Part shown: positions 1 to 64,000 of the stretch, piece after piece | Position numbering within the stretch: position 1 is the first letter of the stretch | Layout of the letters: every line of letters starts with the position of its first letter | Program-made: the position numbers and the translations under genes | Notes under the pieces: model-generated | Databases searched by the model: none | Seen by the model: the letters and a program-made list of their open reading frames with translations, nothing else | Told to the model about the DNA's origin: nothing | Origin: a virus | Direction: 5' to 3' (one strand) | DNA length: 64,000 bases | Virus record (IMG/VR): IMGVR_UViG_3300040801_006072 | Coordinates: 180 to 64,179 of that record

Positions 1-73
1 AACGGAATTTGTATGGCTGAGAAGGCATTAACATGCCCTCTCCTCCGGAACCTTCAATCGATAGCTTTGACAT
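1..73 (-). CDS. 5' part of a gene running off the window edge (MSKLSIEGSGGEGMLMPSQPYKFR...); possibly QueD-like given the folE neighbour
   Basis: ATG at 73-71 abuts the folE stop and the frame is open to base 1. The product guess rests only on context. Confidence 0.3.
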   Translation of the reverse strand, partial: MSKLSIEGSGGEGMLMPSQPYKFR

Positions 74-748
74 TTATTCCCCCTTTGCAAGGCTCATAAA
101 TTCTGCACGTACTGCTGGATCACTTTTAAAGCATCCGCCCAGCTTGCTGGTCACGGTGCTCGAACCAGTGTCTTCTACACCTCTACTTTTAACACAGTAG
201 TGAGTTGCGTCAATTGTTACAGCAACGTTTTCTGTGTTTAGCAGAAATGACAAAGTGTGGAAAATCTGTGATGTGAGTCTTTCTTGCACTTGCGGACGTT
301 TTGCAAAGTACTCAACGATTCTGTTGATCTTACTCAGCCCTAGAACTTTTTGATTCGGAATATAGCCGACAGTTGCAAGTCCGTCAATTACAACAAAATG
401 GTGTTCACAGTTTGACTGAACGTTGATATTTTTCTCAACTACCATTTCGTCGCACTCGAACTTGTTTTCAACCACAGTCACTTTCGGAAAAGTATCCGGG
501 TCTAGACCATAGAAGATCTCGCTCACATACATTTTTGCTACTCTGTTCGGAGTATCAATTAGACTATCGTCTTCGAGATCAAGTCCAAGAACTTCCATGA
601 TATGAGTGAAGTCTTTTTCGATTAGCTCAATACGCTGCTTTACAGTGTAAGGCTGTTCTTTTAGTGGAGTTTCGACTCCGGCGCTAATTAGGTAATCTCT
701 TACTTTGTGACCCAGTTCCGGATCGACTTTACGGGTGTCTAAGGACAT
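74..748 (-). CDS. folE: GTP cyclohydrolase I (FolE)
   Basis: Motifs TPNRVAKMY, SNCEHH, GLSKINR, PQVQERL and HYCVKSRGV. Start moved to ATG at 748 behind an AGGAGG RBS. Confidence 0.95.
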   Translation of the reverse strand: MSLDTRKVDPELGHKVRDYLISAGVETPLKEQPYTVKQRIELIEKDFTHIMEVLGLDLEDDSLIDTPNRVAKMYVSEIFYGLDPDTFPKVTVVENKFECDEMVVEKNINVQSNCEHHFVVIDGLATVGYIPNQKVLGLSKINRIVEYFAKRPQVQERLTSQIFHTLSFLLNTENVAVTIDATHYCVKSRGVEDTGSSTVTSKLGGCFKSDPAVRAEFMSLAKGE

Positions 749-815
749 GGATAACCTCCTGTTATCGTTATTATTATAGATACGCCACAAGCCTCCTGCT
801 TGTGTGTGCACGTAT

Positions 816-1202
816 TTATCCTGAGTATTGATCTACGCCACGAGAAATTGACTCGATCGTAAATTTTGCATTCTGCTTTACATAGTCTAGATTATTTTCT
901 GCATCTCTTTCGTCTCGAATTGCCTGGGCAAGTTTTTCTATTGCATTGATGGCCTTATGCAGTCTATTCTCTAGGTTCATTATTTGTTGTTCCTGTCGGT
1001 TAATCTCATCGATCATCTTATCTAGGAAACAGTCGCTGGGCCTGTAAGAAGATTCATTGGAGGCCAACTTATCGACCACAAGATCTTTTTGAACTTCGGT
1101 ATGTATTTGCTCTAATCTATCTGGAGATATATCGCGAAGTATTTGAGAAACTTTTTCTAATGTGTATTCTTCGTCTGGTGATAGAAACATCATATTACCC
1201 AT
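816..1202 (-). CDS. hypothetical coiled-coil protein
   Basis: 128-aa ORF tightly packed in the operon. Confidence 0.6.
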   Translation of the reverse strand: MGNMMFLSPDEEYTLEKVSQILRDISPDRLEQIHTEVQKDLVVDKLASNESSYRPSDCFLDKMIDEINRQEQQIMNLENRLHKAINAIEKLAQAIRDERDAENNLDYVKQNAKFTIESISRGVDQYSG

Positions 1203-1404
1203 ATTTTAATTTTTCAGCTACTTTGTCGCCAATATGATCGTGCCAAGAGCCAGCAACTAGTTCGGCAAATCCTAAGTCAGTACAAGAAAGCACAGCAGAG
1301 GTCCCTTCGCGTTCGACTGTATAGGGGTAACGAATCGCAAACCAATGTCGGCGTATCATCATTTTCGGATAAGGCTCCGATACTACGTGGCTAAAACGGA
1401 TCAT
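1195..1404 (-). CDS. hypothetical protein
   Basis: 69-aa ORF overlapping its neighbours. Confidence 0.5.
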   Translation of the reverse strand: MIRFSHVVSEPYPKMMIRRHWFAIRYPYTVEREGTSAVLSCTDLGFAELVAGSWHDHIGDKVAEKLKYG

Positions 1405-1624
1405 AGGTGCTGTCTCGATGTGTCAAGATAACATCACAGGTAGTTCGCGTTGCAAAATCTAGAGCTTGTTCGAAACTAGAATAATATCGAATCGTTGGTG
1501 TGTCGAAACTATAGTTTCCTTTCTCTTTGCAGGTTGTCCAGAACCCTAATCCCAGAAAGCAATTCTTACGCTGTACGTAAAAAGAATCCTGTTCTGGACA
1601 ATGCCGTATCCTTGCTTTGATCAT
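1391..1624 (-). CDS. hypothetical protein
   Basis: 77-aa ORF; ATGA overlap with the thyA stop; ends in TAG. Confidence 0.55.
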   Translation of the reverse strand: MIKARIRHCPEQDSFYVQRKNCFLGLGFWTTCKEKGNYSFDTPTIRYYSSFEQALDFATRTTCDVILTHRDSTYDPF

Positions 1625-2478
1625 ACTGCCATGCCTGGTTTATTTTCGAAGTCAGGTAACGGGTCATAGCCAACAAGCTCTACATCTGACCACTCTAATT
1701 GTAACATCTTTTCGAACGTAGAAACATCTTTATGTATCACCAACTGTGGCAAAACTGGAGAGTCTCGTTCGACTAACTCTTCACACATTTCAATTTGATT
1801 TTGATAGATGTGGGCGTCCCACCCAAAGTACGTAAGCTGGCCCGAGGTCATGCCTAAGTGTGCTGCAAAAAGTTCGTTGAGGAAAGCATAACTCATAATG
1901 TTGTAGGGCAAGCCATACGGAACATCATTGGAGCGCATTACAAAACAGCTATTCAATCTGTTTGTGATGGTGTCACAGGTGTACATATGCATAAGGTGGC
2001 AGGGCGGCAAAGGAGTCTCGTGTAATTGCTTGGGATTCCATGCTGTCACAATGTGACGACGACTTGTGGGGTTGTTATGCATTGCTTCGAGCATCTCTCT
2101 TACTTGATCGACACCGTCGTTGAGATCACCGTTGCCGCCAAAATTACGCCACTGGTACCCGTAGCCCTTACCCATGTTGCCTTCGTTCAAATAATCGAGG
2201 CCAACATTATCTAGAAACTCTCGAGTGGTGTTGCCTTTCCAGATATTAATATTCTTTTCTTCTAGCTTCTTTGTGTCTGTTTCGCCGCGTAGAAAGAACA
2301 TGGTCTCTTCAAACGCGATACGAAAAGCAACTTTGCGACAAGTGAGAGAAGGAAACCCTTCTTCTAGGTTCCAGTGCAGTGTTGCTCCATTTATGTATCG
2401 AGACCCGACACCTGTTCGGTCGGGCTTGTCGACTCCGTGGTCAAGAATCTGTTTGATTAGATCGAGATAATTTTCCAT
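1621..2478 (-). CDS. thyA: thymidylate synthase (ThyA)
   Basis: Motifs DRTGVG, YGYQWRNF, SRRHIVTAWNP, LPPCH and MRSNDVPYGLPYN. Confidence 0.96.
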   Translation of the reverse strand: MENYLDLIKQILDHGVDKPDRTGVGSRYINGATLHWNLEEGFPSLTCRKVAFRIAFEETMFFLRGETDTKKLEEKNINIWKGNTTREFLDNVGLDYLNEGNMGKGYGYQWRNFGGNGDLNDGVDQVREMLEAMHNNPTSRRHIVTAWNPKQLHETPLPPCHLMHMYTCDTITNRLNSCFVMRSNDVPYGLPYNIMSYAFLNELFAAHLGMTSGQLTYFGWDAHIYQNQIEMCEELVERDSPVLPQLVIHKDVSTFEKMLQLEWSDVELVGYDPLPDFENKPGMAV

Positions 2479-2803
2479 TGTGTTTTCTCTTATAAATTAT
2501 TATGTAGATTATTATGCCGGGTACCGATATTATCCAGGTACACGAAATAGCAAATACCAACAAGCTGTAAACAGCAAGGTCGATCATTGCTAGCAGAGGA
2601 TGTTGCATTTCTAGATTAAGCTTCCCGTTATGAAAAACGGGACTGATGCCCAACTGAGAAAATAAATTGTCAGGCTCCGGGTAGTCTTTGAGTAACTGTT
2701 CAGTTAAGTATCTTTGGGCTCGATACACTATCCAAGCGAGCAGAAGCAGACAGCCTATTACATAGGTTATTGCTATTCCTGTAGTGTACACACTAGAAAC
2801 CAT
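2441..2803 (-). CDS. membrane protein (2-3 TM segments)
   Basis: Hydrophobic stretches GIAITYVIGCLLLLAWIV and LAVYSLLVFAISCTWIISVPGIIIYIII. Confidence 0.55.
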   Translation of the reverse strand: MVSSVYTTGIAITYVIGCLLLLAWIVYRAQRYLTEQLLKDYPEPDNLFSQLGISPVFHNGKLNLEMQHPLLAMIDLAVYSLLVFAISCTWIISVPGIIIYIIIYKRKHNGKLSRSNQTDS

Positions 2804-3170
2804 GTCTTTCTCGATCGTATGCAGAAACATTCCGTGCCAGTCGCAATGCGTTAGACCTTAACAAATGTGCAACTGAGAATATTATGGACAGAGGTAGTAT
2901 CACCGGCCAAAAGAGCGCCACGACACATATAGCAAAGTGTAGTATTACAATATCAACGACGGCGCCTACAGGATGTGTGCCAAACCCGAAGTTTAGGTCT
3001 TCTAGGAACATACTGTCGTCGAGTCGGTCAACTTCTTTACCGGACGAATAAACCCAGACAGACATAAGCAGTCTAGGAACTGAATAGAGAAGTGCGATGG
3101 CAGTAAGCATAGTGAATAGTAGCTCTACCATAACATCTACTCTGCCATTACCAAAGAAGTATTCTATCAT
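2793..3170 (-). CDS. membrane protein (2 TM segments)
   Basis: Hydrophobic stretches LLFTMLTAIALLYSV and IVILHFAICVVALFWPVILPLSIIF. Confidence 0.6.
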   Translation of the reverse strand: MIEYFFGNGRVDVMVELLFTMLTAIALLYSVPRLLMSVWVYSSGKEVDRLDDSMFLEDLNFGFGTHPVGAVVDIVILHFAICVVALFWPVILPLSIIFSVAHLLRSNALRLARNVSAYDRERHGF

Positions 3171-3703
3171 TTGGGGTTACCTTTGTCCCTTCTTAGAAAA
3201 GTATGATTCCCATACACCACCGTAGGTGTGTAGTACTGAGCCCAGTCCGGATCGACTAGATTGTGATTGTAATAATGCGTTGCGCCCTGAGTATTATCTT
3301 TTGCAACACCACTCATTGCTAAAAGCGCTACGGTGGCAGCAACTTCAAACGCTTCGATGTTCACCTCAACTGGTTGGTCTCGATACGTTACCATTATTCT
3401 GTCTGGCTTACCATCGCAGTACCAGCTAAACTGGCACATGTTGATTTCGGGCAACCAAGGAATATCTTCTCTCGGTTTTGCGTACTGCTTGACTACATTG
3501 CACACGGTTGATGGGTATCGAGAATCACGTACTCGAGTCAGTGTAGTGTGTGCTACTGCGAATTGCCCGGCCAGTGGTTCACTTCTTGCTTCGTGGTAAA
3601 TGTTCAGGGCCATGCAGTATGCTTCAGGAATAGACACCTGCTCTTCGGATATACCAAGAGAGTTGTTTTCCAGAATTGCAATTAGCAATAATTCTGCAGT
3701 CAT
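3167..3703 (-). CDS. SleB / Hydrolase_2 family cell wall hydrolase
   Basis: Motifs CMALNIYHEARSE, GQFAVA, QFSWYCDG, GATHYYN and GNHTF. Confidence 0.9.
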   Translation of the reverse strand: MTAELLLIAILENNSLGISEEQVSIPEAYCMALNIYHEARSEPLAGQFAVAHTTLTRVRDSRYPSTVCNVVKQYAKPREDIPWLPEINMCQFSWYCDGKPDRIMVTYRDQPVEVNIEAFEVAATVALLAMSGVAKDNTQGATHYYNHNLVDPDWAQYYTPTVVYGNHTFLRRDKGNPK

Positions 3704-3749
3704 GCACTAATACTAGCAATGACCCTGAACAGGGGTCAACAGGTGTTTG

Positions 3750-4526
3750 TTACCTATAAAAAGGCAAGAACTTAACGAATTCTAGTTCGTCGTCCACAAA
3801 CACGAACATGGTACCAGTAAGGAAACCTTCAGACGATGTGCTGGGCTTACCGCAACTAGTGTCAGTGAAGAACACTTCGCCGCCTTGGTCGTTTACTACT
3901 ACCTTTTGCTCGACGTTAGACTTTCCCATGGCGTCTCGGTCGTGCCCGACAACTGCTCTGCATCCGTTTGGAATAGCAGTGACCCATGCATAGGTTCTTA
4001 CCGGGAAACCTCTTTCGTCCTTGGTTCCGTCGACTTCACCGTAGAGCGAAGTATGCTTGTGAGAAGAACGCAGATCGTCTGGTCTCTCCCAAAGGTCAGC
4101 ATGTACTCCACCGTGTGCAAAAATAGTATTGCCATAGTGGAAGTAATGGGCTGCTCTTGGGTGAGTAACCGTTGCCTGGATGTTCCTTGCAAAATCGTCC
4201 ATGCGAGTTTCGCCGACATCCTCAAGGGTCGCCAACTGTGACTTGCCTAGCTTTACTGGATTGCCGATTGTCCAACGATAGAACTTTTCTTCGTGGTTGC
4301 CAATAACAGCAGCAGCATGATTTCTATCAAGCAGATCCTTAGCTAGCTCGACCACTTCGAACGGGTAAACAGATCCGTCAACAAGGTCACCCAGGAACAG
4401 AATGAACAGGTCGTTCTCCTGTGCGTATTCGATTGCTTTGACCAGAGGTGAGAGCTCCGCGTGAATGTCACTTAGGACAATCATTCCTCGGTATGCAGTG
4501 CTGTCAACTAAACTTCTCAGGTCCAT
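3750..4526 (-). CDS. calcineurin-like metallophosphoesterase resembling the Pnkp/PrpE phosphatase module
   Basis: Motifs SDIH, GDLVDG, GNHE, AHGG, LYGEVDG...GFPVR and VVGHD. Confidence 0.8.
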   Translation of the reverse strand: MDLRSLVDSTAYRGMIVLSDIHAELSPLVKAIEYAQENDLFILFLGDLVDGSVYPFEVVELAKDLLDRNHAAAVIGNHEEKFYRWTIGNPVKLGKSQLATLEDVGETRMDDFARNIQATVTHPRAAHYFHYGNTIFAHGGVHADLWERPDDLRSSHKHTSLYGEVDGTKDERGFPVRTYAWVTAIPNGCRAVVGHDRDAMGKSNVEQKVVVNDQGGEVFFTDTSCGKPSTSSEGFLTGTMFVFVDDELEFVKFLPFYR

Positions 4527-4554
4527 CGAAATATCCTTGTATAAAGATATTTAG

Positions 4555-5334
4555 TCAAATGTCAATAAAATGTGTACTGTCGAATCCTATCAGTTCTGGG
4601 TTTTCGTATTTGACATACCCTCTCGGATTTGACATTACCCTCGTGTTTCCTATCATTGTGTCCATTGCATCATGTGTGTGACCGTAGAACCAAAAGTCCG
4701 GTTCGTATTCATACATCAGTCTGTCACAATCTGCGTGGAACGCATAATTTAACTCTTGTCCCTTGAACCGTTCTGCCACTAATGTGCGAGACGGTGAGTG
4801 ATGAGTTACAACAATAGTACTACCGTTGAATGGATTCTGCAACTGTTTTTCGATAAAATCTAGAGACTCTTTGTGGATATTTACGATGTCTTCGGGCACT
4901 AGGTTTCGATCACCAATTTTAATCAACCGGTGGTCGCTCATGCGCTGGCGCACATGCCACAAAGTGAAAGGATTGCTGTTGTTCATATCTGTCCACATAG
5001 TGGATCCAATGAATCTAAGATCGCCAAGCTCTACTGTCTGGTTCTCTAGGTAATGGAAATTTTTGATTACCCGTTCGACATTTCTCCATGCTGCTTGGAC
5101 TTGATAGTATTCGGAACCGTAGTATTCGTGGTTCCCTAACACATACACCACATCACGAAAACGATCGCAACAATCTTCGACAAGGACATAGGTACTAACA
5201 TAGTCGCCAATGTCTCCTGCTAGTACAAGAATAGTCTCGGAATCTTCTGGTAACTCTGGTATACGAAAATCACCGAACTCTAAGTGTATGTCGCTGTATA
5301 ATCTTACTCGTTGGGCCATGGGATAGGCATCCAT
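4555..5334 (-). CDS. calcineurin-like metallophosphoesterase
   Basis: Motifs SDIHLEF, LAGDIG, GNHEYY, THHSP, YGHTH and NPRGY. Confidence 0.88.
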   Translation of the reverse strand: MDAYPMAQRVRLYSDIHLEFGDFRIPELPEDSETILVLAGDIGDYVSTYVLVEDCCDRFRDVVYVLGNHEYYGSEYYQVQAAWRNVERVIKNFHYLENQTVELGDLRFIGSTMWTDMNNSNPFTLWHVRQRMSDHRLIKIGDRNLVPEDIVNIHKESLDFIEKQLQNPFNGSTIVVTHHSPSRTLVAERFKGQELNYAFHADCDRLMYEYEPDFWFYGHTHDAMDTMIGNTRVMSNPRGYVKYENPELIGFDSTHFIDI

Positions 5335-5654
5335 CCTAATTCTTTCATTGTTTCTTTTATTCTAGGAGACACTGTGCCTTCGTTGCCGTTGCAATACCAA
5401 TTTAAATAATCTTCATCGAGCTTAGAATCCACTATGTTGCGCAAATGTGCGACTACTGCTCCTGCTGTTCTCCAAGTCATCGATTCATACTCCCATCGAT
5501 CACTTAACATTAAAGATGTCGCTTCTTCGCCGGTGTCTGGAATTCTAACCCATCTCATATTGCATAGGGAAGCATAGAGTTCGCCTGCAAACTCGTCATC
5601 CAGTATTTGCCTAAGGATCAGCTTAGACTGGTATAGTGATGGTGCTAAGTCCAC
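5304..5654 (-). CDS. hypothetical protein
   Basis: 116-aa ORF overlapping both neighbours (LYASLCNMRW, SMTWRTAGAVVA). Confidence 0.65.
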   Translation of the reverse strand: MDLAPSLYQSKLILRQILDDEFAGELYASLCNMRWVRIPDTGEEATSLMLSDRWEYESMTWRTAGAVVAHLRNIVDSKLDEDYLNWYCNGNEGTVSPRIKETMKELGWMPIPWPNE

Positions 5655-6421
5655 AGACTGGTCCTCACATCAATCAAACGATGAAGCATTTCTGTGTCTT
5701 CTTTTGCTGACCTCTCTTCAAGTGATTGGTGCTGATCTGACCAGTTAAGCCATTGAGAGTATGCAAGAGGGTACTCTTTCTTAAACCTAGCATGATCCAT
5801 TAGGTACGACCAACTCCTTTCACTGTAAACTTTTGCGCACTCTTCGGGCATAACTACACTATCGTCACGATAAGGTCGCACATCTTTCCACCAGATATAC
5901 AGCTTGATCATTTCTCTTGCTGCTTTGGCCTGAGTATCTGATCTTTCATACTCATCTAAGTCGGGACCATCTAGTCCGCTAGCCCACTCCAAATAAGAAA
6001 GACCCAATTCCGGGGATCTAAAATAACGATCTTTGAATGTTGTGTAGAAAGGAAAATTGCTGAGTATTCTCTCTGCACGACTTAGCTTATCCCAGCGCTC
6101 CATGTTTCGAGCAAGTTCTGTTTCCACAAAGTTCACAAAAATCTCGAAACTGGTATGCAGAAGAATAGTGTCAGTATCATAGTAGGCAGGTTCGAGCCTA
6201 TTGTTAACTCTGTGATATCCTACTGCACGATACCTGAACCAGTCAGCTATTTTTCTGATTCGATGAGATAAGGGTCTCCAAGCTCTCTTGGGGAGAGTAC
6301 GCATCATAAAATACCTGACTGGTGCAGCTTCTTTGTATCTCTGATAAAATTCATCCCACCCTTCGGGTGTATCCGAATACGGCGGATTAAATTTCATCCA
6401 TTTAACAAATTCTTTGATCAT
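5645..6421 (-). CDS. hypothetical protein
   Basis: 258-aa ORF ending LIDVRTSLWT then TAG. Confidence 0.7.
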   Translation of the reverse strand: MIKEFVKWMKFNPPYSDTPEGWDEFYQRYKEAAPVRYFMMRTLPKRAWRPLSHRIRKIADWFRYRAVGYHRVNNRLEPAYYDTDTILLHTSFEIFVNFVETELARNMERWDKLSRAERILSNFPFYTTFKDRYFRSPELGLSYLEWASGLDGPDLDEYERSDTQAKAAREMIKLYIWWKDVRPYRDDSVVMPEECAKVYSERSWSYLMDHARFKKEYPLAYSQWLNWSDQHQSLEERSAKEDTEMLHRLIDVRTSLWT

Positions 6422-6636
6422 CTATTGCCGTCGGTTGACTGTGACACAAAACTATTTAATTTTTGTGCTTCGTCGATAATCTCCTCGGTGCTAGGTGCTT
6501 TTGTTTGAAGAACATCACACGGTTTTGCGTCCTTTTGTTCTTCTGCACATTCAGCCTGCTTCTGACCTAGCACAATACTGTACGCCAAGTGTAACAGATC
6601 TGATCGTATTTCGTAAGGGGTCTTCCCTGCCTTCAT
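6418..6636 (-). CDS. small hypothetical protein (TPYEIRSDLL motif, recalled from T4-like phages)
   Basis: 72 aa; GGAG RBS upstream; ATGA overlap with the next gene. Confidence 0.65.
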   Translation of the reverse strand: MKAGKTPYEIRSDLLHLAYSIVLGQKQAECAEEQKDAKPCDVLQTKAPSTEEIIDEAQKLNSFVSQSTDGNR

Positions 6637-6667
6637 TTTATTCTCCTTGTTGTGTGATTACAGGTAA

Positions 6668-6997
6668 TTAAGTTTGGATGGATTGATCGGGGATCAAGAT
6701 ATTTGATACTGCCCTTTCGTATGCATCCCGGAACTGTGCTGCAGGTTTGTAAAAAGCAACTACGTTCTTTCTATCGAAAACAGGATCACTGTTTTCGTCT
6801 AGCATCATTAACATTGGCGCAAACTGTGCTGCAGGCTGACCATTTGCCTGCGGAACCATAACCAATCCAAGTGGCTCTGATACTACTAACTGTGTGTCAG
6901 TAACAGAAACCACTTTACCAATTACATCGTCCCCTGATGTTAATTTTAGCCCGTAAATTTCGTTTTGCTCTATTTGTGTGTCTTTAATTTGTAACAT
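6668..6997 (-). CDS. Sm-like beta-barrel hypothetical protein
   Basis: Start reassigned to the ATG overlapping the nrdB stop (TAATG); LKLTSGDDVIGKV...VVSEPL pattern. Confidence 0.65.
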   Translation of the reverse strand: MLQIKDTQIEQNEIYGLKLTSGDDVIGKVVSVTDTQLVVSEPLGLVMVPQANGQPAAQFAPMLMMLDENSDPVFDRKNVVAFYKPAAQFRDAYERAVSNILIPDQSIQT

Positions 6998-8133
6998 TAT
7001 AGCTTGAGTCCTGCGAATGTATCGTCTCCGATATCGTTGTTGATGCCGCCTATGAGGTAACTTGTGATTTCCTCTTCCTGTGGCGCCACTTGTGTTGCTT
7101 TGGAATTGATCCAGTGTTCTGTCCAAGGCAACGGGTTGCTAGGTACATTATAAGGACCCTTTAATCCTAATGTACGCATACGCTTGTTGGCTATAAACTG
7201 CACATACTCTTTTAGAATTTCTGCATTCAAGCCAACAATGGAACCTTTGCTGAACAAGTATTCAGCCCACGCTTCTTCTTGCTCAACTGCTTCAGCATAC
7301 ATTTCGTATACCTTAGGTTCACATTCTTTTGCAATGTCTGCCATCATCTTGCCTTCACTGCCATCGGCAAACTTCTTTAGGATGTGAGAAGTAATAGCAA
7401 GGTGTAAGTTTTCATCGCGACAAATCATTTTGATAATCTTTGCAGATTTTTCCATAACGTGCATGGATTCTGCAAATGCCCATGTGCAAGCAAAGCTCAC
7501 GTAGAAACGAATTCCCTCAAGAATGTTAATTGCAACAATCATGAGGTACAGCTTTTTACGCAGCTCGTACTCATCCACTTTGATAGTTTTTCCTGCAACT
7601 TTGTGAGTGCCGATGCCTAGCATGTTGTACCAGTTAGCATATTCAATGAAGTCATCGTAATACTGTGTTACTGCCTTGGCTCTTTCAATTACAGGCTCGA
7701 TGGACATAATGCCATCTAGCATCTTACTCGGATCGTTATAAATTCCTCTGATAATATGTGTATACGAACGAGAGTGAATAGTTTCGAAGAAACTCCATGT
7801 CTCAATCAGCGTCTCAAGCTCAGGCAAAGAACAGTAAGGCAACAGAGCAACGTTTGGTGCACGGCCCTGTACACTGTCTAATAGAATTTGGTAGTACAGG
7901 TTGCTGGTAAAAATATGCTGTCCTGCTTCGCCTAATTCTTTATGGAAGTTTGCCGGATCTCTGTCGAGAGAGATCTCCTCCGGTACCCAGAAAAAGCTCA
8001 GTTGCTTTTTGATCTGCTTTTCGAAGAATTCATACTTCTGTTTGTCATATCTTGCAACGTTGACTGGATCTCCAAAGAACATTGGCTGTTTAGTTGCATC
8101 TGTCTTTTCGGTGTTAAATGTTTGAAATTTCAT
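6997..8133 (-). CDS. nrdB: ribonucleotide reductase class Ia beta subunit
   Basis: Motifs FFWVPEEI, ETIHSRSYTHII, LEGIRFYVSFA, RDENLH and VAPQEEEITSY. Confidence 0.97.
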   Translation of the reverse strand: MKFQTFNTEKTDATKQPMFFGDPVNVARYDKQKYEFFEKQIKKQLSFFWVPEEISLDRDPANFHKELGEAGQHIFTSNLYYQILLDSVQGRAPNVALLPYCSLPELETLIETWSFFETIHSRSYTHIIRGIYNDPSKMLDGIMSIEPVIERAKAVTQYYDDFIEYANWYNMLGIGTHKVAGKTIKVDEYELRKKLYLMIVAINILEGIRFYVSFACTWAFAESMHVMEKSAKIIKMICRDENLHLAITSHILKKFADGSEGKMMADIAKECEPKVYEMYAEAVEQEEAWAEYLFSKGSIVGLNAEILKEYVQFIANKRMRTLGLKGPYNVPSNPLPWTEHWINSKATQVAPQEEEITSYLIGGINNDIGDDTFAGLKL

Positions 8134-10409
8134 TATAACTTACAGCCTCCGTCTGTGCAGTCGTTGTCATCGTCAAATTCAATATCGTCGGATTGTCCGT
8201 CGTATGTGTTGCAGTAATACAAAGTCTTGCCGCCAATTCGATAAAAGTAAATGTCATCTTGTATCATGCGAGACATAGGAATCTCTTCCCCTGCAAAGTT
8301 TTGAGGGTTGTACCATGTGTTTGCTGAAATGGTCTGATCAAAATACTTTTGTGCAATTGCCACAATATTGAGATAGCCAATTGTGTTAGGCATATCCCAC
8401 GCAAGCTCGTATTTATTTTTAAGGCGCGGATAACCGGGAACAACTTGCTTAAGGCGACCTTGTCCAGAACCTTTTACAGTAATGAAGCCGCGTGGTGGCT
8501 CAAATCCATTTGTGCCATTTGCAATTTGTGCAGACGTTTCCGCTGGCATGCCTGCGCTCAGTGTAGAGTTCATCATGCCATGTTCTTTTACTTGTTCACG
8601 TAACCAATCCCAGTCTTGCTTAGGATTGTGCGGAACAACTTCTTCGTCCAGTTCTTTCTTGTAAGTATCAATTGGCATTATGCCAAGGCTGTATTTGGTC
8701 TCGTCGAACTTAGGACAAGGAGCACCTCTTTCCTTAGCAACAGTCATACTTGCCTTCATTAGATAGAATTGGAACGCTTCCATCATCTCGTCCCAGTGCT
8801 CAACGGCACTGTTGTCGGAATATTTGTAATCGTTCTTTGCTAGCCAGTATGCCAAGTTAAAAATGCCAACGCCGATAGGACGACGATTTAAAGTAGCATT
8901 ACGAGCAGCGGCAACTGGATATTCTTGATAGTCTAGCAATTCGTTCAATGCTCTTACTAGCAAATCAAGTGGCTTCTCCATTTCACTTGGTTTCTTGATC
9001 TTACCAAGATTCAGTGCTGACAGAGTACACAGTGCAATTTCGCCGTCCGGGTCGCCTGGATACTTCATTGGCTTAGTTGGTAGTGTAATCTCTGCACACA
9101 GGTTGCTCATTCTAATAGTTGCAATTGCTTCTAAGAAGCTTCCGTGTGTATTCGCATGGTCAACGTTCAGTTTATAAATGCGACCAGTTTCTTTTCGCTG
9201 AGTATGATAAAGAGTAAACAGTTCGACAGCAGGAATGCTTTTCTTCATAATGCTGGTCTTGCGCTCGTACTGTTCGTACAATTCGCGGAACTTCTCTTGA
9301 TCATTAAAGAACGCTTCGTGCATATCTGGCACTTCGTGTGGACTAAACAGGGTTATGTTTTCGCCTTTAATGAGGCGCTCATACATAAGTCCATTGAACT
9401 GAATACCGTAGTCCATGTGTCTTACCGCAGTTTCTTCTGTTCTTGTGTTACTTCGAAGTGTAAGAATGTTTTCAATTTCTAAGTGCCACAAAGGTGCGTA
9501 CAGTGTTGCTGCACCACCACGGACGCCGCCTTGACTACAGCTCTTTACCGCAGACTGGAAAAGACGATAAAATGGCTGTACACCTGTGTGTCGAGTGTCA
9601 CCACCACGAATCTCGCTGTCCACTGCGCGAATGTGTCCGCCTTCGATACCGATGCCTGCTTTGCGACTGATGTAATCCACAATCGCATTTGATGTTGCAT
9701 TAATAGAATCAAGGCTGTCGCCGCATTCAATTAGCACACAAGAACTGAACTGCTTAACCTTTGTTCTCATGCCTGCCATGATAGGAGTCGGCAAACTGAT
9801 ATCACCCTGACTCAGTGCATCGTAAAACTCTTGTACATACTTCAATCTTGTTTCTGCAGGGTAACGATGGAAAAGTGTAGCAGAGATCAAAATGTTAAGA
9901 TACTGCGGAGTCTCGAACACTTTCTTAGTAACACGATTCTGAACCAGATACTTTCCGTGAAACTGCTCCATGCCAGCGAAAGAGTGACTGAAGTCACGAG
10001 TGTGATCGACAATCTTGTCTAGCTCTTCCCATTCTTCTTCCGTATACCAGTCCAAAAGTTTACTGGTGTATAGGCCCTGATTGATATTTCTTTTTACTAG
10101 ATCGAGCAGTGGCCAAGGATCAAACTGTCCTAATGCTTCTTTACGTAGCTGGAACAGACGCAGGCGAGCAGCTACCCACTGATAGTTAGGCGTTTCTTCC
10201 GAGATCAGTTCATGCGCAGTTGCAATCATGATTTCGTGAATTTCGTCAGTGGTAATGCCTGGGTATAACTGTAACTGAGATTTAGTTTCAATCTGTGATA
10301 CAGATACACCACTAATGCCGTCGGTGCCCCAGAAAAGTATTTTATGAATCTTATCGGGATCGAACTCTTCCTTGGTACCATCCCTTTTGGTTACCATGAT
10401 CTGTTTCAT
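8133..10409 (-). CDS. nrdA: ribonucleotide reductase class Ia alpha subunit with ATP cone
   Basis: N-terminal VTKRDG ATP cone; PTPIMAG, FSSCVL, SNLCAEI and C-terminal CTDGGCKL; no intein-size insertion. Confidence 0.97.
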   Translation of the reverse strand: MKQIMVTKRDGTKEEFDPDKIHKILFWGTDGISGVSVSQIETKSQLQLYPGITTDEIHEIMIATAHELISEETPNYQWVAARLRLFQLRKEALGQFDPWPLLDLVKRNINQGLYTSKLLDWYTEEEWEELDKIVDHTRDFSHSFAGMEQFHGKYLVQNRVTKKVFETPQYLNILISATLFHRYPAETRLKYVQEFYDALSQGDISLPTPIMAGMRTKVKQFSSCVLIECGDSLDSINATSNAIVDYISRKAGIGIEGGHIRAVDSEIRGGDTRHTGVQPFYRLFQSAVKSCSQGGVRGGAATLYAPLWHLEIENILTLRSNTRTEETAVRHMDYGIQFNGLMYERLIKGENITLFSPHEVPDMHEAFFNDQEKFRELYEQYERKTSIMKKSIPAVELFTLYHTQRKETGRIYKLNVDHANTHGSFLEAIATIRMSNLCAEITLPTKPMKYPGDPDGEIALCTLSALNLGKIKKPSEMEKPLDLLVRALNELLDYQEYPVAAARNATLNRRPIGVGIFNLAYWLAKNDYKYSDNSAVEHWDEMMEAFQFYLMKASMTVAKERGAPCPKFDETKYSLGIMPIDTYKKELDEEVVPHNPKQDWDWLREQVKEHGMMNSTLSAGMPAETSAQIANGTNGFEPPRGFITVKGSGQGRLKQVVPGYPRLKNKYELAWDMPNTIGYLNIVAIAQKYFDQTISANTWYNPQNFAGEEIPMSRMIQDDIYFYRIGGKTLYYCNTYDGQSDDIEFDDDNDCTDGGCKL

Positions 10410-10422
10410 ATACTTTCCTTGG

Positions 10423-10854
10423 TTATGATATCTGTTTTATTTGTTTGTCAAAAGTGTCTAGAACTTTTAGATTAGATTGCAGATTTGCCAATTTACTTAT
10501 CGTGCCTAGTTCGTAGTTAAGTACGTCTTGATTGTCTACGACCGCCACTAAGAAACGGTCACTGCCGTCGTCTATTAACCAAATAGCAACGTCGTGATCT
10601 AAAAGTTTTAGAGTATAATAAATTAGAAGACTAATGGTGTTTTCGCAGAACTCTTCGTAGTAAAGAATTTCCCACGGCAAGGGCCAAGCCTCTGGCGTGT
10701 AAAAGTCTATGCTTCGGGTACCTATCGGAACGTCGCGAAAAAAATCTGCAACAGATTCTTTCTGCTGTTCTTTGTCCAGTGATGCAATCTGATTACGAAA
10801 ATCTTTCCACAGATCACACCTCTGTTGAGAGGATAGGTTATTCCACTTTGACAC
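10423..10854 (-). CDS. hypothetical protein
   Basis: 143-aa ORF with DFYTPEAWPLPWEIL. Confidence 0.7.
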   Translation of the reverse strand: MSKWNNLSSQQRCDLWKDFRNQIASLDKEQQKESVADFFRDVPIGTRSIDFYTPEAWPLPWEILYYEEFCENTISLLIYYTLKLLDHDVAIWLIDDGSDRFLVAVVDNQDVLNYELGTISKLANLQSNLKVLDTFDKQIKQIS

Positions 10855-10883
10855 AGTCTATCTTATTATTATGTGTTTTGTGT

Positions 10884-11993
10884 TTATGTCAGGCCAGTGC
10901 CTGTTTTCCATGAGTCTAAGGTGTAAGTCATAGTCAAGTCAGCAATGTCGTTGTTTCGAACTACAAGCTGAACAACGTCACTTGACCCGATTGTGGTTAG
11001 CCTTGCCTCAAAGAATAAAGTAGATGTACCACCTACTTCAAGAAACTCATCTGTAACTTGTGCCGGGTTTGGTGTGGCACTTGGGTTACTAACAATTTGC
11101 AGGGTCCCTGTTCTGGAATAATCTCCTGCAACATTGTTCATACTGTAGTCTACAAAATATGCATCCGCAGTATCAAAAGCTGAATTAAATATTAACACAC
11201 CTTCGGGTGTGCTGTCAACTGGAATGTCTACCTGTCGAAGTGGATTTGCGGCTTCCACTACCGCAGTGGTAGTCTCCGTAAAGATCTCAATGTTCTGAGA
11301 AACTGTTGCAATACCGAGTGGTCCGTTATTGGCCTCGTAAATGTCATTCATCAATGACGCAATTGCACCAGTGTCTTCTGTTGTAAATTCGTTTGATAGA
11401 ATAGGTGGACCCATGCCTGGGATTAGATCACCTACATTACGATAATCGTTTGTTATGCCGTCATCGGAGAATTGAAGATCTAAGAATTCGTTTGGACGAG
11501 AGCCATCTATAGAAATTCCTACGTATGCTTGTGTAACTTGATCAGGAGTAAGCAAATTGTTCAGTGTAGTCAGGTCAGGAAGTGGAGGACTAACAACGCC
11601 TGGAACCGGAGACTGACTGTTAATATATCCTAGGTACGCCCTAGTATAATATTGATAGGTACCTGGGGATACCGAAGAATCTACCAAGTTCACTAGTACA
11701 AAGAAATCGCATAGCGTGGCCAATGTTTCGTATATAGGAAGAATATCGGGGTTTCTGTCTGGAAACGCCACAGCCACAATGTGCTCATTTAAATAACTGT
11801 TGCCAATGTCCGGTGTTGCCTGATCTCGATACAGTTCGATAGTGAGTGGCAATCCTGAACCGGTTGGTCCTGCACCTATGAAAAGTTGTCCAGTATCTAA
11901 ACAAAATCCTAGTTCAGCAGGAGCCAGCGGCTGAGGTAAATTTCTTCTCAGTCCACTCTTCTGTTGAAGTTTGGCAATAATCTGATCAGTCAT
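10884..11993 (-). CDS. putative virion structural protein; N-terminus paralogous to 15550-17577
   Basis: IIAKLQQKSGLRRNLPQPLAPAELGF, an Mtd_N-like fibre anchor motif. Confidence 0.7.
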   Translation of the reverse strand: MTDQIIAKLQQKSGLRRNLPQPLAPAELGFCLDTGQLFIGAGPTGSGLPLTIELYRDQATPDIGNSYLNEHIVAVAFPDRNPDILPIYETLATLCDFFVLVNLVDSSVSPGTYQYYTRAYLGYINSQSPVPGVVSPPLPDLTTLNNLLTPDQVTQAYVGISIDGSRPNEFLDLQFSDDGITNDYRNVGDLIPGMGPPILSNEFTTEDTGAIASLMNDIYEANNGPLGIATVSQNIEIFTETTTAVVEAANPLRQVDIPVDSTPEGVLIFNSAFDTADAYFVDYSMNNVAGDYSRTGTLQIVSNPSATPNPAQVTDEFLEVGGTSTLFFEARLTTIGSSDVVQLVVRNNDIADLTMTYTLDSWKTGTGLT

Positions 11994-14900
11994 TAAGGAT
12001 TACTCACCAGCTTGTTCTTGAGGTGATAACGATATGTACCTGTTACTGTTCTGCCTGCGTCTGCAACATTAAACAGCAGTCTACCTGATCTACCAATAAC
12101 TACTTCGCCCGCTGCTGGAGTTGCAGTTGGATCAGTAATTATAACAGCAGGTGTGCCGTCTAGGAATATCTGTCTAACACCATCGTCATATTCATATGTA
12201 GACAAATCACGGAAGTTGTTATCATTGACCAGTCCGTCTACCTCAACATACAGTGAAGTGTCGGTATAATCCAGTACAACATTGTCTACTTCCATTGGGT
12301 GGTTTAGTTCCCAGCGGTGTGCAACAACCATATCATCGGAGTTTGCACCATAAGTATGAACTGTTACTGAATTTCTTAGTAGAGTAATGGCGCCTGCAGT
12401 TCTTGAAATTTCCCAATCATCATTTGGGTCAAAATCAGTTATTGTAGAAATGTTAGTTACTACACCGTTGTCTACTACCCAAAGATCGACAACACCAGCA
12501 GTATTATCAGTTCCGTCTAGCTCGAGCATCATACCAATATATGGAAGGCCTGAGACAACCGAATTAAGCTGTGAATCACTTAGCCATGTTGCTTTATCAG
12601 CATCTCTCACAATACCGAAGAAAGACTCTTGGCTAAATGCTCCGCCAGTTCGGAAGTGCGGATATAGATTGAATCTAATCGAAAAATCACCGGTTAGTAC
12701 CTGCTGCGAGAAATCACCAAACTGGTCTGCAACTCTAGCTGTTGTGGTGCTGCCGGTCCATCCTGGTTCCGAGAATCTGCTAGCAGATGATTTACTGTTC
12801 ATATGCAGTGGTTCGCCTACTACGGCGCCTGCGGCTACACCTGGCACAGTTGCAGGAACAAACGTATCGCCTTCGATGCTTCCCCATACGTGAGCTTTTA
12901 GTTCGTAATCAAACCTAGTAGCATCGTCTTTGAAGATTCCGTCAGCAACATAAACGTCATAGAAATCAGTAACAATAAAGTTGCCCGGGTCAGCAGGTGA
13001 TCCTGCGTCCTCTTCAAAACGAATTTGTAGACCGTCAATTAGCGTTTCGTCACCAACATGAGTTACTTTACTGTTTGGGTTGCCTAGTACCCAGTTCGCT
13101 CCGTCCCAGCCAAATTCATCGTAGATGTCAAATGGGCCGCCGCGGAAGTCATCGCTTGACACATCTTCGTTTGCCATATGATAAATCATCCAACGGTAAT
13201 CGCCTGCAGAGTTCGCTCTAATCTGAGAAATATATAATCCTTGTCCGAGGTATTCTGCTGCGGAGTATATTCCTTCGAAACTACCAAAGTTCACTCGGAT
13301 GGCTGGGTCACCCGCTTGTCGATCTACCAAGGACGCTTGCGATTGACTAGCGTTAATAGCATTACCTACGATAATCCATTCTTTGTCGTTAGTGGAATCA
13401 TATACCGGGCAAAAATTACATCTCTCTAATCCCGTAGTGCCGCCAATTGTAGGGGATCCCCAATCTACAAATCGGAATCCGTCGTCGTCGTATTCATTGA
13501 CTACCCATGTATAATTCGGCGTTTCACCAGTAGGGAAAATATTTCTTACTGCGAACCCTTGTAAATTCGGAGTTTCAGTTACAGTATTTAGGAATACTTC
13601 GTCCGATGTGCTACCTGCAGATCCATCGATACTCCACCAAGTTAGTTGCCCGGCAGTAACAGTATCGTTAAAGCTGGTAGGTGTTAAGATTGCGAAACGC
13701 TCAAATGTTGGATTATCACGGAATGCCCAGTAGTCAAATATTAGGCCATTCATGTTCGCTTCGTTTGCACCGTTAGCCGTTACTCCATCGGTGTCAGCAA
13801 AACCTGTAATCAAGAATTGGTTAGCTGTAGAATTATTCAGTACAGTCCAGTTAGCACCTTGGTCGTCTGAATAGCAAAACTCTTGTCCGAAAATTGCATA
13901 CCAACGTTCGCCGTTGTTAATTCTTAAATCACTGTAGCGAGTGTTAGTACAAATGCCGTAACACGCAGTTGCGTTCTGTACACCAGCTGGTGTAATTTGA
14001 GTCACTGTCCACGAAGAACTTAACGGAGTTCTATCAATTCTCCATAGACCCGTTGCGGCACATGCTACCAATATTGTTCCGTCTTCGAATGTTCTTACCT
14101 GTCTGATATCAGTACAAGGCAGTGCAGGAGTCGAAAGTGTGTCAATAGTCAACTGATCTGCTTTTGCATTGATATTCAGCACATTGATACCGTCTGTGTC
14201 CCAGGATACAAATTCTGGGAAAGCATATCTTTGAATTACAGCTTTTCTACCAGGTACTGTTACAGTTCTAGCTCGCTCAAATTCTCTAGCCTGACAACCA
14301 TGTACTCTCTCGATTATGTCTTCCGGCTTGCGATTAATTTCGTCTGGTAGCCAAGGGATGTCGACATCATTGCCTTGGAAACCACCGGAACCTGCAAAGC
14401 CTACGTAACTTCTTCTGGAAAACTTATATTCTGCTGTACCTACGGCACCACCTGTTGTGATTTCAATTTTGTATAGGCTAGGAAGACCTGGACCTGTCCA
14501 GCTAGTATCTGTAGTTATAGTGTCAGAAACAATTGCTGAACCCAAACTAGTACCAACGTTTGCTGCATCCAAGAATGGCCTCACAGAAGCAAACGGTGGT
14601 TGAGTAACCGACTGTGCTCGCAAGAAAGTGTTTTGGACAACAGTGTCTGTTGGTCTTCTTAGATCAATTTGATGAGTAACACGATTAGCAGTAAAAGGTG
14701 CTGGCGGCGAAGCAATGTTACTTGTTAACTGTACTCCGGAGAAGAATGAACCTACTGAGTCATTAAGATCAAAGTTTCTGTTAAACTGAATATATCCTTC
14801 GAGCTGGCTTTGGCCGCTTCGGCCTGCACCAGAACCGAAACCATTGTTAAAGTTTCTTCCGGGTGCCAACTGAGGTCTTTCAATAAGACCTTCAGGAAAA

Positions 14901-15550
14901 GATGCACCAATGCCGCCAATTGAGCGATCTAGCGCCTGCTGCAAAAGTTCATCAGTTGTATATTCGAGATCAGGAGCATACTGTGCTGCTTCGTCTGTGT
15001 CTAAAAACAGCTGATATCTTGCAGTCAGAATTTCGCTGGTTGTTTGAGTACATGGAGTAGTCAACGGAGCAACCGAGAACAATTCGTTCGTGTTAACGTT
15101 ACCATCAGGAGCAATCAGGAATGTATTGATTATTCTTGTATTAGTTGTAGGCGGATCCCAACGGTTCTGCCATTGCCAAAACGCAGGATTAGAGCCACCT
15201 GGATCAATAAATTCGACCTGTGGTATGCCAGTGATAACGTCACCGAATATTCCGTCAATCGTATCGGACGTTGTGTCATTTGAGAAACTGTTCACATTGA
15301 AAGACGACGCTGTTTTTCCTTGATATTTTCTAGAAGTCAGTACAATTCGAACACCTGAGCTTATTGATGTTTCTCCGGTAGTAGAATTCCTCGATAAGAC
15401 AACAACGGGGTTATCGACAATGATTTTTTGAAAAACTGCATAACTAACATCATTCTCGATTTCGAATGTTTCTAGCTCTTCTATAGGACGCCATTCGCCA
15501 TCAACGAATTCTGCTTTATGCTTAGTTACTGTGTATAATCCTCTTGGCAT
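11993..15550 (-). CDS. large putative virion structural protein (1185 aa, T/G/D-rich, beta-rich)
   Basis: Long ORF translationally coupled within the structural block. Confidence 0.7.
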   Translation of the reverse strand: MPRGLYTVTKHKAEFVDGEWRPIEELETFEIENDVSYAVFQKIIVDNPVVVLSRNSTTGETSISSGVRIVLTSRKYQGKTASSFNVNSFSNDTTSDTIDGIFGDVITGIPQVEFIDPGGSNPAFWQWQNRWDPPTTNTRIINTFLIAPDGNVNTNELFSVAPLTTPCTQTTSEILTARYQLFLDTDEAAQYAPDLEYTTDELLQQALDRSIGGIGASFPEGLIERPQLAPGRNFNNGFGSGAGRSGQSQLEGYIQFNRNFDLNDSVGSFFSGVQLTSNIASPPAPFTANRVTHQIDLRRPTDTVVQNTFLRAQSVTQPPFASVRPFLDAANVGTSLGSAIVSDTITTDTSWTGPGLPSLYKIEITTGGAVGTAEYKFSRRSYVGFAGSGGFQGNDVDIPWLPDEINRKPEDIIERVHGCQAREFERARTVTVPGRKAVIQRYAFPEFVSWDTDGINVLNINAKADQLTIDTLSTPALPCTDIRQVRTFEDGTILVACAATGLWRIDRTPLSSSWTVTQITPAGVQNATACYGICTNTRYSDLRINNGERWYAIFGQEFCYSDDQGANWTVLNNSTANQFLITGFADTDGVTANGANEANMNGLIFDYWAFRDNPTFERFAILTPTSFNDTVTAGQLTWWSIDGSAGSTSDEVFLNTVTETPNLQGFAVRNIFPTGETPNYTWVVNEYDDDGFRFVDWGSPTIGGTTGLERCNFCPVYDSTNDKEWIIVGNAINASQSQASLVDRQAGDPAIRVNFGSFEGIYSAAEYLGQGLYISQIRANSAGDYRWMIYHMANEDVSSDDFRGGPFDIYDEFGWDGANWVLGNPNSKVTHVGDETLIDGLQIRFEEDAGSPADPGNFIVTDFYDVYVADGIFKDDATRFDYELKAHVWGSIEGDTFVPATVPGVAAGAVVGEPLHMNSKSSASRFSEPGWTGSTTTARVADQFGDFSQQVLTGDFSIRFNLYPHFRTGGAFSQESFFGIVRDADKATWLSDSQLNSVVSGLPYIGMMLELDGTDNTAGVVDLWVVDNGVVTNISTITDFDPNDDWEISRTAGAITLLRNSVTVHTYGANSDDMVVAHRWELNHPMEVDNVVLDYTDTSLYVEVDGLVNDNNFRDLSTYEYDDGVRQIFLDGTPAVIITDPTATPAAGEVVIGRSGRLLFNVADAGRTVTGTYRYHLKNKLVSNP

Positions 15551-17577
15551 TAAGGTCCACCTATATTAATTCCGTTTAATCGTTCGACAAAGAAGTCAGT
15601 TAATTCTGCTCCTTCGCCTTGAATCTGGGCGCCGCTTGTATCGCTTGCTTGCTCTTGCGGCAAAATTGTTACTTTTGATAAGTTAAAATCATTAAAAAAT
15701 ACACCGGTTGCCTGTATAGGTGCGCCGGATTGATCTTGTGCAATTACTGTTTCAATTCCTATTCTTCCTATATCAACCGTGATGCTGGCGCGATCGCTGC
15801 CAATTGCACAAGTACGACTAGTATTTATAACTGAACTTTGTTTATTTATCTGTCCAGAAAGCACACGGTCTCTAGCAAAATACAGCTTTGGAGCGCCTAG
15901 TCCAAGTGGTCTCCACACTGCGGCAACAGTATAATAAGCGGTCGGACTAACCGGTATGTTTGCATAGTTTCGATCTTTGCCTGGCACAAATTCGATCAGT
16001 ACAAAATCGTCGCCGTCGACTCGGTAGACATTTGTTCCGATGTAGTTGACGCTGGCTGGGTCAGTGATAAACTCTGCATCTGGCGGCCAATTCCAAAAAA
16101 TCTGTTCAGTATTTGGATCTGGTGTCTGGCACGGTGGAGTCTGTATTACTGGTTCACCCGATGGATCTAGTATTAGGTCAGTTACAAACAGTGCTGCTGG
16201 TCGTTCATTTTCACTCGAACTTGCAGTGCCGCCGAATCCAGGCTGGCCAACTAGTACCTCGCCTTCACCGGCAATTGTTAATGTTTCTGCCTGCGGCACA
16301 CGAACAATCTCGACTTCATCAGAAAGTACCACACTGTTAAACGGATCGGTTACTGTGACTCTTAACACAGTTCCGGTTGCAGGCTGAGCTTGCAGTATTA
16401 GACCGGTTACTTGTTCTCCAGGGTTACTAATGGTGACTGGGTCACCTGACACATACTCCCACAAGAATGTAAAGGTCGATGTGTCCATTATCTCATCGCC
16501 CTGTGGATCAAATGTTCTAACATCTACCTGCGTTAGGACACCACATATGACCTGCTGGTCTTCACTAATCTCAATCGCAGCAAGAACCGGGCCGCTCGGT
16601 GCTAGATCATCAGCAACACTTGGCCACCTAACTACTCGGTATGTCATGATCATATCGAGACAGTTATTGTTTTCAGCAACCAGTGAAACAGTGTTAGAAG
16701 CACCTGCAAAAGTGGTGTCTACTCTGAAGTTAAGGGTTGCAGTAGTCGTACCCTGTAACTCGGTAAAAAATGTATTAAATTCGGCGTCTACAGAGGCCGC
16801 TGCGACGTTTATGCGCCCTACTCTAGCATACTCACAGGTTTCGCTTACTAGGCTATAATCTATGCTTAATCCTGTGATTGGAGGATAATCAAAGTTCAGT
16901 ACTTCTTTTTCTGCTGCATCTATTCGTATGCTTGTCGGTGCTGCTTCAGTAGCACGAATTGTGGCTCGCTGAATTTCGATGTTGTCAAGTGTATTAACTA
17001 GTCCCAGGCTACCGTGAATAGTGTTTATAAGTTCACTGATGCACCCAATATCTTCGCCTGTGTAGAATGCATCTACATTTGGATCTGCAACATCGCCTCT
17101 AGCTGGCAGCGGGTTAAGGTAGAAATTTTGAAACTGAGTGATTTCACCTACCCAGGTTTCTGTGCCGAGGCCTGCACCAGGTTTGCTTCCTGGTGCTGTC
17201 TGATATCCTACATATGCTCTTTCAACTACTCGTACAGTTTTTGCATTATCCGGATTATCTAAAACAGTTCTGGTCGCAATGCAAAAATAGTCTGCGCCAG
17301 TATCAGCAAGAATAGTATTCGGGTCAAACGTGTCGTTGAAAGTAGGAGGATCAATAAAAAGGATATGATCGTCGATGTACAGATTCGCAATTCCAATATC
17401 GTTAGAATCGTACAGACGCGTGGTTAGGGTGACTGTGCTGTTTGGGTCTTGAGAATTTGCACCAATATAAATCTGTTCGGTGTCTTCAGTGAATCCAATC
17501 TCACCCTGGCTTAGAGGCTGCGGAAGCTCTCGACGTTCGCCTCGGCGATTTTGAATACGAGCAATGATATCTGCCAT
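15550..17577 (-). CDS. putative virion structural protein with Mtd_N-like N-terminus and Ig-like segment
   Basis: IIARIQNRRGERRELPQPLSQGEIGF; FLWEYVSG...LRVTVTD Ig-like strand pattern. Confidence 0.7.
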   Translation of the reverse strand: MADIIARIQNRRGERRELPQPLSQGEIGFTEDTEQIYIGANSQDPNSTVTLTTRLYDSNDIGIANLYIDDHILFIDPPTFNDTFDPNTILADTGADYFCIATRTVLDNPDNAKTVRVVERAYVGYQTAPGSKPGAGLGTETWVGEITQFQNFYLNPLPARGDVADPNVDAFYTGEDIGCISELINTIHGSLGLVNTLDNIEIQRATIRATEAAPTSIRIDAAEKEVLNFDYPPITGLSIDYSLVSETCEYARVGRINVAAASVDAEFNTFFTELQGTTTATLNFRVDTTFAGASNTVSLVAENNNCLDMIMTYRVVRWPSVADDLAPSGPVLAAIEISEDQQVICGVLTQVDVRTFDPQGDEIMDTSTFTFLWEYVSGDPVTISNPGEQVTGLILQAQPATGTVLRVTVTDPFNSVVLSDEVEIVRVPQAETLTIAGEGEVLVGQPGFGGTASSSENERPAALFVTDLILDPSGEPVIQTPPCQTPDPNTEQIFWNWPPDAEFITDPASVNYIGTNVYRVDGDDFVLIEFVPGKDRNYANIPVSPTAYYTVAAVWRPLGLGAPKLYFARDRVLSGQINKQSSVINTSRTCAIGSDRASITVDIGRIGIETVIAQDQSGAPIQATGVFFNDFNLSKVTILPQEQASDTSGAQIQGEGAELTDFFVERLNGINIGGP

Positions 17578-17616
17578 TTGTACATCCTAACCGTTTTGTG
17601 TATTTATCTAGGTTTA

Positions 17617-18282
17617 CTAGATTCCAAACTGGTCGTAGAACGTGTACAAACGATCGTACCACTTCTCCTTGTATTCTCTGAATTCTGCGCCTTCTATTAC
17701 GAACTCTAAATAATGCCCTGTATGGCAGCCCATCATAATCACGCCTTTTTCGATCTGACCGTCGAACATAGCATTGTGTGCTTCTGCGTATGCTGCTAGC
17801 TGCAAGAAGTAATCTTCAATCCATTCTTTCTTTTTGAACTTACGTGAATTTTTAAAATCCATGATTGCCGGCTTGCCATCGTGCACACCAACAAGGTCAG
17901 TTGTGCCTGCATACAGTTCCGGATTGAATAGACCAACTTCTACGCCCCATACTTCGTCAACTTTCGATAGCCCGCGCTTAATGATCATATCTGTCATTAA
18001 ACGAGTTAGCATATTTCCTTCAGGCTTAGTGCCTTCTAGAATATAGTTTTCTAAGTTAAGGTGTAGTTGGTTACCAATGTTAACTGCTTGCTTGACAATT
18101 CTGTCGGCTTCTTCTTCGCCTACAGATTCTCGCCATTTAACTAGAAAGGATTTGTCTTTGGTATTATCTAGGACAGTAGTAACGGACGGCAAAGATCTGC
18201 CTTCGCCTACTATGTAGTGTCGACCGTGTTTTCCTTCTGTTCTTTGGAGTTCTCTATACTTATACGGGTTGGTCAAAGTCAT
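17617..18282 (-). CDS. PD-(D/E)XK exonuclease (Cas4/MGME1-like)
   Basis: LPSVTTVL, GNQLH, YAGTTDLVG, IMDFKNS and YFLQLAAYA; ends TAG TAA. Confidence 0.85.
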   Translation of the reverse strand: MTLTNPYKYRELQRTEGKHGRHYIVGEGRSLPSVTTVLDNTKDKSFLVKWRESVGEEEADRIVKQAVNIGNQLHLNLENYILEGTKPEGNMLTRLMTDMIIKRGLSKVDEVWGVEVGLFNPELYAGTTDLVGVHDGKPAIMDFKNSRKFKKKEWIEDYFLQLAAYAEAHNAMFDGQIEKGVIMMGCHTGHYLEFVIEGAEFREYKEKWYDRLYTFYDQFGI

Positions 18283-18288
18283 AGGAAG

Positions 18289-18317
18289 ATTATACGCGAA
18301 AGTCTAAAGAAAGTCAA
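18289..18317 (-). promoter_or_regulatory. sigma70-type promoter for the exonuclease
   Basis: TTGACT-17 nt-TATAAT, 7 nt upstream of the ATG at 18282. Confidence 0.75.
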
Positions 18318-18323
18318 CCGGTG

Positions 18324-19475
18324 CTAGCACCAGCAAACTTCCCATCTAATGGTAGATCCTGTTTCAGGATCAACTTGAGCTTCGATAACGTAGCCTAGGT
18401 CACGGAAGTATGCTAGGACTTGTTCGATTTGATCTTTAATACCACAGTCGTCTAGTTGCCCAATCAGTGAGAGATAATAATCTCTAGGATTTGTATTGAA
18501 AGGATTAAGATCAATTACAACTTCAACTTCGGCATCTGCACCGGATGATGTCGGTGCAGGAACTACCGTTCCTGTGGTATCAGATGAATAATTGGCTCCG
18601 CCTGCTGTAACAATTACGTCAACAAGTTCGCCCAGTGTCAAACCTACATCAGTCACAGTTTCGGCTCCTGCGCCGTTACCTGTGATGTCCTCAATAAGGA
18701 TTGTAGGAAGAAGATCGTTGTATAGTAGCCCACCGTCAATTACTGTGATGCCTACTACAGAACCTAATGCAACTTGAACTAGGCCTTCGAAGCCAAGCCC
18801 GGTAGGATGATTAACTGTTACTTCAGCAACAATTGTTTGATAATCCTGACCACCGTCTGTAATTGCAATAGTTTGTATTTCGCCCCCGCTACCAACAGAC
18901 TGAATTTCAAGGACCGCGCCTGTACCGGTCAAGTGACTAACTGGAATAACTTCGCCAACTAGATAGTTAACACCTGCGTTCACAATCACTGTATCTGTAA
19001 TTGCGCCTGTAGTCTCGTCGACAATAAGAGTAACTACTGCGCCAGATCCTGCAAGAGTAGTAAAGTCTGCTGTTGCAACAATTGGATCGTAATCGGTTCC
19101 GCCTGCTGTTACAGTGAATCCTGTAACAACACCACTGTCCGACACAGTGACATCTGCTGTTGCACCGGTTCCAATGGGGTGAGTGATTGTGGCTGTTGCA
19201 ACTACAGGAAAATAATCTTGTCCAGGAACAGTAACGTTAACATCGCTTACTGCGCTGCGATAAGACATAGGTGTTTGGCCGCCTACTATTACACAGAAGT
19301 CGCCGCCGTTGTTAAAACACTGCATAGCAGTTTCGTCGTATTCACATCCGCTAGTAGCGGTTAGGATAGCTTGCTGAATTGCACAGATTTCTGCCCAGAT
19401 AACAGAATTGTTTCTAGCCAGTTTCTTGGCATCACTTGCCGAAGGAAATCCGTTGTTGCCGTTACAAGATGCCAT
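18324..19475 (-). CDS. putative virion protein with repeated V/I-x-V-x-x-G-x-x-Y beta motifs
   Basis: Repeats VTVPGQDY, VTAGGTDY, IVNAGVNY, ITDGGQDY, VIDGGLLY and VTAGGANY. Confidence 0.75.
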   Translation of the reverse strand: MASCNGNNGFPSASDAKKLARNNSVIWAEICAIQQAILTATSGCEYDETAMQCFNNGGDFCVIVGGQTPMSYRSAVSDVNVTVPGQDYFPVVATATITHPIGTGATADVTVSDSGVVTGFTVTAGGTDYDPIVATADFTTLAGSGAVVTLIVDETTGAITDTVIVNAGVNYLVGEVIPVSHLTGTGAVLEIQSVGSGGEIQTIAITDGGQDYQTIVAEVTVNHPTGLGFEGLVQVALGSVVGITVIDGGLLYNDLLPTILIEDITGNGAGAETVTDVGLTLGELVDVIVTAGGANYSSDTTGTVVPAPTSSGADAEVEVVIDLNPFNTNPRDYYLSLIGQLDDCGIKDQIEQVLAYFRDLGYVIEAQVDPETGSTIRWEVCWC

Positions 19476-19798
19476 TAAATATCCACTGCCTGTTGTGCCA
19501 TTTGTGATACACGCATTTCGTTATCTTCACGTGAATCTTCGTCGCCGCTTACTCCGGCTTCATCGTCTCGTTTGAGCTGCACTTGATCGGGCGTAGCAGA
19601 CTGCACAAAGGAGTTACCCTTTAACACAGTCATGATAGAGTTTGAATTTACGTTGTGACCCATGCTCACAAGAGAGCTGACTAATTGGTCTGTAGAAACA
19701 AACTCTGCGTCGCGACCTTTGGCAGCAGCAAGAAGGTCGTTGAGATCAACTTCTAATTGCTCGCTGTAGCCTTCTACTAACAGCTCAACAATCTTCAT
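19475..19798 (-). CDS. hypothetical protein (MKIVELL N-terminus)
   Basis: 107-aa coupled ORF. Confidence 0.7.
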   Translation of the reverse strand: MKIVELLVEGYSEQLEVDLNDLLAAAKGRDAEFVSTDQLVSSLVSMGHNVNSNSIMTVLKGNSFVQSATPDQVQLKRDDEAGVSGDEDSREDNEMRVSQMAQQAVDI

Positions 19799-19799
19799 T

Positions 19800-21263
19800 T
19801 TACTTCTTAGCTTGCTTTGCTCTAGCCAGCATAACCTTCATTTCGTCGATTTTCTTTTTCATAGCTTCGACGGATTCTTTTTTGGTTCTTCCTAGTGGCT
19901 CGTCTTCTGGACCGCTAGCAGCATCGTCGCCGCCAAAATCGTCTAGGTCATCGCCTGCTGGTTCTAGGCTAATGTCTTTTTCAATATCCTTGCTGATATC
20001 AATTTCTGCACCGTCAAGGTCCATATCCATGTCTGTATCAGCTGCGATATCTGCAACATTGCTAGCCATCTTCATAACCATGTCGTCAATTTCGTCCTTG
20101 GCTGCATACAGTGAATCCATAACGCCTTGTAAGCTGTTTGAGCTAGCAGACTGGAAGTTGCTTGCAATGTTAGGGCCGTATGTTTCACGAACCTGATCGC
20201 TTAGTGGCGGAAGGTCTTCGTTCTGTAGACGACCAATTTTTTCGATCATCTCTTGCACAGTTTTACCAATGCCTTTAACAGCAATAATAATTTCTGCTTC
20301 GTCTACTTCAGACTCAAGAAGGGCGCGTAGCTGCTTTACAAAGTTTTCGCCAATGCCTTCTTTTGCTTTACGAGCTCGCATTCTTTTGCGAAGACTTGCT
20401 GCATGATCACTAGTTGTGTCTACGCCAGGCTCCTGATAGGTAAAATCAGCCTTTCCTCTGTACTTTGCCTGAGGAGTCGATTTTACGTCCTTGCCGCGGA
20501 ATGTTTCACGACCTTTGTCGTCTGTCTTGAACTTTGCTTTATCTTCGTCTAGATCTCTTGGAAAGTCACTCATAAGTCTCTCGTAATACCAGTCTGTTAA
20601 GTCGTTGTCTTTGCCAGGTGTGTGACCGCGGCCAACATAATAGTCGTGCAGCTTGCCTCTCACCTCAGGATTTAGTTTTGCACCAGGTACAATGATAAAT
20701 GCTTGCACATTTTCAATCTCTTCTGGAGACATAATATTTGCTAGACGATCGCCCATTCCGCATTCGTCAACATAGTCGCCTTCTTTAACGCTTAGTAGGT
20801 CTTTTGCTTTATTAGAAGCATCAAAGCGAACTGCATCATCGTGGAATCTCCACTTGCTAGAACGGTAAACCTTCATTGCTTGGTTCATTGCATCTTCGAA
20901 GTCGTCGCCAACTTCTACTGCATCTGCAACCTGAGTCGCAAGTGAGTTGATTACACGTAGGTAAGGTCCGGAAGTAGAAAAGTCACTTCTAAGCTCGTCT
21001 ATTCGAGCAGTTTCCATTAATGAATCAACTGCCTCAAGCACAAGTAGGGTTTTGGATAGCTCTGGGCAACTGTGAGATACTTTACCGTTTATTTTCATCT
21101 GTTCTACAGAGTCAGTTAATGACTCTCGAACAGCCTCAAGCTTATGATATGGTGTGTCCTTAGAAATAGACACACCATAGCTTTCTTTGAGGAACTTATT
21201 GGCTTTAGCAAATCTCTTAGAGCTATCTTTGTTGAAATCTTCTAAAAGCATAGCAAAACTCAT
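19800..21263 (-). CDS. putative prohead core/scaffold-like protein
   Basis: Acidic helical 487-aa protein with LLESEVDEAEIIIA and a low-complexity D-rich tail; function inferred. Confidence 0.55.
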   Translation of the reverse strand: MSFAMLLEDFNKDSSKRFAKANKFLKESYGVSISKDTPYHKLEAVRESLTDSVEQMKINGKVSHSCPELSKTLLVLEAVDSLMETARIDELRSDFSTSGPYLRVINSLATQVADAVEVGDDFEDAMNQAMKVYRSSKWRFHDDAVRFDASNKAKDLLSVKEGDYVDECGMGDRLANIMSPEEIENVQAFIIVPGAKLNPEVRGKLHDYYVGRGHTPGKDNDLTDWYYERLMSDFPRDLDEDKAKFKTDDKGRETFRGKDVKSTPQAKYRGKADFTYQEPGVDTTSDHAASLRKRMRARKAKEGIGENFVKQLRALLESEVDEAEIIIAVKGIGKTVQEMIEKIGRLQNEDLPPLSDQVRETYGPNIASNFQSASSNSLQGVMDSLYAAKDEIDDMVMKMASNVADIAADTDMDMDLDGAEIDISKDIEKDISLEPAGDDLDDFGGDDAASGPEDEPLGRTKKESVEAMKKKIDEMKVMLARAKQAKK

Positions 21264-21287
21264 CCTATTGTTTTGATTTTCTATTAT

Positions 21288-21749
21288 TTATCTTTTTGTA
21301 GTAAAAGTGCTACACATTTTTCGGATGGACTCTTTTGAGTCTCTTGCTAGCTGTTTAGACACTTGATATCGAGCCTGCATGATATCCATGAGGTCGTAAT
21401 TCCTTTCAGCTCTAGCATTTCGGTGGGTAACAGAAAAATATCTCATATCATGGTGATGCTTGACGTAGTCACACTCGAGTGCAAGAACCTTTTTGATCTT
21501 TTCTCTGTTATTCAGTTGAAAATATTTTGCTAATAAAAGGGCAGCTTCTAGCAAATAGATATCGGAATAAAGTTTACGACCGTCTGTTTTGCGAACGAGG
21601 TCGAAATAATTATCTGTTCTTCTGCGAACTGCGACATCGCCTATCACAAATTCTTTTTGATTTTTAGCCAGCATTCGTCGATTTTCATAAATTTCGGAAG
21701 CGACTCTATCGACTAATTCTGCAAAGCTTTCTTTAACTGAGGACACCAT
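21288..21749 (-). CDS. hypothetical protein
   Basis: 153-aa ORF. Confidence 0.65.
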   Translation of the reverse strand: MVSSVKESFAELVDRVASEIYENRRMLAKNQKEFVIGDVAVRRRTDNYFDLVRKTDGRKLYSDIYLLEAALLLAKYFQLNNREKIKKVLALECDYVKHHHDMRYFSVTHRNARAERNYDLMDIMQARYQVSKQLARDSKESIRKMCSTFTTKR

Positions 21750-21755
21750 AGCTGA

Positions 21756-22469
21756 TTACTTTTTCTTCTTTTCTCTTTTTCTACGATTTTTAGCACGAAG
21801 CCTATCTGTCGGCTTATGTGCTGTGTTGCCAATCACGGAAGGTGCTGCTGCTATTGCTCCAGCAGCAGTGGCTCCGCCACTAGCCATCTCTTCGATGTCG
21901 ATGCCAGCAAGCTCTTGTATTCTACGAATCTCTTCTTGCTCAGCTGAGTTATTTACCTGTACTTTTTGGCGGGCTGCGTAGCTTGTGCCTTTAGTTGCTC
22001 CGCGTTTCATTGCAGAGCCTAAGTCGCTAAGGAAACTTTTAGGTGCACCAAACATGTCTTGGTCCACTTTAAATGTTTGGCCGTCTTTGGTTTTGACTTC
22101 GTACTCCCTGCCCATTTTTCTAGTAATCTCGACGTCTAGGTCGTCGTCAGCTATTCCTGTTACTGTTCCGGAATTGCCCACTTTAGTTTGTGTGTGATCA
22201 ATTTTTCCGTCAGGCTTGACGTATGTGCTCTGTGCTGTTGCAGCAGCATTGTCGTCGGAGTCATCCATATCGGTATCACTACTGGTAGTAGTTGTTTGCT
22301 GATAGAACGCACTCTTGTCTGTATTAGCTTCTCTCAGTTTCAAATATTCAGAAAAGCTTGCATCTTTAATAGCTGCTCTGGCCTGGTCCTCAGTTATGTC
22401 AAGCTGTTCGGCTATTTGCTTTTCTGTTCTGTCTTGTAGATGAAAATTAATTTTATCTGAGAAGCTCAT
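21756..22469 (-). CDS. hypothetical protein, possibly head-associated
   Basis: 237 aa; EIRRIQELAGI motif and basic tail. Confidence 0.65.
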   Translation of the reverse strand: MSFSDKINFHLQDRTEKQIAEQLDITEDQARAAIKDASFSEYLKLREANTDKSAFYQQTTTTSSDTDMDDSDDNAAATAQSTYVKPDGKIDHTQTKVGNSGTVTGIADDDLDVEITRKMGREYEVKTKDGQTFKVDQDMFGAPKSFLSDLGSAMKRGATKGTSYAARQKVQVNNSAEQEEIRRIQELAGIDIEEMASGGATAAGAIAAAPSVIGNTAHKPTDRLRAKNRRKREKKKK

Positions 22470-22470
22470 A

Positions 22471-22755
22471 TTATGTCCTATTTAATCTACGTATTCTTTT
22501 GGAAGTAGGATTAATTCTTTTGGTTCGTCTTGCTTTTCTTGCCATCCTAAATCCTTTAGCAGCACGAGTCTTTTTCATTACTCTGCTTTTTTTGATATCC
22601 TTCGGAGCATTACACTGTGCAGGACTAGAAACAACACGACCCTTTCGTGGACCGCTAACACAGCGAGTCTTGCGTACGATCTTGCTTCCACTCTTTGCCC
22701 ACACTCTCTTTTCGAGTAGGTCTTCAAAGTCCTGTGTGATCTCTTCGATAATCAT
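22471..22755 (-). CDS. small basic hypothetical protein
   Basis: RCVSGPRKGRVVSSPAQC; K/R-rich. Confidence 0.7.
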   Translation of the reverse strand: MIIEEITQDFEDLLEKRVWAKSGSKIVRKTRCVSGPRKGRVVSSPAQCNAPKDIKKSRVMKKTRAAKGFRMARKARRTKRINPTSKRIRRLNRT

Positions 22756-23249
22756 TACAGTTTATCTACTCTAATAAATTCCATGTTCTTAGGGGTTCCG
22801 CTTAACGATCCATCTACTGTGGTGATTCGAACACCACTCTCAATGATAACTCCGTCTAGTTCTCTTACCAGCAAGCCAACTGGATCATCTGTCTTAAAGT
22901 CTTTCCATGCGTCGGCACGTTCTACGGCAAATCTCCAAACATATCCTTCGCCTGTTAACGAAGGTGCGCCTTCGGTTTCTAGATTAAGAACAGGCTCGGG
23001 GTTGTTCATAATGGTCGGAACAGCACGTAAGCCAATACTTTGAAAAAGTATTTCAAAGTTTTTCTGACTTTGATCTAAAATATCATCTGTTACTTGTATA
23101 TTAATCTGTCTGGCAGTTTCCTCAATCTCAGGAGGATTAGGAGAAGGGTCAGTAAAAGCACCAGGAGACAGAGAATACACAATATAGAATTGCAGATCCC
23201 CTGCTAAATTTTGCTGCATACTAGCAGCACCATGAATTCTCGTTGGCAT
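22755..23249 (-). CDS. virion structural protein, R-x-[HN]-G paralogue family
   Basis: N-terminus MPTRIHGAA resembles those at 31673, 32185 and 32760. Confidence 0.65.
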   Translation of the reverse strand: MPTRIHGAASMQQNLAGDLQFYIVYSLSPGAFTDPSPNPPEIEETARQINIQVTDDILDQSQKNFEILFQSIGLRAVPTIMNNPEPVLNLETEGAPSLTGEGYVWRFAVERADAWKDFKTDDPVGLLVRELDGVIIESGVRITTVDGSLSGTPKNMEFIRVDKL

Positions 23250-23309
23250 TTCGGCCTCCTTTATTTCTTACTATTTATCAGAAAAAAGGAGGCACACGCT
23301 ATTCTGTGA

Positions 23310-24281
23310 TTACCAAACAGTGCGCTGGCGGTAAATTTCCATAATTACAGAAGCTTGCCAGTTGGTGTTAGAAATATTCTTACAGTGAATACGCAAATAA
23401 TACCCTGGTCTAATCTCAGCAGTTTCGTCAGAGCTCATAGTAAAGTAGTTCGACGCAGAACCAAAACACGGAACCTTATTTACATATTTACTGCATCGCC
23501 AGTCTACATCTACCATGTTATAACGTCCGGTACCTGCAAAGTTGGGTGTAAGATTTCCATCTTCGAAGTCCCAGTCTCCATCCATATTAAATGTTCTAGG
23601 TATCAGTGTCGGGTTTCCTGCAAACCCATGTGTACCAGTGCCTGGGCCGCCAGGCGAATATTTAACATAATGGGCGCCAGGTACCTCAGGTATTGCTTCT
23701 AACACTAAATCCAAATTAGCTAGAGTTTGAAGAGGTGTAGGTTCAGACATAATGTATGCGCTGACATAATCTCCAATTCCACCGTCGTCGAATTTCAAGT
23801 ATGCTTCGTGAATCCACACACGCCCAAATTCAGCATGATTAAATTTAATATCTTTAATTACTTCTGGTGTCCCGATGGTCATCTGAAAGTTAAGGAGATC
23901 TCCTCCGCCCACTACGTTTGGATCTGTGCTGTCGCCAGCGCCTGTCCATACCACAAACGTTTCTGGTTCTCCCTGTAACTCTGGCTTAGCAGAACTGTGC
24001 ACTGCTACTTTGTTACCTAGGGCCACAGTTTTCTGACTGATTTCAACTTCAGTCAAAGTGTTTTGTAACCATTCCCAACCTTGCACTGCATCAGAAAACG
24101 TCTGTGCGCCGTCGCCTACCAGTACCAGGCCAGCGGTAACATCTACCATAAGACTTTGATCTTTTCTAAAAATTAGATATTCATCGGTATCTAGTGTATA
24201 TGTTTCTGTATCGTTGATTGTCTGTCCGGAATATGTTTTCGCAGAACCAGACACGTTAGTTAATGTGATTGTTCTTGACAT
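23310..24281 (-). CDS. putative virion structural protein
   Basis: 323-aa ORF in the structural block with GAGG RBS. Confidence 0.65.
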   Translation of the reverse strand: MSRTITLTNVSGSAKTYSGQTINDTETYTLDTDEYLIFRKDQSLMVDVTAGLVLVGDGAQTFSDAVQGWEWLQNTLTEVEISQKTVALGNKVAVHSSAKPELQGEPETFVVWTGAGDSTDPNVVGGGDLLNFQMTIGTPEVIKDIKFNHAEFGRVWIHEAYLKFDDGGIGDYVSAYIMSEPTPLQTLANLDLVLEAIPEVPGAHYVKYSPGGPGTGTHGFAGNPTLIPRTFNMDGDWDFEDGNLTPNFAGTGRYNMVDVDWRCSKYVNKVPCFGSASNYFTMSSDETAEIRPGYYLRIHCKNISNTNWQASVIMEIYRQRTVW

Positions 24282-24296
24282 GGTTCTTTATTCCTC

Positions 24297-25094
24297 TTAA
24301 TCGTCGTCGTCGTTCGACGAGAAATCGCTACTAAAATTATAGCCAGTGTTTGTTGTTGTGCTATCGGTAACAATAAATGTTAGTTGCACCACAGGATGGT
24401 CGCTGTTGGTTCCACGATCTAACATGTATACACCGATTTTATCTCCAATGACGAACTCAATCGGAGATGAAAAACTTGTCTCTATGTGTGCCCGTGCATT
24501 TCTTATTTCTATTTCGTGGACCATTGTTTTGTTACTTATGGGGTTTCCACCTACGGAAGATTTCCAAATTTGCAAATCAGTATCTACGCCAGTATCTGAA
24601 TTAGAAAATGTTATTGCAAGCAAACGACAATTAAACGGAACAATGTAAGGATTTCTATCTGAAGATGTGCCGCTGTCGTTCGTTTCTGTTCTTAACCAGC
24701 TGTTTCCGACACTAGATGAAGAATGCGAAAATCCTACAGAAACAGTTTTTCCAATTAGATTAGTAAGATCGCCTGCTGCTGCATTGGCAACTTCTTGTAA
24801 GACAAAGTCGTGTATTCTCTGTGAAGACCACAACTGATCTACTGCTGTGACTCCGTCGTCAATGATAACTTCGTCGACTTCGAGTTGATTGTCCGGACAT
24901 TCCCAATTTGCCAATATGAGATCTAGTTCTGCTTCCTCTTCGGCAGTCAGCGTGCCGTTAAAATCAAACATAACTGTGCCGTTGCCCAAATCAATCATCT
25001 GAGTAGCAGTATTAGTGATTGTAGGATTACTGTTAACGCTGTCTAACAGTGCACCTGGACACTCTGTTGTAAATGTTCTTGAATATTGCGCCAT
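24297..25094 (-). CDS. putative virion structural protein
   Basis: C-terminal YIVPFNCRLLAITFS resembles GYIVPLDATIVKVT of 27967-30627. Confidence 0.65.
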   Translation of the reverse strand: MAQYSRTFTTECPGALLDSVNSNPTITNTATQMIDLGNGTVMFDFNGTLTAEEEAELDLILANWECPDNQLEVDEVIIDDGVTAVDQLWSSQRIHDFVLQEVANAAAGDLTNLIGKTVSVGFSHSSSSVGNSWLRTETNDSGTSSDRNPYIVPFNCRLLAITFSNSDTGVDTDLQIWKSSVGGNPISNKTMVHEIEIRNARAHIETSFSSPIEFVIGDKIGVYMLDRGTNSDHPVVQLTFIVTDSTTTNTGYNFSSDFSSNDDDD

Positions 25095-27955
25095 TATGAT
25101 GGTCCGTCTATTTCTTCAATAAGCAAGCGACACGAATTAGGCTCTGTTGTACAACCACCTATGTATTCTCTAATTTGCACTCTCACGTTATCGCCACTGG
25201 TAATATTTACCAGCCATGTCACTGAATGTGTGTTAAGGCCGGTACTGGACTGTCTGTGATAACCATTAGCAAGTGTTCCTGTTATTGCTGTTCCGTTGAG
25301 TGCTAATCTTTGCTCTGTTCCTGATCTGCCGCCGGTGGAGTCGCCTGTAATCTCAGATGTAATTTTAAACCAGCCCGTTTTGTTAATTATGACAATGCCG
25401 CCACCATACACATAGATGCTGTCGTTTCGAATGTTAGTGTTAAACAACGCTGTTACAAATGTAGTAGTTAGCGTCTGAGACGTTCCTCCGTTGTGAGCCA
25501 AAAAGAACTGTTTCAGCTCTTGCCCAACAGTAATGTCTGCTACACCGCCTCCGGCATCTGTTGCTGTTACTCCGGTGCCAGTAAAGTTTAAGGTATCAAA
25601 GGTACCCAGTAATGCACCTTCGTCGTTAACGATAATCTCGGTGCCAGAGCCAGGTAATCCCTGTTCACCTTGAGCGCCTTCTAGTTTTTTAACTAGGAAT
25701 AGTGCATCTGTAAATAGGTTTTCAGCAGTGGTAGCTGCCTGTATCTGCACTGTTAGAAAATCATTTGCTGCCAGGGTTGCATACACTTTTACAGACAGTG
25801 GCGTAACGACGTTGTTTGAGTCACCGGGGTCACCACTTTGTTGTGTGGTTCCTGGAATAACAACACTGTCGTTGATCCGTACTCGTCCTTGCACTTCGTC
25901 GTCTGCAGACAAGAAGTAATAAATTTCATATGTACCGGCTTCTTTGACTTCAATTCGATCTGGTGTACCTGGTGCAAGGTGTTCTATTACTGTAGAATCA
26001 TTTTCAAAATCGGTCGTGTCAAAGTTAAGATCAGTCCACGTCAAAGGAATTCCGTTTAGAACAGTTGATCGTCTCGCTTGCACAGCAGACAAGTCGCCAA
26101 TTGTTCCTGTGTCGCCTTTGTCTCCTTTAAGACCTTGCAATCTCCATGCCGACAAATAAACACCGTTTGGATAACTTGGTGAGCCAGATGTTATCTGCGT
26201 CTGGAACGTAATAGTATCACCTGCTGTACAGTCACAGATAAACGGTGTTACCATCGGGTTCATATCCTGCCTGTTAGAAGCAGGAATGACTGTAGTTCCG
26301 TTCTGTAGTGCTCTAGTTTCCTGGTCACCGCCTGTTACTTCAGCAGTAAAGATAAAGTAATACAGTCCTGTTTCACCAATATTAATTTGCGTAGTATCTA
26401 CGCTGTCTCTTTCTAGTATAGCTGGTTCATTCTGTACAATTATGTTTGTAAACGATATGTCACCGAATGTTCCGGGGATCGCTACGCTACTTGGATTTTC
26501 TAATTGCAGCGACGGTATATTGGCTGCAACAAAATTTTCATTGACCCATTCGGTGCCGTTGTAACTTAGTACTTCGCCGTTAACTGGAGAAGTAATAGTT
26601 ACATCGCCTAATTGATCAATGTCGTAGTCGCCTTCTTCGGCCACAACCGCGCCAGTTCTGCCAAATACGCTATCGACCGGAACACTAGTAAGGTATCCTG
26701 CGTCGTTGACAAACACCGAGACATTGTCGCCTATGCTAGTATAGTCTGCATCGTTTACTAGTACACTGACATTATCGCCGGGTTGTACAGCCGAATTGGC
26801 CACGCCTTCTGTTGTATCTAGTCTGCCTGCAACTTCGTCTAGAGCTGCCTGTACATTAGTCGCTACTAGCGTGGAGGTAGCCGGATTATAATCAATTTGT
26901 ATCGCATCGTAATCGCCGGTCTCTGCGACAACAGCGCCGGTTCTTCCGAACACACTGGTAACAGAATCTGCAGGAAAGCTCACAAACTCAAGTGCATTGC
27001 CTGCACCATTCACCGCAACTGCTTGTCCTGCTGCTCCAGTATAGTTCGCTGGCGTATCTGTAAGGTCTAAGAAAGTCGATGGTGGTGTGGTTGCACTAAT
27101 TTCTAAGGTTTCGTTTGCACCGTCGTTTAGTTCAGTCAGTGTTATGTTAGACCCGGCTACTAATTTTTCAGATAAAAAGCCCGGTGTTGTGTCGTTGTTT
27201 GATACTTTTACTAATTCATCAGTAGGCGAGCTCTGTTGTCCACCACTAATGAGAAATGTGTATTTGTCCCCGTTCGACAGTGAACCGCCTAGCAATGCAA
27301 CATTGGTAATGTTATACGTAACAAAATTAGCACCCGGAGTATTTCCTGTAATTTCTGCGGTGAATCCCCGGGTCGAATCATCTTCTTCTTGTGCATAAAT
27401 TATGCCTTGTTCGAAGAAATTCAGAATGTTAGTGAGATCGGCACCCTGATCATTTTCATAATCAATACGAAGAGTTGTAGCCGATGTCGGAGTAGCGTTA
27501 AATTTAAACTCAGAAGTGTCCGGTGCTGATCCACCTGTGTTACTATCGTATGTCCATTCGCCTAGGCCAAGAATGCCGCCAGCAATTGTAGTAACCGGTG
27601 CAGCTTGCCATGTCTGAGTTCCTAAATCGTATCTCAGAACAAAATCTTCAGTGACTCCGGTTGTGTCCACATCATCTAGCTGGTTAAGAGTTGCACCAAA
27701 AATTCGATAGTTAGGACTGTTTGCATTTTCAATTACAACAAGGCCTTCTGCTATAGTAAGCGGAGTAGTATCGTCAAGTGGATCGAGAACAGCAACTTGA
27801 CTTGCCGACACTGCTGCCGGCAAGTCATCGCTAATTGCAATATTATGTGCTGCTTCCTGTCTTAGGTCTGCTTCGTCGTTTGGATTAGTTAGTTCGATGC
27901 CCAAATCATCTATCGAAACAGACCCTGCAGAAATATTGCGGATTCTAAAACCCAT
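25094..27955 (-). CDS. fibre-like virion protein with internal repeats and C1q/TNF-like domains
   Basis: SVFGRTGAVVAE twice, LNQLDDV / IDQLGDV spacer motifs, short GxY collagen triplets, three jelly-roll-like segments. Confidence 0.7.
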   Translation of the reverse strand: MGFRIRNISAGSVSIDDLGIELTNPNDEADLRQEAAHNIAISDDLPAAVSASQVAVLDPLDDTTPLTIAEGLVVIENANSPNYRIFGATLNQLDDVDTTGVTEDFVLRYDLGTQTWQAAPVTTIAGGILGLGEWTYDSNTGGSAPDTSEFKFNATPTSATTLRIDYENDQGADLTNILNFFEQGIIYAQEEDDSTRGFTAEITGNTPGANFVTYNITNVALLGGSLSNGDKYTFLISGGQQSSPTDELVKVSNNDTTPGFLSEKLVAGSNITLTELNDGANETLEISATTPPSTFLDLTDTPANYTGAAGQAVAVNGAGNALEFVSFPADSVTSVFGRTGAVVAETGDYDAIQIDYNPATSTLVATNVQAALDEVAGRLDTTEGVANSAVQPGDNVSVLVNDADYTSIGDNVSVFVNDAGYLTSVPVDSVFGRTGAVVAEEGDYDIDQLGDVTITSPVNGEVLSYNGTEWVNENFVAANIPSLQLENPSSVAIPGTFGDISFTNIIVQNEPAILERDSVDTTQINIGETGLYYFIFTAEVTGGDQETRALQNGTTVIPASNRQDMNPMVTPFICDCTAGDTITFQTQITSGSPSYPNGVYLSAWRLQGLKGDKGDTGTIGDLSAVQARRSTVLNGIPLTWTDLNFDTTDFENDSTVIEHLAPGTPDRIEVKEAGTYEIYYFLSADDEVQGRVRINDSVVIPGTTQQSGDPGDSNNVVTPLSVKVYATLAANDFLTVQIQAATTAENLFTDALFLVKKLEGAQGEQGLPGSGTEIIVNDEGALLGTFDTLNFTGTGVTATDAGGGVADITVGQELKQFFLAHNGGTSQTLTTTFVTALFNTNIRNDSIYVYGGGIVIINKTGWFKITSEITGDSTGGRSGTEQRLALNGTAITGTLANGYHRQSSTGLNTHSVTWLVNITSGDNVRVQIREYIGGCTTEPNSCRLLIEEIDGPS

Positions 27956-27966
27956 TAGATATTACC

Positions 27967-30627
27967 TTATCCTCTCCACTTTAACCAGATAGTAATAACA
28001 GTGTCGTCTACAGGGCCGCCTGTTGCAGCACCACGTAGTCGAATTTTTTCACCTGCTGCTACATCGATGTTGTCAGTCACACTGCTGTACTCATTCTGTC
28101 CGTTAACCGCAGGGTTAAAAGAAATGAATCCTGCTGTGTTGAGCGCGCCGTCGATATATAGGTCAATGTCTTTCACGTTGTTATTGTCATCGGAAGTGTG
28201 CGCAGTAACTTTAACAATAGTTGCGTCTAGTGGAACAATATAACCACTTTCTGCGTCAACTGCTCCGCCAATTTGCACCCAATCATTGTTGCCAATTCTG
28301 TTCTCACTCCATGTAATTGCTGTTGTTTCAACACTTAGCACTTTGTTAGAGCGTGTTGTGTCAACAAGAGTAAGAACTTCTTGGCCGCCGATTGTGGTAA
28401 CTGCAAGACCGCTTGGTAGTCCCAAAATATCGGAAACGCCATCGGCAATTTCCTGACCAGTCATCTTTTGGTTAGCAGTTGCTGAATCGTTGTAAACTAG
28501 TACTTCATCTGCTGCTGTTAGGTTTTCACCAGCGGCTGCTTGACCAGTAATGTCGTGCCCGAGTGTTGGGTTACCAGCAACGCCGTCTGCGTTGTCAATA
28601 GTTAGACCAGCTTCAGCGCCGGCACCTTCGACCGCGATTGAAACATTACTGTAGTTTCCTGCTCCGTCGCCTACTAGTATGCCTGTTCCGCCTGCCACAC
28701 CATTAACAATCCCTAGATCGTCGACAACGTCTTGGAAACTGTATCGAACAGTGTTAGCACTTTCGCCGACAACAAGCTCGTCAGTTAAATCAACTGTGCC
28801 GGCGCCTGCTGTTAGGTCAGCAACACTTAGATCAAAGCTAACTGCTGCGGCTGCGCCTGCTGTAGCTGTCACAACAACACCGTCTCCAGTAAAGTTTACA
28901 GTGTCACTAGGGCTGTCTGCTGTAGCTGTTCCGGTGTCACCTACAATAACACCGAATGCGTTAGCTGCTCCTGCGTTAGCAATTTCACTTACGGTGTAGT
29001 ATTCGTTTGCACCAGAGGTTATGTTGTAAACTGCAAGTCTGTCGTTGCCGTCAACTGCATCACTACGTACAGGAAGGTTGTTAATGTCTAGACCGAGTGT
29101 TGGGTTACCAGCAGTACCATCTGCATTTGCAACAACCAAGCCGTCAAGTGCGCCAGTGCCGTCAACAGCAATACTTACTGTAGAATAAGTTCCGGCGTTG
29201 TTAATGATTAGTCCATCAGTTGTTACACCGTTAACAACATTAAGGTCAGATAGGAAGTCTGCAACAGTGGTGTTGCGAGTTGTATTCGAATCTGAAACAT
29301 CATTGAATGCAATCTCGTCAGTGGTAGCGATTGTCGCTGCTGTAAGGTTATCAATATCAAGACTGAATTCGCTACCTGTCAGAGCAAGACCAGGACCTGC
29401 TGTAAATGAGCTGCTTTCGCTGAATTGTACCCAAACAATCGGATCTGTGTTCAGCGTTAGGACACCATCGCCCTGTACTACCCATCCAGTTGCTGCCCAC
29501 TGCGTTCCATTCTCAACAAACGTGTAATTGCCGCCAGACACTTCGCTTGCTGGCGACCCATCTTGATCGGGTGCACGCTCGATCGCTCCGGCTGCGCCTG
29601 CTGTTGTTACAACATAGATTCCGTTCTGTAAATTGTCTGTTTGATCTTTAACAAGAATGCGGTCGCCGACCTGGAAACCACCAACTGCTGTTGGTACACC
29701 ATCGAATATAGCATCAGATGTTAGATCGACGCCAGTGAAAGATCCTGTTCCGCCTGTTCCGCCTACAGCACTATATGTGCCTCCGATGTCGCTTACTGTA
29801 GCACCACGCACAGATTCTTTTGGATCAAGGCCGCTTGCAACGCTATCGACGTATTCTTTGTTTGTTGCGTCTGTCGGATTAACCGGTGCGTCAACAATTG
29901 TTAAATCCGCTCCGGAAGAAACGGTAATACTTGCACCACTTGCAACATTAAGTGTGCCGCTATCTAGTGTGTCGCCCGTGTTGCGCAGGAAGACATCGTC
30001 AACATCAACCTGCATTGTACCGGCACCATCATTATATACAAAGGTGGTGTCTGTACCGTTTTGGAATGCGCCGCCGATTATATCTTCTACAGCTTCAATT
30101 ACATCTGCGTCAGCTGTAAAATCAACAACATCTAAGTTTGTGCCATCTCCCTTAAAGATGTAAGGAACACCATTTGTTTTAGCAGACGCATCATCAACGT
30201 CGCTCAGGTCGCCCAGTGCAATATCGGAAGCTAGTACACTTGGTGTAACTGGCTGGAAAGATCCGCCACTAAACTGTAGTACGTCGTTTGGACCCGGTGT
30301 GCCAGTAACGTCATCTAGGTCACTGATTACTGCGCCGCGAATACCAAAGTGCACATCGTTAGCTGCTTGTAGTGCTCTTAAACTATCTACAGCATTAAGG
30401 TTGCCTACTGCACCGTCTCTCGGATCTTCGACTACTAATTCCGGAACCGTAAATGGTGCTGTACCGTTAATTGCTGCTTCTAGGTCACCGCCTGAAGCAG
30501 AAAGAAAAATGTCGTTTGCTTGCTCATCAGTTAGATCGTAGACTGTGCCAATTACACCCGAAATGGTAATACCCAGGTCATTGATTTCTACTGCACTATT
30601 GGTGAGCTTTACTAATCTAATGCCCAT
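27967..30627 (-). CDS. fibre/decoration-like virion protein
   Basis: GLDPKESVRGAT...GDRILVKDQTDNLQNGIYVV module; duplicated SIAV(D/E)G...ADG(T/V)AGNPTLG repeat. Confidence 0.7.
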   Translation of the reverse strand: MGIRLVKLTNSAVEINDLGITISGVIGTVYDLTDEQANDIFLSASGGDLEAAINGTAPFTVPELVVEDPRDGAVGNLNAVDSLRALQAANDVHFGIRGAVISDLDDVTGTPGPNDVLQFSGGSFQPVTPSVLASDIALGDLSDVDDASAKTNGVPYIFKGDGTNLDVVDFTADADVIEAVEDIIGGAFQNGTDTTFVYNDGAGTMQVDVDDVFLRNTGDTLDSGTLNVASGASITVSSGADLTIVDAPVNPTDATNKEYVDSVASGLDPKESVRGATVSDIGGTYSAVGGTGGTGSFTGVDLTSDAIFDGVPTAVGGFQVGDRILVKDQTDNLQNGIYVVTTAGAAGAIERAPDQDGSPASEVSGGNYTFVENGTQWAATGWVVQGDGVLTLNTDPIVWVQFSESSSFTAGPGLALTGSEFSLDIDNLTAATIATTDEIAFNDVSDSNTTRNTTVADFLSDLNVVNGVTTDGLIINNAGTYSTVSIAVDGTGALDGLVVANADGTAGNPTLGLDINNLPVRSDAVDGNDRLAVYNITSGANEYYTVSEIANAGAANAFGVIVGDTGTATADSPSDTVNFTGDGVVVTATAGAAAAVSFDLSVADLTAGAGTVDLTDELVVGESANTVRYSFQDVVDDLGIVNGVAGGTGILVGDGAGNYSNVSIAVEGAGAEAGLTIDNADGVAGNPTLGHDITGQAAAGENLTAADEVLVYNDSATANQKMTGQEIADGVSDILGLPSGLAVTTIGGQEVLTLVDTTRSNKVLSVETTAITWSENRIGNNDWVQIGGAVDAESGYIVPLDATIVKVTAHTSDDNNNVKDIDLYIDGALNTAGFISFNPAVNGQNEYSSVTDNIDVAAGEKIRLRGAATGGPVDDTVITIWLKWRG

Positions 30628-30641
30628 CTTTTAATCTCCTG

Positions 30642-31673
30642 TTATGCCCGCCATTTGAACGTGAGTTTTATGACGGTGTCATCTATTCTGCCCGGAGTCC
30701 CATCCTGGGCACGAAGTCTAATTATATCGCCCTGATTAAAGTTGATATCTATCGTCGTATTTATAAACGTACTGTTAACATTGCCTGTCAGTGTGCCAAT
30801 ATTGCCGGTGTCTAAGCCGTTTATATACAAGTGTATGTCTTTGTCATTGTTGTTTACATTTGCACAATGACCGGTGGCATGAGTAATAGTTCCGTCGAAT
30901 TCTGCAACGTAGCCGCTCAAGGCATCACGGCTATTTCCTATTCTAATCCACTCTAAATTCCTTAGCACATTATCTGTGTATACTACAGAATTTTCTGCTA
31001 TAGAAAGTGTTTTACTTCTTACTGTATCTTCAAATACAGGTGTTTCTTGACCATTAATAATTGCTGTTTGTAGAGGAGTTGCATCTGTGAACTCTAATGC
31101 AGTTTCTCCTGCATTTACAATCGGTACTCGGCCAGCTTGTCCTATGTAAGTAGACGGAGTATCGGTTAACGCAATAAAGGTACTCGATCCTCCGCCTGTG
31201 TCTGGGATAAAAATAATCCCGTCTTCTGTCGGATTAACAACTAATTTGTGATTTGCAAATCCGGTATAATCTGCAGGTGTGTCTGAAAGACCTAAGAAAT
31301 CACTTGCTCCTGGTGTTCCAGATCCTATTAGATCATAAAAAACTTCTTCAACTACTACACCAGAAACGTCAACTCCATCGACGCCAATGGTGCCTAGTGC
31401 ATTAATGACAACTTCCATTTCGGCTGCTGTCCAGTCTGCTCTGTTTGTCTCGAGTGCCAGAGAAATACCCAAACAGTTTGTGATTGGGTTCATAATTACA
31501 AGAGTTGCCTTTTGTGACAACTCTGTAAAAATGATTTCGGCGGCCGAATTATGAATCGGTTGTCCAGTGCCGTCTATTGCACCAGAGAAATCTGCGCCAA
31601 CAATACGAAAGTGGCGCAGCGATCCTGTGAGTACCTGATCTCGAAAGACGCCGCCGTTAGTCCTTTCCGGCAT
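30642..31673 (-). CDS. virion structural protein; C-terminal domain shared with 27967-30627
   Basis: N-terminus MPERTNGG; C-terminus DDTVIKLTFKWRA versus DDTVITIWLKWRG. Confidence 0.7.
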   Translation of the reverse strand: MPERTNGGVFRDQVLTGSLRHFRIVGADFSGAIDGTGQPIHNSAAEIIFTELSQKATLVIMNPITNCLGISLALETNRADWTAAEMEVVINALGTIGVDGVDVSGVVVEEVFYDLIGSGTPGASDFLGLSDTPADYTGFANHKLVVNPTEDGIIFIPDTGGGSSTFIALTDTPSTYIGQAGRVPIVNAGETALEFTDATPLQTAIINGQETPVFEDTVRSKTLSIAENSVVYTDNVLRNLEWIRIGNSRDALSGYVAEFDGTITHATGHCANVNNNDKDIHLYINGLDTGNIGTLTGNVNSTFINTTIDINFNQGDIIRLRAQDGTPGRIDDTVIKLTFKWRA

Positions 31674-31684
31674 CGGCTACTCCC

Positions 31685-32185
31685 TTAGGCTAGTTCGAAA
31701 GGAACTTCCGTAATAACAACCGTAGTCGAAACATTAGCTGTTGCAGGCGCTACTGTATTATCACCAACTGCGCCGCCACTTGTGGTTGGAACATCAACGG
31801 TTGCGCCAAGTGTTGCCACTGCTGCAATCATTGCAGCAACATCTACATCGCCGTTCATATCAATCCAACCAAATGCAGAACCTTCACAAGAAAAATGTAT
31901 TTCAGTTTCTGCGCCAGGTGCGCCAATCACACCAATTTCAGTGATTGAACATCTTTCTGAAATTTGACGAAGTGCTAGATCTGCTAATGAACCAGGCACA
32001 GGGCGGTCCTCACCGACTAGCGGATAGCTAGTAACCGGAGTAGCGCCTTGAGCAACACCGTTTTGCAGAGTGACAGTACCGTCACTCACAGTGTAAGCAA
32101 AAGCACCTGTCATTTTGAAATATAGTAATTTGCCAGCCAGCATCTGGTCTGTGATGATGCCGCCGTTAACTCTAGGTGTAGGCAT
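31685..32185 (-). CDS. virion structural protein, RVNGG family
   Basis: MPTPRVNGGIITDQMLAG; GGAG RBS. Confidence 0.7.
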   Translation of the reverse strand: MPTPRVNGGIITDQMLAGKLLYFKMTGAFAYTVSDGTVTLQNGVAQGATPVTSYPLVGEDRPVPGSLADLALRQISERCSITEIGVIGAPGAETEIHFSCEGSAFGWIDMNGDVDVAAMIAAVATLGATVDVPTTSGGAVGDNTVAPATANVSTTVVITEVPFELA

Positions 32186-32260
32186 TGTTATTCTCCATAG
32201 AATGCGTAATTTCTATTATTTATCTAATTTTGCAGTTCCATGGTTATAGAAATTTTAGTC

Positions 32261-32289
32261 AAAAAAAAGCAGCCCGGAGGCTGCTTTTT
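32261..32289 (-). terminator. intrinsic terminator, probably bidirectional
   Basis: GCAGCC-TCCG-GGCTGC stem-loop followed by T8 on the minus strand. Confidence 0.85.
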
Positions 32290-32310
32290 GTATTTGTATT
32301 AAGAACTGAA

Positions 32311-32760
32311 TTAGCTCTTGTTCTCTGGACCAAAGCGGTCTGCTGTCCAGTATTCGCCACTTCCTTCTGGGAACTCAATAAGGTCGCCTGTTGGGTAAGC
32401 GTCTAGTCCGCTGAATGCAGCGTAAACAATAGTGTTTAGGTCTGCACTGAAAGCTGCGCCAGTGTCGTCGAAGCCGTCTAGTGTTACAGGTGCAGGTAGA
32501 ATACCTGTAGTACCGTCGTCACTTGGCCAGCCTTGGCTAGAACCAAATAGTACGTCAACCTGTGTACCACCGTTATAAAGAGGACCTACTGCAATAACAG
32601 TTCCTCTCTGCTGAATTAGTTCCATTGCTTTAACTAGAACCGAATCAGTTACGTCAAACGCAGAAGTTGTAACATCAGCAGAAAAAGTTAGAGTGATAAA
32701 GTCAACTTTACGCTCTGCCCAAAAACCTTTTTGTACGCCACCATTTACTTTAGCAGTCAT
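32311..32760 (-). CDS. virion structural protein, KVNGG family
   Basis: MTAKVNGG; GGAG RBS; followed by a terminator. Confidence 0.7.
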   Translation of the reverse strand: MTAKVNGGVQKGFWAERKVDFITLTFSADVTTSAFDVTDSVLVKAMELIQQRGTVIAVGPLYNGGTQVDVLFGSSQGWPSDDGTTGILPAPVTLDGFDDTGAAFSADLNTIVYAAFSGLDAYPTGDLIEFPEGSGEYWTADRFGPENKS

Positions 32761-32833
32761 GATAGTATCTCCATAAATATATTAATTCTTTTCACAAGCG
32801 CCAATCGCTTGCTGTTAACTTTATTTATCTTTT

Positions 32834-33145
32834 TTAGGAATTTTCTCGATCTTTGCGCATCATTGTGACTCTGCGCTTCATCTGGGGAGTTTGAAGTTCT
32901 TTTCGTGCATCTTGTGCAGCAGAAATAAATTTGTTAAGGTTAGAATTGATCATTTGATGGTCAACATAGTCAATGTCGCCCTCTGCTGCTCGTTCGCTCA
33001 TGTCTTGCAACAGTTTAGAAATTCTAGCATCAATTTGACTAAGGGTGAGTCTACCATAGCCGTGAATTAACACTTCCGGATCTTGAGGATCGAAATTTCT
33101 CTTATCGTATATTTCACCTGATTCTCTAAGATCCCGAATTCTCAC
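32834..33145 (-). CDS. hypothetical protein (MRIRDL N-terminus)
   Basis: 103-aa ORF, GTG start. Confidence 0.65.
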   Translation of the reverse strand: MRIRDLRESGEIYDKRNFDPQDPEVLIHGYGRLTLSQIDARISKLLQDMSERAAEGDIDYVDHQMINSNLNKFISAAQDARKELQTPQMKRRVTMMRKDRENS

Positions 33146-33149
33146 TGCC

Positions 33150-33527
33150 CTATCCTCTCGGAAGAGTATCCATCTCGTTCCAGTAGTCCATCGGATCTTG
33201 ATATCCGTTCTTTCGTGCTGCTGCGTTTAGCTTGTCCATATCGAAATCTCGATACTTTCTAAACAGCATATCAATCGGATCGCCATCTGGATACACCTGA
33301 CCTACCATATCGGTAAAGATTCTCCAGTACTTGTCTAGTAGCTCACCTTGATCGGGTTTGTCTTTTGAAGGCGGAACAGTTGCTTTCCATGCTGCAATAC
33401 CTTCTGCATCTCCCGGACGAAAACGCTTGGTCTTACCAGTAATAGGATGAGTTGCAACTACGCGGCCTGGTGCCTCTTCCAGGTCTTCGTTATTTACTGC
33501 TGATTCTGTGATCTCATAAAGTCTCAT
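33150..33527 (-). CDS. hypothetical protein (MRLYEI N-terminus)
   Basis: 125-aa ORF ending TAG. Confidence 0.65.
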   Translation of the reverse strand: MRLYEITESAVNNEDLEEAPGRVVATHPITGKTKRFRPGDAEGIAAWKATVPPSKDKPDQGELLDKYWRIFTDMVGQVYPDGDPIDMLFRKYRDFDMDKLNAAARKNGYQDPMDYWNEMDTLPRG

Positions 33528-33949
33528 TATCCACCTACAAATTTTTGTCCGTCAAGATAGTCTTCTGGTCCGTCTTTCATTGTGGCATACTTGCCTGACT
33601 TGGTTCCTGCGATCTCTTTCTCTTTAACAGTATCGATGTCTTCTAGATCATAATCAATTATTCCTGCTTTCTTGGCATTTTGGAATACTTGCTGTACTAA
33701 AGGATCTTGACGATGATGCTTATCTTTAAGCAAATACCGACGAAGATCATCTAATTGCCATGATACGATTCCCTCATAGTGTTCTGCTTCGTCATAATCA
33801 ACAACGTCTTCGTCGCCTTGTCCAGCGTGACCCGCTCTAAGCCAAAGACTGTCTACATGATCAATTGCTTTAATAAGATCGCTGAGCTCCATTGCAGACC
33901 AGTTGTGTGTATTCTCAGTTACGCTTTCTGTAATTTCTTTAACTTTCAT
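33527..33949 (-). CDS. hypothetical protein (MKVKEI N-terminus)
   Basis: Start reassigned to the ATG at 33949, overlapping the previous gene. Confidence 0.65.
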   Translation of the reverse strand: MKVKEITESVTENTHNWSAMELSDLIKAIDHVDSLWLRAGHAGQGDEDVVDYDEAEHYEGIVSWQLDDLRRYLLKDKHHRQDPLVQQVFQNAKKAGIIDYDLEDIDTVKEKEIAGTKSGKYATMKDGPEDYLDGQKFVGG

Positions 33950-34823
33950 CTTGCATATATTTAGCAATTTCTGAGGGGTACTCAAAATTGCCACCCTTTA
34001 CTTTTGTCTCTTGGAAATTTTTAGCCATCTCTTTAAAAATTGCTTCTTGTTCCTTTTCGCCGAACGACTTTTTAACTGCTGCTACAATTGATTCGACCGA
34101 ATTCAACGACTCTTTCCCCGCCTGCCCTTTAAATAGTGTTTTTGCAATTTTGTCAGCATCACGAAGGGGCTCAGTGAGCACAACTTCTTCTTGCTTTTTG
34201 ATGGTTTGCCCTGTACGACTATTTATGCGACTTTTTCGATGAACTTTCACTAGTCCGTCTTTCGGAGACCATTTCCATCGAATAACTTCCTGTGGTCTTC
34301 CGAAATCGTCGAGCTCGGAAGTTGCATCTCTATCCAGGTGAGCAGCGACTGCGCAAAGAGCTACATTACGGTGTGCTCCTTTCAGTTTTGATTCCCCTTC
34401 GCCTGGCGAATGGCGATACACCTTAAGCCAATCCTTTTCGCCGAACATGAAGTCAACCTGTACATACCCTGTTCTGGGATGTCGTTGATCGTTATCGGGA
34501 TTGTAATTTTGAATAGGCGCATTAATTGACAACAATTGCCCTTGCCGTCTAACAGAATCAGACCCGAACACACTTTGCAGTTTGTTATGAAATGCTTCAA
34601 GTGCCTCGGGCTGTAACGGATCTACTACAACATCGATATCACCAGAATACTCTTTCTTGCCTACCGATCCTAATACTCGGTTATCAAGGTCTTTAATCCC
34701 GGTAATCTTTTGTAGATATTTGAGAGTGGGTTCGATTTCACTCCGATGTATTACACCGGAGTTGTCGAACATGTTGCCTCCCTCGTTAATTACAGGAGAG
34801 GACTTGATTTCGCTGAGGCGCAT
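33939..34823 (-). CDS. putative Pol-beta-superfamily nucleotidyltransferase (MRLSEI N-terminus)
   Basis: LGSVGKKEYSGDIDVVV (GS...DxD) plus a downstream VQVDFM third acidic residue. Confidence 0.7.
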   Translation of the reverse strand: MRLSEIKSSPVINEGGNMFDNSGVIHRSEIEPTLKYLQKITGIKDLDNRVLGSVGKKEYSGDIDVVVDPLQPEALEAFHNKLQSVFGSDSVRRQGQLLSINAPIQNYNPDNDQRHPRTGYVQVDFMFGEKDWLKVYRHSPGEGESKLKGAHRNVALCAVAAHLDRDATSELDDFGRPQEVIRWKWSPKDGLVKVHRKSRINSRTGQTIKKQEEVVLTEPLRDADKIAKTLFKGQAGKESLNSVESIVAAVKKSFGEKEQEAIFKEMAKNFQETKVKGGNFEYPSEIAKYMQDES

Positions 34824-34825
34824 GT

Positions 34826-35050
34826 TTAAAGGTCTATGTCGAAATCTTTAATGATAGACTTGTAATTGCCCACAAGCTTGTCTTGCTTCGACCACATCGC
34901 TTCGATTTGCTTGAGGGCCTGGGTTGCACGACGATCTCCGACTTGCTGTTTTTTCAAGTCTGATATAATCTTGCGGTATTGACGAGCTGTTAGTTTAAGA
35001 TCATCCTCGATGTTCTCGTCAACTGGTTTTTTAATTTCACTCAGACGCAC
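34826..35050 (-). CDS. small hypothetical protein (MRLSEI N-terminus)
   Basis: 74-aa ORF. Confidence 0.6.
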   Translation of the reverse strand: MRLSEIKKPVDENIEDDLKLTARQYRKIISDLKKQQVGDRRATQALKQIEAMWSKQDKLVGNYKSIIKDFDIDL

Positions 35051-35054
35051 AGTA

Positions 35055-35519
35055 TTACCATTTACGACACGACCAGTATCTGGCCTTGTGCTTCGGTCCC
35101 GGATTATCGCAGTTATGTCTAGCTCTGAAACTTTTTCTTGCTTTAGGATTAGACTTTTTAATCTTCATGTCTGGATCACCAAAGTTTACCTTAACAACAT
35201 TGCCTTTGGGATTCTTCACATAAACTTTAAATTTTTTAACATCGCCTCGCATTGGCTTGTTTAGTTTAACTTTGCGTCCTTGATACTCTGCTTCGCCCAA
35301 CGATGACTCAACCTCCTCGTCTAGCAAGTCAGATTCGAAAAATACTTCCTCGACTTCTTCTAAGGTAATTTCGTCTAGTTCGTAGCCTTCTGGGACACAG
35401 TTAGGAACCTTTTTTCCGTTCTTTGTTTTGTGTCCGACCATTTGATAGCCTTTCCAGCAAGGGTCGCCGCCTTTAATTCTTTTATTTTCACCTTCATTTA
35501 AAATATCAGAAAGTCTCAT
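35055..35519 (-). CDS. conserved phage protein with PCWKGY and FRARHNC motifs (MRLSDI N-terminus)
   Basis: DPCWKGYQMVG...VPNCVP and KSFRARHNC...ARYWSCRKW, motifs I recall from T4-like/cyanophage proteins. Confidence 0.75.
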   Translation of the reverse strand: MRLSDILNEGENKRIKGGDPCWKGYQMVGHKTKNGKKVPNCVPEGYELDEITLEEVEEVFFESDLLDEEVESSLGEAEYQGRKVKLNKPMRGDVKKFKVYVKNPKGNVVKVNFGDPDMKIKKSNPKARKSFRARHNCDNPGPKHKARYWSCRKW

Positions 35520-35799
35520 CTGGATTTTCCCCTACGCACTGATTATGCTTTTCCTGCGCTTTATATTCCAATGAAGTTCTTGCGCTATCTAGATAATCTT
35601 TTGCCAGTGTAATTTTTGATTGAACCTAGCCCTCTAGACCCTCACTTTCGGGAATATCTTTAATAAGGTCATGCAAAAACTTGCTGTCTTGCTGTATGCG
35701 ATGCAAGGCAGCTTTGGCCATATGCACTTCATGATCGTCCTTTTGGTTATAAGGATTATCAATTGCCTTCTGCGGAATCTGGATTTCGTCTAATTTCAT
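35506..35799 (-). CDS. 97-aa protein with an in-frame TAG at codon 58 (readthrough candidate); missed by the ORF track
   Basis: Manual translation: MKLDEIQIPQKAIDNPYNQKDDHEVHMAKAALHRIQQDSKFLHDLIKDIPESEGLEG*VQSKITLAKDYLDSARTSLEYKAQEKHNQCVGENPDETF. It fills the 35520-35811 gap exactly and overlaps the next start. Confidence 0.8.
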
Positions 35800-35811
35800 A
35801 CTGGTATTTAT

Positions 35812-36426
35812 CTATTGTATCTTATCTATCACCAGTCGGTTGACCCAACCTCGAATAAACCTTTCCTGTGTGCTGTCTTCTTCGGCTCTTCCTACGTAAA
35901 ATGAGCCGCGCAATATAAGCAATAGCTTGAGCACGTAAATATCGCTCTCTACGCTAAGACACTTGGTTAGTGCCATAGCAGTACGTGTTCCTGCCCAGCC
36001 GTCGACTTTGAGATCTTCGAACAGTGCTTGATCACGATTCAGCATGTTTAGCGTCCTTTGCAGGAATTCTGCTGCTCGCTTCACACCCATGTTAACAGAA
36101 CAATCGAACATTTCTGCTGCAATTTCTTTAGATTTGCTGCTCACACTGTCTAGGTTTAACTGACTGTGGTTCCAGAAGTTCTCGTAATAAAAGTGTTTAA
36201 CCCAATAATTAAGTTCTTCGTCGGCATACAAGCATTCAGGAAAATCTTCTTGCTCCTTTAGTTCGTCTACAACTTTCCAGCCAGGCCAATTAGGCCAATA
36301 AACTCTGCTCACACCCTTATATGTTTCTCCGCCATAGTCAGAAGGATCATCTACATAGCCTCCTTCGGCACTGCGAGTGAAAGCATAAGCCTCTAAAAAT
36401 ACTTCAGGTATAGCTACGTCTGTCAT
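35812..36426 (-). CDS. glycoside hydrolase family 108 lysozyme with peptidoglycan-binding C-terminus
   Basis: EGGYVDDPSDYGGETYKGVS, MFDCSVNMG, LQRTLN and FIRGWVNR. Confidence 0.92.
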   Translation of the reverse strand: MTDVAIPEVFLEAYAFTRSAEGGYVDDPSDYGGETYKGVSRVYWPNWPGWKVVDELKEQEDFPECLYADEELNYWVKHFYYENFWNHSQLNLDSVSSKSKEIAAEMFDCSVNMGVKRAAEFLQRTLNMLNRDQALFEDLKVDGWAGTRTAMALTKCLSVESDIYVLKLLLILRGSFYVGRAEEDSTQERFIRGWVNRLVIDKIQ

Positions 36427-37889
36427 GATATTTCTCCTAGCTGTCTTCCGACTAGCAGTTTAATTAGGTCTTGTGTGCTATCTGCGGATTTAGCACCTTT
36501 CTTCATGTTTTCTAATTCACCGAACAGTGATGCAAACGCCTGTAGTGTTTTCTTGTCGACTTCGTCTGTGTAGCCAAATTTTCTTTTGCTGTCGCCCACG
36601 TCAAGCTCGATGCTAAGATCAGCTTTGGTATCGTTATATTCTGACAAAAGATTTTCTAACTTGGTTTCGTATTGGTTGATTACACTGACCCAATATTGTT
36701 GTAACTCGGGGAAGTTAGTACCGTCTGCTAGATTATCTAGTATCTCTTCACGACTGTCGCCCTGCTTCCTAAGATGACGCTTGGCCTGTGTAGTACCTAG
36801 TTCAGGGTGACCAATGGCAGAAGATAAGCTGCCTAGAAGCTTACCTAAGAAACTCTCTACGGTGTTGACTGACCTAGGCTTTTCGCGAAGGTCGTTGCGC
36901 ACTTGCCATATAAAGTCTTTTGCTGTAGTAAACAGATCTTTGTCCACTACCTTGAACTGGTCGCCTGTTTTCTTGTGGCGGAATACTACGCCTTCAATCC
37001 AACCACCATCTTCGACTTCTGGGCCAAATTCGCTTTTGATTTGTCTAACCAAGCGATTAAGCAGAATTTCTTTGATGCGCAGCTTATAGCCATCTTTGCT
37101 TTCGCCGCCTATCATTTCATGCTGTATTTCTTCTCGCTTGGTTTTAAGCTGCTCTTTGACACTACGCCAGTTTTGGGGTTCTACGGAATCTGGTCTACGG
37201 TTTAAAGGTAGTGCCAAAACTTCTGCATTTGAAAACTTCCATACACCAGAAGGCTGTTTAAGATATGCTTCTAATTTATCGAGCTCTGCATGAATGCGAT
37301 CTTTTATCTCATCGTCTATCATGCTTTCACTGTCCCATGTGGGTGTCCTGCTAAAAGACCAGCGGTGTGTTTCTGGTGCAGTCTTGATTGTCTTTCCGTC
37401 AACAGTATAAGGTGCGTTTACACGAACTGTAACGATATCTCCGTCTAATGCTTTATGAAGATGGGCAATGTCTACGTCACCCTCAACTACTCGCAAAAGA
37501 ATAATCTCGTTCTCTTCGCTTGAGTAAGGTACTGCATTAGGTAGTGTACCAAACAGAACTTCAACTTCTATTCTGTCACCGCTTCTCATTCCGGCTTCTC
37601 GCATAACAGAAGCCTTTTGTTCTAGTGCAAGGTGAGCGGATCGCTGAAAGGTAGTAGAAAAATTAATGGGATAATCGTCAGCATTGTAAACTCGCTGTCC
37701 TCCCTTATCCTCACGAGTGGTGTAGAAGCCGTAGTCGTCAATGCCGAACTGTATATTGGCGCCATCTACTTTTTCAGATATCTCGTAATCTTCAAAGTTT
37801 CTCAGTGCATCTATAAACTGATCAACTGCGAGATCCTCGACGTGAGTAATGCCTTCGAATGTTGACTTACGTAGTTCGCCGAATTTCAT
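36423..37889 (-). CDS. putative ATP-grasp nucleotidyltransferase / RNA-ligase-like protein (MKFGEL N-terminus)
   Basis: Motif I-like SEKVDG, EVLFG, EGVVF and QFKVV. Confidence 0.6.
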   Translation of the reverse strand: MKFGELRKSTFEGITHVEDLAVDQFIDALRNFEDYEISEKVDGANIQFGIDDYGFYTTREDKGGQRVYNADDYPINFSTTFQRSAHLALEQKASVMREAGMRSGDRIEVEVLFGTLPNAVPYSSEENEIILLRVVEGDVDIAHLHKALDGDIVTVRVNAPYTVDGKTIKTAPETHRWSFSRTPTWDSESMIDDEIKDRIHAELDKLEAYLKQPSGVWKFSNAEVLALPLNRRPDSVEPQNWRSVKEQLKTKREEIQHEMIGGESKDGYKLRIKEILLNRLVRQIKSEFGPEVEDGGWIEGVVFRHKKTGDQFKVVDKDLFTTAKDFIWQVRNDLREKPRSVNTVESFLGKLLGSLSSAIGHPELGTTQAKRHLRKQGDSREEILDNLADGTNFPELQQYWVSVINQYETKLENLLSEYNDTKADLSIELDVGDSKRKFGYTDEVDKKTLQAFASLFGELENMKKGAKSADSTQDLIKLLVGRQLGEIS

Positions 37890-37904
37890 AGTTCGACCTA
37901 TGTG

Positions 37905-38531
37905 TTAGGATTTTCTTTTACGACCGAACATGTGTTCGTCGGTGTTTGATTCCTCTGCAGGCAAAAACTCTGCTGCAATCTGTCGGAAAACGTCTTTGAT
38001 CTGCTTATTGGTAATAGCAGTCTCATTTAGGATAGATTCGTCTAGGCCTTCTTCGCCCATGTATTTGAGAACTTGCTTTTGCAATCCTCTTTGCACAATT
38101 CCTCTAGCAAGCTTTGACACAATTTCGCTTTCGCCTTGAGAAGTAACACCGACTTGCTGGAAAGACTTTTTGATCTCTCGATCAGAGAATCCCATCTGTT
38201 GTAACAGACGAACAATCTCTTGTGTCCTTGATGGCTTACCTGAATTTTCCCAAACATCGAAAATGTCTTCGTAGCTGACTGTGCTCTTGCCTCGAACAGG
38301 ATCAACTACATTGCGTTTGATGTCTCGGCCTATTTCTCGAGCAGCACCTTTGGCACGATCGACTTGGTCTCGTGCTCGTTGCTTCAATGATTTTCCGATC
38401 TCTAGTGGTGCCTCATTAATGCCGGCAAGTTTCTTTAACCGTTCGGTCTCTTCAGTCTTGGCATTGCTATTGCGAATCTTAACAATCGTGTGAAAAATTT
38501 CTCGTATTGTCTCTGTGCTTAAATTAGACAT
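37905..38531 (-). CDS. hypothetical protein, possibly head-associated
   Basis: ERLKKLAGINE motif similar to those at 21756 and 56451. Confidence 0.6.
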   Translation of the reverse strand: MSNLSTETIREIFHTIVKIRNSNAKTEETERLKKLAGINEAPLEIGKSLKQRARDQVDRAKGAAREIGRDIKRNVVDPVRGKSTVSYEDIFDVWENSGKPSRTQEIVRLLQQMGFSDREIKKSFQQVGVTSQGESEIVSKLARGIVQRGLQKQVLKYMGEEGLDESILNETAITNKQIKDVFRQIAAEFLPAEESNTDEHMFGRKRKS

Positions 38532-38856
38532 GACGTTTGAGTTCCCTAGCAAGCTGTTCTTTTTGCTGATCTGTCAGCTTATCGTCAATTACACTTTTCA
38601 CTCTATCTAGTGCGGCGGCATCGACATCAGAAACACCGGTTGATTTATCCACTAGCAAATTTTGCAGTTTGGTTCTAACTTTATCCGGCAACACAAAATT
38701 ATACTCGTCCTTTAGAAAACCCGTCAAGAACTCGTATACATGCTGTCCTTGTGCCTGCTCTCCTGGTGTGTCCGGGGTAGCAATTCCGTTGCCCTTAGCA
38801 TACTGCAACCATGCTCCTACTAATTTCTCGACTCTAGGATCATTTTCAGGAATCAT
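38524..38856 (-). CDS. hypothetical protein
   Basis: 110-aa coupled ORF. Confidence 0.6.
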   Translation of the reverse strand: MIPENDPRVEKLVGAWLQYAKGNGIATPDTPGEQAQGQHVYEFLTGFLKDEYNFVLPDKVRTKLQNLLVDKSTGVSDVDAAALDRVKSVIDDKLTDQQKEQLARELKRHV

Positions 38857-39100
38857 CTTCTTTGTTCTCCTTGACCTTGCGAATCGATCTGCTGAAACGT
38901 CTTGGGTCTTGCCCTTTGATGCTGCTCAAGAATCTGCGCTTGAGCTGGTCTGCTTCCTCTTCTGAATAAGTCTCCTCGATCATTTCCAGTAGAAATATAG
39001 CAGACGAAATAACGTGGTGAGCTCTTGTCTCGATTAAGTCTTCTTTGTTCTTCTCGGGAACAAATGTACTGATCTCGTGTAAGATGCTTTTGCTAGACAC
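38846..39100 (-). CDS. hypothetical protein
   Basis: 84 aa; IETRAHHVISSAIFLLEMI...RRFLSSIKGQDPRRF. Confidence 0.7.
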   Translation of the reverse strand: MSSKSILHEISTFVPEKNKEDLIETRAHHVISSAIFLLEMIEETYSEEEADQLKRRFLSSIKGQDPRRFSRSIRKVKENKEDDS

Positions 39101-39138
39101 AATAATACCTTTCGGGCCGGTTTTCTGTATTTATCAGC

Positions 39139-40554
39139 TTATTCCATTCCTTTGAGAAGATTACGCAAGGCTGTTGCCTTATTTGCCGTATCTGCCGGCG
39201 TATCCTTCTCTTTATTAGGCGCTGTGGGCAGGCCGTTGCTAGGTTTCACCACGCTCTTTTGCTTGAGTGTGTCCATGATATTCTTTGTTGTAGCTTCAAC
39301 TGCGCCAGCATCGTCGTCGTCGAGATCACTTATGCGAAGTGTCTTTTGATTAAATGCTAAGTCGACCTTAGAACCTACACCTGAACTAGAACGTGTCTTC
39401 ATAAACTGTACTTGATAGCGCCCAGCTTCTTTCATCGCCATTGTTGAGAAAATTGCAATCACATTATCCGCAGTGTTCACCTTGGAAATACCTCCTGCAA
39501 TGTGACTGGCATCAAATTCTATTTCCTCAAACGATCCTCTGTTTAGCTGCGAAGCTGTAGCAAACAACACATCTAGGTCTGCTGCTAAGTTTCTAAATTC
39601 TTCCGAAACATACTTGTCCTTAATAAACTGGTCGCTTGGCGCCACTTTTACAGTGACTGGCCAACACAGGTCAAGATAGTCAACAAGGATCGCATCTGTC
39701 TTTATGCCTGTTTGCACTTCGTACTCTTTTACGTATGCTCGAATATCATTCACTGTGCTACCACTTGGCATGTACTTTAGTCGTACATTACCCTTGTGCT
39801 TTTTGTGGAAGCTCTTAACACGCATCGCAACGTCTTCGGAGTTTTTAAGTACTTCTCTAGTCTCGTATCCTGCTGTCATTGCGTCTAATCTCATGGCACA
39901 TAAGTTCTCACTAAGCTCAAGTGTTATGTAGACCACGTTTAGTCCTTCGATTGCCCAATTTATGGCTAAATTTTGCAGGAATAAGCTCTTCCCTGCTCCA
40001 GGTTGTCCCGCAAAGATTGTGATCTCTCCTCGGTTGAAACCACCATACAATTTCTTGTCTACATCGCGCCAGCCAGTGCTGAGCAGGCCGCTGTTATTCT
40101 TAATTGCCTCTAGTCGAGCTAGCGGATCTGCAAAGTAGTCTGTGCCTAGATCTTTAACCAGTCCAATCTGCACAGCTTCTTTAATCTTTGCTTCTACTTC
40201 GCCATATCTGCTTTCTTCTAGGAGATCTGGGGAACTAAGAATTGCTAGCTCTAGTGCTTTGTGTCGACAGAACTTCTCATAGGAATTCAAGAACCATTCT
40301 TTATGATTATCTGCAATTCCGGAGACTACTTCAATCTCTTTGCCAGCGACTGCCCTAATCTGCTCGATTGTCGGAAGTGCATTGTAGTCGTTTGAGTGAC
40401 TGCTCAGGAACTCAATAGTGCGCTTGTTAATTTCGCTGTTGAAATATTTTGAATCGGTAATGCCTTTGCATCTTACAAACAGTTCAGGATCACTTACCAT
40501 GAACTGTATAAAGAGATCTTCGATCTCTTTGGTATAATCTTTAATGTCTATCAT
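39139..40554 (-). CDS. replicative DnaB-like helicase (T4 gp41-like)
   Basis: Walker A AGQPGAGKS, ITLELSE, ILVDYLDL, TASQLNR and KTRSS. Confidence 0.93.
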   Translation of the reverse strand: MIDIKDYTKEIEDLFIQFMVSDPELFVRCKGITDSKYFNSEINKRTIEFLSSHSNDYNALPTIEQIRAVAGKEIEVVSGIADNHKEWFLNSYEKFCRHKALELAILSSPDLLEESRYGEVEAKIKEAVQIGLVKDLGTDYFADPLARLEAIKNNSGLLSTGWRDVDKKLYGGFNRGEITIFAGQPGAGKSLFLQNLAINWAIEGLNVVYITLELSENLCAMRLDAMTAGYETREVLKNSEDVAMRVKSFHKKHKGNVRLKYMPSGSTVNDIRAYVKEYEVQTGIKTDAILVDYLDLCWPVTVKVAPSDQFIKDKYVSEEFRNLAADLDVLFATASQLNRGSFEEIEFDASHIAGGISKVNTADNVIAIFSTMAMKEAGRYQVQFMKTRSSSGVGSKVDLAFNQKTLRISDLDDDDAGAVEATTKNIMDTLKQKSVVKPSNGLPTAPNKEKDTPADTANKATALRNLLKGME

Positions 40555-41572
40555 TCTTACTCATTTTCCATTTTAATTGTATTTTTGTCGGATTCCGTTC
40601 CGATGAGTCTATGATTGATCTTAGCGTTAATATTCTGCCATACTTTCTTGTTGCTTCTGCCGCATCTTTTATTCCATCACCCCATTCTGGAAAAGCAACT
40701 CGCCAACCCTCTTTGACTGCGATCTCAACCAGTGTGTCTCCTGCTTTGTCTCGGTCCGGACACACAATGACTTTCTTGCCTAGTGTTTTAATAATTTGTG
40801 CTTGCTCTGGATCCAAGGTATTGTGACAAGAACTTATGCCGTCGACGAAGTACGCATCAAACACACCTTCACACAGTATTACATATTCTCTTTCAAAGCC
40901 GTATTGATTGCTTAGATTATATATGTAATTTTCCGGCATACGGTTAAGATATTTGGGCACGCTCTTGTTAGGCGTTTTGCCAAAGTATCTACCAGTGTAT
41001 CCTACTATTTCACCGCGGAACCAAAACGGCAGCAACAGTCTTTTATTAAAGGTGTATTCTTTGTCTGGTGTCCAATACACATGTCGGAAATTAGTAAATC
41101 CCCTGTTCAATGCATAGTCAGCTACCTGTAGGAAATTAGGATCTGTGCATCCTTGGTCAGCCCAGTCTTGCAAGGTTCTAGAATCCTTAGGCAATGCCAT
41201 TGGTTTCCAGTTTTTAGTGATGATGCCACGAAGCTGAATGTCGTTGCTTGATTCTACTGCATTTTGTTCTTTGAACAATTCGAAGTTCAGTTTACGTATG
41301 TCGTACTGGCTAACTCCGATCTCTTTAAGGAATCGTATAAACTTCTTACTGAACGTTTGACCAGGTGACCAAACTGCATCATACCCGCAGTTGAAACAAT
41401 GGGCTGCTATTTTTCCGTCAGGAGAGAATAACACACCGAATCTGCCTCGGGTGTCTCTCGACTCACCACTCAGGTGGCACAACATACAGTTTCGTGTTAG
41501 CCAGCCTTTTCTAGATTTTTTGACTGGCCCGAGATGCTGTATGATCAGTTCTTGTAATAATTTTTGAACCAT
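40541..41572 (-). CDS. DNA primase (T4 gp61-like)
   Basis: Zn-binding CMLC...HCFNC; GYTGR; TOPRIM ILCEGVFDA and PDRDKAG. Confidence 0.9.
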   Translation of the reverse strand: MVQKLLQELIIQHLGPVKKSRKGWLTRNCMLCHLSGESRDTRGRFGVLFSPDGKIAAHCFNCGYDAVWSPGQTFSKKFIRFLKEIGVSQYDIRKLNFELFKEQNAVESSNDIQLRGIITKNWKPMALPKDSRTLQDWADQGCTDPNFLQVADYALNRGFTNFRHVYWTPDKEYTFNKRLLLPFWFRGEIVGYTGRYFGKTPNKSVPKYLNRMPENYIYNLSNQYGFEREYVILCEGVFDAYFVDGISSCHNTLDPEQAQIIKTLGKKVIVCPDRDKAGDTLVEIAVKEGWRVAFPEWGDGIKDAAEATRKYGRILTLRSIIDSSERNPTKIQLKWKMSKNDRH

Positions 41573-41580
41573 ACTGAGGT

Positions 41581-41610
41581 ATTATAGCACAGATACTCAG
41601 TATTTTACAA
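41581..41610 (-). promoter_or_regulatory. sigma70-type promoter (extended -10) upstream of primase
   Basis: TTGTAA-18 nt-TATAAT with TGn just before the -10 box. Confidence 0.6.
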
Positions 41611-41623
41611 GTCGAAAGACTCG

Positions 41624-42511
41624 TTAGCTTCTGAGTATAATCTTCTTAAGTGTGCCGGGTTCAACAACTTCCATTGAAGGTGTGTACCTGAACTTAAAGA
41701 ACATCACGTTAGCTTCAAACGAAAATGCTTGGGTCCCAAAGAATTCGATGAACTCGAGCATCTCCGATCCGGTCACTACCTGAATATTAAACCAATGGTC
41801 TGTTGTCGGATCGCTTTGTGGATTGATATCTAGTGTACCTAACAACTCTAGTGTTCCTGTGAATCTGTTGTCCTGGTCGGTATACACAGAAAAACTGTGA
41901 GTAGAGTTAGTATGGTTCTGTACTCTACCTGCAGGAATAGTGGAACTATAAAACTGACTGATGATAGGTGTATTTCCGTTTACCAGTGTTCTCTGTTCTG
42001 TCCAATCATCTTCCTCGATGATGAAACTAGGCCTAGGCACACGTTCTGCTTGGCCTGTAATTCTCACTGTGGTAACAATGTTGCTATCAGTATCAGTAAA
42101 TACCGGAGTAGTAAGTGACTCACCAATGCGCCCTGGTACAAAGTCCTTTTGTCCTACAATTACCAATTCATACAATCCTTGTGCAAGGTTTGCAATATCA
42201 CCTTCGTTCAAATCCAAAAATAGCATTCCGATTGCAGTGTTTGTTCTGCAAGGCTTTTCGAGCACTAGCTCACGATTTTCAGTATTAAACAATCTACCGT
42301 ACAATTGATAGGTGCAGATGTTTATTGGCTTACGGTCCGGATCAAACACACGGAATTTCAACGTATTATCCATGCCTTTGTGGACTTTAATTTCTCGACG
42401 GTTCATAGGCGCATTATCCGTATCGATGCAGGTGATCCTATCGTCGCACATGAGTAGACGTCGAACGTCGTCAAATAGATAGAGATCAGTCAGTGTTGTT
42501 TTCATGTACAT
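41624..42511 (-). CDS. hypothetical protein, possibly structural
   Basis: 295 aa; IKVHKGMDNTLKFRVFDPDRKP. Confidence 0.7.
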   Translation of the reverse strand: MYMKTTLTDLYLFDDVRRLLMCDDRITCIDTDNAPMNRREIKVHKGMDNTLKFRVFDPDRKPINICTYQLYGRLFNTENRELVLEKPCRTNTAIGMLFLDLNEGDIANLAQGLYELVIVGQKDFVPGRIGESLTTPVFTDTDSNIVTTVRITGQAERVPRPSFIIEEDDWTEQRTLVNGNTPIISQFYSSTIPAGRVQNHTNSTHSFSVYTDQDNRFTGTLELLGTLDINPQSDPTTDHWFNIQVVTGSEMLEFIEFFGTQAFSFEANVMFFKFRYTPSMEVVEPGTLKKIILRS

Positions 42512-42577
42512 ACAGCTATTTATCTGGATGTTACCAAGAATTCATAGGGGACGAATAGCTCCATAATAAATAGCTTT

Positions 42578-42946
42578 GTGGATATTACAGAAGTACAAGA
42601 AAAGTTCCCGTTCCTAACCGGTCTGAAATACCAAGATCGGGAATTCCTCTGCATCATACAAAATCATAGTGACAAGATCATGAGCTTCTATGATTTCAAT
42701 CAAATCTCCACATCAGCAGAAAAACAACTGTTTTTAGACTATGGCGATACATGGTGGTGGGAATCGAACAGACTTCTGCCTATCAATATCTTCCTAACAG
42801 GAAAAATGGCTCACTTCAGGTACTGCTTAAAAACAGTAGCAATGAAAGATGTAGAAATTCTGTTCGGTCCCACAACAAGTCTTAATAACCTAATGAAGAA
42901 AAGAATCAAAAAGCGTCAGATTCAACTCGTTAGGAAATCCGATTAA
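42578..42946 (+). CDS. hypothetical protein; the only convincing plus-strand gene
   Basis: EKFPFLTGL...YGDTWWWESNRLLPINIFL; fills an otherwise empty gap; ATAAATA on the plus strand just upstream. Confidence 0.75.
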   Translation: MDITEVQEKFPFLTGLKYQDREFLCIIQNHSDKIMSFYDFNQISTSAEKQLFLDYGDTWWWESNRLLPINIFLTGKMAHFRYCLKTVAMKDVEILFGPTTSLNNLMKKRIKKRQIQLVRKSD

Positions 42947-43626
42947 ATCTTCTTTCCTTTTAGCACATCCTTTAACACCAACTTATTATTTGTAGAATGA
43001 ACCAATACCGTGTTGTCCTTCTCACGGTAAGTTTTGATCTTATCTCCACGCATACCCGATCCTGCTAGATCTTTGCACATTGCTTTCTCTTCGCAGCGCC
43101 GAATTGACTCGTAATGTTCGCGAACACGCTCTTCTAACAAACGCCTAGCTTCGGTGCGATTATAGTGCTGGCACTTCTTTGCGCTTTTCGCTTCAATGCC
43201 CGTTGGCAAATGTCGCATGACGACACAGCTTTCAGTTTTGTTGCGATGTTGGCCGCCTGGGCCAGAATCTTTAGTTGTGAATGTTTCTATGTCACTATCA
43301 TGTAACTCGTAGTTCACAACATCTTGTTTCTTACGAGCAACCACAGTCACAGTAGAAGTGTGCACACGACCACGAGTTTCCGTAGGTGGGACTCTTTGCC
43401 AGCGATGGCCGCCGGATTCATTCAGTAAGGGTTGTAGGTTTTTCTCTTTACCAGAACAGCAAAGAGTAATGGAATTTCAGCCGCAGGCTGCTCGAGACTC
43501 AGCAATGGTCTCTACGTGAAGATTGTGCTTGGCACAGTAATTTTGATAAATCGATGCTTGCTTCTCTACTAATAGCTTTGCATCATCGCCGCCTTCGGCA
43601 GCTCTAATTTCAAGTAGTAATTTCAT
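42943..43626 (-). CDS. truncated RF1-type peptide chain release factor with an in-frame TGA at codon 50
   Basis: MKLLLEIRAAEGGDDAKLL...AACG*NSITLCCSG...NESGGHRWQRVPPTETRGRVHTS...SGPGGQHRNKTESCV. GGAGG RBS before the ATG at 43626; TGA at 43479-43477. Confidence 0.88.
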
Positions 43627-43643
43627 AGTTATTACCTCCGTAC

Positions 43644-43651
43644 TATTTATA
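43644..43651 (-). promoter_or_regulatory. T4-type late promoter upstream of the release factor gene
   Basis: Exact TATAAATA, 18 nt upstream of the ATG. Confidence 0.7.
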
Positions 43652-43936
43652 CTACGCGGACTCTAGGCCTAAGTCTAGCAATGCTTTCCTCGTTACATCT
43701 TCAAGTCTCATAATAGACAGAAAACATTCTACTGCATCTTCATAATCGCTAAACCAAGTTTCCATGCCGCTGTCGTCAAGGCCCCAGGCACACACCACAT
43801 ACTCTTTTGTAACTGGGCTTTGGTCTAAGGACACTTCGACATATTGGTCAAGATCAGAACACTTGATCGAAGGATACCAATCTTCGGACGTCCTCTTAAG
43901 ACAATTAAAAGTTTTCATATGCATTTGCCTGTTCAA
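43652..43936 (-). CDS. hypothetical protein
   Basis: ~90-aa ORF ending TAG. Confidence 0.6.
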   Translation of the reverse strand: MNRQMHMKTFNCLKRTSEDWYPSIKCSDLDQYVEVSLDQSPVTKEYVVCAWGLDDSGMETWFSDYEDAVECFLSIMRLEDVTRKALLDLGLESA

Positions 43937-44495
43937 GTAATAGATTCATTTGGACCACAATGCTGAGTGCATATGCAACAGAGTGGCTCTTTTTAAAATG
44001 GTACGATCCGTCGGCAGGTTTGTCCCACACGGTCTCGGAAATCACCTCCCATGGCTTATTTTGCAGGTGCGCTTTGGACGGGCGAATAATCGCAAGCAAC
44101 ATTGCTAACTGCTCGACGGATCGTGGTTTGTGAGCTTTCACCAAACGATAATAGTCGCCAATGTGAAATAGCTCTTTTACAATTTCTTCTACCTCTAGCA
44201 AAGTCCAATCTGGTTCTTTGCTTAGTAATTTGTCTAAGTGTGCTTCGTTGCGCACATCCTCGTAGATACTAACATTAAGACAATCAATTTTAAAATACCC
44301 CAACAGTTCGGCATCTTTGTAATCAATATTAGCTTGATTGGTAAATGGATCTTTCGGAATGTTCTGCAAATAGATTCCTGTTTTGTGCTTCTCCATTTCC
44401 TTGCGGCGCTGAATACTTGCGTCGGCAAAACGCAAACCCTGCAGAGCACGATCACGATCTGCAAAATCGATATCTACGTCTGCTTGAATTATCAT
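43905..44495 (-). CDS. minimal DnaE (C-family DNA polymerase) palm-like protein
   Basis: ADVDIDF (cf. DnaE PDFDVDF), KHKTGIYL, GYFKIDCL (cf. GLVKFDFL), LAIIRP and FKKSHSVAYA. Confidence 0.8.
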   Translation of the reverse strand: MIIQADVDIDFADRDRALQGLRFADASIQRRKEMEKHKTGIYLQNIPKDPFTNQANIDYKDAELLGYFKIDCLNVSIYEDVRNEAHLDKLLSKEPDWTLLEVEEIVKELFHIGDYYRLVKAHKPRSVEQLAMLLAIIRPSKAHLQNKPWEVISETVWDKPADGSYHFKKSHSVAYALSIVVQMNLLLEQANAYENF

Positions 44496-45175
44496 AGACC
44501 CGCCTCGTTAAGCACAGTTTTGATAAATTTTACATCTTCCTGATTTTTAGTGATCCTGCTTGTCCATATGCCTGGATTAATAATCGGCTCAATCATTGCG
44601 TATTGTTCCTCATTGAACCTATCCATCAGTCCATCGGCGCTAGGTGCAAGATACAAAACCCAGGGGCTAATCTTGCCTGTCTTTAAATAGTATACAGCTT
44701 CTTGTGTTGTTGCACTGCGGAAAAAGTCATTAAAATTGTTGCCCGATTCTTCTGCCCACTCTGTAAAAAATAGCATTGTTCTTTCCAACGCTCGCTCGGG
44801 TGGCTCTTTTTTCATAAGCTCGACAAGATATGTTTCGTAAACGTAATCCTTTTGCCAATCTTTCAACTTCACCGAATTCTTAATCACAAAGTCTACAAAG
44901 TTATCTGTGTTAATCGGATTCAGTTCTGCAAGGTGTCTGCCGAACTTAACAAAAGCAGTGTAGTATTGACTGTCGATAAAATCTTCAAACGACTTGGGAT
45001 TCTTCGCAGTAGTTGTTAACTCGAAGAATCGCTGAAAGACTCGGAACCCCAATCTACTGCCAATGCTGTCTCGGTCTGCATATCTCCTTTTCTTAGGGCA
45101 CATGTGAGAACTCAGGGTTTTCTCCTGAGCAAATGACTTTTTACAGAATTTACATTTGAAAGGTTTATTTGACAA
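44492..45175 (-). CDS. C2H2 Zn-finger-containing protein
   Basis: FKCKFCKKSFAQEKTLSSHMC. Confidence 0.75.
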   Translation of the reverse strand: MSNKPFKCKFCKKSFAQEKTLSSHMCPKKRRYADRDSIGSRLGFRVFQRFFELTTTAKNPKSFEDFIDSQYYTAFVKFGRHLAELNPINTDNFVDFVIKNSVKLKDWQKDYVYETYLVELMKKEPPERALERTMLFFTEWAEESGNNFNDFFRSATTQEAVYYLKTGKISPWVLYLAPSADGLMDRFNEEQYAMIEPIINPGIWTSRITKNQEDVKFIKTVLNEAGL

Positions 45176-45623
45176 TTTCTTTTATTTCTTTGTCGTCATA
45201 TCCGGCAGCAATCAAGGTGTCTACTATTTCTTCTTTGCTGGATATAGTTTCTAACAACTCAAGCTCGTCATTCTTGAGACTTGGGTAAATCTTAGACAGT
45301 GTTTCCTGGACCTTATTTTTGCCTCGTGTCTTTCCCGGCTTAATCCATTGATGAAACTGTTTAGTTCCTGTGCCGCACAGCGCCATCAGTTTCCACTGTA
45401 ATTCAGGATGCTTTGTTAGAGCACTGAAGTTGTGATTAACAAACTCATTTACCATAATGAGATAGTGGTCTGCTGTTCGGCCTTTACAAGAGCTCAGCCA
45501 GCGCATGGTAATCCATGCGACGAACTCTTTCTTTTTATCATCGTCTAGCCTATTATAAAAGTCCTTGTCGCCCTGGTCAAGTGCAGGCAGGACTTCTTTA
45601 AACATGTCTAATTTTTTTGCCAC
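45165..45623 (-). CDS. putative clamp-loader small subunit (gp62-like)
   Basis: LDMFKEVLPALD...WITMRWLS...HPELQWKL...FHQWIKP; resemblance recalled, not computed. Confidence 0.55.
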   Translation of the reverse strand: MAKKLDMFKEVLPALDQGDKDFYNRLDDDKKKEFVAWITMRWLSSCKGRTADHYLIMVNEFVNHNFSALTKHPELQWKLMALCGTGTKQFHQWIKPGKTRGKNKVQETLSKIYPSLKNDELELLETISSKEEIVDTLIAAGYDDKEIKEIVK

Positions 45624-45885
45624 GTGTTTTCTCTTTCTGGTTAGGACCAATAAGTGCAGGATTTTTTAGTGCCCAGTTGAACAAACTTGTGCTATTCAGT
45701 TTGCCTTTGAGCATGAGAACATTTAAGAGTTGCTCGTCCTCTGTGTGTACCTCAACAACTTGTCGATATGTTTCGTCTTGAGTAATTCGATAGTGCGTAA
45801 ACCCTAGCTCTTGTAAGTATCGATGCAAGGGCAGTTCTGAGGAAGCACTGCGAGTTAGTGCATATTCAAATGCAAACTTTCTCAC
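45598..45885 (-). CDS. hypothetical protein
   Basis: 95-aa ORF with GTGA overlap. Confidence 0.55.
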   Translation of the reverse strand: MRKFAFEYALTRSASSELPLHRYLQELGFTHYRITQDETYRQVVEVHTEDEQLLNVLMLKGKLNSTSLFNWALKNPALIGPNQKEKTRGKKIRHV

Positions 45886-46385
45886 GAAAATAATTCGCCT
45901 ACACTCAAGCTATCGGGTATCTTGTTTTTCTCTTTCACAAAAATTGCACAGCGAGGCTTATCACCTTCCTCTAGAGGAACCACAAGCATGGTGCCGTGTC
46001 TCAATTTCGGAAAATACCATTTTACTTCTGCATACACATTTACGATATTTACTTCGAACGGTTCGGGAACCATGTGATGAAGTGGATTGAATACTGTGGT
46101 GAAGAATCCCCTATCATTCAATTCAGTTAGAGGCATAATCTCGATATCCGAGTAATCTTCGTCACACACCACAATTGACCAGTCAAGTGGCATTTGTATT
46201 CTATTCTCACCAATCTGCAACACAATCGCAGGAGCATAAAATGACTCTAGGAAGATCAAAGGAATAAAATAGTAGTCGGTGTTGCTAGGATCTGTAGTAT
46301 CAAACACACAGTAACGAATGTCCTCTACTTCATCAGGAATCCTATTTAATTCATAACTCTTGTTTTCGTGGGTTAGTATTAGCAT
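45882..46385 (-). CDS. hypothetical protein
   Basis: DYYFIPLIFLESFYAPAIVL...MPLDWSI...KWYFPKL. Confidence 0.75.
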   Translation of the reverse strand: MLILTHENKSYELNRIPDEVEDIRYCVFDTTDPSNTDYYFIPLIFLESFYAPAIVLQIGENRIQMPLDWSIVVCDEDYSDIEIMPLTELNDRGFFTTVFNPLHHMVPEPFEVNIVNVYAEVKWYFPKLRHGTMLVVPLEEGDKPRCAIFVKEKNKIPDSLSVGELFS

Positions 46386-46386
46386 A

Positions 46387-46677
46387 TTATCTTGTCGTCG
46401 CTTCGTGTGAATAGTGTTCTAGGTGCTCTTTAAAATCCATTCCGCTCCTGAGACGAATCAGCATTTCTGCCTGATCCATTTCATCATCCCATTCGAGATA
46501 CACAGCTAAGAATCTCGACTCAAGTAGATCAGGACAAATCTCGTCGTAATGGCCTATAGCAAAAGCTTTATTCGGAAATATAATTTCCAGAATGTCTTGA
46601 ATTAGGCGGAAATCTAAAACACTTATTTTTGTTAAAATTTCTCGTGGATTGTCGAGTTCGTGTTTTTCAACCAGCAT
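46387..46677 (-). CDS. hypothetical protein
   Basis: 96-aa coupled ORF. Confidence 0.6.
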   Translation of the reverse strand: MLVEKHELDNPREILTKISVLDFRLIQDILEIIFPNKAFAIGHYDEICPDLLESRFLAVYLEWDDEMDQAEMLIRLRSGMDFKEHLEHYSHEATTR

Positions 46678-48110
46678 CAGTAATTTAGCTTATGTACCTT
46701 GTGAGGATACCCTGCTTCCTTGTAGTGTTTCTTTCTTTTTGTTAGGTGTCGTTTTGCATACTTACAACTAGACGTGATGTCGTATACGTTTACGAAGTCT
46801 TTGTCTTCTGCTACACGAAGTCCTCGACCAATCGACTGTATCACTCTCACAAAACTTTTCCCGGGCTCAATCAACACGAGATTAAAAATACGGTTGATGT
46901 TAATTCCAGTAGATGCAACACCGTATGTAGCAATGATCAACTTATTATCTTCGAACTGTACAGATTTGTATTCTTCCTTCCTATCAGTGGATTTTACTTT
47001 ACCACTAATAAATACCCCGCCCAAATGCTCTTCGAGCATTTCACCGGTTTGCACACGATCAACAAGAACCAATGTGTTTCCTTGTTGTGCTAGTCCAGAG
47101 ATCTTATCTGCAATAAATTCAATTCTGTCGCTACAGGTAGTGAGCCATTTTAGCTCTGCTTGATAGTTATTAAAGCCGCCAGGATCCTGTAGCTGCCAAA
47201 TATCAATATGGCAATTAGCAAGGTATCCTTTTTCTTGCAGATCTGAGGCTTTAATTTCGCCTGCTGTAGGACCAATACATGCCAACACACCTACCTTTTC
47301 GTATTCTTCTTCGGGCAGTGTTCCAGTTAGTCCCCAACGGATCGGACAATGCGCAAACTCTTGGCTTAGTAGTCGCTTCAGTACATCTGCTTTTGCTTTG
47401 TGAACTTCGTCTACTATCACTGCTGCCACACCGTCTGTCATTGCGTCGATAGAGCCATCTCTTTTCTTTTTCAGTACTTCTAGGCTTTGCCATGTGCAAA
47501 TGGTATGAGTGTGCCCTACTTCTTTTCTATCTCCGTAATACACACCTACATCAAGCCCAAAGTTAATGTAATCTTCTTCTGTTTGTGTAACTAGATCCTT
47601 AGTAGGAACAATAACCACACTGCGACCGTATTGCTCGACTTTGTGCGACAGGATAGCAGTAATAATTGTCTTGCCGCCAGCAGTGGGGCAAATGTTAACT
47701 GACTGTGTTTCCTGTAAAGAACTGTTAATGACGCCGACTTGATAGTCTCTTAGCACAACAGGCTGGCCAGCTAGCGGGTGTCCTTCGGGCCACTTAACAT
47801 GACTGTAACTGTTTTCGTCTACTTCTTGAAACTCGAAGCTGTAGTGTGTCCTTCGGTCATCAAGTTCAATGTCATAACCAGCAGAATATACGATCGGCAA
47901 TATGCGATCTAAAAGATTGATATAGGTTCGACCACCAGTGTCACAGAATGTAATATTTCCATTCCATCGGCCTAATTTATAGGCCGGAGTATGCCTAGCA
48001 TACGGAAGGAAGTAAGTAAGTTCTTTTACGATTTTTCTGCGAGTTTCTACATCTAAATTGCTTAGACGGCAGTTGACTTCATCCTTGATTTCTAGAATAC
48101 ACTGCTTCAT
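46677..48110 (-). CDS. uvsW: SF2 DNA helicase (UvsW-like)
   Basis: LRDYQ, PTAGGKT, VIVDEVH, GLTGT and QSIGRGLR; start moved to ATG at 48110, downstream of the promoter. Confidence 0.92.
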   Translation of the reverse strand: MKQCILEIKDEVNCRLSNLDVETRRKIVKELTYFLPYARHTPAYKLGRWNGNITFCDTGGRTYINLLDRILPIVYSAGYDIELDDRRTHYSFEFQEVDENSYSHVKWPEGHPLAGQPVVLRDYQVGVINSSLQETQSVNICPTAGGKTIITAILSHKVEQYGRSVVIVPTKDLVTQTEEDYINFGLDVGVYYGDRKEVGHTHTICTWQSLEVLKKKRDGSIDAMTDGVAAVIVDEVHKAKADVLKRLLSQEFAHCPIRWGLTGTLPEEEYEKVGVLACIGPTAGEIKASDLQEKGYLANCHIDIWQLQDPGGFNNYQAELKWLTTCSDRIEFIADKISGLAQQGNTLVLVDRVQTGEMLEEHLGGVFISGKVKSTDRKEEYKSVQFEDNKLIIATYGVASTGININRIFNLVLIEPGKSFVRVIQSIGRGLRVAEDKDFVNVYDITSSCKYAKRHLTKRKKHYKEAGYPHKVHKLNY

Positions 48111-48126
48111 AAAATCCTTTTTGCTT

Positions 48127-48155
48127 ATTATAATGCCAGCGTTCCATGCTGTCAA
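48127..48155 (-). promoter_or_regulatory. perfect sigma70 consensus promoter for uvsW
   Basis: TTGACA-17 nt-TATAAT. Confidence 0.85.
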
Positions 48156-48157
48156 GA

Positions 48158-48183
48158 GAAACGTGGCCCGAAAGCCACGTTTC
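48158..48183 (-). terminator. hairpin, likely terminator, after the accessory island
   Basis: GAAACGTGGC / GCCACGTTTC 10-bp stem with a TTTCGG loop; weak T-tail. Confidence 0.6.
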
Positions 48184-48192
48184 ATTCTTTTG

Positions 48193-48576
48193 TTACTTGT
48201 CTTCGAACTCCTCCTTTAACTTCAGGTATTGTTCTCGACGTCTTTCTTCGGCTGCTTTTTCTTCCTTGAGCTTTCGGGCCTTTTCGCGATGTTCTTTCTT
48301 GCGCTGTTCCTCGGCCTGCCTGGTCTTTTCTTTTTCCATCCACTCTTCATCCCAAAGATAGCTAGCAGGGATTGTGTGGTGGTCGGATTCGTAATAACCG
48401 CAGCAACTCTGGGAAGTATGGATCGTCATAGAATACGAATCGAAATCAATGTGTTCGATGTATTCTCGATCACGGCCGTTTGCCTTAAGCCAAAGATTAC
48501 CGATATCTTCTGCTCTCTCATAAATCTCTTCATGTGCACGAGCAAAAACTGCGTATCTGCGTTCGGTGATAGCCAT
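48193..48576 (-). CDS. hypothetical protein with charged C-terminal coil
   Basis: 127-aa ORF. Confidence 0.65.
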   Translation of the reverse strand: MAITERRYAVFARAHEEIYERAEDIGNLWLKANGRDREYIEHIDFDSYSMTIHTSQSCCGYYESDHHTIPASYLWDEEWMEKEKTRQAEEQRKKEHREKARKLKEEKAAEERRREQYLKLKEEFEDK

Positions 48577-49025
48577 TATGCAACCTCCTCCATCTTTGCA
48601 ACAGTGTTAGGATCGATTAATTTCCAACCCTTAATGATCTCAGCTACAGACTTGAGAGCATCTTCGTCGATGGTTCCGCCAAAAGGACCGAGCAGTTCAG
48701 CTCTTCGTTTCTTGGCGTATGGAGTATCACCTTCGATGCCTATACAGATTTTCCATTTGGCCTGCTCGAAAGCATAGTACGGCGGCTGGCCATGGACTTT
48801 GTAGTTAGGAACAAACAGCTTGTGAATGTCCTTCCCACGAAGTAGGGCATATAGCAGATGGTGTTCGCACTTCAGACTGCTGGCAAAGTATGGGGTTCCA
48901 CCCCAGTACTTCATTTCCTGTTTTTTTGCCTGACCCGAATTGATGTAGTCTTTCCAGGCCTGTCTGAATTGCAGGTAGTGGTCTTTTGTTTCAAAAAAGT
49001 TGTATTGTGCGTTTTCGATTTTCAT
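48576..49025 (-). CDS. hypothetical protein
   Basis: 149 aa; GGAG RBS. Confidence 0.7.
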   Translation of the reverse strand: MKIENAQYNFFETKDHYLQFRQAWKDYINSGQAKKQEMKYWGGTPYFASSLKCEHHLLYALLRGKDIHKLFVPNYKVHGQPPYYAFEQAKWKICIGIEGDTPYAKKRRAELLGPFGGTIDEDALKSVAEIIKGWKLIDPNTVAKMEEVA

Positions 49026-49096
49026 GGTTTGTTTCTCCGTAAATTAAGGTTTGTAGTTTGCACAGATATACAAACCCTTACGGGGAACCACGAATA

Positions 49097-49258
49097 CTAG
49101 GAATCTAGGTCCAGATCATCTTCCTTTTCCTCCTCTTCTGGTTGTGATGAGTAAAAAGGTGTGTTCCTTTCTTCCCATCGTTTAGCAGCGGTAAGCTGCA
49201 CTGTTAAATCCTTCTTGGCTGCTTCAAGCGCAAGTTGGAATGCTGTCTTCTTCGTCAT
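49097..49258 (-). CDS. small acidic-tailed hypothetical protein
   Basis: MTKKTAFQLALEAAKKDL...EEEEKEDDLDLDS; overlaps the upstream ORF. Confidence 0.4.
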   Translation of the reverse strand: MTKKTAFQLALEAAKKDLTVQLTAAKRWEERNTPFYSSQPEEEEKEDDLDLDS

Positions 49259-49490
49259 CGAACGGACTCGGCTGAGGATATCTCTCAAGCCAGTTGTAGA
49301 ACAGGTCCCAAATCGGGTCCTCTTCTTCCGGATAGTAAGGCTTCTGTGCCCAACGATCCCACGAAAACATCGGTCCACAGTACGGATGGAACTCCATCCA
49401 CACATAACGATTGCCGACATGGAAACGAAATCTAGGGTGATTTGTTCCGCAAAGTATCAGCGATCCGTCTTTGGACGATACGCAACTCAT
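49224..49490 (-). CDS. hypothetical aromatic-rich protein
   Basis: 88 aa; TAATG coupling; WMEFHPYCGPMF. Confidence 0.6.
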   Translation of the reverse strand: MSCVSSKDGSLILCGTNHPRFRFHVGNRYVWMEFHPYCGPMFSWDRWAQKPYYPEEEDPIWDLFYNWLERYPQPSPFDDEEDSIPTCA

Positions 49491-49681
49491 TAACCTACAC
49501 CCTGAATTTCAGTGATCACATCGTTCTCAATGATCACGTTAACCCTGTCTAGTCGATAATCACAGGTACCCATCATCCACTCGCCGTCGACTTTGGCCTT
49601 ACGTAGTACCATGTCTGCGAGACTGAGGAGTGCCTCAGCTTCGGGTATTGTCTTACCAATCAGTTGGTCAAAGTTTTGCAT
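49490..49681 (-). CDS. potato-inhibitor-I / peptidase inhibitor I78-like small protein
   Basis: 63 aa: LIGKTIPEA...MGTCDYRLDRVNVIIENDVITEIQGVG; GGAG RBS. Confidence 0.6.
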   Translation of the reverse strand: MQNFDQLIGKTIPEAEALLSLADMVLRKAKVDGEWMMGTCDYRLDRVNVIIENDVITEIQGVG

Positions 49682-49703
49682 AATCTTCTCCCATTGCAGA
49701 CTG

Positions 49704-49732
49704 ACAGTAGCAATATTTAGCTTCGATGTCAA
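49704..49732 (-). promoter_or_regulatory. sigma70-type promoter downstream of the tRNA
   Basis: TTGACA-17 nt-TACTGT. Confidence 0.6.
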
Positions 49733-49740
49733 CCTATGTT

Positions 49741-49816
49741 TGGTGCTCCGGGTGGGACTCGAACCCACGACCGGCGGTTTTAGAGGCCGCTGCTCTGCCA
49801 ACTGAGCTACCGGAAC
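49741..49816 (-). tRNA. amber suppressor tRNA (anticodon CUA), Trp-like anticodon arm
   Basis: GTTCCGG TA GCTC AGTTGGCA GAGC A GCGGC CT CTA AA ACCGC CGGTC GTGGG TTCGAGT CCCAC CCGGAGC A CCA; 76 nt, encoded CCA, C31-A39 mismatch. Confidence 0.93.
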
Positions 49817-49826
49817 GTATGTAGCT

Positions 49827-49855
49827 ATAGTAGCAATATTGCTCTTCGTTGTCAA
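49827..49855 (-). promoter_or_regulatory. sigma70-type promoter for the suppressor tRNA
   Basis: TTGACA-17 nt-TACTAT, ending 11 nt before the tRNA 5' end. Confidence 0.8.
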
Positions 49856-50292
49856 GAAAGGATATATTCTTTTGCAAGCTCTGCACGAATCTTCATCAAA
49901 AGCTTGCCCAAGTGGTTTTCTCCTTCGCCGTCGCAAACACCCCAGAACTTATCGCCCCAGGTATTTCCTTCGACTAGCTCGCAATCCCCTGTAAGCAGTA
50001 GCATCTCTCTCATGCTCGGAACAGAAAACTTAGCACGTAGAATATTTTCCATCACTTCAAGTTTCACTGTTTCCCAATCTTCTCGCAAAGGCACCATTCT
50101 GCCGGCTCGCTTGGCTTGGCCCGGTGTACGGCAATTACGAATAAAGTCTTTCCACACAGGATCGTTTGTCTTAGCACACATATATGCATGTTCGGAACTA
50201 GGATACTCATATCCATCATAGATTACTTTACAGTAATAGAAGTTAGACAGAAAATGAAATTCGTCTGAGAAATTATTAATCGATTCTTGCAT
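49852..50292 (-). CDS. NADAR (YbiA-like) family protein
   Basis: FLSNFY, SSEHAYMCAK, AKRAGR, WETVK...AKF, LVEGNTWGDKFWG and GENHLGKLLMKIR. Confidence 0.92.
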   Translation of the reverse strand: MQESINNFSDEFHFLSNFYYCKVIYDGYEYPSSEHAYMCAKTNDPVWKDFIRNCRTPGQAKRAGRMVPLREDWETVKLEVMENILRAKFSVPSMREMLLLTGDCELVEGNTWGDKFWGVCDGEGENHLGKLLMKIRAELAKEYILS

Positions 50293-50740
50293 CGTCTAAG
50301 CCTGCTACTCTCAATCTAGTGATGTGTCCTACCATCCACGACTTTTGATCAAGTCCTTTCATAATGCCTAAAAACTTGTTACGCAGTAGTGCAAACTCAT
50401 TTACGATCATTGTCAAGTCCACTACGTCTTGCTCACCATCGATATATTTTTCTGCATCTCTGCTTGATAACTGTCGATTGTAAGTTTCTAGATACTTCTT
50501 GAAGCAGTGAGATCTTTTCTTTCTTAGTTCAATTTGCAAGAACTCAAGAATGGCCTCAAGCTCTTGCAATTGAGTAAAACGGTATTCAACATGACCCGGA
50601 AGTTCCGAGCCATGTTTTTCGATTGTCTTATCTTTCATGCTAAGATCTCTTTTTGCCTCGGCATACTCCTTTTCGAAGTAGTCGATACAATTCGGTATCT
50701 CAGCTAGATTGTTTGATACTTTATAGTACCATCCGCTCAT
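50276..50740 (-). CDS. uvsY: recombination mediator UvsY-like protein
   Basis: YLETYNRQLSSRDAEKYIDGE...LLRNKFLGIMKGLDQKSWM. Confidence 0.8.
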   Translation of the reverse strand: MSGWYYKVSNNLAEIPNCIDYFEKEYAEAKRDLSMKDKTIEKHGSELPGHVEYRFTQLQELEAILEFLQIELRKKRSHCFKKYLETYNRQLSSRDAEKYIDGEQDVVDLTMIVNEFALLRNKFLGIMKGLDQKSWMVGHITRLRVAGLDDARID

Positions 50741-51069
50741 TAAAGGACTCTCTTAATACCGTGTTCCATTGCTTCGACAAACATGTGTGCTCGTCTAGCT
50801 CTGTTTTCCGAACGCTCTTTGACACGCATTACTTTCTGCGGAACATCTAAATGCTCCACCAGCATGTCGTGCAATGCAGTAAGGTTATTCGGCTCTGTTA
50901 CCCAACGCACTGCTTCGGGCGTAGTTGCCAGCGACTTTTTAAGTTCTCCAACTAGCATAAGTGTGCGTTCTGCATCGCCGTCTTCAATTGCGTTTTCAAG
51001 CAGCGCCACAATAGTTTCGACACTAATAGTCATAGTCATCGTCTTCGTCCTCTTCGTATTCGTCAACAC
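50740..51069 (-). CDS. hypothetical protein
   Basis: ~100-aa ORF coupled to uvsY. Confidence 0.55.
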   Translation of the reverse strand: MLTNTKRTKTMTMTISVETIVALLENAIEDGDAERTLMLVGELKKSLATTPEAVRWVTEPNNLTALHDMLVEHLDVPQKVMRVKERSENRARRAHMFVEAMEHGIKRVL

Positions 51070-51259
51070 CGTATAAGCTTTTCACGGCTGCGCCTAGTGG
51101 GCGGTCTAGTGTGTCAACTGCTTCTTCTAACCCATCTGCGTAGCCGTGCTCGTCGAACACGGCCACAATTGCATCAGCAACATCGAGCCTTTCTTTCTGG
51201 GGAACAAAAGGCTTTAATCTTGCCCAGAGCTCAGTGATAAGATCTACATCAGGCTGCAT
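51023..51259 (-). CDS. small acidic hypothetical protein
   Basis: 78 aa; ends EDEDDDYDY then TAG. Confidence 0.7.
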   Translation of the reverse strand: MQPDVDLITELWARLKPFVPQKERLDVADAIVAVFDEHGYADGLEEAVDTLDRPLGAAVKSLYGVDEYEEDEDDDYDY

Positions 51260-52328
51260 CTTCGTCCTCTTCGATAGTATCTACTCTTACTTCAAAGTCG
51301 TCGGAAGTAAATTCGCTCATAATAAGATCAAGTAGCTCGCGATTATTTGCAAAATTCTTCTTGAACTCTTTGAACTCTTCCCCGGTTCTTTTCGAAACAT
51401 ACTTATGCTTGGTGCTGTCTTTTACGATCACACCTGTTTTTTCAAAAAGATCAAACAGCCCTGAGTAAGGATCCATGCCAGTTTCGTATGGAATGTAAAC
51501 ATCTACAGTCTCAAACGGCTTGGCGTAACGTGACTTAACAACTTTACAAGTTGCCTTAATACCACGGACGTCTGTAACCTTGTTGCCTTTTTCATCTTCC
51601 TTTAGCTTCTTCTTGCGCATTGCAACTACAATGCTAGATGCATAAATGAAGCCTTCGCCACCGGAAATCTTGTCGTCCGGATCGAACATGTCTTGGCTTG
51701 CATAAGTGTGGTTAGTAGCAACCAGGCCAATGTCGTATGGCGCAATCATGTTAACAGTTCTGCTAACCAGCGCCTTGAGCTGCTTGGCCTTAATACCCAT
51801 ATCGCCTTTCATGTCGCCCTTTTCAAACTGATCTACCTGGGTAGGAGTTTGCAACATGCCCACTGAGTCCACAATAAACAGAACCTTGGGACGATTCTCC
51901 GGGTCAGCATCATCGTATTCTAGTTTGTAGTCTTGCATGAATCCGTTGATGATTTGTGCTACTTCGTTAACCATAGAAACACCAATGCGAAGCAACTTAT
52001 CTTCTGATGTATCTACGCCTAGTGCATGTAGCCACTCCTCGTCAAGTGCGTTTTCACTGTCAAGCAAAACAACAAAACATCCTTGCTCCTGTGCATACTT
52101 AGCTAGGTTACCGGAACAAATGTAACTCTTGCCTGCGCCGGATTGACCAGCAAACACAGTTACCTTACCTAGGGGCACACCTTTGTTAAAGTCTCCCGAG
52201 ATAAGATAGTTTAGGCAATAGTTTCCGGTGCTAACCCAAGTCTTAGGGTCGTTAAAGCCGGTGCTAATGCCAGTAATACTCTTAGTAATTCCCTTTCGAA
52301 ATTTCGAGGGATCAAATGGTCGAGTCAT
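51249..52328 (-). CDS. uvsX: RecA/UvsX-like recombinase
   Basis: Walker A AGQSGAGKS, LDSENA, FIVDSVG, TNHTY and SGGEGFIYASS; start moved to MTRPFD. Confidence 0.93.
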   Translation of the reverse strand: MTRPFDPSKFRKGITKSITGISTGFNDPKTWVSTGNYCLNYLISGDFNKGVPLGKVTVFAGQSGAGKSYICSGNLAKYAQEQGCFVVLLDSENALDEEWLHALGVDTSEDKLLRIGVSMVNEVAQIINGFMQDYKLEYDDADPENRPKVLFIVDSVGMLQTPTQVDQFEKGDMKGDMGIKAKQLKALVSRTVNMIAPYDIGLVATNHTYASQDMFDPDDKISGGEGFIYASSIVVAMRKKKLKEDEKGNKVTDVRGIKATCKVVKSRYAKPFETVDVYIPYETGMDPYSGLFDLFEKTGVIVKDSTKHKYVSKRTGEEFKEFKKNFANNRELLDLIMSEFTSDDFEVRVDTIEEDEDAA

Positions 52329-52341
52329 TAGGAATCTCCAG

Positions 52342-52364
52342 AAAAAGGGGTGCGGGTGCACCCC
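52342..52364 (-). terminator. intrinsic terminator after the gp32-like gene
   Basis: GGGGTGC-ACCC-GCACCCC followed by TTTTT. Confidence 0.8.
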
Positions 52365-52373
52365 TGATCGTTA

Positions 52374-53378
52374 TTACTTGTTTCTGCTACGAATCATGTT
52401 GAGAATGTCTTCTGCCGACTTAGTGCCGCCTTCATTCTCTTCAGATGCTGCTGGTGCAGCAGCTGGCTCTTCTGCTTTGACAGTAGCTTCTTCTTTTGTT
52501 TCGAAAGGAATATCACCGTCGTCGTCTGCTGGTGCAGGTTCTGCTTTAGGAGCAGCCTGTACAGACACTTTAGGTGAAGAATCTTCTTGATACTCGAAAC
52601 CATATGGACGATAGTGCTGTGCCCAACGGCTTGGGTCGTACAGCTCGCCTGCTAGTGATGCTTCGAACATCTCGAAAATAGCTGCCAGTTGCTCTGGGGA
52701 AGGCTTCTTAGGCAAGTATTCAGACAGATCTTTTAGACCGTACTTTTCAATTGCCTCTAGCTGATCCTCAGTTAATGCAGACTCTCTTCTGTTCCACTTA
52801 GAAGCACTGTAATCAGCATAATCACCTTTTTGGTTTCTGGTGATAGTAAAGTCAGTGCCGTTGATGTAGTCAGTCGGAATAGTCTCAAACTCTGGATCAA
52901 GCAAACTGGTTTTGATGATGTTGAAAATCTGCTTGCCGATTACAAATCTACGAATTGGATTTTCTGGCTTCTCATCTTCCTTAAGAGGGTCGTCAATAAC
53001 AAGACCCTGGAAAATGTACGAGCGCTTTTTCCAATACTTGCTTGCAGTTGGCTTTAGACTTTCGTCGTTCCACCATGGCTTGGTCTCAGTTAAGATTGGG
53101 CAAGTTTCGCCCCACATCTCAACGCAAGGTACGTCGATTCTCACAGTCTTGCTTTCGTCGTCGCCCTTGATGCCCGGGAAGTCCAAGCGAATAATCTGCT
53201 TCTCTACCCAGAAGAAAGTGTTATCCTCGTTTGCATCGGGAAGGAATCTTACTCGAGCAGAGCTATCTAGAGGAATGTTCCAAAACGGATAATTGTCGCT
53301 TGGACCTCTAGAAGTGTTGTTTTCGTTGCGTGAATTTTGTGCCTGAAGTTTGGCACGGATCTCTTGAAGGGATGCCAT
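52374..53378 (-). CDS. single-stranded DNA-binding protein (T4 gp32-like)
   Basis: RVRFLPD, FFWVE, ASKYWKKRSY and DYINGTDF; acidic/Ala-Pro C-terminal tail; AGGAG RBS. Confidence 0.9.
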   Translation of the reverse strand: MASLQEIRAKLQAQNSRNENNTSRGPSDNYPFWNIPLDSSARVRFLPDANEDNTFFWVEKQIIRLDFPGIKGDDESKTVRIDVPCVEMWGETCPILTETKPWWNDESLKPTASKYWKKRSYIFQGLVIDDPLKEDEKPENPIRRFVIGKQIFNIIKTSLLDPEFETIPTDYINGTDFTITRNQKGDYADYSASKWNRRESALTEDQLEAIEKYGLKDLSEYLPKKPSPEQLAAIFEMFEASLAGELYDPSRWAQHYRPYGFEYQEDSSPKVSVQAAPKAEPAPADDDGDIPFETKEEATVKAEEPAAAPAASEENEGGTKSAEDILNMIRSRNK

Positions 53379-53393
53379 TTTATTATTCTCCTA

Positions 53394-53432
53394 AATGCTA
53401 TATTACCATTCCTGCGTAGCATTATCAGCAGG
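53394..53432 (-). promoter_or_regulatory. H-type pseudoknot in the 5' leader of the gp32-like gene
   Basis: CCTGC-TGAT-AATGCTA-C-GCAGG-AATGGTAATA-TAGCATT, immediately followed by TAGGAG. Confidence 0.7.
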
Positions 53433-53538
53433 GGCTTTAGTTATTATATTGAACGCTTGTCCTGTTTGAGGCCTACTTGCGGTCGCGTTATTCCGCTTTC
53501 TACCTTGTGTAGTGTGAGCCAGGCAGCGTATGGTGAGT

Positions 53539-53568
53539 ATTATACACTGCCCTGTTTCACTTTGTCAA
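53539..53568 (-). promoter_or_regulatory. sigma70 promoter for the gp32-like gene, giving a ~155-nt leader
   Basis: TTGACA-18 nt-TATAAT. Confidence 0.8.
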
Positions 53569-53577
53569 CTGATATTC

Positions 53578-54858
53578 TTAAATAAAAGTGTACGTATATT
53601 TATCAAAAAACTCTTCCCACTCGACTGATTCGTGAACAGGTGTTTTTGGTTCTTGGGCTGGCTGTGGCTGAGAATTTTCTAAAACACTTGAAATGATATC
53701 TCTTTCAAATGCTGTTAGTTCGGATTCTTTGCATAGCTTTCTGCCAATCTTTCCTACGTATGCTGCAAGGTCTTCATTCTCTACAATACGACCTGCAAGA
53801 TCAATTAAGTGGTTTCCCATCTTTGCTTCTTGGCTGGAAAATTCTACAACACTGTCCATTACGGATACTCGGTCTGTTACATAAACTGTTGCAGATGCTG
53901 CTTCTTCAATTTTACGAAGCTTCTGTTCTTTCTCTGTTACCAAACGATTTACGATCGGAAGAACGTCGTCAAACTTTTCATCAAAGCGCTTAACAGTGAA
54001 CATGTCACGAAGTGAAGAAAGATCAACTTCACTTTCCTGTAGTTCCATATCCTGCTCTTCGATTCGAGAACTAATAGACTCATATGTCTTCATGCCCGAA
54101 AGTCTTTTTAGTTCAGTTTTGATTCCTTCGATGTTTTCTTTGACTGTAGCAACTACGTCAGTAGTATCTTCGTTAATTAAGTTATTAGATTTCACATAAC
54201 GCAAAAATTCATTTAGGCGAAGTAGGTGGCTAACACTTTCGGTAACGTAACTTCCAACAATATCGTGCATTTGGCCGCCTGCTGCCAAGTGGCGAGCCAT
54301 TGCTCTAGCACCACCCAAGTGGTTATGTGGGAAGCGGAATTTTTCTCCGCCCATCTCTAAAAAGATAGACTGGATGTTGCGGCTTCTAGCACCACGTGAC
54401 TCTTCGTCTACCGGTGTCTTGTGCTTAACTAAAATGCGAACATTTTCTAGTGTTTGATGGCTAGTCTTTTTGCTACCATCCATTTTAGAAAGTCCTTCTG
54501 CTACGTTTGTCATCTGGTTATTCCTTTCTATCTTTGCTTTGTACGAAAAATCTTTTGGCTTAATAGACTTGTTGTAGTTTCGCACAGTGTAATTCATTAA
54601 AAATTCATTTGCCAGGCGCTTCATGTTTCGCTGCAACTGTCGATTTTCATCTAACGATTGAGTGTTGCTTTGGCTTAATTGAACTTCGTTGTTTTGTTCG
54701 TCAATAGTAACCATAAGTCCGCTATCTGTTGAAAAGAAGCGTTTTGCAGCAGCAGGGTCTACAGTTTCTGTTCCCTCTGCTGTATACATTTTGACCTGGT
54801 GTCCGAAACCTTTCATAACACCGAAAATCTTTTCAGCTAACTTATCTACTAGTATCAT
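53578..54858 (-). CDS. hypothetical protein (possibly head morphogenesis)
   Basis: 426 aa; RSRNIQSIFLE..GEKFRFPHNHLGGARAMARHL; late-promoter motif upstream. Confidence 0.7.
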   Translation of the reverse strand: MILVDKLAEKIFGVMKGFGHQVKMYTAEGTETVDPAAAKRFFSTDSGLMVTIDEQNNEVQLSQSNTQSLDENRQLQRNMKRLANEFLMNYTVRNYNKSIKPKDFSYKAKIERNNQMTNVAEGLSKMDGSKKTSHQTLENVRILVKHKTPVDEESRGARSRNIQSIFLEMGGEKFRFPHNHLGGARAMARHLAAGGQMHDIVGSYVTESVSHLLRLNEFLRYVKSNNLINEDTTDVVATVKENIEGIKTELKRLSGMKTYESISSRIEEQDMELQESEVDLSSLRDMFTVKRFDEKFDDVLPIVNRLVTEKEQKLRKIEEAASATVYVTDRVSVMDSVVEFSSQEAKMGNHLIDLAGRIVENEDLAAYVGKIGRKLCKESELTAFERDIISSVLENSQPQPAQEPKTPVHESVEWEEFFDKYTYTFI

Positions 54859-54876
54859 AAACTGTATTTATCTAAA

Positions 54877-56451
54877 TTAAATAAATGCAACGGGGAGCGG
54901 GGCATCGCCGTCGTCTACTTCGACTTCACCAGTAACGACACTGGTATTAAGTGCTGCCCAGGACATCTCATCCCAACTTGCAACATATTCTGCCATTCTA
55001 CAGAACAACACAGTGGACATAACTAAGTCGTCTGTGTTTCCATGTTTTGCACCGTATGAATTACCTGACGCAACAAATGTCTTTAGTTCGGAAATTAATG
55101 CTTTAGAATTTATTTTCATCTTCTCGCTTTCAATTAAGCTCTTCATTCTAGAACAGGCTTCCATTTTCGATCTGTTGGTTGTTGCAAAACCTTTTCTCTT
55201 ACCGTTCACTTTATTGTGTGGATCGTGCAGCATTGTGCCGGGGATATTTTCTTCGCCGGTATCTCTAATCACTACCAGTGCTGCTTCGCCTAGTGTATTA
55301 TTTTCTACACTCCAGTAAATTTCAGGCTGACCTTGTTGCTCAATTTCTTTGGCGATTTCCCGAAGAGTCTTAATTTGTCCTTCGATAGGTGTCTTATTGT
55401 GCTGCCATTCAGCGACTTGTTTTAGTGTAGGCAACTCATATACTTGTATAGCAGCATTGTCGCCTCCCGTTCCCATGCTTGGGTCAAGACTGATAACATA
55501 TGCACAAGTAGGTTTGATTGGTTCGTACCAACGAACTTGCCCGGTTTTCCTAATAGGATCAATTCCTTCGAGCTTGGTAAGTTTTGCAGAATTAATAAGT
55601 GTTTCTTCGAACGAGATGAACTCGCATTCGTGCTCACGTAAGAATCTGTCTTCGCCCAGTTCTTCTCTTTGTTCTGCTGCCCACTTTTCGTCACGGTCTG
55701 GATGCTCATCCCATTTAGCAAAATAAGGTTTAAATCCGTTCCTGCCAACTTCCTGCTCGTTGCCATACTCGTCCATTAGCTTGTTGGCGCCGAACCAAAT
55801 GTCTGCAAACTGGTCTTCGTCGGTGTTTGGGGTAGAAGTAATGATTACTTTACCACCGGTTGATACTGTTGGAGATATAGAAGTCCAAAACTCACGAGCA
55901 ATGTTAGGCTCAATGAACGCAAACTCGTCCACGTATACTAGCGAAATACTCATGCCACGGCCTGTTTTAGCAGTGGTTGTTTTTGCTACAATTCTGGAAC
56001 TATTATCAAATTCTACGGACTTCTTATTATAAGTCAATACACCCGATCGAATATGGTCAGGCATATTTTCATAGGCATACTGAATACGTCCCATAATTTC
56101 AAGTGCATCGTCTCCTGACTTAGATGCAATTAGAACAGTTACGTCTTCATTGAACATTGCATACCAGAGCAAATATCCGGCTGCAACTGTGGTTTTACCT
56201 AACTGGCGACCCAGCATGTTGATAGACTTACGATAGTTGTGATAACAATCAACAAGTCCTAACTGGTAATCAAATGGTTTGAAGGGGATGCTGCCTTTCG
56301 TAGGATGCTGTACCATCATGAAATTTTCCATGAAGTACAACGGACCCGATACCGGATCCGTGCATCTTGTTAGCTCCTCAATTTGCTCCGGCGTATATCG
56401 TACTTTCTTATACGCCTTCTTGATGAGCCTGTCGTCACCATAGGCAGACAT
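54877..56451 (-). CDS. terminase large subunit (T4 gp17-like)
   Basis: GRQLGKTT (Walker A), VYVDEFAF (Walker B), TSTPN, ISLDPSMG and DDLVMS. Confidence 0.95.
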   Translation of the reverse strand: MSAYGDDRLIKKAYKKVRYTPEQIEELTRCTDPVSGPLYFMENFMMVQHPTKGSIPFKPFDYQLGLVDCYHNYRKSINMLGRQLGKTTVAAGYLLWYAMFNEDVTVLIASKSGDDALEIMGRIQYAYENMPDHIRSGVLTYNKKSVEFDNSSRIVAKTTTAKTGRGMSISLVYVDEFAFIEPNIAREFWTSISPTVSTGGKVIITSTPNTDEDQFADIWFGANKLMDEYGNEQEVGRNGFKPYFAKWDEHPDRDEKWAAEQREELGEDRFLREHECEFISFEETLINSAKLTKLEGIDPIRKTGQVRWYEPIKPTCAYVISLDPSMGTGGDNAAIQVYELPTLKQVAEWQHNKTPIEGQIKTLREIAKEIEQQGQPEIYWSVENNTLGEAALVVIRDTGEENIPGTMLHDPHNKVNGKRKGFATTNRSKMEACSRMKSLIESEKMKINSKALISELKTFVASGNSYGAKHGNTDDLVMSTVLFCRMAEYVASWDEMSWAALNTSVVTGEVEVDDGDAPLPVAFI

Positions 56452-56882
56452 TACTCAGAAATAAACTTACGGTACTCGTAAACTAGTTCTTTGTGAATTT
56501 CTTTGCTTTCTACAACTTCGTCGCGATATTCAATCTCGCCCGCTTTTTGCATCGGGTTATCGCCTTGATCGGAAGAAGCAGGACCTGCATCGTCAACTAC
56601 GTTAGAAGTGGCGCCAGTTGGAAAATAATCACTGTGGTACTTTGATGTTTTATGCTGACGATCATAACCGTTGTTTAGATCACCAACTACATGTTCGTTC
56701 AAAGACTCTGTCTCGCTTTCCGACACAATCTTTAGCCACTTTTCCATTTCTGTGTCGGTTGACTTAGTGGTCATATCTTCAACGCTGTTCATGCCACCGA
56801 CTACGCTTTCGTCTAACTTTGTGCTTTCCTTAACAGGAGGCAGGCCAGCTAGTGCTCTAATTTCGTTCAAATCCTTGCTCAT
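56451..56882 (-). CDS. hypothetical protein
   Basis: MSKDLNEIRALAGL; GGAGG RBS. Confidence 0.65.
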   Translation of the reverse strand: MSKDLNEIRALAGLPPVKESTKLDESVVGGMNSVEDMTTKSTDTEMEKWLKIVSESETESLNEHVVGDLNNGYDRQHKTSKYHSDYFPTGATSNVVDDAGPASSDQGDNPMQKAGEIEYRDEVVESKEIHKELVYEYRKFISE

Positions 56883-56892
56883 CTGTTCCTCC

Positions 56893-57567
56893 TTAGGATT
56901 TATTAATTAATGACGGCTTCTTTGGTGCTCGACCAAAGATGCTAAGTGAATTTTCATCACGTTGATCGTTAAAGCTGTCGTAATCACTAGGTAGTGATTC
57001 TGCATAGTCATTTTCTTCAGGCAAACTCAAAGGACTTTCGATAATGTCAACAGTTCTCATATCACGAGCAGCCTGTAGCTGCTTTAAGAATTCCGTATTG
57101 TACTTTTCGCCGTACAGTTCCGAAGCTTCTTCGTTTGTGATATCGTTTTCGTAACCTTCTTCACCCAGTACAGGATTATAATTTTCCTTATACTCTTGGC
57201 TTGTGACGTCTAGATGAAATTCTGTCTCTAGTCCGCGAGGATCATTGTCAGAATAAACAACTACGCTCTGTTCTGTAATACCTAATGCACTTGAGATATA
57301 AGTTTCAAGAAAATCTCTGCTAGCAGGGTATACAGTTACAATCTCGGAAATATAAACAGGAGTGTTCCTAACATTAGGAAAATCTAGGGGACTTTCCTGA
57401 ATAGGAGTTCTCTTAAATGCAGTTGCTGATTTAATCTCGTATCTTGCTAATGCAGATTCGAGCTTATCCATCATCTTTTCAGTGACGACATCAACTGCAA
57501 GCTTCAATGTGAAACGATACTCCTTCTGGTTCTCAGAAAAGTATTCCTTAAAAACTTTATCAGTCAT
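56893..57567 (-). CDS. hypothetical protein
   Basis: FKEYFSENQKEYRFTLKLA...TPIQESPLDFP. Confidence 0.7.
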   Translation of the reverse strand: MTDKVFKEYFSENQKEYRFTLKLAVDVVTEKMMDKLESALARYEIKSATAFKRTPIQESPLDFPNVRNTPVYISEIVTVYPASRDFLETYISSALGITEQSVVVYSDNDPRGLETEFHLDVTSQEYKENYNPVLGEEGYENDITNEEASELYGEKYNTEFLKQLQAARDMRTVDIIESPLSLPEENDYAESLPSDYDSFNDQRDENSLSIFGRAPKKPSLINKS

Positions 57568-57594
57568 GATAAACTCCAGTAAATAAGTTTTTTA

Positions 57595-58095
57595 CTATTT
57601 ATCAGAGTTGTCGGAAACTATTGCACCCTTGATGTGCTTGAGTAGGTCTGCTCGGTCAAATTCGGAAGAATTATCGTCGTCATCGTTGTTGCCGGTATCT
57701 TTATCGATCTTCATCTTCTTTAACTGAAGATCAATCATTTTCAGCTTCTTGCTAACCTTTGCATCTTTGGCTTCCATAGCAGTTTTCAACATAGTAGCAG
57801 CAACTTCAAGGACCTTACCTGTGTGCATGTCTGGCATATTTTTACTAAGGTCGTTTAGCTCTTTAAATGACGTTAGTGCTCTTTCTGCAATGTCGTCCAT
57901 TTCGTCGTCATGTTCGATGAGACCAGTAACACTGTTTAATGCTAGATCGATCTTTTCCGAATTGCTTAACGCCTTCATGACCTCAACTGCTTCTGCTATT
58001 GCTTCCTCTTTCGACGGCGCAGAGATTTCTTCTTCGGCTTCTTCAACTTCATCCATTGGAGGCAAGTCTAATAATTCTTCTAAACGTTTAGTCAT
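57595..58095 (-). CDS. putative terminase small subunit-like protein
   Basis: Helical 166 aa (MTKRLEELLDLP...KLKMIDLQLKK) near terL; ends TAG TAA; function inferred from position. Confidence 0.45.
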   Translation of the reverse strand: MTKRLEELLDLPPMDEVEEAEEEISAPSKEEAIAEAVEVMKALSNSEKIDLALNSVTGLIEHDDEMDDIAERALTSFKELNDLSKNMPDMHTGKVLEVAATMLKTAMEAKDAKVSKKLKMIDLQLKKMKIDKDTGNNDDDDNSSEFDRADLLKHIKGAIVSDNSDK

Positions 58096-58717
58096 TGTTC
58101 TTCTCCATCCAGACGCGCTTTCCGTTGACTACTTTCCAAGTTCTTCCTCGATGTTTAGCTCCACATTTTAACTTTTGCTCTGGTGTTCTATTGCGTCTAG
58201 CTTCTTCGGCTTTAAGTCTTGCCTCAGTTCTAGCCTTCTTAACACCGGTGGTTGCCTGACTTATCTTTTCCGATCTCTCCTTTGTATATGTATGCGGTGC
58301 GCAGCAAGAATTTAACATCCACTGTTTCTTTTCTTCGTCGGTCATCTTAGCAAACTTCTTCTTCTGCGTGTCTGAAATCTTACTCTTAAATTCTGCTGTG
58401 CGTGGTCCGTGTGCGCCTCTATATTCACCGAAGCCGTTTGATCGGTTTATCCAGTTCGTATTAACACGAACATTTAGTCTGCGCAATACTTTGGCCTCCC
58501 ACAAGGCAGCTTTGGTTTGGTCATCGAACGTTTGACGAATTTCCACATCAAATGAATCCTTACCGTATTGCTCAATGAGTTCCTTTACGTATTTCGATGT
58601 CGTGAAATAGGTAACCCACAGCTCACTCGGATCTGCATTTTTACTGTATCTAACACCATAGTATCTTTGACTCGTAGGTCTGTGATACAAATAATAGGTG
58701 TAGAATTTCTTGGTCAT
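58088..58717 (-). mobile_element. free-standing GIY-YIG-like (Seg-type) homing endonuclease
   Basis: FYTYYL...RYYGVR...YFTTSKYVKELIEQYGKDSF; NUMOD-like basic C-terminus (RTAEFKSKISDT). Confidence 0.7.
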
Positions 58718-58718
58718 A

Positions 58719-59156
58719 TCATTTACCTTTGTAATTACGAAATATGCTATCTTCGTTAATTACACGAAATACTGCACCACGGTCGTTTGCCCATTTTTGG
58801 GCTGCTTTCCATTTAGCTGCGTTAACTGCTAGTGCCAGTTTATCCTTTTCTTTTTTTGCTTCGCCCACAAAAGTCTGCTTTCGGGGCTTAATTTCCCACA
58901 ATTCTAATCTAGTGTTTCCGTTTCTGTCTTCAAACAACACAGTAAAATCGGGCACATAGACTGTGTATTTACCGGTGAGTGGATTGGTATAGGGTATTTT
59001 AATGGACTCGCTTGCCCACTGAATTATATTTTGATGCTCATCTAGCATACGACAAATCACAAGTTCCCATGAACTTCTGTACGTAATAGGGTAGCCGCCT
59101 ACATATTTGTCAGGATTCTGTGGTTGAAAGCTTCCGCTTAGGAATTTCTTAGCCAT
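58719..59156 (-). CDS. head completion nuclease (T4 gp4 / TnsA-N-like)
   Basis: FQPQNPDKYVG..ITYRSSWE, WASE.IKIPY, YVPDF and EIKP. Confidence 0.9.
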   Translation of the reverse strand: MAKKFLSGSFQPQNPDKYVGGYPITYRSSWELVICRMLDEHQNIIQWASESIKIPYTNPLTGKYTVYVPDFTVLFEDRNGNTRLELWEIKPRKQTFVGEAKKEKDKLALAVNAAKWKAAQKWANDRGAVFRVINEDSIFRNYKGK

Positions 59157-59157
59157 A

Positions 59158-59637
59158 TTATGCCCTTATTGATCTTGATTTTAGGCTCTGGCTATTGTTT
59201 ACGTTTGAAACTAGTTCCTGTTGTTCGCCGACGTTGCGAATAATATTGAGGTTTGGGTATGTGCTAGGAGCTAATGCGGTATTACCGGGAATCGATTCTA
59301 ACAATTCAATCGGAGAAACACCCTGTAATCTAGCTGAGTCAATTATTAGTGTTGCAAGTGTTGCAGCATTCGTGGTAGACGCACCTCTGCTTTGGAAGTA
59401 TCCAAAAACAGCAGTATATGTATTCTCCGGTAATGCTCCTCTTACTAGCTGTGCATCTTGTAATTCGACTGCGGCAGCAGCAGGGAAAAATTCTGTGCCT
59501 TTGCTAGATGCAAAAGTATTCCTAAATGCACCTTGTATATTACGAACACGTTTCCTAGCGCCAGATTGTTGCAGGATCGTATTCGAGAAACGATCTACAC
59601 CTACACTTGCAACATCATCTGAAAAAGGATTAGCCAT
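59158..59637 (-). CDS. hypothetical protein (possibly baseplate/tail)
   Basis: 159-aa ORF in the tail operon. Confidence 0.6.
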   Translation of the reverse strand: MANPFSDDVASVGVDRFSNTILQQSGARKRVRNIQGAFRNTFASSKGTEFFPAAAAVELQDAQLVRGALPENTYTAVFGYFQSRGASTTNAATLATLIIDSARLQGVSPIELLESIPGNTALAPSTYPNLNIIRNVGEQQELVSNVNNSQSLKSRSIRA

Positions 59638-60776
59638 CAGTTATTAATATCTCTTGCAACTCGTCGTATATCAGGATACGAAGTTGGCACACGGTTAATT
59701 ACTGCTGAGAAGTCTCTAATTTCCGGAGCTTCAACAATTGGTTCGTCTACACCAAGTACGTCAATCTGTATTTGGTTGAATAGTGCGCTTGCACTTGCTG
59801 CTCTTCCTAGAACGCCCTGTGCTTCGCGCTTAGTGTTTCTCAATAATTCAAGCGGGGTCTGACTGTTGCCAATTGAACTAAACGGTGTTTGGTCAACGTC
59901 TTCTTCTGCTGGTTGGGAAACACGAGTTGAAAGATCTGTTTGAGCAAACTTAGTAAACTCTTGTAGTTCTAGTGCACCCGATGTGCTGAGATCAAAGAAA
60001 TCTACAGCATCAGAATCAATTTCAGGATTCACAGCATTCTCACTTGTATCCAACAGCAAACCTGTTTTATATTCTAGCCATTCGTATTCGAATGTCATGT
60101 TAACTTCTACAGTTTGACTAGAATCGTAAGCCAGTGTGTCGTGATCAAATGAACTGATGCGAGGATTAAAGAGCGTGGTCTTGTTAACTCGTCTGCCTTG
60201 CACCTGATAAATGTCAATGCTCTTAAATAAGTACTTCTGGTTCTGTACCTGACTGATGTTATAACCGAACTGTTCACTTTCAAATGCAAGTGGATTAGTT
60301 CGTCCAAGCTGCTTTGCTAGTGTAGATGGGTTTCCGTCGTGGAAGTAATACTCATAATAAGCAGACCAAATTCTTAAGGTGAGTCCACCCACGATATCAT
60401 GGAATGTAATTCTAGCTGGTTGCCAGTCTAAGCGCTGCTGATTAATTCTGTGGCGATTGTATTCGTTTATTACATCGGTGCTAATATTGATACCAGGAAG
60501 TGCCACATTTTTAATAAGAGGCATTGCACCGACAACAGCTCTGCTACCATCGTCGCCAAACCTGCTTTTAATGTATTCTTCTAGTTCGCCATTATAATTG
60601 ATTTTCACATAATATTGAAAACCAAGGAACGGAGTACGGTTAACAAACGTTTGATTGTTAACACCGAAAACATTAGCCGCAAGACTAGGAGATCTTACGA
60701 CCTCCTCTTCTTGACCGAGTGAATTGGAGAGTATGTTAGATACTCTCCCTGTGATATCGCCTAATAAGTCAGGCAC
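59637..60776 (-). CDS. tail-tube-fold baseplate/tube initiator protein (gp54/gp48-like)
   Basis: LIKNVALPG...NEYNRHR...WQPARITFHD...FDHDTLAY...FEYE; adjacent to the tube gene. Confidence 0.7.
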   Translation of the reverse strand: MPDLLGDITGRVSNILSNSLGQEEEVVRSPSLAANVFGVNNQTFVNRTPFLGFQYYVKINYNGELEEYIKSRFGDDGSRAVVGAMPLIKNVALPGINISTDVINEYNRHRINQQRLDWQPARITFHDIVGGLTLRIWSAYYEYYFHDGNPSTLAKQLGRTNPLAFESEQFGYNISQVQNQKYLFKSIDIYQVQGRRVNKTTLFNPRISSFDHDTLAYDSSQTVEVNMTFEYEWLEYKTGLLLDTSENAVNPEIDSDAVDFFDLSTSGALELQEFTKFAQTDLSTRVSQPAEEDVDQTPFSSIGNSQTPLELLRNTKREAQGVLGRAASASALFNQIQIDVLGVDEPIVEAPEIRDFSAVINRVPTSYPDIRRVARDINN

Positions 60777-60788
60777 TAAAGCCTCCTA

Positions 60789-61403
60789 TTAACCGAAGGT
60801 TGCTCCGCCTGTTGGGCTCGGTAGATCGATGAACGGATCATCGCCTACTGTGTTACCACCGTTGTTGTTTGGACCAGTTAGGTTAGTAGCCACGTCGTAA
60901 CGCACTGTTAGTTCAACCATGTTTGGTTCAGAAACGGAGTAATCGCCATCTGGATATGAAACGTTTTGCAGGAAGCAACCGTCGCATCTCCATGTTTCTA
61001 ATTCTTCGTTTGTGGTACCGTCTAGGGAATCAATTTCCATTGAAAACTTATAGTTAACACCAGCAACTGCAGAAGTCTGCTCGAAATGGTTCATCTGCTT
61101 CTGTAGCTGTGCACCTACCGCAGAAATAACTGCGTTGTTGATATCATCACGTAGAGTGATTGTTACTGGTTCCCAGGCATGCTTACCTGCGATGTAACCA
61201 ATAGAGTTGTATGCGTGTAGCTCTACTTCAGTGTGAGAAATCTTAGGGCGTGTAACAGTCATGACGTTTTGCGTCATTTCACGAATGGAGTCATTGAGTC
61301 CGAAGTTGAAGAACTTAACCCTAAAACGATACTGCTGCTTTGGATGCAGGATGCCAAGGTTTTCTCCATCTAGCGGTACACCAAATTTGGATAGGTCTGC
61401 CAT
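60789..61403 (-). CDS. tail tube protein (T4 gp19-like)
   Basis: HPKQQYRFRV, RPKISH, YIAGKHAWEPVTITLRDD and LTVRYD. Confidence 0.88.
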   Translation of the reverse strand: MADLSKFGVPLDGENLGILHPKQQYRFRVKFFNFGLNDSIREMTQNVMTVTRPKISHTEVELHAYNSIGYIAGKHAWEPVTITLRDDINNAVISAVGAQLQKQMNHFEQTSAVAGVNYKFSMEIDSLDGTTNEELETWRCDGCFLQNVSYPDGDYSVSEPNMVELTVRYDVATNLTGPNNNGGNTVGDDPFIDLPSPTGGATFG

Positions 61404-61457
61404 GTTATTCTCCTAAGAACAAAAATGCTTGCATGTATTTATCAAATGAAGAAGAAT

Positions 61458-61772
61458 TTATTTCCATGGTCCCCAATGACGATTACGTGCCATTGTTCGT
61501 ATTGCATCTACTCTTTCGTATTTGACAGGATCTTGCACATTCATTAGTTCGTAATACTGTGAAGTTGGCATAGAAATTCCTCGATTTTCACTGTTATCAA
61601 TCACAGTGTCGCCTATTTCATTCCATGCATGTGGGAAAGTTTTTCCTTCAATATTAGTGACAGTCCCGTGCACAAGAACAATGCTCTCATCATCAGCATC
61701 GATCATGTTTCGACCTGCTACCTTAAAGCAGTCACCGCACGCCTGTTCTGTCAAAAGTTCATATAGCTTCAT
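61458..61772 (-). CDS. hypothetical protein (MKLYELL N-terminus) with C..H..H motif
   Basis: GDCFKVA...LVHG...FPHAWNE; flanked by late-promoter motifs. Confidence 0.65.
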   Translation of the reverse strand: MKLYELLTEQACGDCFKVAGRNMIDADDESIVLVHGTVTNIEGKTFPHAWNEIGDTVIDNSENRGISMPTSQYYELMNVQDPVKYERVDAIRTMARNRHWGPWK

Positions 61773-61814
61773 ACGTTATATTTATGCCAATATAGCTTTG
61801 TAAGTTATACCCAC

Positions 61815-61840
61815 AAAAAAAGGGCCCGGAGGCCCTTTAA
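61815..61840 (-). terminator. intrinsic terminator after tail sheath
   Basis: AAAGGGCC-TCCG-GGCCCTTT followed by a T-run. Confidence 0.85.
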
Positions 61841-61854
61841 GTGTTCTGTAAGCT

Positions 61855-64000
61855 TTATGCTTCGCCGATGTTCGCCGACAGGTCTGCACCTGTGTTTCTG
61901 ATACGAATCGGAATGAAGATAAATTCAACTGCTCTTGTTGGTACAATAGCAATGTCAATCCAAAGCTCATTTCGATCAATTCTTGCAGGTGTATTGTTGC
62001 TTTCGTCACATACGACCAAGAAGTCAGTAATGCCACGCAGTGTAACCAGTTCTGCAAGGAAACGATCAAATGCATCTTGTGCATTAGAACGTGTCTGGCT
62101 GTCGTTTGGTTCGAACAAGAACGGTCTGGACAGTTCTTCTGCTTGGAATCGAATGTAGTTAATTAGTCGTGCTACATTGATTCTGCTTAATGCACCGTCG
62201 GTTGGGTTGCGAGTCTTTTGACCATATGCAACAAGACCGCTATTCGGAATAAACGCAATTGGGTTCACATCGTTCACATAAAGTGTGTCACGCTGCCCTT
62301 CGTTAAGCGTTACTGCAACAAACTCACCTTCACTGTTCACATAACCAACTGCTGTTGCGTTATCGATTCTGCCTCGTGTTAAGCCGGCTGGTGCAAACCA
62401 TGGGAATGCAACCTGATCGTTAAACGCAATAGTCCTTAGCATCATGTGGCTAGCAGGTACAACTACGTTGCTACCGTCGATGTTAGTCGAAAGTCCACTT
62501 GGGTAGTAAACACCTAAGTTAGGATCGGTTGTGACAAGTCCATCCTGGCCGTTTCCTGATGCATTGTTTGCATTAGTTGTCCATGCTTGTAGTGCAGTGC
62601 TGTTCGATGGAAGATCGAACGGACTGTCTGCAACAATAAACGCAGTTTCTTTACGATCAACGTTTAGAGCAACCATCTCGTCAATTGTCTCTGGGTAGCC
62701 CGGAGAAGCAATTAGGTTGAAGAACAAGAACTCGGAACGAATGTCTTCGTTATTGACAATCGATGCCTGGATAGCTTGCACAATAACTGCTCGCTGTGCA
62801 TCGTCGCCCATTAGTGGAGAACCGTCTAGGTCGTTGCCTGAAGCATTTACCCAGCGTCCTTCAACTACTGGATTACCAAAACCATCTTCGTCAACTACTC
62901 TGTCAGCGTCCCAAACTCTTACACCTCGTGTAGAGAATCTGGTGTTCCACAGTAAGAAACCTTCAGGATACGCATCTGCATCAGGAGCATCAATGTCTAG
63001 GTCAGGTGCGCCAGGTGTTCCGCCGTTATTATTACCGGTGTCAGTTCCAAACTCTGGGTCTGGACGAGCATCTGTGAAAATAATACCATTGTTAGTGGTC
63101 TGGTCTGCGTTATCAATTAGAATCCAACGCAGTTCGCTTGCTCTCCAGCGCTGAATCACAGGATATGCATCAAGCTGGTCTGTATCAACCCAAAGGTCAC
63201 CGTCTACAAGAGTTGCACCAGTCTGAACTGGATCGGTAGCTTGTAGATAAAGTGTAGGTTGACCCAGTATTGGAGTAAATCCTGGTAGGCTAACATTTTC
63301 CCAGCTATTGCCTGATCCTTTGATCAGCAAGTCAACTGTAGAAAGTCCGTCGCCATCTGTGCCTACTTCTGGGTTGTACCAGTATACGCCATCTGCTGGG
63401 CCCTGGCGAGGTTCTGTCGGAGAAGCTTGGTAAGCATCCTGTCCTAGTGTTACCCAGACTGTTCCGTCCCAGCGCTTAATTAATAGTGTTGCTGCTAGTG
63501 GGTCAAAGTCAATGTAAAAATCGCCAACTGCTAGACTAGCACCATAGAAAGCATTAGCCGCAGTGTCATCTTCTAGTAGAGGTGCTGTCTGCTGAACATA
63601 CTGTCCAGTGTCTGCAGATAGTACGCTGATTACGTATGCTGATCCGCCAGCGCCTGTAGATGTCTTAAGCCAGTAGTCGCCTAGTGCTAGTGCAGTAGAA
63701 CCGTCGCTTTGTGTTGTTGGGAAAATCGGATCTGCTTGGAAGTCAGATGCAGTAGTATCAAGTCTCACCCATGTGCCAACTGCTGGTCCGCCTGCAAGGG
63801 CTTTTACGTAATATTCTACCTGCTTGTCGCCTGCGCTGTCGACGTCAATTACAACAGCATGTGAACCTACAGGAGCAGCAATAATGTCTGCTTCTGTGGA
63901 TGCATCGATATCGCCCTCGAAGACAAAATCAATTGCAACCTGTTCCCATGTTGGAAGAGTTGCGTCAGTAACAGTGAACAGACCGAACTGAGTCTGTGCA
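61855..64000 (-). CDS. contractile tail sheath protein (T4 gp18-like); 5' end lies beyond the window
   Basis: LIASPGY, YYPSG, WFAPAGLTRG, VNPI, GQKT, RINVARL, FEPND and AVEFIFIP. The frame stays open upstream of the track's GTG at 63768 as far as I translated it, so it probably runs off the window. Confidence 0.93.
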   Translation of the reverse strand, partial: AQTQFGLFTVTDATLPTWEQVAIDFVFEGDIDASTEADIIAAPVGSHAVVIDVDSAGDKQVEYYVKALAGGPAVGTWVRLDTTASDFQADPIFPTTQSDGSTALALGDYWLKTSTGAGGSAYVISVLSADTGQYVQQTAPLLEDDTAANAFYGASLAVGDFYIDFDPLAATLLIKRWDGTVWVTLGQDAYQASPTEPRQGPADGVYWYNPEVGTDGDGLSTVDLLIKGSGNSWENVSLPGFTPILGQPTLYLQATDPVQTGATLVDGDLWVDTDQLDAYPVIQRWRASELRWILIDNADQTTNNGIIFTDARPDPEFGTDTGNNNGGTPGAPDLDIDAPDADAYPEGFLLWNTRFSTRGVRVWDADRVVDEDGFGNPVVEGRWVNASGNDLDGSPLMGDDAQRAVIVQAIQASIVNNEDIRSEFLFFNLIASPGYPETIDEMVALNVDRKETAFIVADSPFDLPSNSTALQAWTTNANNASGNGQDGLVTTDPNLGVYYPSGLSTNIDGSNVVVPASHMMLRTIAFNDQVAFPWFAPAGLTRGRIDNATAVGYVNSEGEFVAVTLNEGQRDTLYVNDVNPIAFIPNSGLVAYGQKTRNPTDGALSRINVARLINYIRFQAEELSRPFLFEPNDSQTRSNAQDAFDRFLAELVTLRGITDFLVVCDESNNTPARIDRNELWIDIAIVPTRAVEFIFIPIRIRNTGADLSANIGEA

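What the first reader, a model, noticed from the sequence alone, without database searches (positions are those of the whole stretch)
35506..49855. Three-part stop-codon recoding system: amber suppressor tRNA, TAG-interrupted late gene and UGA-interrupted RF1-like factor
Seen in sequence: a CUA-anticodon tRNA with its own sigma70 promoter (49741-49855), a gene with an in-frame TAG (35628-35626), and a release-factor gene with an in-frame TGA (43479-43477) behind a TATAAATA late promoter. About 11 ordinary genes still end in TAG by manual count (stops at 1391, 2793, 5645, 17617, 18324, 33150, 35812, 43652, 49097, 51023, 57595). Established knowledge: phages that fully reassign TAG usually carry a suppressor tRNA plus RF2, and RF1 accompanies TGA reassignment. 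Here an amber suppressor co-occurs with a PxT (RF1-type, UAG-reading) factor that itself needs UGA readthrough, which fits neither pattern. Inference: a timed or conditional termination circuit. The host-promoter-driven suppressor allows partial UAG readthrough, and a late, UGA-gated RF1-like protein retunes or competes at UAG.
Basis: partly seen in the sequence, partly recalled or inferred. Interest (0 to 1): 0.92.

Follow-up and report, generated by a model that had tools for sequence, protein, structure and literature searches.

The report
Amber suppressor tRNA plus stop-gated release factor
A phage fragment from a microbial mat carries an amber-suppressor tRNA, one gene with a TAG at an invariant tryptophan codon, and a shortened RF1-type release factor gene with a TGA at a conserved tryptophan codon. 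All three are real, but they look like two separate devices, not one circuit.

Summary
All three observations hold at the stated coordinates, and independent assemblies carry both stops. The contig uses the standard code: 11 window genes end in TAG and about 17 in TGA.

- **TAG gene.** It encodes a widespread, unnamed two-helix domain of about 65 aa. The TAG replaces a Trp that is invariant in 149/149 proteins and TGG in 80/80 viral loci.
- **tRNA.** The CUA tRNA is canonical, has a sigma70-like promoter, and most resembles phage tRNA-Lys(CUU), not tRNA-Trp.
- **Release factor.** It is RF1-type (PPT, GGQ) and lacks domain 1. Its TGA is a family trait. Of 76 complete viral relatives, 53 carry in-frame stops (56 TGA, 2 TAG, never +4 U), 13 carry a prfB-like SD-CTT-TGA +1 frameshift site, and 10 are intact.

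This gate occurs without CUA tRNAs, and similar CUA tRNAs occur without the factor. The three parts lie in three separate accessory islands. The closest relative lacks the factor and the TAG gene at the syntenic spots. The "TATAAATA late promoter" is at chance level.

So there are two devices: suppressor plus TAG gene, and a UGA-gated RF1-like factor. A joint circuit is untested. This scan has already met the gated factor in at least 24 other genomes. I found no paper describing it.

The parts
49741..49816 (-). Amber-suppressor tRNA, anticodon CUA. It has G1-C72, A73, a C31.A39 mismatch, anticodon loop CUCUAAA and an encoded CCA.
   Evidence: Found by ARAGORN and Rfam RF00005 at 63 bits. Folds as a cloverleaf. 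The best DNA matches are phage tRNA-Lys(CUU) at 88% and the Phosso tRNA(CUA) at 87%.
49827..49855 (-). Sigma70-like promoter of the tRNA: TTGACA-17-TACTAT, with TG before the -10 hexamer.
   Evidence: Consensus scan gives 10/12 with TG. A second, near-identical 29-mer copy lies just downstream of the tRNA.
49704..49732 (-). Second copy of the promoter-like 29-mer (TTGACA-17-TACTGT), in front of the 63-aa gene 49681-49490.
   Evidence: Pattern search finds only these two exact matches in the window. Sequence read.
35506..35799 (-). Small gene of 97 codons plus its stop. It has one in-frame TAG at codon 58 (35628-35626) and encodes a conserved two-helix 'DHEV...EGLEGW-VQSKIT' domain.
   Evidence: Translation. 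HMMER finds 905 relatives, and the alignments run across the TAG. The TAG column is Trp in 149/149 proteins and TGG in 80/80 viral loci. A domain HMM hits 35554-35745 at E 2.5e-25. The codon-usage score of the extension is reached by only 0.5% of out-of-frame windows. The AF2 model shows helices 16-46 and 57-89 with pLDDT >90 over the core.
35812..36426 (-). Endolysin (GH108 + PG_binding_3). It ends in TAG-A, in the same frame as the small gene 12 nt downstream.
   Evidence: Pfam hits. The continuous frame with two TAGs is shown. The extension of 61 codons runs to the next TAG.
42943..43626 (-). Domain-1-less RF1-type release factor gene, 227 codons. It has an in-frame TGA at codon 50 (43479-43477), context GGC TGA A. 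The PPT and GGQ motifs are present.
   Evidence: Pfam PCRF and RF-1 domains. PDB RF1 scores E 1e-35 against RF2 at 1e-20, aligned to RF1 residues about 112-336. Trp stands at this column in full-length homologues. Family-wide recoding is shown.
43634..43639 (-). Strong Shine-Dalgarno sequence GGAGGT, 7 nt before the RF start codon.
   Evidence: Sequence read. It falls in the top class (7 of 79 genes) in a crude SD survey.
43652..43936 (-). 94-aa ORF of unknown function, upstream of the RF in the same accessory insertion. It ends in TAG-N6-TAG.
   Evidence: ORF list. No Pfam hit. Absent from the syntenic position in relative L167.

Best explanation
The window is part of a large T4-like or jumbo-type phage from a microbial mat. 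It uses the standard genetic code and carries two separable recoding devices.

**Device A: suppressor tRNA and TAG gene.** A tRNA with a CUA anticodon is transcribed from its own host-type promoter. It lies in an accessory island between core genes. It reads UAG and so allows synthesis of the full 97-aa product of one small accessory gene. That gene's codon 58 is TAG where every relative has an invariant TGG (Trp). Without readthrough only helix 1 of a two-helix domain is made. The inserted residue is probably Lys, from the tRNA body and A73. Tyr, Gln or Trp cannot be excluded.

**Device B: UGA-gated release factor.** A short RF1-type release factor (domains 2-4, with PPT and GGQ) is made in full only when a ribosome reads through UGA at a conserved Trp codon. 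The most likely reader is host tRNA-Trp(CCA), inserting Trp. The gene has a strong SD and a weak-termination context (UGA-A). Its yield should therefore be low and should rise when RF2-dependent termination at UGA is inefficient. This gate is inherited with the gene family. Relatives use UGA readthrough at one of two Trp columns, or a prfB-like SD-CUU-UGA +1 frameshift.

**Relation between the two.** In this phage they would act in opposite directions at UAG. I see no evidence that they evolved or are inherited as one system.

**What is shown:** sequence features, conservation, the family-wide gate and independent inheritance. **What is inferred:** actual readthrough, the residue inserted, the RF2-sensing logic and the factor's activity.
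For: - **Standard code.** The contig is tightly packed under table 11, with about 53 TAA, 17 TGA and 12 TAG terminators.
- **tRNA.** Real and canonical, with a promoter-like site.
- **TAG on an invariant Trp.** The conserved domain is matched across the stop. The extension looks coding and is needed for helix 2.
- **Stops are not errors.** Both are present in independent assemblies and runs.
- **RF type.** RF1-type and lacking domain 1. Its TGA sits on the Trp column of intact homologues.
- **Family-wide gate.** Of the 80 best viral loci, 53 have in-frame stops (56 TGA, 2 TAG, 0 TAA). The preceding codon is GGN in 45/58 and the +4 base is A 40, C 14, G 4, U 0. Thirteen loci have SD-CTT-TGA +1 sites, 10 are intact and 4 are partial. 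The other conserved Trp (HRW) is TGG in 31/31.
- **No hidden TGA recoding.** None of 864 tRNAs in those loci has a UCA anticodon, and there is no general gain in coding density under code 4.
- **Independence.** RF relatives mostly lack CUA tRNAs. The TAG-gated RFs L005 and L018 show none among the tRNAs read, 20 of 22 and 34 of 47. Phosso and XacN1 have similar CUA tRNAs but no such RF. L167 lacks the RF and the TAG gene at syntenic sites.
- **Lys ancestry of the tRNA.** It is 88% identical to phage tRNA-Lys(CUU), including the acceptor stem and T arm. A Lys-like tRNA(UUA) sits at the syntenic hot spot in relative L277.
Against: - No expression or peptide data exist, and no RNA run holds the phage.
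- A Lys-type suppressor would put Lys at an invariant Trp, which may cripple the domain. The TAG could therefore be a lesion and not a used codon.
- The TAG is unique to this phage among 80 viral relatives of the domain. Conservation therefore cannot show that it is programmed.
- The contig is probably only a fifth of the genome (CheckV 19%). Other tRNAs and other in-frame stops may exist elsewhere.
- No family-wide RNA structure was found downstream of the UGA, and the local hairpin is not significant (z -1.1).
- RF2 sensing is argued only by analogy with prfB.
Confidence: 0.6

Rival explanations
1. One reading: the three parts form one timed termination circuit. An early suppressor gives partial UAG readthrough, and a late, UGA-gated RF1-like protein then retunes or competes at UAG.
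For: All three parts are present on one contig and verified. An RF1-type factor and a CUA tRNA necessarily compete for UAG in the A site (established RF1 specificity). The closest relative lacks both the RF and the TAG gene. Six of 80 RF loci have a CUA tRNA within 10 kb, and none has a UCA or UUA tRNA.
Against: The UGA gate is a family trait found mostly without any CUA tRNA. Similar CUA tRNAs occur without the RF. The parts lie in three separate accessory islands, 6-8 kb apart. The 'late promoter' is at chance level, and the RF sits among replication genes. There is no timing information at all.
Confidence: 0.12
2. The TAG is a plain TGG-to-TAG nonsense lesion in a dispensable accessory gene. 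It is either tolerated or only buffered by the suppressor. The tRNA serves another purpose or is a hitch-hiker in a variable island.
For: TGG to TAG is a single transition. The TAG is unique among 80 viral relatives. The gene is absent from the closest relative. The tRNA looks Lys-type, which fits poorly at an invariant Trp. Published phage announcements report suppressor tRNAs with no identified target (PMC9022506 abstract). A relative carries a tRNA(UUA) at the same hot spot.
Against: The 39 codons after the TAG keep nearly all the invariant and near-invariant residues of the domain's second half (V73 to A is the exception) and keep coding-type codon usage. The stop is fixed in every assembly seen. 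It is the only gap-filling TAG extension on a contig whose only tRNA reads TAG.
Confidence: 0.25
3. The phage uses a changed genetic code (TAG or TGA read as Trp throughout, code 15- or 4-like), as in recoded gut phages.
For: Both in-frame stops replace Trp codons. Recoded phages with a suppressor tRNA and a release factor are known (Borges et al. preprint).
Against: Eleven window genes end in TAG and about 17 in TGA, with abutting or overlapping neighbours. There is only one in-frame TAG and one in-frame TGA in 69 kb. There is no UCA tRNA and no TrpRS.
Confidence: 0.02

Closest known systems
prfB (RF2) autoregulatory +1 programmed frameshift (SD-N3-CUU-UGA-C)
   Same: A release-factor gene is interrupted early by an in-frame UGA, so its yield depends on how well that stop is read. 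Thirteen of the 80 viral loci searched carry an SD-like GGAGG / CTT TGA site of the prfB type.
   Different: The factor here is RF1-type (PPT), so it cannot itself read the UGA. The loop is therefore cross-regulation by RF2, not autoregulation. In this phage the gate is in-frame readthrough at a Trp codon, not a frameshift. The site lies in domain 2, not domain 1. A 2025 survey found no programmed frameshift in bacterial prfA (PMC12421855).
Programmed UGA readthrough by tRNA-Trp, as in the phage Qbeta A1 coat extension (my own knowledge)
   Same: A leaky UGA is decoded at low frequency by near-cognate tRNA-Trp to give a longer functional protein. The weak +4 context (A or C, never U) fits this.
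   Different: Here the stop replaces a conserved internal Trp of an enzyme-like factor and does not separate a core protein from an extension. The truncated product is presumably useless.
Stop-codon-recoded phages with 'code-change modules' (suppressor tRNA, release factor, aaRS; Borges et al., 10.1101/2021.08.26.457843)
   Same: A phage-encoded suppressor tRNA and a phage-encoded class-I release factor occur in one genome. An in-frame stop lies next to a lysis gene.
   Different: Those phages recode many late genes and pair a TAG suppressor with RF2, or a TGA suppressor with RF1. This phage keeps TAG and TGA as ordinary terminators, has a single in-frame TAG, and pairs a TAG suppressor with an RF1-type factor.
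Classical tRNA-Lys-derived nonsense suppressors (E. coli lysT ochre suppressors and engineered tRNA-Lys(CUA); my own knowledge)
   Same: A class-I tRNA with a Lys-like body, A73 and U35, and a one-base anticodon change from CUU to CUA.
   Different: It is phage-encoded with its own promoter and a C31.A39 mismatch closing the anticodon stem. Its charging identity is untested.
PrfH / ArfB (domain-1-less GGQ rescue factors)
   Same: It lacks RF domain 1 and keeps the GGQ domain. PrfH is a weak hit (E 2.5e-8).
   Different: The codon-reading elements of RF1 are kept (the Q, PxT and HTS-type residues of HRWQRVPPTE..GRVHTS). Similarity to RF1 is far higher than to PrfH (1e-35 against 1e-8). This points to stop-codon-dependent release and not to rescue.

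Membership tests
Class-I release factor, RF1 type | PCRF and RF-1 domains with a GGQ catalytic motif | tested here: met
   PF03462 at E 5e-23 (profile positions 102-194 only) and PF00472 at E 6e-18. GPGGQ is seen in the translation.
Class-I release factor, RF1 type | PxT tripeptide with RF1-type neighbours (Q before it, E after it, HTS), and closer to RF1 than to RF2 | tested here: met
   The motif reads HRWQRVPPTETRGRVHTS. PDB RF1 scores 1e-35 against RF2 at 7e-20.
Class-I release factor, RF1 type | N-terminal domain 1 (contact with RF3 and the L11 stalk) | tested here: not met
   The protein aligns to RF1 residues about 112-336 only. Relatives start at the same point. The upstream ORF is out of frame and has no RF hit.
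Class-I release factor, RF1 type | Peptide release at UAA/UAG on the ribosome | not testable with these tools
   Needs an in vitro release assay.
prfB-type +1 programmed frameshift cassette | An SD-like element, then CUU-UGA, with the downstream part in the +1 frame | tested here: not met
   In this gene both parts are in one frame, context GGC TGA AAT. The cassette is present in 13 of the 80 loci.
Programmed stop-codon readthrough | The stop is conserved across diverged relatives at a position where intact homologues have a sense codon, with conserved coding sequence downstream | tested here: met
   For the RF, 53 of 76 complete relatives carry stops on Trp columns and the HRW Trp is always TGG. 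For the TAG gene this is NOT met: 80/80 relatives have TGG.
Programmed stop-codon readthrough | A weak termination context | tested here: met
   The +4 base is A 40, C 14, G 4, U 0 in the family. This phage's own TGA terminators are mostly followed by T.
Programmed stop-codon readthrough | A stimulatory 3' RNA structure | tested here: inconclusive
   The local hairpin has z -1.1. There is no consensus structure in 35 site-1 relatives. Some subgroups have strong hairpins (z -2.5 to -4.2).
Stop-codon-reassigned phage (code 15 or code 4) | Many in-frame TAG or TGA codons in conserved genes, and the reassigned stop is not used as a terminator | tested here: not met
   There is one in-frame TAG and one in-frame TGA. 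Eleven TAG and about 17 TGA terminators are in use.
Amber suppressor tRNA | A canonical cloverleaf with a CUA anticodon in a 7-nt loop | tested here: met
   The loop reads CUCUAAA, as in the other phage CUA tRNAs.
Amber suppressor tRNA | Which amino acid it carries (Lys proposed) | tested here: inconclusive
   The body is 88% identical to phage tRNA-Lys(CUU), with G1-C72 and A73. It lacks the A1-U72 and G73 seen in all 19 tRNA-Trp of related loci. Charging itself cannot be tested here.

The most novel reading that the evidence does not exclude
The suppressor and the RF1-like factor together set a tunable level of UAG readthrough. That level controls a lysis-linked product. The endolysin gene ends in TAG-A, the small domain gene follows in the same frame, and it contains the second TAG. 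Double readthrough would therefore make an endolysin fused to the two-helix domain. The UGA gate would tie the balance to the state of host termination (RF2 activity).
Probability: 0.08. Interest if true: 0.85.

Novelty: new variant of a known kind. Interest (0 to 1): 0.58.

Why it matters
Programmed gating of a release-factor gene by a stop codon is textbook for RF2 only. A 2025 survey of more than 12,000 bacterial genomes found none for RF1 (PMC12421855). Here a phage RF1-type factor is gated by UGA, a stop it cannot read itself. Relatives reach the same end by readthrough at two different Trp columns or by a prfB-like frameshift. That argues for selection on the gate itself and suggests that phages sense or balance host termination capacity.

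The same contig offers a rare, clean test case for what suppressor tRNAs do in standard-code phages. It has one tRNA, one in-frame TAG, and an invariant Trp at that codon. Reporter assays and mass spectrometry can address both questions directly.

Tried and rejected
- **Sequencing error.** Rejected. Both stops are in independent assemblies and runs.
- **Genome-wide recoding.** Rejected on terminator usage and ORF packing.
- **TATAAATA as a late promoter.** Rejected. The count equals the chance expectation.
- **Trp-derived tRNA.** Not supported. The acceptor stem and discriminator do not fit bacterial tRNA-Trp, and the best matches are tRNA-Lys.
- **Identity from neighbours.** Comparison with 864 tRNAs of related loci gave no clear isotype.
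- **Conserved readthrough-stimulating structure.** None found.
- **Selenocysteine at the TGA.** Rejected, because homologues have Trp there.
- **Lysozyme fused to the two-helix domain in relatives.** None found among 20 multidomain relatives scanned.
- **Function of the two-helix domain.** Pfam, PHROGs and a fold search gave nothing. The only fold match is an uncharacterised cyanophage protein.
- **More gap-filling TAG extensions in CUA-bearing loci.** No difference: 3/37 against 31/412.
- **Cultured phages with this RF.** The INPHARED hits are host-like or uncultured huge phages.
- **Papers.** Four searches found no description of a stop-gated phage RF1.
- **Annotation of neighbours.** Pfam found nothing for ten neighbouring accessory genes.

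Full report
**What the contig is**

The window lies in a 69,037-bp single contig. Nearly all genes are on the minus strand and are tightly packed. Under table 11 the terminators are roughly 53 TAA, 17 TGA and 12 TAG. Gene content is T4-like:
- large terminase, most similar to the Pseudomonas jumbo phage PA5oct (66% aa)
- gp32-type SSB, UvsX-like recombinase, DnaB-like helicase and primase
- both ribonucleotide reductase subunits and a tail tube protein

Relatives of its helicases lie on contigs of up to 385 kb, and CheckV rates the record 19% complete. It is therefore probably a fragment of a much larger genome. Statements such as "the only tRNA" apply to the contig only. The DNA occurs in microbial-mat metagenomes.

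ARAGORN and Rfam find one tRNA, at 49741-49816 (-), with anticodon CUA. It folds as a canonical cloverleaf. A TTGACA-17-TACTAT site with an extended -10 TG precedes it. A near-identical 29-mer follows it, in front of the next gene.

The TAG at 35628-35626 is in frame between a 57-codon and a 39-codon stretch. The second stretch fills the 106-nt gap to the next gene. The TGA at 43479-43477 is in frame in a 227-codon release-factor gene.

Contigs from two other JGI samples are 99.9% identical, differ by one or two SNPs elsewhere, and carry both stops. Logan contigs from four runs show no variant letters.

**The TAG gene**

Word-based search found only the gene itself. A full HMMER scan found 905 relatives, and the alignments run from about residue 19 to 85, across the stop.
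- The column of the TAG is Trp in 149 of 149 aligned proteins.
- It is TGG in 80 of 80 viral loci found with patterns that do not include that residue.
- A profile of the domain hits the contig once, at 35554-35745, with E 2.5e-25.
- The 39 codons after the TAG keep nearly all the conserved residues of the family (V73 to A is the exception). Their codon-usage score is reached by only 0.5% of out-of-frame windows.
- An AlphaFold model gives two long helices (16-46 and 57-89) with pLDDT above 90. The TAG sits at the start of helix 2, so the truncated product would be half a domain.

The domain is in neither Pfam nor PHROGs. The only fold match is an uncharacterised cyanophage protein. One relative starts MKLNEF... 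like this gene's MKLDEI..., so the gene has its own start.

The endolysin upstream (GH108 + PG_binding_3) ends in TAG-A, and the small gene follows 12 nt later in the same frame. That could be chance, at odds of one in three.

**The tRNA**

Its closest DNA matches are phage tRNA-Lys(CUU) genes. Identity is 88%, including the acceptor stem and T arm. Next come the CUA tRNAs of the jumbo phages Phosso and XacN1.

It has G1-C72 and A73. All 19 tRNA-Trp in related loci have A1-U72-type ends and G73. All phage CUA tRNAs compared share the loop and flank CUCUAAAAC. This one has a C31.A39 mismatch.

Relative L277 (helicase 66% identical) has a Lys-like tRNA with anticodon UUA at the same position of the same syntenic block. 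That block runs SSB, UvsX, three small genes, a variable island, then the helicase. Other relatives have no tRNA there.

So the tRNA is an accessory of a variable island and looks Lys-derived. Which amino acid it carries cannot be settled in silico. Lys at an invariant Trp is the main difficulty for the idea that the TAG is a used codon.

**The release factor**

It has PCRF (C-terminal half only) and RF-1 domains. It matches solved RF1 structures at 1e-35 against 7e-20 for RF2, over RF1 residues about 112-336. It carries the RF1-type HRWQRVPPTE..GRVHTS and GPGGQ motifs. In full-length metagenomic homologues (50-59% identical) the TGA column is Trp.

The striking result is at family level. IMG/VR holds 433 contigs with relatives. 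The best 80 loci break down as follows:

| Class | Loci |
|---|---|
| In-frame stop(s) | 53 |
| prfB-like +1 frameshift site | 13 |
| Intact | 10 |
| Partial match | 4 |

- The in-frame stops are 56 TGA, 2 TAG and no TAA. The codon before the stop is GGN in 45 of 58 cases. The next base is A 40, C 14, G 4 and never U.
- The frameshift sites have an SD-like GGAGG followed by CTT TGA; in one locus it is CTT TAG.
- The events fall on two columns. One is the RF1 "GW" column. The other, about 15 residues later, is used by this phage and its eight nearest relatives.
- The other conserved Trp (HRW) is always TGG (31/31).

These loci show no sign of general TGA recoding. None of their 864 tRNAs has a UCA anticodon, and coding density does not rise consistently under code 4.

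The gene here has one of the strongest SD sequences on the contig. Low output would therefore be set by the stop, not by weak initiation.

No conserved RNA structure follows the stop.

A 2025 survey states that programmed frameshifting is known for prfB and not for prfA. Four literature searches found no description of this phage family. This scan has met the same gated factor in at least 24 other genomes, which agrees with what I tested here.

**Are the three parts one system?**

The evidence is mostly against it.
- The gate occurs without CUA tRNAs. Only 6 of 80 RF loci (four lineages) have one within 10 kb.
- Two phages whose RF is interrupted by TAG show no CUA tRNA among the tRNAs I could read: 20 of 22 and 34 of 47.
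- Phosso and XacN1 have similar CUA tRNAs but no such factor.
- On this contig the three parts lie in three different accessory insertions, separated by conserved core genes.
- The closest relative, L167 (DnaB 80% identical, syntenic), lacks the factor and the TAG gene at the corresponding sites. Its contig ends before the tRNA locus.
- TATAAATA occurs three times in the window against 2.9 expected, and the factor sits among replication genes. "Late" is therefore unsupported.

It remains true that an RF1-type factor and a CUA tRNA compete for UAG, so in this phage they would interact. Whether that interaction is used is open.

**Verdict**

The best reading is two independent devices.
- A suppressor tRNA probably rescues one TAG-interrupted accessory gene. 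The rival reading is a buffered nonsense lesion.
- A member of an apparently undescribed family of stop-gated short RF1 factors, whose yield should depend on how well UGA is terminated.

All functional steps are inferred from sequence.

Noticed in passing
L277:4186-4260: A related phage contig (helicase 66% identical) has a Lys-like tRNA with an ochre-type UUA anticodon. It sits at the same variable hot spot between the 154-aa gene and the helicase where this phage has its CUA tRNA. It is the only tRNA in that locus.
   Followed up: partly
window 35812-35506: The endolysin ORF, its TAG-A terminator, four codons, the small-domain gene and its internal TAG are all in one reading frame. Double amber readthrough would give a 306-residue endolysin fusion.
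   Followed up: partly
window 42512-42942: A 431-nt stretch just downstream of the RF gene has no minus-strand ORF. It holds a 122-aa ORF on the opposite strand (42578-42946), which a JGI gene call also predicts. That is odd in an otherwise one-directional contig, and there is no Pfam hit. It belongs to the insertion that is absent from relative L167.
   Followed up: partly
window 35554-35745 and proteins P0124-P0272: The 'DHEVxMA...EGLEGWVQSKIT.A.DYL' two-helix domain has 905 representative relatives. It occurs at the N-terminus or inside proteins of 83 to over 1100 aa, and it is in neither Pfam nor PHROGs.
   Followed up: partly
window 49704-49855: Two near-identical 29-nt promoter-like sequences (TTGACA-N17-TACT[AG]T) flank the tRNA gene. 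It looks as if the tRNA was inserted with a duplicated promoter.
   Followed up: no
window 49852-50292: A NADAR-domain gene (E 4e-27) lies directly upstream of the tRNA in the same accessory island. It is absent at this spot from relatives L277-L309.
   Followed up: no
L006:10124-10196, L020:10103-10175, L042:10103-10175: Some relatives have unusually stable hairpins 12-15 nt downstream of the RF's in-frame UGA (z -3.8, -4.2 and -2.5). No consensus structure holds across the family.
   Followed up: partly
whole contig (G000): CheckV rates the record 19% complete and IMG/VR classes it as a provirus. Relatives of its core genes lie on contigs of 180-385 kb. The 69-kb contig is therefore probably a fragment of a jumbo or T4-like phage.
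   Followed up: partly
window 36423-37889: A 488-aa protein with only a faint RNA-ligase hit (E 0.005) sits next to the endolysin. It is conserved (61% aa) in relative L167.
   Followed up: no

Follow-up and report, generated by a model that had tools for sequence, protein, structure and literature searches.

Between an endolysin-like gene and a gene for a 154-residue protein, the window (the whole 64,000-nucleotide stretch of viral DNA analyzed here, positions 180 to 64,179 of IMG/VR record IMGVR_UViG_3300040801_006072) carries a frame on the minus strand that is interrupted by a single TAG codon. We refer to this frame as the hidden gene. The locus comprises the following features, given in window coordinates:

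35812..36426, minus strand: GH108/PG_binding_3 endolysin-like gene, ending in TAG-A (Pfam)
35805..35812, minus strand: GATAAATA, a late-promoter-like motif, 5 nt before the ATG of the hidden gene (motif count)
35506..35799, minus strand: hidden gene of the hairpin family, TGA stop included, with one TAG inside (ORF reading and homology)
35626..35628, minus strand: the in-frame TAG, codon 58, at an invariant Trp position (homologue alignments)
35055..35519, minus strand: 154-aa gene composed of two modules, which elsewhere are fused C-terminally to the hairpin domain

The hidden frame runs from ATG 35799-35797 to TGA 35508-35506 and comprises 97 codons, reading MKLDEIQIPQK...GLEG, the TAG and VQSKITLAKDYL... 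before the TGA is reached. The TAG at 35628-35626 is the sole in-frame stop before the TGA, and no second lesion, i.e., neither a frameshift nor a further stop, was found in the 97 codons. This agrees with the initial annotation of the locus, which had described one frame with a lone TAG at codon 58, an overlap with the start of the next gene and a likeness of the MKLDEI N-terminus to neighboring genes. The last 14 nt of the extended frame overlap the next gene, whose ATG is at 35519-35517, and the neighbors begin with MRLSDI (35519), MRLSEI (35050 and 34823) and MRLYEI (33527). Translation with table 11 recovers only a 57-aa ORF (35626-35799) and leaves 106 nt at the hidden gene apparently non-coding; the coding share of the record is otherwise 96.8%. 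A paralogue of the hidden gene was not found within the 69-kb record. The endolysin-like gene lies in the same frame, its TAG being followed by the codons for INTS and then by MKLDEI..., and the distance from its TAG to the next TAG amounts to 61 codons. Double readthrough from the endolysin into the hidden gene would give a fusion of ~306 residues.

The same TAG is present in an independent 1,680-bp contig (L002, JGI sample 3300040779). This contig shows 99.94% identity to window positions 35250-36929, and the sole difference is a SNP at 35286, which results in the exchange E78D in the next gene.

An exhaustive phmmer search was performed with X written at the stop against 1.84 billion representatives, applying a cut-off of E<=1e-3. 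It returned 982 homologues whose alignments span query residues 19-85, the best 150 hits having E-values of 1e-13 to 1e-8. The similarity to the DHEVxMA...GWVQSKIT family is significant over the full domain, and the relatives align across the TAG with Trp opposite X. Among the best alignments, Trp occupies this position in 145 of 148; the three remaining rows are spurious secondary HSPs (E 1.5-7), leaving Trp in all 145 true alignments. Two curated alignments, with 53 and 116 sequences, likewise show Trp only, and the corresponding codon is TGG in 80 of 80 IMG/VR loci. The family motif given in the initial annotation proved correct in that homologues read DHEVQMA...EGLEGWVQSKITKAADY, and the TAG falls, as had been proposed there, exactly on the invariant Trp that relatives encode by TGG. 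The gene is thus real, and so is the TAG at its invariant Trp codon.

At the level of individual motifs, the N-terminal helix motif D-H-E-V-x-M-A is fully present in the hidden gene (D22, H23, E24, V25, M27 and A28), and the second-helix motif G-W-V-Q-x-K-I-T-x-A-x-D-Y is complete except for the Trp, which is replaced by the TAG. As DNA, the hidden gene is therefore a clear family member, and its table-11 product is cut before the second-helix motif. Residues Q60, K62, I63, T64, A66, D68, Y69, L77, E78 and Y79 are all kept 3' of the TAG, and 16 of the 18 positions conserved at >=90% are retained, the differing ones being Trp58 and V73. The two halves were also scored separately with an HMM built without the window sequence, in which the family rows themselves were included. 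The N-half reached 51.5 bits against a family mean of 62.7 and the C-half 28.6 bits against 34.7, giving a C minus N score of -22.9 in comparison to -28.0 +/- 4.7 for the family. Judged by these half scores, decay of the C-half after the stop is no worse than that of the N-half. The decay expected 3' of the TAG in a pseudogene was not seen, as no further lesions are present and the conserved residues are retained.

Nonsense codons at this position were sought with the pattern E-G-stop-x3-K-I-T-x-A-x-D-Y. With TAG, neither IMG/VR nor 241 million metagenome records gave a match, and with TGA or TAA there was likewise no match in IMG/VR, whereas the same pattern with TGG gave at least 120. The nonsense codon therefore is unique to the lineage of the hidden gene. 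As TAG is absent from other family members, its sole case is in a genome with a CUA tRNA, and the stop type at codon 58 is the type decoded by this resident tRNA. For close relatives of the hidden gene, a word-index protein search gave the truncated self only, and locus scans with single proteins, run on viral and metagenome contigs, returned nothing, neither for the hidden gene nor for the endolysin and a 488-aa neighbor. No intermediate relatives were found, and the sole other copy of the hidden gene is the 99.94% identical one described above.

AlphaFold2, run on the 53-sequence alignment, predicts a helical hairpin with helices at residues 23-46 and 57-89, and pLDDT is above 95 across residues 21-80. 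According to this model, termination at codon 58 would leave a 57-residue fragment without the entire second helix. Searches of Pfam and PHROGs gave no family for the hidden gene or its homologues, Foldseek against BFVD and PDB returned nothing significant for the hairpin domain, and the ESM Atlas neighbors of one homologue (P0014) were viral 'hypothetical protein' clusters only. The hairpin family is large and virus-only. Its domain occurs in Flavobacterium myophages and in T4-like cyanomyophages, a likeness to T4-like phages, with SSM2_109 of S-SM2, located between gp16 and gp17, as a cyanomyophage example. Across 116 proteins the domain stands alone or is fused to many unannotated regions, and fusion partners include DUF3008 in 10 of the 116 and PG-binding domains in two.

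The two modules of the adjacent 154-aa protein are a Cys-rich 'DPCWKGYQMVG' module and a gp1.1/HVA1-like one. Both are fused C-terminally to the hairpin domain in P0071, P0042, P0021 and others, and SSM2_109 unites hairpin and 154-aa-gene modules within one protein. These arrangements point to a shuffling family of small modules. By a loose pattern, the leader M-K/R-x-x-D/E-I/F starts 93 of 149 family members. Unrelated adjacent proteins (window 33150-37889) share such leaders, often with L-x-E. A leader of this form with L-x-E is reminiscent of the T4 capsid-targeting sequence, and the hidden gene may in this respect be similar to the capsid-targeted internal proteins of T4. The product of the hidden gene is probably a virion or internal protein.

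A motif upstream of the hidden gene had already been noticed, and GATAAATA does lie there, at 35812-35805, separated from the ATG by 5 nt. The final base of the upstream gene's TAG stop doubles as the first G of the motif. The window holds 14 such sites in comparison to 2.1 expected, a number that 0 of 100 shuffles reached, and all 14 are on the minus (coding) strand (e.g., 61436-61443, 57596-57603 and 21285-21292). The motif is found 5-32 nt upstream of 11 gene starts, including that of the gene for the tail tube and those of four genes for virion structural proteins. In most cases it precedes the start of a structural gene with a Shine-Dalgarno sequence by 20-32 nt. For the canonical TATAAATA, three sites were counted in the window, which corresponds to chance level. 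By in silico comparison with T4-type late -10 elements, a TATAAATA-like element precedes both the hidden gene and structural genes; this likeness to T4 late genes, i.e., GATAAATA before structural genes, is known here from the sequence alone. Three of the motifs end close to an ATG, at a distance of 5-6 nt, namely at the hidden gene and at two genes for virion structural proteins:

35805-35812, minus strand: close-spaced GATAAATA, gene start at 35799
42517-42524, minus strand: close-spaced GATAAATA, gene start at 42511
54865-54872, minus strand: close-spaced GATAAATA, gene start at 54858

Provided that GATAAATA acts as a T4-late-type -10 element, a spacing of 5-6 nt suggests that these three genes would have leaderless late transcripts. 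The presence of the motif before the hidden gene supports ATG 35799 as a genuine late-gene start.

The record has a length of 69,037 bp, is 19% complete according to CheckV and has nearly all of its genes on the minus strand. Proteins encoded in the window include TerL, tail sheath, tail tube, RNR, a DnaB-type helicase and a gp32-like SSB. TerL identity amounts to 65.8% with PA5oct-like jumbo phages, 56.6% with Atu_ph07 and 51.5% with Sinorhizobium phage Phosso, and homologues of two window genes were found on contigs of 300-390 kb. The phage is a marine T4-superfamily jumbo myophage. It uses the standard code, with one in-frame TAG. Coding density is 96.8% with table 11 versus 95.6% with TAG as sense, and ORFs of >=70 aa end in TAA (55), TGA (16) or TAG (12). 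TAG terminates about 12 minus-strand genes, which are normally packed, and the hidden gene is the only TAG-containing frame in the 69 kb that fills an unexplained gap. Terminal TAGs are mostly followed by T or C, as are TGA and TAA stops. Of the hallmarks of a recoded (code-15-like) phage, a phage-encoded suppressor tRNA is present; many in-frame TAGs are not, and TAG has not been dropped as a terminator.

This suppressor tRNA and a release-factor gene are encoded further along the window:

49741..49816, minus strand: tRNA with anticodon CUA, class I, A73, CCA encoded (ARAGORN; Rfam tRNA, 63.2 bits)
49827..49855, minus strand: sigma-70-like promoter, TTGACA-17-TACTAT, TG-extended, 10 nt upstream of the tRNA (sequence)
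42943..43626, minus strand: short RF1-type release-factor gene with an in-frame TGA at codon 50 (PCRF and RF-1 domains, PPT tripeptide)

ARAGORN and Rfam found only this one tRNA in the window. Near-identical promoter-like sequence lies on both sides of it (49700-49740 and 49827-49855), with TTGACA-N17-TACTAT/TACTGT and a shared AATATTGCTACT. An exact match to its anticodon arm was not found in IMG/VR. A CUA tRNA is present at the syntenic place, upstream of the helicase, in the relatives L215 (helicase 76% identical) and L213 (71%). The orthologous tRNAs (L213:5312-5387 and L215:1718-1793) follow a NADAR-domain gene and precede that of the SF2 helicase. Two further relatives, L212 and L214, are without the CUA tRNA, so that the suppressor marks a sub-clade. 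In a comparison of the three tRNAs, 95% of cloverleaf cells are paired and five pairs show compensatory changes, and G1-C72, U2, A73 and the loop U33-CUA-A37-A38 are kept in all three. The CUA tRNA is a genuine and conserved gene, and it appears to be functional. As it is conserved at a syntenic locus with 71-76% helicase identity, it is older than the TAG of the hidden gene.

Over its full length, the window tRNA matches phage tRNA-Lys(CUU) at 62 of 70 positions, the T arm and A73 being identical, and phage tRNA-Trp at 51-55 of 70. Its anticodon arm and variable loop are nearest to phage tRNA-Trp. The L213 orthologue has a different anticodon stem, has lost the Trp-likeness and finds its best match in tRNA-Met. 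Assigning the isotype by likeness is unreliable, because the window tRNA best matches Lys and this orthologue Met. At the discriminator, all three phage tRNA-Trp references have G73, and the window tRNA and both orthologues have A73; from bacterial tRNA-Trp (su+7) the window tRNA differs by A73 and G1-C72. Derivation from tRNA-Trp, as in a suppressor of the su+7 type, is not supported, since G73 is missing and the body is nearer to tRNA-Lys(CUU). The TAG had also been suggested to be the counterpart of a CCA to CUA change in the tRNA. Given A73 and G1-C72, a body closest to tRNA-Lys(CUU) and a Trp-likeness that is lost in L213, this idea is unsupported. The change TGG to TAG is simply a one-step mutational route from Trp. 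According to the identity rules of E. coli, A73 and U35 suit LysRS, and bacterial TrpRS and GlnRS want G73. Under these rules, the conserved A73, G1-C72 and U35 fit Lys best and bacterial Trp or Gln poorly. Synthetase domains of the TrpRS, LysRS or GlnRS class were not found in the 69-kb fragment. The combination of an RF1-type factor with an amber suppressor is the reverse of the pairing in TAG-recoded phages, which have RF2.

The closest relative with context, L209, is on the same contig as L213. There, a 488-aa ligase-like gene is directly followed by homologues of the 74-aa and 294-aa genes, and the endolysin, hairpin and 154-aa genes are absent from the L209/L213 locus, though the tRNA is present. 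From this gene order, the endolysin gene, the hairpin gene and the 154-aa gene form a cassette in a variable region. The relative has the tRNA without the cassette at this locus, and the main role of the tRNA therefore lies elsewhere. No TAG-interrupted ORFs were seen in ~75 kb of the relatives' loci.

We consider it somewhat probable that the hidden gene is a real late gene in which a TGG to TAG change is tolerated through partial readthrough by a pre-existing, conserved amber suppressor. The ancestral TGG at the invariant Trp position would have changed to TAG by one transition in this lineage. The conserved suppressor tRNA, with its own sigma-70-type promoter, would read UAG at some frequency in competition with RF1, and readthrough would yield the full 97-residue protein ending at the TGA that overlaps the start of the next gene. 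The TAG would have arisen as a nonsense mutation made tolerable ('detoxified') by the resident suppressor and would not be a designed target. Since the phage carries a conserved amber suppressor, UAG should be read at some frequency, and we infer that the CUA tRNA is charged and reads codon 58. Against this reading, the 69 kb hold no other in-frame TAG, TAG still serves as the stop of about 12 genes, and the RF1-type factor of the phage would favor termination at UAG. Lys or Gln at the invariant Trp position may render the product defective. The initial annotation had called the gene a natural target of the suppressor. Its standing as a candidate holds, as the gene homology spans the TAG; selection for such a role is not borne out, since the TAG is the lone one in 69 kb and is unique to the lineage, and the gene is absent from this locus in tRNA-bearing relatives. 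Being unique to the lineage, the TAG lacks the evolutionary depth that would reveal selection.

The hidden gene might instead be a recent pseudogene, i.e., a dispensable accessory gene inactivated by the TGG to TAG change, for which readthrough would be irrelevant and the tRNA coincidental. We regard this as unlikely, although it deserves serious attention. A single, lineage-specific event would suit it, as would a three-gene cassette missing from the closest syntenic relative and scores of both halves that lie ~2 sd under the family mean (the HMM containing the family rows and not the hidden gene). An A73 tRNA is moreover unlikely to restore an invariant Trp faithfully, and relatives as well as XacN1 have CUA tRNAs without known targets. 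However, the 97 codons hold no second lesion, 16 of the 18 conserved positions are retained, neither the promoter motif nor the stop/start overlap is damaged, and the TAG is fixed in two assemblies. TGA would have been equally accessible, yet the stop is TAG, and the genome has a conserved CUA tRNA. A sequencing or assembly error at a true TGG codon, for which one G/A difference would suffice, is very improbable, as the independent contig from JGI 3300040779 has the same TAG yet differs at 35286.

A similarly slight chance is given to the view that the hidden frame is a C-terminal extension of the endolysin, fused to the GH108 protein by double readthrough. The two share a frame with a TAG plus four codons between them, and one family member joins the hairpin to a PG_binding_3 domain. 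In E. coli, an A at +4, as found after the TAG of the endolysin-like gene, is a favorable suppression context. Yet a frame match has a 1-in-3 chance expectation, the family member bearing PG_binding_3 has the opposite domain order, and two suppression events would be needed. The hidden gene has, in addition, its own start, a leader-like N-terminus and its own GATAAATA motif, which argues against a mere extension. Selection of the TAG as a programmed gate is doubtful as well. Here, a late protein would depend on, or be dosed by, the build-up of the suppressor tRNA, possibly tuned by the UGA-gated RF1-type factor. An amber suppressor with an early-type sigma-70 promoter and an RF1-type gene with an in-frame TGA are encoded in the same record, the TAG gene stands behind a late-type motif and adjoins the endolysin gene, and Borges et al. 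(10.1101/2021.08.26.457843) propose such logic for lysis and structural genes. However, the gate would have a single target, and neither relatives nor other family members share the TAG. Compared with TGA and TAA stops, terminal TAGs are not set in a special anti-readthrough context, and the +4 G of the hidden TAG is simply inherited from TGG-GTN. A complete circuit of conserved suppressor tRNA, UGA-gated RF1-type factor and TAG-gated virion-internal gene, in which Trp or a substitute is restored via a non-canonical identity set (A73), is in our estimate improbable.

Tolerated readthrough of the hidden gene can be compared with the recoded gut phages (crAss-like, Lak, Agate and similar ones). 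For these, acquisition of a suppressor has been proposed to detoxify in-frame stops, which could afterwards be put to use in the regulation of late and lysis genes (Borges et al., 10.1101/2021.08.26.457843). Common to both are a phage CUA tRNA, an in-frame TAG in a late gene adjoining a lysis gene and a release-factor gene in the same genome, which fits the proposed detoxification step. In contrast, the phage described here is a marine jumbo myophage that uses the standard code, is 96.8% coding with table 11 and has a single in-frame TAG. In the recoded phages, TAG maps to Gln and the TAG-recoded ones carry RF2 (Borges et al., 10.1101/2021.08.26.457843), whereas here the TAG aligns with Trp and the release factor is of the RF1 type.

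XacN1, RsoM2USA and Phosso belong to the same phage supergroup, have standard-code genomes and encode similar CUA tRNAs with the CTCTAAAAC loop, combined with A73 in Phosso and in XacN1 Sup1. For XacN1, all 18 amber stops were read through in silico and no target was found for its two CUA tRNAs (PMC5852040); the window phage, in contrast, has one gene with clear homology across the TAG. RsoM2USA carries one CUA suppressor for which no target was shown (PMC8504454). The adjacent CUA tRNAs of XacN1 (L083:5998-6156) differ in discriminator (A73 and G73) and acceptor stem, and thus possibly carry different amino acids. Classical amber mutants (T4 am on su+ hosts; E. coli su+7 tRNA-Trp CUA) likewise combine a one-step TGG to TAG change in an intact gene with a CUA tRNA acting against RF1. 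The difference is that here the mutation is natural and the suppressor phage-borne.

A phage suppressor tRNA together with an in-frame stop is a known theme, to which the hidden gene adds a new variant. The gene is a rare candidate for a natural target of a jumbo-phage suppressor tRNA, and the first concrete candidate in the jumbo-myophage group, though it may represent a tolerated mutation only. If the stop-codon circuit were true, it would be the first defined natural target of jumbo-phage suppressor tRNAs. As a testable substrate, the hidden gene gives access to UAG reading during infection and to the residue inserted, and it bears on isolated in-frame stops as a first step to the full recoding of gut phages. 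Should the TAG prove to be no more than a tolerated nonsense mutation, it would still illustrate the proposed 'detoxification' stage in nature.

Follow-up and report, generated by a model that had tools for sequence, protein, structure and literature searches.

A phage RF1-type release-factor gene lacking domain 1 carries a conserved in-frame UGA and is probably completed by readthrough

Among release factors of bacterial type, RF2, encoded by prfB, is so far the only one with established recoding control. Full-length RF2 is made only when termination fails at an early UGA, at codon 26 of the gene, and the ribosome slips into the +1 frame at an SD-N3-CUU UGA C site. In phage Q-beta, programmed UGA readthrough extends the coat protein into the A1 protein, with Trp inserted by tRNA-Trp. 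Among eukaryotes, plant eRF1 has been described as autoregulated by stop-codon readthrough in its own mRNA (PMC5397192). A 2025 survey of prfB in more than 12,000 genomes stated that programmed frameshifting is established for prfB but not for prfA, for which it noted scattered pseudogenes only (PMC12421855), and the words phage and frameshift are absent from a review of release-factor evolution (PMC6514570). In phages, code-change modules comprise a suppressor tRNA, an aminoacyl-tRNA synthetase and RF1 or RF2, and are themselves written in the standard code with no internal stops; the RF1 gene of the TGA-recoded Jade phages belongs to such a module and uses the standard code (Borges et al. 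preprint). We found no published description of a family of short RF1 proteins or of its recoding gates, which, given incomplete full-text coverage, is absence of evidence only.

The gene described here lies in a window of 64,000 nucleotides (the whole stretch of DNA that was analysed), which comes from a 69-kb IMG/VR virus record that is thought by estimate to cover ~19% of the complete genome. Nearly every gene in the window is on the minus strand, and phage-like content persists through the terminal 5 kb of the record. The release-factor gene has DnaB-type helicase, primase-like and helicase genes as neighbours, and distant DNA matches to the Pseudomonas phage PA5oct group are confined to a neighbouring gene. 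The window sequence is present in microbial-mat metagenomes, and the RNA runs that were searched gave no match. There is no evidence that the T4-type late promoter sequence TATAAATA upstream of the gene is meaningful, as it occurs three times in the window against 2.9 expected. Elsewhere in the window, a small candidate TAG-interrupted gene (35506-35799) is a real open frame, for which no homologue or paralogue was found.

The coordinates of the gene and its parts are given in Table 1. As the initial annotation had proposed, a frame of 227 codons is interrupted by a single TGA, which is codon 50, and termination there gives a 49-aa product by default. The sequence reads GGC TGA AAT at this position and, past the TGA, frame 0 continues into ...PLLNESGGHRWQRVPPTETRGRVHTS, while the +1 and -1 frames hit stops within ~20 codons. 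Because the alternative frames close this fast and homology stays in frame 0 on both sides, the window gene is not rescued by a frameshift, and the earlier statement that none is needed holds. A prfB-type +1 cassette is ruled out in the window, since there is no CUU slip codon and the +1 frame closes. The first in-frame ATG, GTG or TTG past the TGA is a GTG at codon 88, 3' of the PPT motif.

Table 1. Positions in the window of the interrupted release-factor gene and of its features
Feature	Position	Strand	Details
Whole recoded gene, domain-1-less RF1-type release factor	42943..43626	-	227 sense positions, codon 50 = TGA, terminal TAA
Shine-Dalgarno GGAGG	43635..43639	-	8 nt 5' of ATG; read from sequence
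Start codon ATG	43624-43626	-	Read from sequence
Codons 1-49, start of RF domain 2 including alpha-5 tip motif EGGDDA	43480..43626	-	Translation, alignment
In-frame TGA, codon 50	43477..43479	-	Gly GGC (43480-43482) before, A (43476) after
Local hairpin	43444..43466	-	9-bp stem, 5-nt loop as folded; begins 11 nt past TGA
PPT tripeptide, RF1-type PxT stop-codon 'anticodon' motif, residues 80-82	43381..43389	-	P80, P81, T82 invariant or nearly so
GGQ peptidyl-tRNA hydrolysis motif, residues 124-126	43249..43257	-	G124, G125, Q126 invariant
Codons 51-227 and TAA: remainder of domain 2, domains 3 and 4	42943..43476	-	Translation, AlphaFold model

The gene product is an RF1-type class-I release factor without domain 1 (domains 2-4). 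The read-through product matched Pfam PCRF (82.4 bits, cut-off 24, 5e-23), at model positions 102-194 only, and Pfam RF-1 (65.4 bits, cut-off 35, 5.7e-18). Its best NCBIfam match was prfA (NF001859, 182.5 bits, cut-off 400), again over part of the model only (positions 106-330), and TIGR00019 scored 172 against a cut-off of 423. The NCBI families ranked prfA (182 bits) above prfB (103) and prfH (72), all of them under cut-off because the first ~105 model positions, corresponding to domain 1, are missing. In a HMMER comparison with solved structures, aligned with E. coli RF1, the window protein covers residues 112-336 of 360, so that the absence of domain 1 noted from the first inspection stands, and the TGA falls in the column of the Tyr of GGYKE. 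Nor does a separate gene provide domain 1, as the 94-aa ORF upstream showed no PCRF or other release-factor match.

The motifs on which the gene had first been recognized were all recovered, namely the N-terminal part EIRAAEGGDDAKLL, the block PPTETRGRVHTS and GPGGQ, and together with the prfA best match they bear out its RF1-like character. The decoding region WQRVPPTETRGRVHTS combines an RF1-type PxT motif with the QRVP.TE..GR.HTS block and does not have the SPF motif of RF2. The PPT and GGQ motifs are invariant or nearly so in the family alignments, and the window protein retains every invariant family column. An AlphaFold model built with 54 family sequences (pLDDT 93.7, pTM 0.83) confidently predicts an RF1 fold in the open, ribosome-bound form; Foldseek ranks ribosome-bound chains of RF1 first (TM 0.85-0.90 over the query), with RF2 behind. 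In this model the stop position is the start of a strand just past a beta-hairpin turn, inside the compact domain 2.

Compared with canonical RF1 (prfA), the window protein shares domains 2-4, the PxT-type and GGQ motifs and the fold, but it is without domain 1 (~110 residues), is borne by a phage and is interrupted by UGA. The likeness to PrfH (RFH), the RtcB-linked ribosome rescue factor, which the initial annotation had pointed out, extends to the status of a class-I paralogue without domain 1 and ends there: the window protein scored 72.1 bits against the TIGR03072 cut-off of 166.65, it has RF1-type decoding motifs, and no RtcB match was found in the 69-kb record (~19% of the genome). Identity with PrfH was therefore rejected. 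An ArfB-type rescue factor was rejected as well, given a match of 26 bits over residues 105-138 only and the presence of domains 2 and 4.

The TGA is reproducible. Two other JGI metagenome assemblies (L248 and L249) contain the gene, TGA included, at 100% identity, with one or two base differences from the window in their flanks, and Logan contigs from two runs of one microbial-mat sample cover the TGA codon with zero differences. Since the window may come from a related sample, these matches speak for reproducibility rather than full independence.

Relatives were collected from IMG/VR, where a search with the single protein gave no close relatives and an alignment-based scan was needed; it yielded 317 relatives, besides 581 genome hits, and among the best 80 of the IMG/VR relatives we scored 76. 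The gene carries one or two in-frame stops within the first ~57 codons in 59 of these, needs a +1 shift in 15, and is intact in two. The frameshift relatives have CTT TGA N (14) or CTT TAG G (one), mostly with a GGAGG/GGGGG-like stretch 3 nt 5' of the slip site, and the shift fuses both gene parts. CTT TGA C is also present in each of three extra relatives taken from assemblies, in one of them as the exact CGGGGGCAT CTT TGA C, so that the prfB-type slip cassette is present in 18 relatives altogether. The gates fall at two sites in the family: site 1, around codon 36, is the conserved Trp of RF1 ...ARRW, and site 2, at codons 45-50, is the Tyr of GGYKE and includes the window gene.

In a maximum-likelihood tree, the clade that includes the window gene is well supported (98/94), and each of its 15 genes has a gate at site 2, in the form of in-frame TGA (10), CTT TGA C (four) or in-frame TAG (one). 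Because TGA and CTT TGA C gates share site 2 within one clade, readthrough and frameshift gates interconvert at a single site; the TGA-readthrough label changes at least four times on the tree, and seven times in the most parsimonious case. The stop is thus not peculiar to this assembly, a possibility raised at the outset, as it stands at the same column in 10 viral relatives with 47-59% identity, and the proposed alignment with homologues recovered it there, along with CTT TGA C in four more clade members. About 19 of the 120 best protein-database matches are intact and full length, with Trp or Phe at the stop column, in agreement with the expected fit of an aromatic residue. These intact matches include the closest relatives of the window gene (53-59% identity), which implies that the gate is dispensable in some lineages.

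The intact closest homologues with Trp at the column, and the long branch of the window gene (0.76, nearest relative at 59% identity), are what would be expected if TGG had recently mutated to the stop TGA in a decaying gene, or if the assembly were in error. We consider such an origin extremely improbable, since the identical TGA occurs in other assemblies, the stop is kept at its column across diverged relatives, all invariant family residues are retained, translation of the 227 codons gave no second lesion, and the window gene has the leaky-context signature common to the family. Neutral drift of the two halves does not fit either: the segment upstream of the stop has a median dN/dS of 0.15 over 796 pairs (0.15-0.23 in the window group) and is under purifying selection. 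Judged from these comparisons, the in-frame stop is conserved across diverged homologues and does not seem to be a defect of the gene.

Protein databases usually carry the gene as a C-terminal piece of 160-200 aa plus an upstream ORF of 46-49 aa, and gene callers divide it in the same way (P0002, and a 49-aa ORF in L249). This division would suit a split gene whose working product is the 49-aa N-terminal peptide or an internally started C-terminal fragment, made with no readthrough at all. We find this very hard to reconcile with the sequences, because no member of the window group has ATG, GTG or TTG as the codon directly behind the stop, and the GTG at codon 88, as the first start past the stop in the window, would delete the PPT decoding motif. 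In addition, the stop is located at a beta-hairpin turn within one compact domain, and the frameshift relatives join both parts.

The context of the stop is of the leaky type. Across 60 genes, the window gene included, we counted 64 internal in-frame stops, which come partly from related sequences and are not independent events: 62 are TGA, two are TAG and none is TAA. They are preceded by a Gly codon in 49 cases (GGC 34, GGT 13, GGA 2) and followed by A in 44, C in 16, G in four and T in none, in contrast to the ends of long ORFs in the window, where T follows the stop in 39 of 81. A small last residue such as Gly weakens termination by RF2, according to older work in E. coli. A U at position +4 is reported to strengthen termination (PMC5289835). 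The window context, GGC TGA A, has the family's leaky-type signature.

We also searched for RNA structure that could stimulate readthrough. The hairpin downstream of the TGA (-9.7 kcal/mol, z -2.3 in a 60-nt window) is a possible stimulator; the 121-nt context around the stop as a whole has a z of -0.14. A conserved RNA stimulator in the relatives is unsupported, as the median z was -1.33 downstream compared with -1.09 in the upstream control, a marginal and non-specific difference.

The genetic code of the phage bears on how the UGA would be decoded. Under the standard code, 0.96 of the window falls within ORFs of at least 100 codons, and its 81 long ORFs end in TAA (57), TAG (nine) or TGA (15). 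A TGA-recoded genome was therefore rejected for the window, and also for the whole relatives G008 and G009, in which the standard code reads well; ORF coverage on 5.6-kb loci was too noisy for judging the relatives one by one. ARAGORN and Rfam detected a single tRNA in the window, with the anticodon CUA (amber-suppressor type); the 5 kb of the record outside the window gave no tRNA. A tRNA(UCA) turned up neither in the 69-kb record (~19% of the genome), nor in the Rfam-located tRNA regions of five site-2 relatives (7-50 tRNAs; four of them at least 92% complete), nor in the two complete ~360-kb site-1 relatives G008 and G009, scanned whole (45 tRNAs each). In the family, tRNA genes are located within 2.5 kb of the release-factor gene at 56 of 83 loci, and these flanking tRNAs do not include a tRNA(UCA). 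A tRNA-Trp(CCA) is encoded by six of the seven relatives examined, in one or two copies, and in the relative with only seven tRNAs (G003) its gene is ~1.3 kb from the release-factor gene.

A UGA-reading suppressor or a modified tRNA-Trp could be encoded in the unseen 81% of the genome, the release factor being made only after such a switch of code. A model for this is provided by the Jade phages, in which RF1 is accompanied by TrpRS and a TGA suppressor tRNA (Borges et al. preprint), and the clustering with tRNA genes and the relatives' own tRNA-Trp(CCA) copies agree with it. Inspected for a Hirsh-type or 4-bp anticodon-stem tRNA-Trp, some of these copies show C-A or A-C in place of a Watson-Crick pair at 31:39, and a variant tRNA-Trp(CCA) can read UGA (PMC13092985). 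That variant is unpaired at 27:43 and not at 31:39. We rate a switch of code as quite unlikely, given that tRNA(UCA) was found in none of the sequences listed above, that the window and both whole relatives fit the standard code and that 15 long window ORFs end in TGA. Similarly, the locus resembles the code-change modules in having a phage release factor in a family associated with tRNA genes, and the window has its amber-suppressor-type tRNA, but those modules serve phages with recoded late genes and the window shows no TGA recoding.

As neither a recoded genome nor a dedicated suppressor was found, decoding by near-cognate tRNA-Trp is the simplest mechanism. We consider it probable that the gene encodes a functional short RF1-type factor of the phage that reaches full length only when UGA-50 is decoded, most likely by tRNA-Trp in competition with RF2. 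The ribosome would decode the in-frame UGA as sense, with near-cognate Trp-tRNA(CCA) as the likeliest decoder, and the Trp inserted would be a residue that intact homologues have at that column. Most initiations would end as the 49-aa peptide, and the yield of full-length product would increase when RF2 activity at UGA drops or tRNA-Trp rises. Like the A1 protein of phage Q-beta, the full-length factor would depend on ordinary tRNA-Trp decoding a leaky UGA at a low level. The Q-beta coat protein, however, already functions without the C-terminal extension that readthrough gives it, whereas the window stop interrupts a domain, which leaves the read-through product as the only form that can be a release factor. 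The extent of UGA readthrough in E. coli is determined mainly by how the Trp-tRNA-Trp ternary complex and RF2 compete, and overexpression of tRNA-Trp raises it (PMC10570021).

The prfB system is the closest parallel, as there too the full-length product depends on failed termination at an early UGA, and its heptamer, CTT TGA C, recurs together with an SD-like stretch in relatives from the window clade. The window gene differs in that its UGA is in frame and needs readthrough instead of a slip and a frameshift, and its gate is in domain 2, whereas that of prfB is in domain 1. It also differs in its product: a factor of RF1 type (PPT) is not expected to read UGA, and the loop would hence be cross-regulatory and not autoregulatory. 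The coupling of factor expression to termination at a stop in its own mRNA is shared with plant eRF1, which, as described (PMC5397192), is a eukaryotic, autoregulatory system involving nonsense-mediated decay; the window stop is specific for another factor.

Since the gate is almost always an RF2-specific codon and relatives carry the RF2-sensing cassette of prfB, output should rise when RF2 is limiting. RF2 dependence of the gate, as suggested by the comparison of gates, fits the 62 of 64 TGA stops and the relatives' prfB-type cassettes. The purpose of the gate may be to sense RF2 or to keep the dose low. In the latter case, constitutive low readthrough would simply keep a potentially toxic extra release factor scarce, with no sensing of RF2. 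Overexpression of release factors lowers the fitness of B. subtilis (PMC12421855), and the gene has a strong GGAGG ribosome-binding site whose output the gate would hold to a few per cent. The preference for TGA would also be expected under mere throttling, as no stop is leakier and a single mutation separates it from the Trp codon of the intact homologues; nor did the relatives show a conserved stimulatory structure. A simpler route to the same end would be a weak ribosome-binding site, though, and relatives in the same clade carry the full prfB cassette, known for RF2-dependent switching, so we regard low dose as the sole purpose as unlikely. Readthrough that competes with RF2 is unavoidably RF2-dependent, which means that the two views differ in the selected purpose and not in the physics.

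We infer that the product is an auxiliary terminator at UAA and UAG for phage translation. The window protein keeps all RF1 elements for reading these codons and for peptidyl-tRNA hydrolysis, and family members are usually found inside phage tRNA islands. A lone, promoter-flanked tRNA(CUA) is located ~6 kb from the release-factor gene in the window, and five of the seven relatives examined have a lone tRNA(CUA) alongside the short RF1 gene. The UGA gate, this tRNA(CUA) and the TAG-interrupted gene might even form one stop-codon control circuit of the phage, an idea that we hold to be doubtful. In such a circuit, the amount of the RF1-type factor would depend on RF2 activity or on how much phage tRNA-Trp there is; the factor would tune termination at UAG and UAA against the phage's own suppressor tRNA, and stop-interrupted genes would be timed with no change of genetic code.

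Taken together, the conserved stop and the constraint on both halves of the gene give good comparative support for a recoding-gated release-factor gene with programmed UGA readthrough, which was also the main reading of the initial annotation. Because gene callers split or truncate such genes, phage release factors are likely to be under-counted. One family member, a frameshift-type relative, is present in a cultured bacterium, Thiobacillus denitrificans DSM 12475, which makes experiments feasible, and the Gly-UGA-A/C stops of the family form a natural collection of leaky contexts. A phage RF1-type gene that would be completed only by UGA readthrough appears to be one face of a design widespread in large phages and mobile elements, and it would offer a natural, testable case of cross-talk in which a stop read by RF2 controls an RF1-type factor.

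The window encodes a lone tRNA with the anticodon CUA, hence of the amber-suppressor type (the label "Pyl" is that of ARAGORN), whose CCA end is encoded in the DNA. Near-identical sigma-70-like promoter sequences flank the gene; the pattern TTGACA-N18-TACTRT has two matches against 0.10 expected, one on each side of the tRNA. TAG is still the terminal stop of nine long ORFs of the window. A lone tRNA(CUA), standing away from the main tRNA arrays, is also present in five of seven relatives that carry the short (domain-1-less) RF1 gene (G001, G002, G005, and the whole ~360-kb genomes G008 and G009).

As read here, positions 31:39 of the window tRNA(CUA) form a C-A mismatch. This irregularity is shared with some phage copies of tRNA-Trp(CCA), the proposed UGA reader, in the relatives G001, G002, and G004 (L119, L122, and L127), where 31:39, the lowest pair of the anticodon stem, is likewise non-Watson-Crick (C-A or A-C).

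A candidate frame interrupted by one TAG was identified in a gap between called ORFs. Here a Gly codon again precedes the stop (...EGLEG*VQSK...). Homologues and paralogues of this frame were sought and none were found. If real, the gene would be a substrate for the window tRNA(CUA).

tRNA genes lie within 2.5 kb of the short RF1 gene in 56 of 83 relatives (loci L002-L085; e.g., L002, L003, L062, and L065), often as arrays of 10-27 tRNAs that enclose it. Unlike these, the window copy is located among replication genes. At one locus of a relative, L016, the short RF1 gene has two in-frame TGAs, and ARAGORN predicts a tRNA with a four-base anticodon some 1.5 kb away from it.

The only place in the region with DNA-level similarity to known phages is a 196-aa ORF without a match in a Pfam search; the matching gene is annotated as DNA polymerase or DNA polymerase III alpha in some records of the PA5oct group.

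Features of the window and of one relative
Feature	Position	Strand	Remarks
Candidate 97-codon frame	35506-35799	-	one in-frame TAG at codon 58; 290-bp gap
DnaB-type helicase gene	39139-40554		near short RF1 gene
Primase-like gene	40541-41572		near short RF1 gene
196-aa ORF	43905-44495	-	65-71% DNA similarity to Pseudomonas phage PA5oct group
Helicase gene	46677-48185		near short RF1 gene
Promoter sequences	49827-49855 and 49704-49732	-	flank tRNA(CUA)
tRNA(CUA)	49741-49816	-	76 nt; ARAGORN and Rfam tRNA (63 bits)
tRNA(CCUA)	L016:987-1063		ARAGORN call

Members of the short RF1 family are also present in the genomes of two cultured bacteria, Thiobacillus denitrificans DSM 12475 (L131), where the gate within the gene reads CTT TGA C, and Archangium gephyra SDU49 (L159), where it reads CTT TAG C. 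These hosts are possible experimental systems.

Follow-up and report, generated by a model that had tools for sequence, protein, structure and literature searches.

Suppressor tRNAs in phages that use the standard genetic code are known but unexplained. The locus described here raises the matter in a direct form: which codon might a phage tRNA with the anticodon CUA serve in a genome where TAG is an ordinary stop, and which amino acid is it likely to carry? The tRNA gene is located in a 64,000-nucleotide stretch of DNA (the window) within a 69,037-bp IMG/VR virus contig from microbial-mat metagenomes, with a CheckV completeness of 19%. By its gene content, which comprises a tail sheath protein, large terminase, RNR, UvsX, UvsY, gp32, DnaB, primase and a GH108 lysin, the contig is a fragment of a jumbo T4-like myovirus; the nearest UvsX proteins (60–67% identity) are those of Phosso, Atu_ph07 and large Xanthomonas and enterobacterial phages. 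All genes of the fragment lie on the minus strand, and the features discussed below are collected in Table 1. ARAGORN finds a single tRNA in the window, with the anticodon cta at position 34, and this is also the one tRNA of the entire record, which represents ~19% of the genome. With 81% of the genome missing, terms such as "only tRNA" or "no synthetase" therefore apply to the fragment alone. The missing part may hold a second, G73-type CUA tRNA, as is the case in Phosso and XacN1, or a synthetase.

Table 1. Position of the tRNA gene and of the other features considered, counted from the first nucleotide of the window
Feature	Position	Strand	Basis
tRNA(CUA), 76 nt	49741..49816	minus	ARAGORN, Rfam RF00005, fold, identical copies in L450 and L451
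Putative sigma70-like promoter, TTGACA-17-TACTAT, extended -10 TG	49827..49855	minus	Consensus scan, 10/12; sequence match alone
Second copy of the 27-nt promoter-like motif	49706..49732	minus	Pattern search
97-codon ORF (MKLDEIQ...) with one in-frame TAG	35506..35799	minus	Frame analysis and homology
GH108 + PG_binding_3 lysin	35812..36426	minus	Pfam, frame analysis
Short RF1-type class-I release factor gene	42943..43626	minus	Pfam PCRF (C-terminal half) and RF-1; GGQ and PPT motifs

An earlier note on this DNA had described a canonical 76-nt cloverleaf with the loop CU-CUA-AA, and this description is borne out by ARAGORN, by the sequence itself and by the Rfam tRNA model RF00005, which is matched over its full length (positions 1–71 of 71) with 63.2 bits against a gathering score of 29 (E = 2.3e-11). 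The acceptor stem GUUCCGG/CCGGAGC (G1-C72, U2-G71, U3-A70) is joined by UA to the D arm GCUC-AGUUGGCA-GAGC; A26 separates the latter from the anticodon arm GCGGC-CUCUAAA-ACCGC, with four Watson–Crick pairs and a C31·A39 mismatch, and there follow the variable loop CGGUC, the T arm GUGGG-UUCGAGU-CCCAC and the discriminator A73 with an encoded CCA. The G1-C72 pair, the U2-G71 wobble, the C31-A39 mismatch and A73 had all been read correctly in the earlier note, where the strand (minus) had gone unstated. The nucleotides engaged in tertiary contacts (U8, A14, G18G19, U33, the UUCGA T-loop and G53-C61) are all intact. With CUA at positions 34–36 of a seven-nucleotide loop the tRNA is indeed of the amber-suppressor type, suppression itself being predicted from the sequence.

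The anticodon is truly CUA rather than CCA. The identical 76 nt, including CTA, are present on the JGI contigs L450 and L451 from two other samples, which argues against an assembly slip. L451 is 100% identical, and L450 is 99.9% identical over 2088 nt with two SNPs elsewhere than in the tRNA, so it represents a slightly different strain. Logan contigs from four DNA runs show no variant letters across 35400–49900. The exact tRNA sequence gave no match in IMG/VR. ARAGORN labels the gene tRNA-Pyl, a label that derives from the anticodon alone and that we rejected on account of the canonical architecture. The pylT RNAs have a short D loop without G18G19, a 3-nt variable loop, a 6-bp anticodon stem and no TΨC consensus; in tRNA(CUA) the D loop has 8 nt and includes G18G19, the variable loop has 5 nt, the anticodon stem has five positions and the T-loop carries UUCGA.

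The putative sigma70-like promoter ends 10 nt upstream of the tRNA 5′ end; the gene directly preceding the tRNA encodes a NADAR protein. The 27-nt promoter-like motif has exactly two copies in the window, where a pattern search would be expected to find 0.1, and the second copy directly follows the tRNA and precedes the next gene, a small one with its ATG at 49681. Because the tRNA is placed between two direct copies of one and the same promoter-like motif, it has the appearance of an insertion with duplication of an early promoter.

The closest relatives of tRNA(CUA) are other phage tRNAs with the same anticodon. When the anticodon was masked and the remainder compared with 893 phage tRNAs, the nearest were the CUA tRNAs of Phosso (0.84), G002 (0.83) and XacN1 (0.77); tRNA-Lys ranked next, and the tRNA-Trp of the same phages were not near. 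The tRNA thus belongs to a clade whose members are mutual nearest neighbours with the common core AGAGCA-N5-CUCUAAA-N6-GGUCGUGGGUUCGA, its nearest neighbours there being the CUA tRNAs of Phosso, XacN1 (two copies), G002 and G003 at identities of 0.77–0.84. A CUA-specific version of the core pattern retrieved 14 IMG/VR and 38 JGI loci, corresponding to 41 distinct family sequences. Many of these are on contigs of 175–376 kb, and most carriers of the clade are jumbo myoviruses whose genetic code is otherwise the standard one. As the search pattern fixes the D and T stems, these are uninformative on covariation. In the acceptor stem, each of the pairs 2-71 to 6-67 occurs as 5–6 pair types and is paired in 37–40 of the 41 sequences; the anticodon-stem pairs 28-42, 29-41 and 30-40 occur as 4–5 pair types. 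Such covariation of the acceptor stem across 41 members indicates selection for a working tRNA. The discriminator varies within the clade (A 19, G 9, U 8, C 4).

The mismatch in the anticodon stem, which the earlier note had suspected to be meaningful, recurs in this clade. Positions 31 and 39 are unpaired in 16 of the 41 members (C·A in 9, C·U in 4), compared with 37 of 832 sense phage tRNAs (C·A in 3). This is a roughly nine-fold enrichment, with a Fisher p of ~1e-10 that is overstated as the members are related. Moreover, C31·A39 is found together with six different stem sequences. The recurrence suggests that an unpaired 31-39 is a hallmark of the CUA clade and not a defect. The same observations bear on the simplest alternative, a decayed tRNA-Lys gene without function. 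A change from CUU to CUA takes a single base and the anticodon stem is mismatched, as decay would predict. Against it, the tertiary nucleotides and the CCA end are intact, the gene has a putative promoter of its own, and its 41 CUA relatives display compensatory acceptor-stem changes, with C31·A39 in six stem contexts. We consider decay highly improbable; tRNA(CUA) is very probably a real and functional tRNA.

A second claim of the earlier note was that the tRNA looks derived from tRNA-Trp. The anticodon arm does point in this direction. Scored alone (positions 27–33 and 37–43), it is most similar to tRNA-Trp, with a mean of 10.06 out of 14 as compared with 8.76 for Lys-CUU and 7.62 for Lys-UUU, and the arm of one phage tRNA-Trp, L133 (GCGGU-CUCCAAA-ACCGC), differs from it by one or two bases. 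The sequence AAACC at positions 37–41 is present in 22 of 32 tRNA-Trp and in 5 of 78 tRNA-Lys(UUU); as just 17% of all A36 tRNAs have it, it is no general feature of tRNAs with A36.

The remainder of the molecule tells a different story. BLAST against 50,697 phage records returned almost exclusively tRNA-Lys genes as top matches, the best being the tRNA-Lys(CUU) of Streptomyces phages (87.7% identity); the Phosso "tRNA-Pyl" and an XacN1 "tRNA-Sup" were also among the matches. In the comparison with phage tRNAs, too, a tRNA-Lys(CUU) was the best sense match, at 86%. Relative to the tRNA-Lys(CUU) of FlowerPower, there is little or no difference in the acceptor stem, the D arm, the 5′ side of the anticodon stem and the T arm; the substitutions include U36A, A43C and G39A, the last of which gives rise to C31·A39. 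When the shared core was searched with a free anticodon, the 120 IMG/VR tRNAs listed among the matches carried TTT (72), CTT (10), CAT (9), TCT (8), GTT (5), TGT (4), CCA (3), CTA (2) and a few others, so that Lys accounted for 68%. Once the arm is left out, the remaining body most resembles a group consisting of Arg, Lys, Thr, Ile, Met and Asn (top-5 identity 0.81–0.77), in which Arg (0.811) and Lys (0.805) tie. Trp follows at 0.68 as the 15th of 21 isotypes, and tRNA-Gln, at 0.66, is among the lowest. The discriminator of phage tRNA-Lys is A73 in 64 of 70 cases; that of phage tRNA-Trp is G73 in 25 of 26 and never A (0 of 26), and tRNA-Gln has G in 19, A in 6 and U in 6.

Taken together, a Trp-like arm, a Lys/Arg-like body and A73 describe tRNA(CUA) as a mosaic, in which a Trp-type arm appears to be mounted on a Lys/Arg-type body. 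According to the "extended anticodon" idea the arm of a tRNA adapts to its anticodon, and we infer that the arm became Trp-like by adapting to a C34-N35-A36 anticodon and not through ancestry, although a descent of the arm itself from a tRNA-Trp is conceivable. The proposed tRNA-Trp origin thus finds support in the likeness of the arm and none in the body, which is closest to Arg, Lys, Thr and Ile, and for the best sense match, which is tRNA-Lys(CUU). The accompanying statement that the bacterial Trp identity set is absent was accurate: the tRNA has A73 instead of G73, U35 and G1-C72. It is best regarded as a member of a Lys-type clade of phage CUA tRNAs and not as a tRNA-Trp derivative.

Which amino acid might such a tRNA receive? 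The earlier note had left the choice between Trp via a phage-encoded synthetase and Lys or another residue via a host enzyme, and had suggested a search of the rest of the genome for synthetase genes. The contig (~19% of the genome) contains no gene of the TrpRS/TyrRS family (PF00579) and none of the class-II LysRS type (Lys/Asp/Asn; PF00152). The complete genomes of Phosso and XacN1 likewise gave no match to PF00579. A marginal tRNA-synt_2 fragment is all that was seen in Phosso. Without a synthetase gene in the contig and without a TrpRS-family gene in Phosso and XacN1, charging by a host enzyme is likely, and of the two options Trp via a phage synthetase loses ground accordingly.

Lys via the host enzyme is the better reading, given A73, U35, C34 and the Lys-like body. 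With A73 and U35, and with C34 accepted in the same way as a modified U34, E. coli LysRS charges amber suppressors, and one of those lysylated derives from tRNA-Trp and has A73 and G1-C72 (PMC2965240). The balance between E. coli LysRS and GlnRS on amber suppressors tips, like a seesaw, with the 31-39 pair; LysRS prefers A31-U39, and C-G at this position reduces lysylation 100-fold (PMC1483225). tRNA(CUA) has the LysRS determinants U35 and C34, together with A36, and its C·A at 31-39 falls outside the pairs studied there. In light of the seesaw effect, this position may tune identity as well as decoding efficiency. On the basis of A73, U35 and C34 on a Lys/Arg-type body, LysRS would be the most probable charging enzyme, and we give lysine itself an even chance of being the residue carried.

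Glutamine is a second candidate, inserted after charging by GlnRS or by GluRS and an amidotransferase, as in phages that reassign TAG to Gln or in E. coli supE and Su7. U35 is a GlnRS determinant, and the discriminator of the clade is variable like that of phage tRNA-Gln and unlike that of tRNA-Lys. On the other hand, tRNA(CUA) has A73, a strong G1-C72, U2-G71 and U3-A70, and its body is remote from tRNA-Gln (0.66). E. coli GlnRS prefers G73, a weak 1-72 pair, G2-C71 and G3-C70. In favour of Gln, TAG to Gln is the documented phage reassignment (phage-recoding preprint), and C31 favours Gln when it is paired with G39 (PMC1483225). All in all, we find Gln rather unlikely as the residue carried, and rather unlikely also as an account of the locus, and lysine inserted through the host LysRS remains the reading that we prefer.

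The genome itself does not appear to be recoded. Under translation table 11 the fragment is ~95% coding, with TAA as the stop of 56 genes, TGA of 16 and TAG of 12, and altogether TAG terminates 12–14 of ~85 genes. We therefore rejected a wholesale recoding of TAG (of the code 15 type), all the more since a single in-frame TAG was found in 69 kb. That TAG is the candidate target of the tRNA. The lysin gene is separated from the gene after it by a 293-nt stretch that would be non-coding under table 11 and that is filled by a 97-codon ORF running from the ATG at 35799 to a TGA at 35508-35506, with an in-frame TAG at 35628-35626 as codon 58. Its terminal TGA overlaps the ATG of the next gene, as is usual in this genome. 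The lysin gene ends in TAG followed by A, in the same frame as the ORF and four codons before its ATG. Both this TAG and that of the ORF are followed by a purine, and 7 of the 12 TAG stops by T; these are small numbers and the pattern is not general across the clade.

Homology leaves little ambiguity as to what codon 58 used to be. A phmmer search with the 97-residue translation against 1.84 billion representatives yielded 905 homologues (E < 1e-3), with alignments that span the TAG (query residues ~19–85). In the TAG column, within the motif EGLEG-W-VQSKIT, all 23 aligned homologues and all 149 top matches have Trp, and the remaining invariant residues of the ORF are intact on both sides. The independent JGI contig L083, which differs by one SNP at another site, and a Logan contig have the TAG as well; this allele was seen in every assembly compared, and the search of the phage's own genome reports "1 TAG inside". 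A degenerate DNA probe with TAG at this codon gave no match in IMG/VR or in the JGI metagenomes (where records of the genome itself are possibly hidden), while the same probe with TGG gave at least 120, which indicates a single, lineage-specific TGG to TAG transition. The ORF has no close relatives in IMG/VR and no match in Pfam or PHROGs, and the TAG-bearing domain is absent from Phosso, XacN1 and G001–G003. The other 11 TAG stops of the contig are followed by extensions of 0–37 codons that look non-coding, and a stop-to-stop scan of the contig showed no other convincing in-frame TAG. The tRNA probably reads the internal UAG of this ORF. The ORF would then be the first plausible natural target for the clade, with an unambiguous expected residue, Trp, in a widespread domain. 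It also sets a Lys-type tRNA in tension with a codon position of the Trp type.

This tension could be resolved if UAG meant Trp, either because the host TrpRS tolerates A73 and U35 or because a phage factor from the missing 81% charges the tRNA, and the genome would then be taking a first step of TAG-to-Trp reassignment. We know of no genetic code in which TAG has been described as Trp, and a Trp residue here would amount to a new codon reassignment. The sole in-frame TAG does fall on a Trp that is invariant in the homologues, with the other invariant residues intact, and the arm resembles that of tRNA-Trp more than any other, the L133 arm being so close. Several observations speak against it. 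A73 is absent from the phage tRNA-Trp, the body is only 0.68 identical to Trp, no TrpRS-family gene was found in the contig, Phosso or XacN1, and a single codon that lies one transition away from TGG is weak evidence. Furthermore, G73 and C35 are the major determinants on which bacterial TrpRS relies, and E. coli tRNA-Trp(CUA), with G73, is charged with Gln via GlnRS (PMC2965240); phages with a code unlike that of their host have been reported only for TAG to Gln and TGA to Trp (phage-recoding preprint). On balance, tryptophan seems an improbable residue for this tRNA, and an incipient reassignment in this form is improbable to the same degree.

A release factor gene in the window adds to the picture. 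It encodes a short RF1-type class-I factor and has an in-frame TGA at 43479-43477, which is spanned by the PCRF match. Such a factor would oppose read-through of UAG. Since release factor genes are absent from Phosso and XacN1, the factor does not belong to the kit of the tRNA clade. TAG-recoded phages, in comparison, are reported to carry RF2 (phage-recoding preprint). A scenario of incipient TAG-to-Trp decoding in a jumbo phage by a mosaic tRNA, possibly together with this UGA-gated RF1-type factor, appears doubtful to us.

Does the clade as a whole read internal UAG codons? Gap-filling scans of Phosso (469 kb), an 80-kb region of XacN1, G001–G003, G013 (336 kb, complete) and G005 (376 kb) revealed no in-frame TAG. 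A tblastn search allowing stops over 3.3 Mb of relatives gave no credible case either, the matches being antisense artefacts, and the TerL and RNR genes of 13 clade-bearing records have no TAG inside. In XacN1, which among the characterised phages is the closest to carry this clade, no target was found behind 18 amber stops (PMC5852040). In the absence of in-frame TAG codons from the other carriers, the reading of internal UAG is apparently not the general job of the clade. TAG makes up 14% of the stops in clade-bearing genomes. In eight clade-bearing sequences, genes ending in TAG have no extra back-up stops (17% within 3 codons as compared with 21–27%) and no excess of T at +4. Such use of TAG without a protective context argues for a modest suppression efficiency.

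These results leave room for the tRNA being functional and the TAG unrelated to it. The TAG would then be a recent inactivating TGG to TAG mutation of an accessory gene and the role of the suppressor would lie elsewhere, as it would in the relatives with a standard code, for instance in extending certain host or phage proteins, in perturbing termination in the host or in buffering nonsense mutations in a huge genome. Consistent with this, no clade-bearing relative has an in-frame TAG (see also PMC5852040), the TAG at codon 58 is unique to the lineage, and the RF1-type factor of the phage would counter read-through. Yet the ORF shows no other decay and its end overlaps the start of the next gene in the way of intact genes, the TAG allele is in every assembly compared, and some read-through would be hard to avoid with a CUA tRNA in the same cell. 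We consider an unrelated TAG unlikely, together with the alternative roles that it would imply.

The explanation that we favour, a Lys suppressor charged by the host and reading the internal UAG at low efficiency, can be summarized as follows. Host RNA polymerase would transcribe tRNA(CUA) from its own sigma70-type promoter, and a host synthetase, most probably LysRS, would charge it. The charged tRNA could then compete with RF1 at UAG and cause partial read-through; that it should be partial fits with the 12–14 genes still ended by TAG and with an anticodon stem weakened by C31·A39. At codon 58, where UAG has replaced an invariant Trp codon through one transition, the suppressor would permit a full-length product with Lys, or whichever residue is carried, at this position. 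As a complete chain, we rate this explanation at about evens. Several points weigh against it. All 149 of the top homologues have Trp at this position, and a protein with Lys there may well be badly impaired, a cost that a tRNA inserting Trp would spare; the arm is specifically Trp-like and not generally A36-like, and the TAG at codon 58 is unique to the lineage and may be a recent nonsense mutation. The scans of other clade carriers gave no in-frame TAG, and genes ending in TAG have neither additional back-up stops nor a bias at the +4 base. Finally, the preference of E. coli LysRS is for A31-U39 (PMC1483225).

Among known systems, the nearest are the two copies of tRNA-Sup in XacN1 and the "tRNA-Pyl(cta)" of Phosso (446731-446806), which belong to the same clade (0.77–0.84 identity, anticodon masked) and agree with tRNA(CUA) in the D arm, in the sequence of the anticodon loop (CUCUAAA), in GGUC of the variable loop and in the T stem (GUGGG/CCCAC). 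A73 is also found in XacN1 Sup1 and in Phosso, and C31·A39 in XacN1; their carriers too are standard-code myoviruses, with UvsX 60–67% identical to that of this phage. They differ in the acceptor-stem sequence, and Phosso has U31-A39. What this locus adds is the clade signature at 31-39, a position already known to bias amber suppressors towards LysRS or GlnRS. While XacN1 is without a target after its 18 amber stops (PMC5852040), this phage has an in-frame TAG in a conserved domain.

A second parallel is provided by the amber suppressors that are mischarged by E. coli LysRS, namely yeast tRNA-Trp(CUA), tRNA-Tyr(CUA) and tRNA-Phe(CUA) and amber derivatives of several E. coli tRNAs, which resemble tRNA(CUA) in G1-C72, A73, C34, U35 and a CUCUAAA-type loop (PMC2965240, PMC1483225). 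These mis-lysylated suppressors are engineered or heterologous and were tested in E. coli, whereas tRNA(CUA) is natural and has a C·A at 31-39, outside the tested pairs. The E. coli suppressor Su7 (supU) has an arm of the GGY-CUCUAAA-ACC type like tRNA(CUA), but it retains G73 and a tRNA-Trp body and is mainly charged with Gln (PMC2965240), in contrast to the A73 and the Lys/Arg-type body found here.

Recoded phages (crAss-like, Lak and jumbo phages with TAG to Gln) also bear a CUA tRNA. They differ from this phage in that TAG is an ordinary stop here, with one internal TAG that is aligned to Trp and not to Gln, and in that the release factor is of the RF1 type instead of RF2. A model proposed for them holds that acquisition of the suppressor precedes the appearance of in-frame stops (phage-recoding preprint), and a genome with a single coding TAG fits this order of events. 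The phage may thus be at the first step towards stop-codon recoding, with a suppressor acquired and a first internal stop fixed; alternatively, the TAG could be a fresh nonsense mutation that is partly masked by the suppressor.

The CUA tRNA lies between two direct repeats of a 27-nt promoter-like motif, and the window holds no further copies of this motif, which suggests that the tRNA arrived by an insertion in which an early promoter was duplicated. The adjacent NADAR-domain gene itself adjoins a UvsY-like gene; since NADAR proteins reverse ADP-ribosylation, it is possibly a counter-defence gene.

Two CUA tRNAs are present in each of the complete jumbo phages Phosso and XacN1; in either pair, A73 occurs in one member and G73 in the other. 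The XacN1 pair is identical from position 8 to 65, with differences confined to the acceptor stem and the discriminator, and the two tRNAs look as if they were intended for two different synthetases. A 206-aa ORF sited among the tRNA genes of Phosso gives a marginal match (21.5 bits) to tRNA-synt_2, the class-II Lys/Asp/Asn synthetase core.

It seems paradoxical that a single phage should encode an amber suppressor tRNA together with an RF1-type factor. The short gene for this factor contains an in-frame TGA (43479-43477) with the motif TATAAATA close upstream. The relative G013 (IMGVR_UViG_3300031957_002643; complete, 336 kb) possesses both a CUA tRNA and an opal-reading UCA tRNA, and one of its genes has a TGA stop followed by a coding-looking in-frame extension of 66 codons. 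In L024, a TGA lies in frame (~2448) within an otherwise conserved UvsX gene to which 61 homologues align; sequencing error, pseudogene and read-through are all possible explanations.

Coordinates of the features discussed
Feature	Sequence	Position	Strand	Remarks
RF1-type class-I release factor gene	window	42943-43626	-	PCRF C-terminal half and RF-1 domain; GGQ and PPT motifs
GH108/PG_binding_3 lysin	window	35812-36426	-	stop is TAG-A
488-aa protein	window	36423-37889	-	directly upstream of lysin; KxDG nucleotidyl-transferase motif
27-nt motif copies	window	49706-49732, 49829-49855	-	
NADAR-domain protein	window	49852-50292	-	immediately upstream of tRNA; E = 4e-27
CUA tRNAs	XacN1 (L082)	5998-6073, 6081-6156		
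CUA tRNAs	Phosso	171983-172058, 446731-446806		
206-aa ORF	Phosso (L363)	4321-4482		
tRNA loci (CUA and UCA)	G013	145422-145493, 254867-254942		
Gene with TGA stop	G013	79950-80510		

The lysin lies in the same frame as the TAG-containing ORF downstream, and if both the lysin stop and the ORF-internal TAG were read through, a fusion of 306 residues would result. The 488-aa protein has a sub-threshold RNA_ligase match (E = 0.005). Successive, otherwise unrelated genes of this region (33000-37900, minus strand) begin with leaders of the type M-[KR]-[LF]-x-[ED]-[IL], in the variants MRLSEI, MRLSDI, MKLDEI and MKFGEL, and homologues of the TAG-bearing ORF have similar N-termini (MKLNEF, MRLNEF). 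The leader is reminiscent of the capsid-targeting sequence of the T4 internal proteins.
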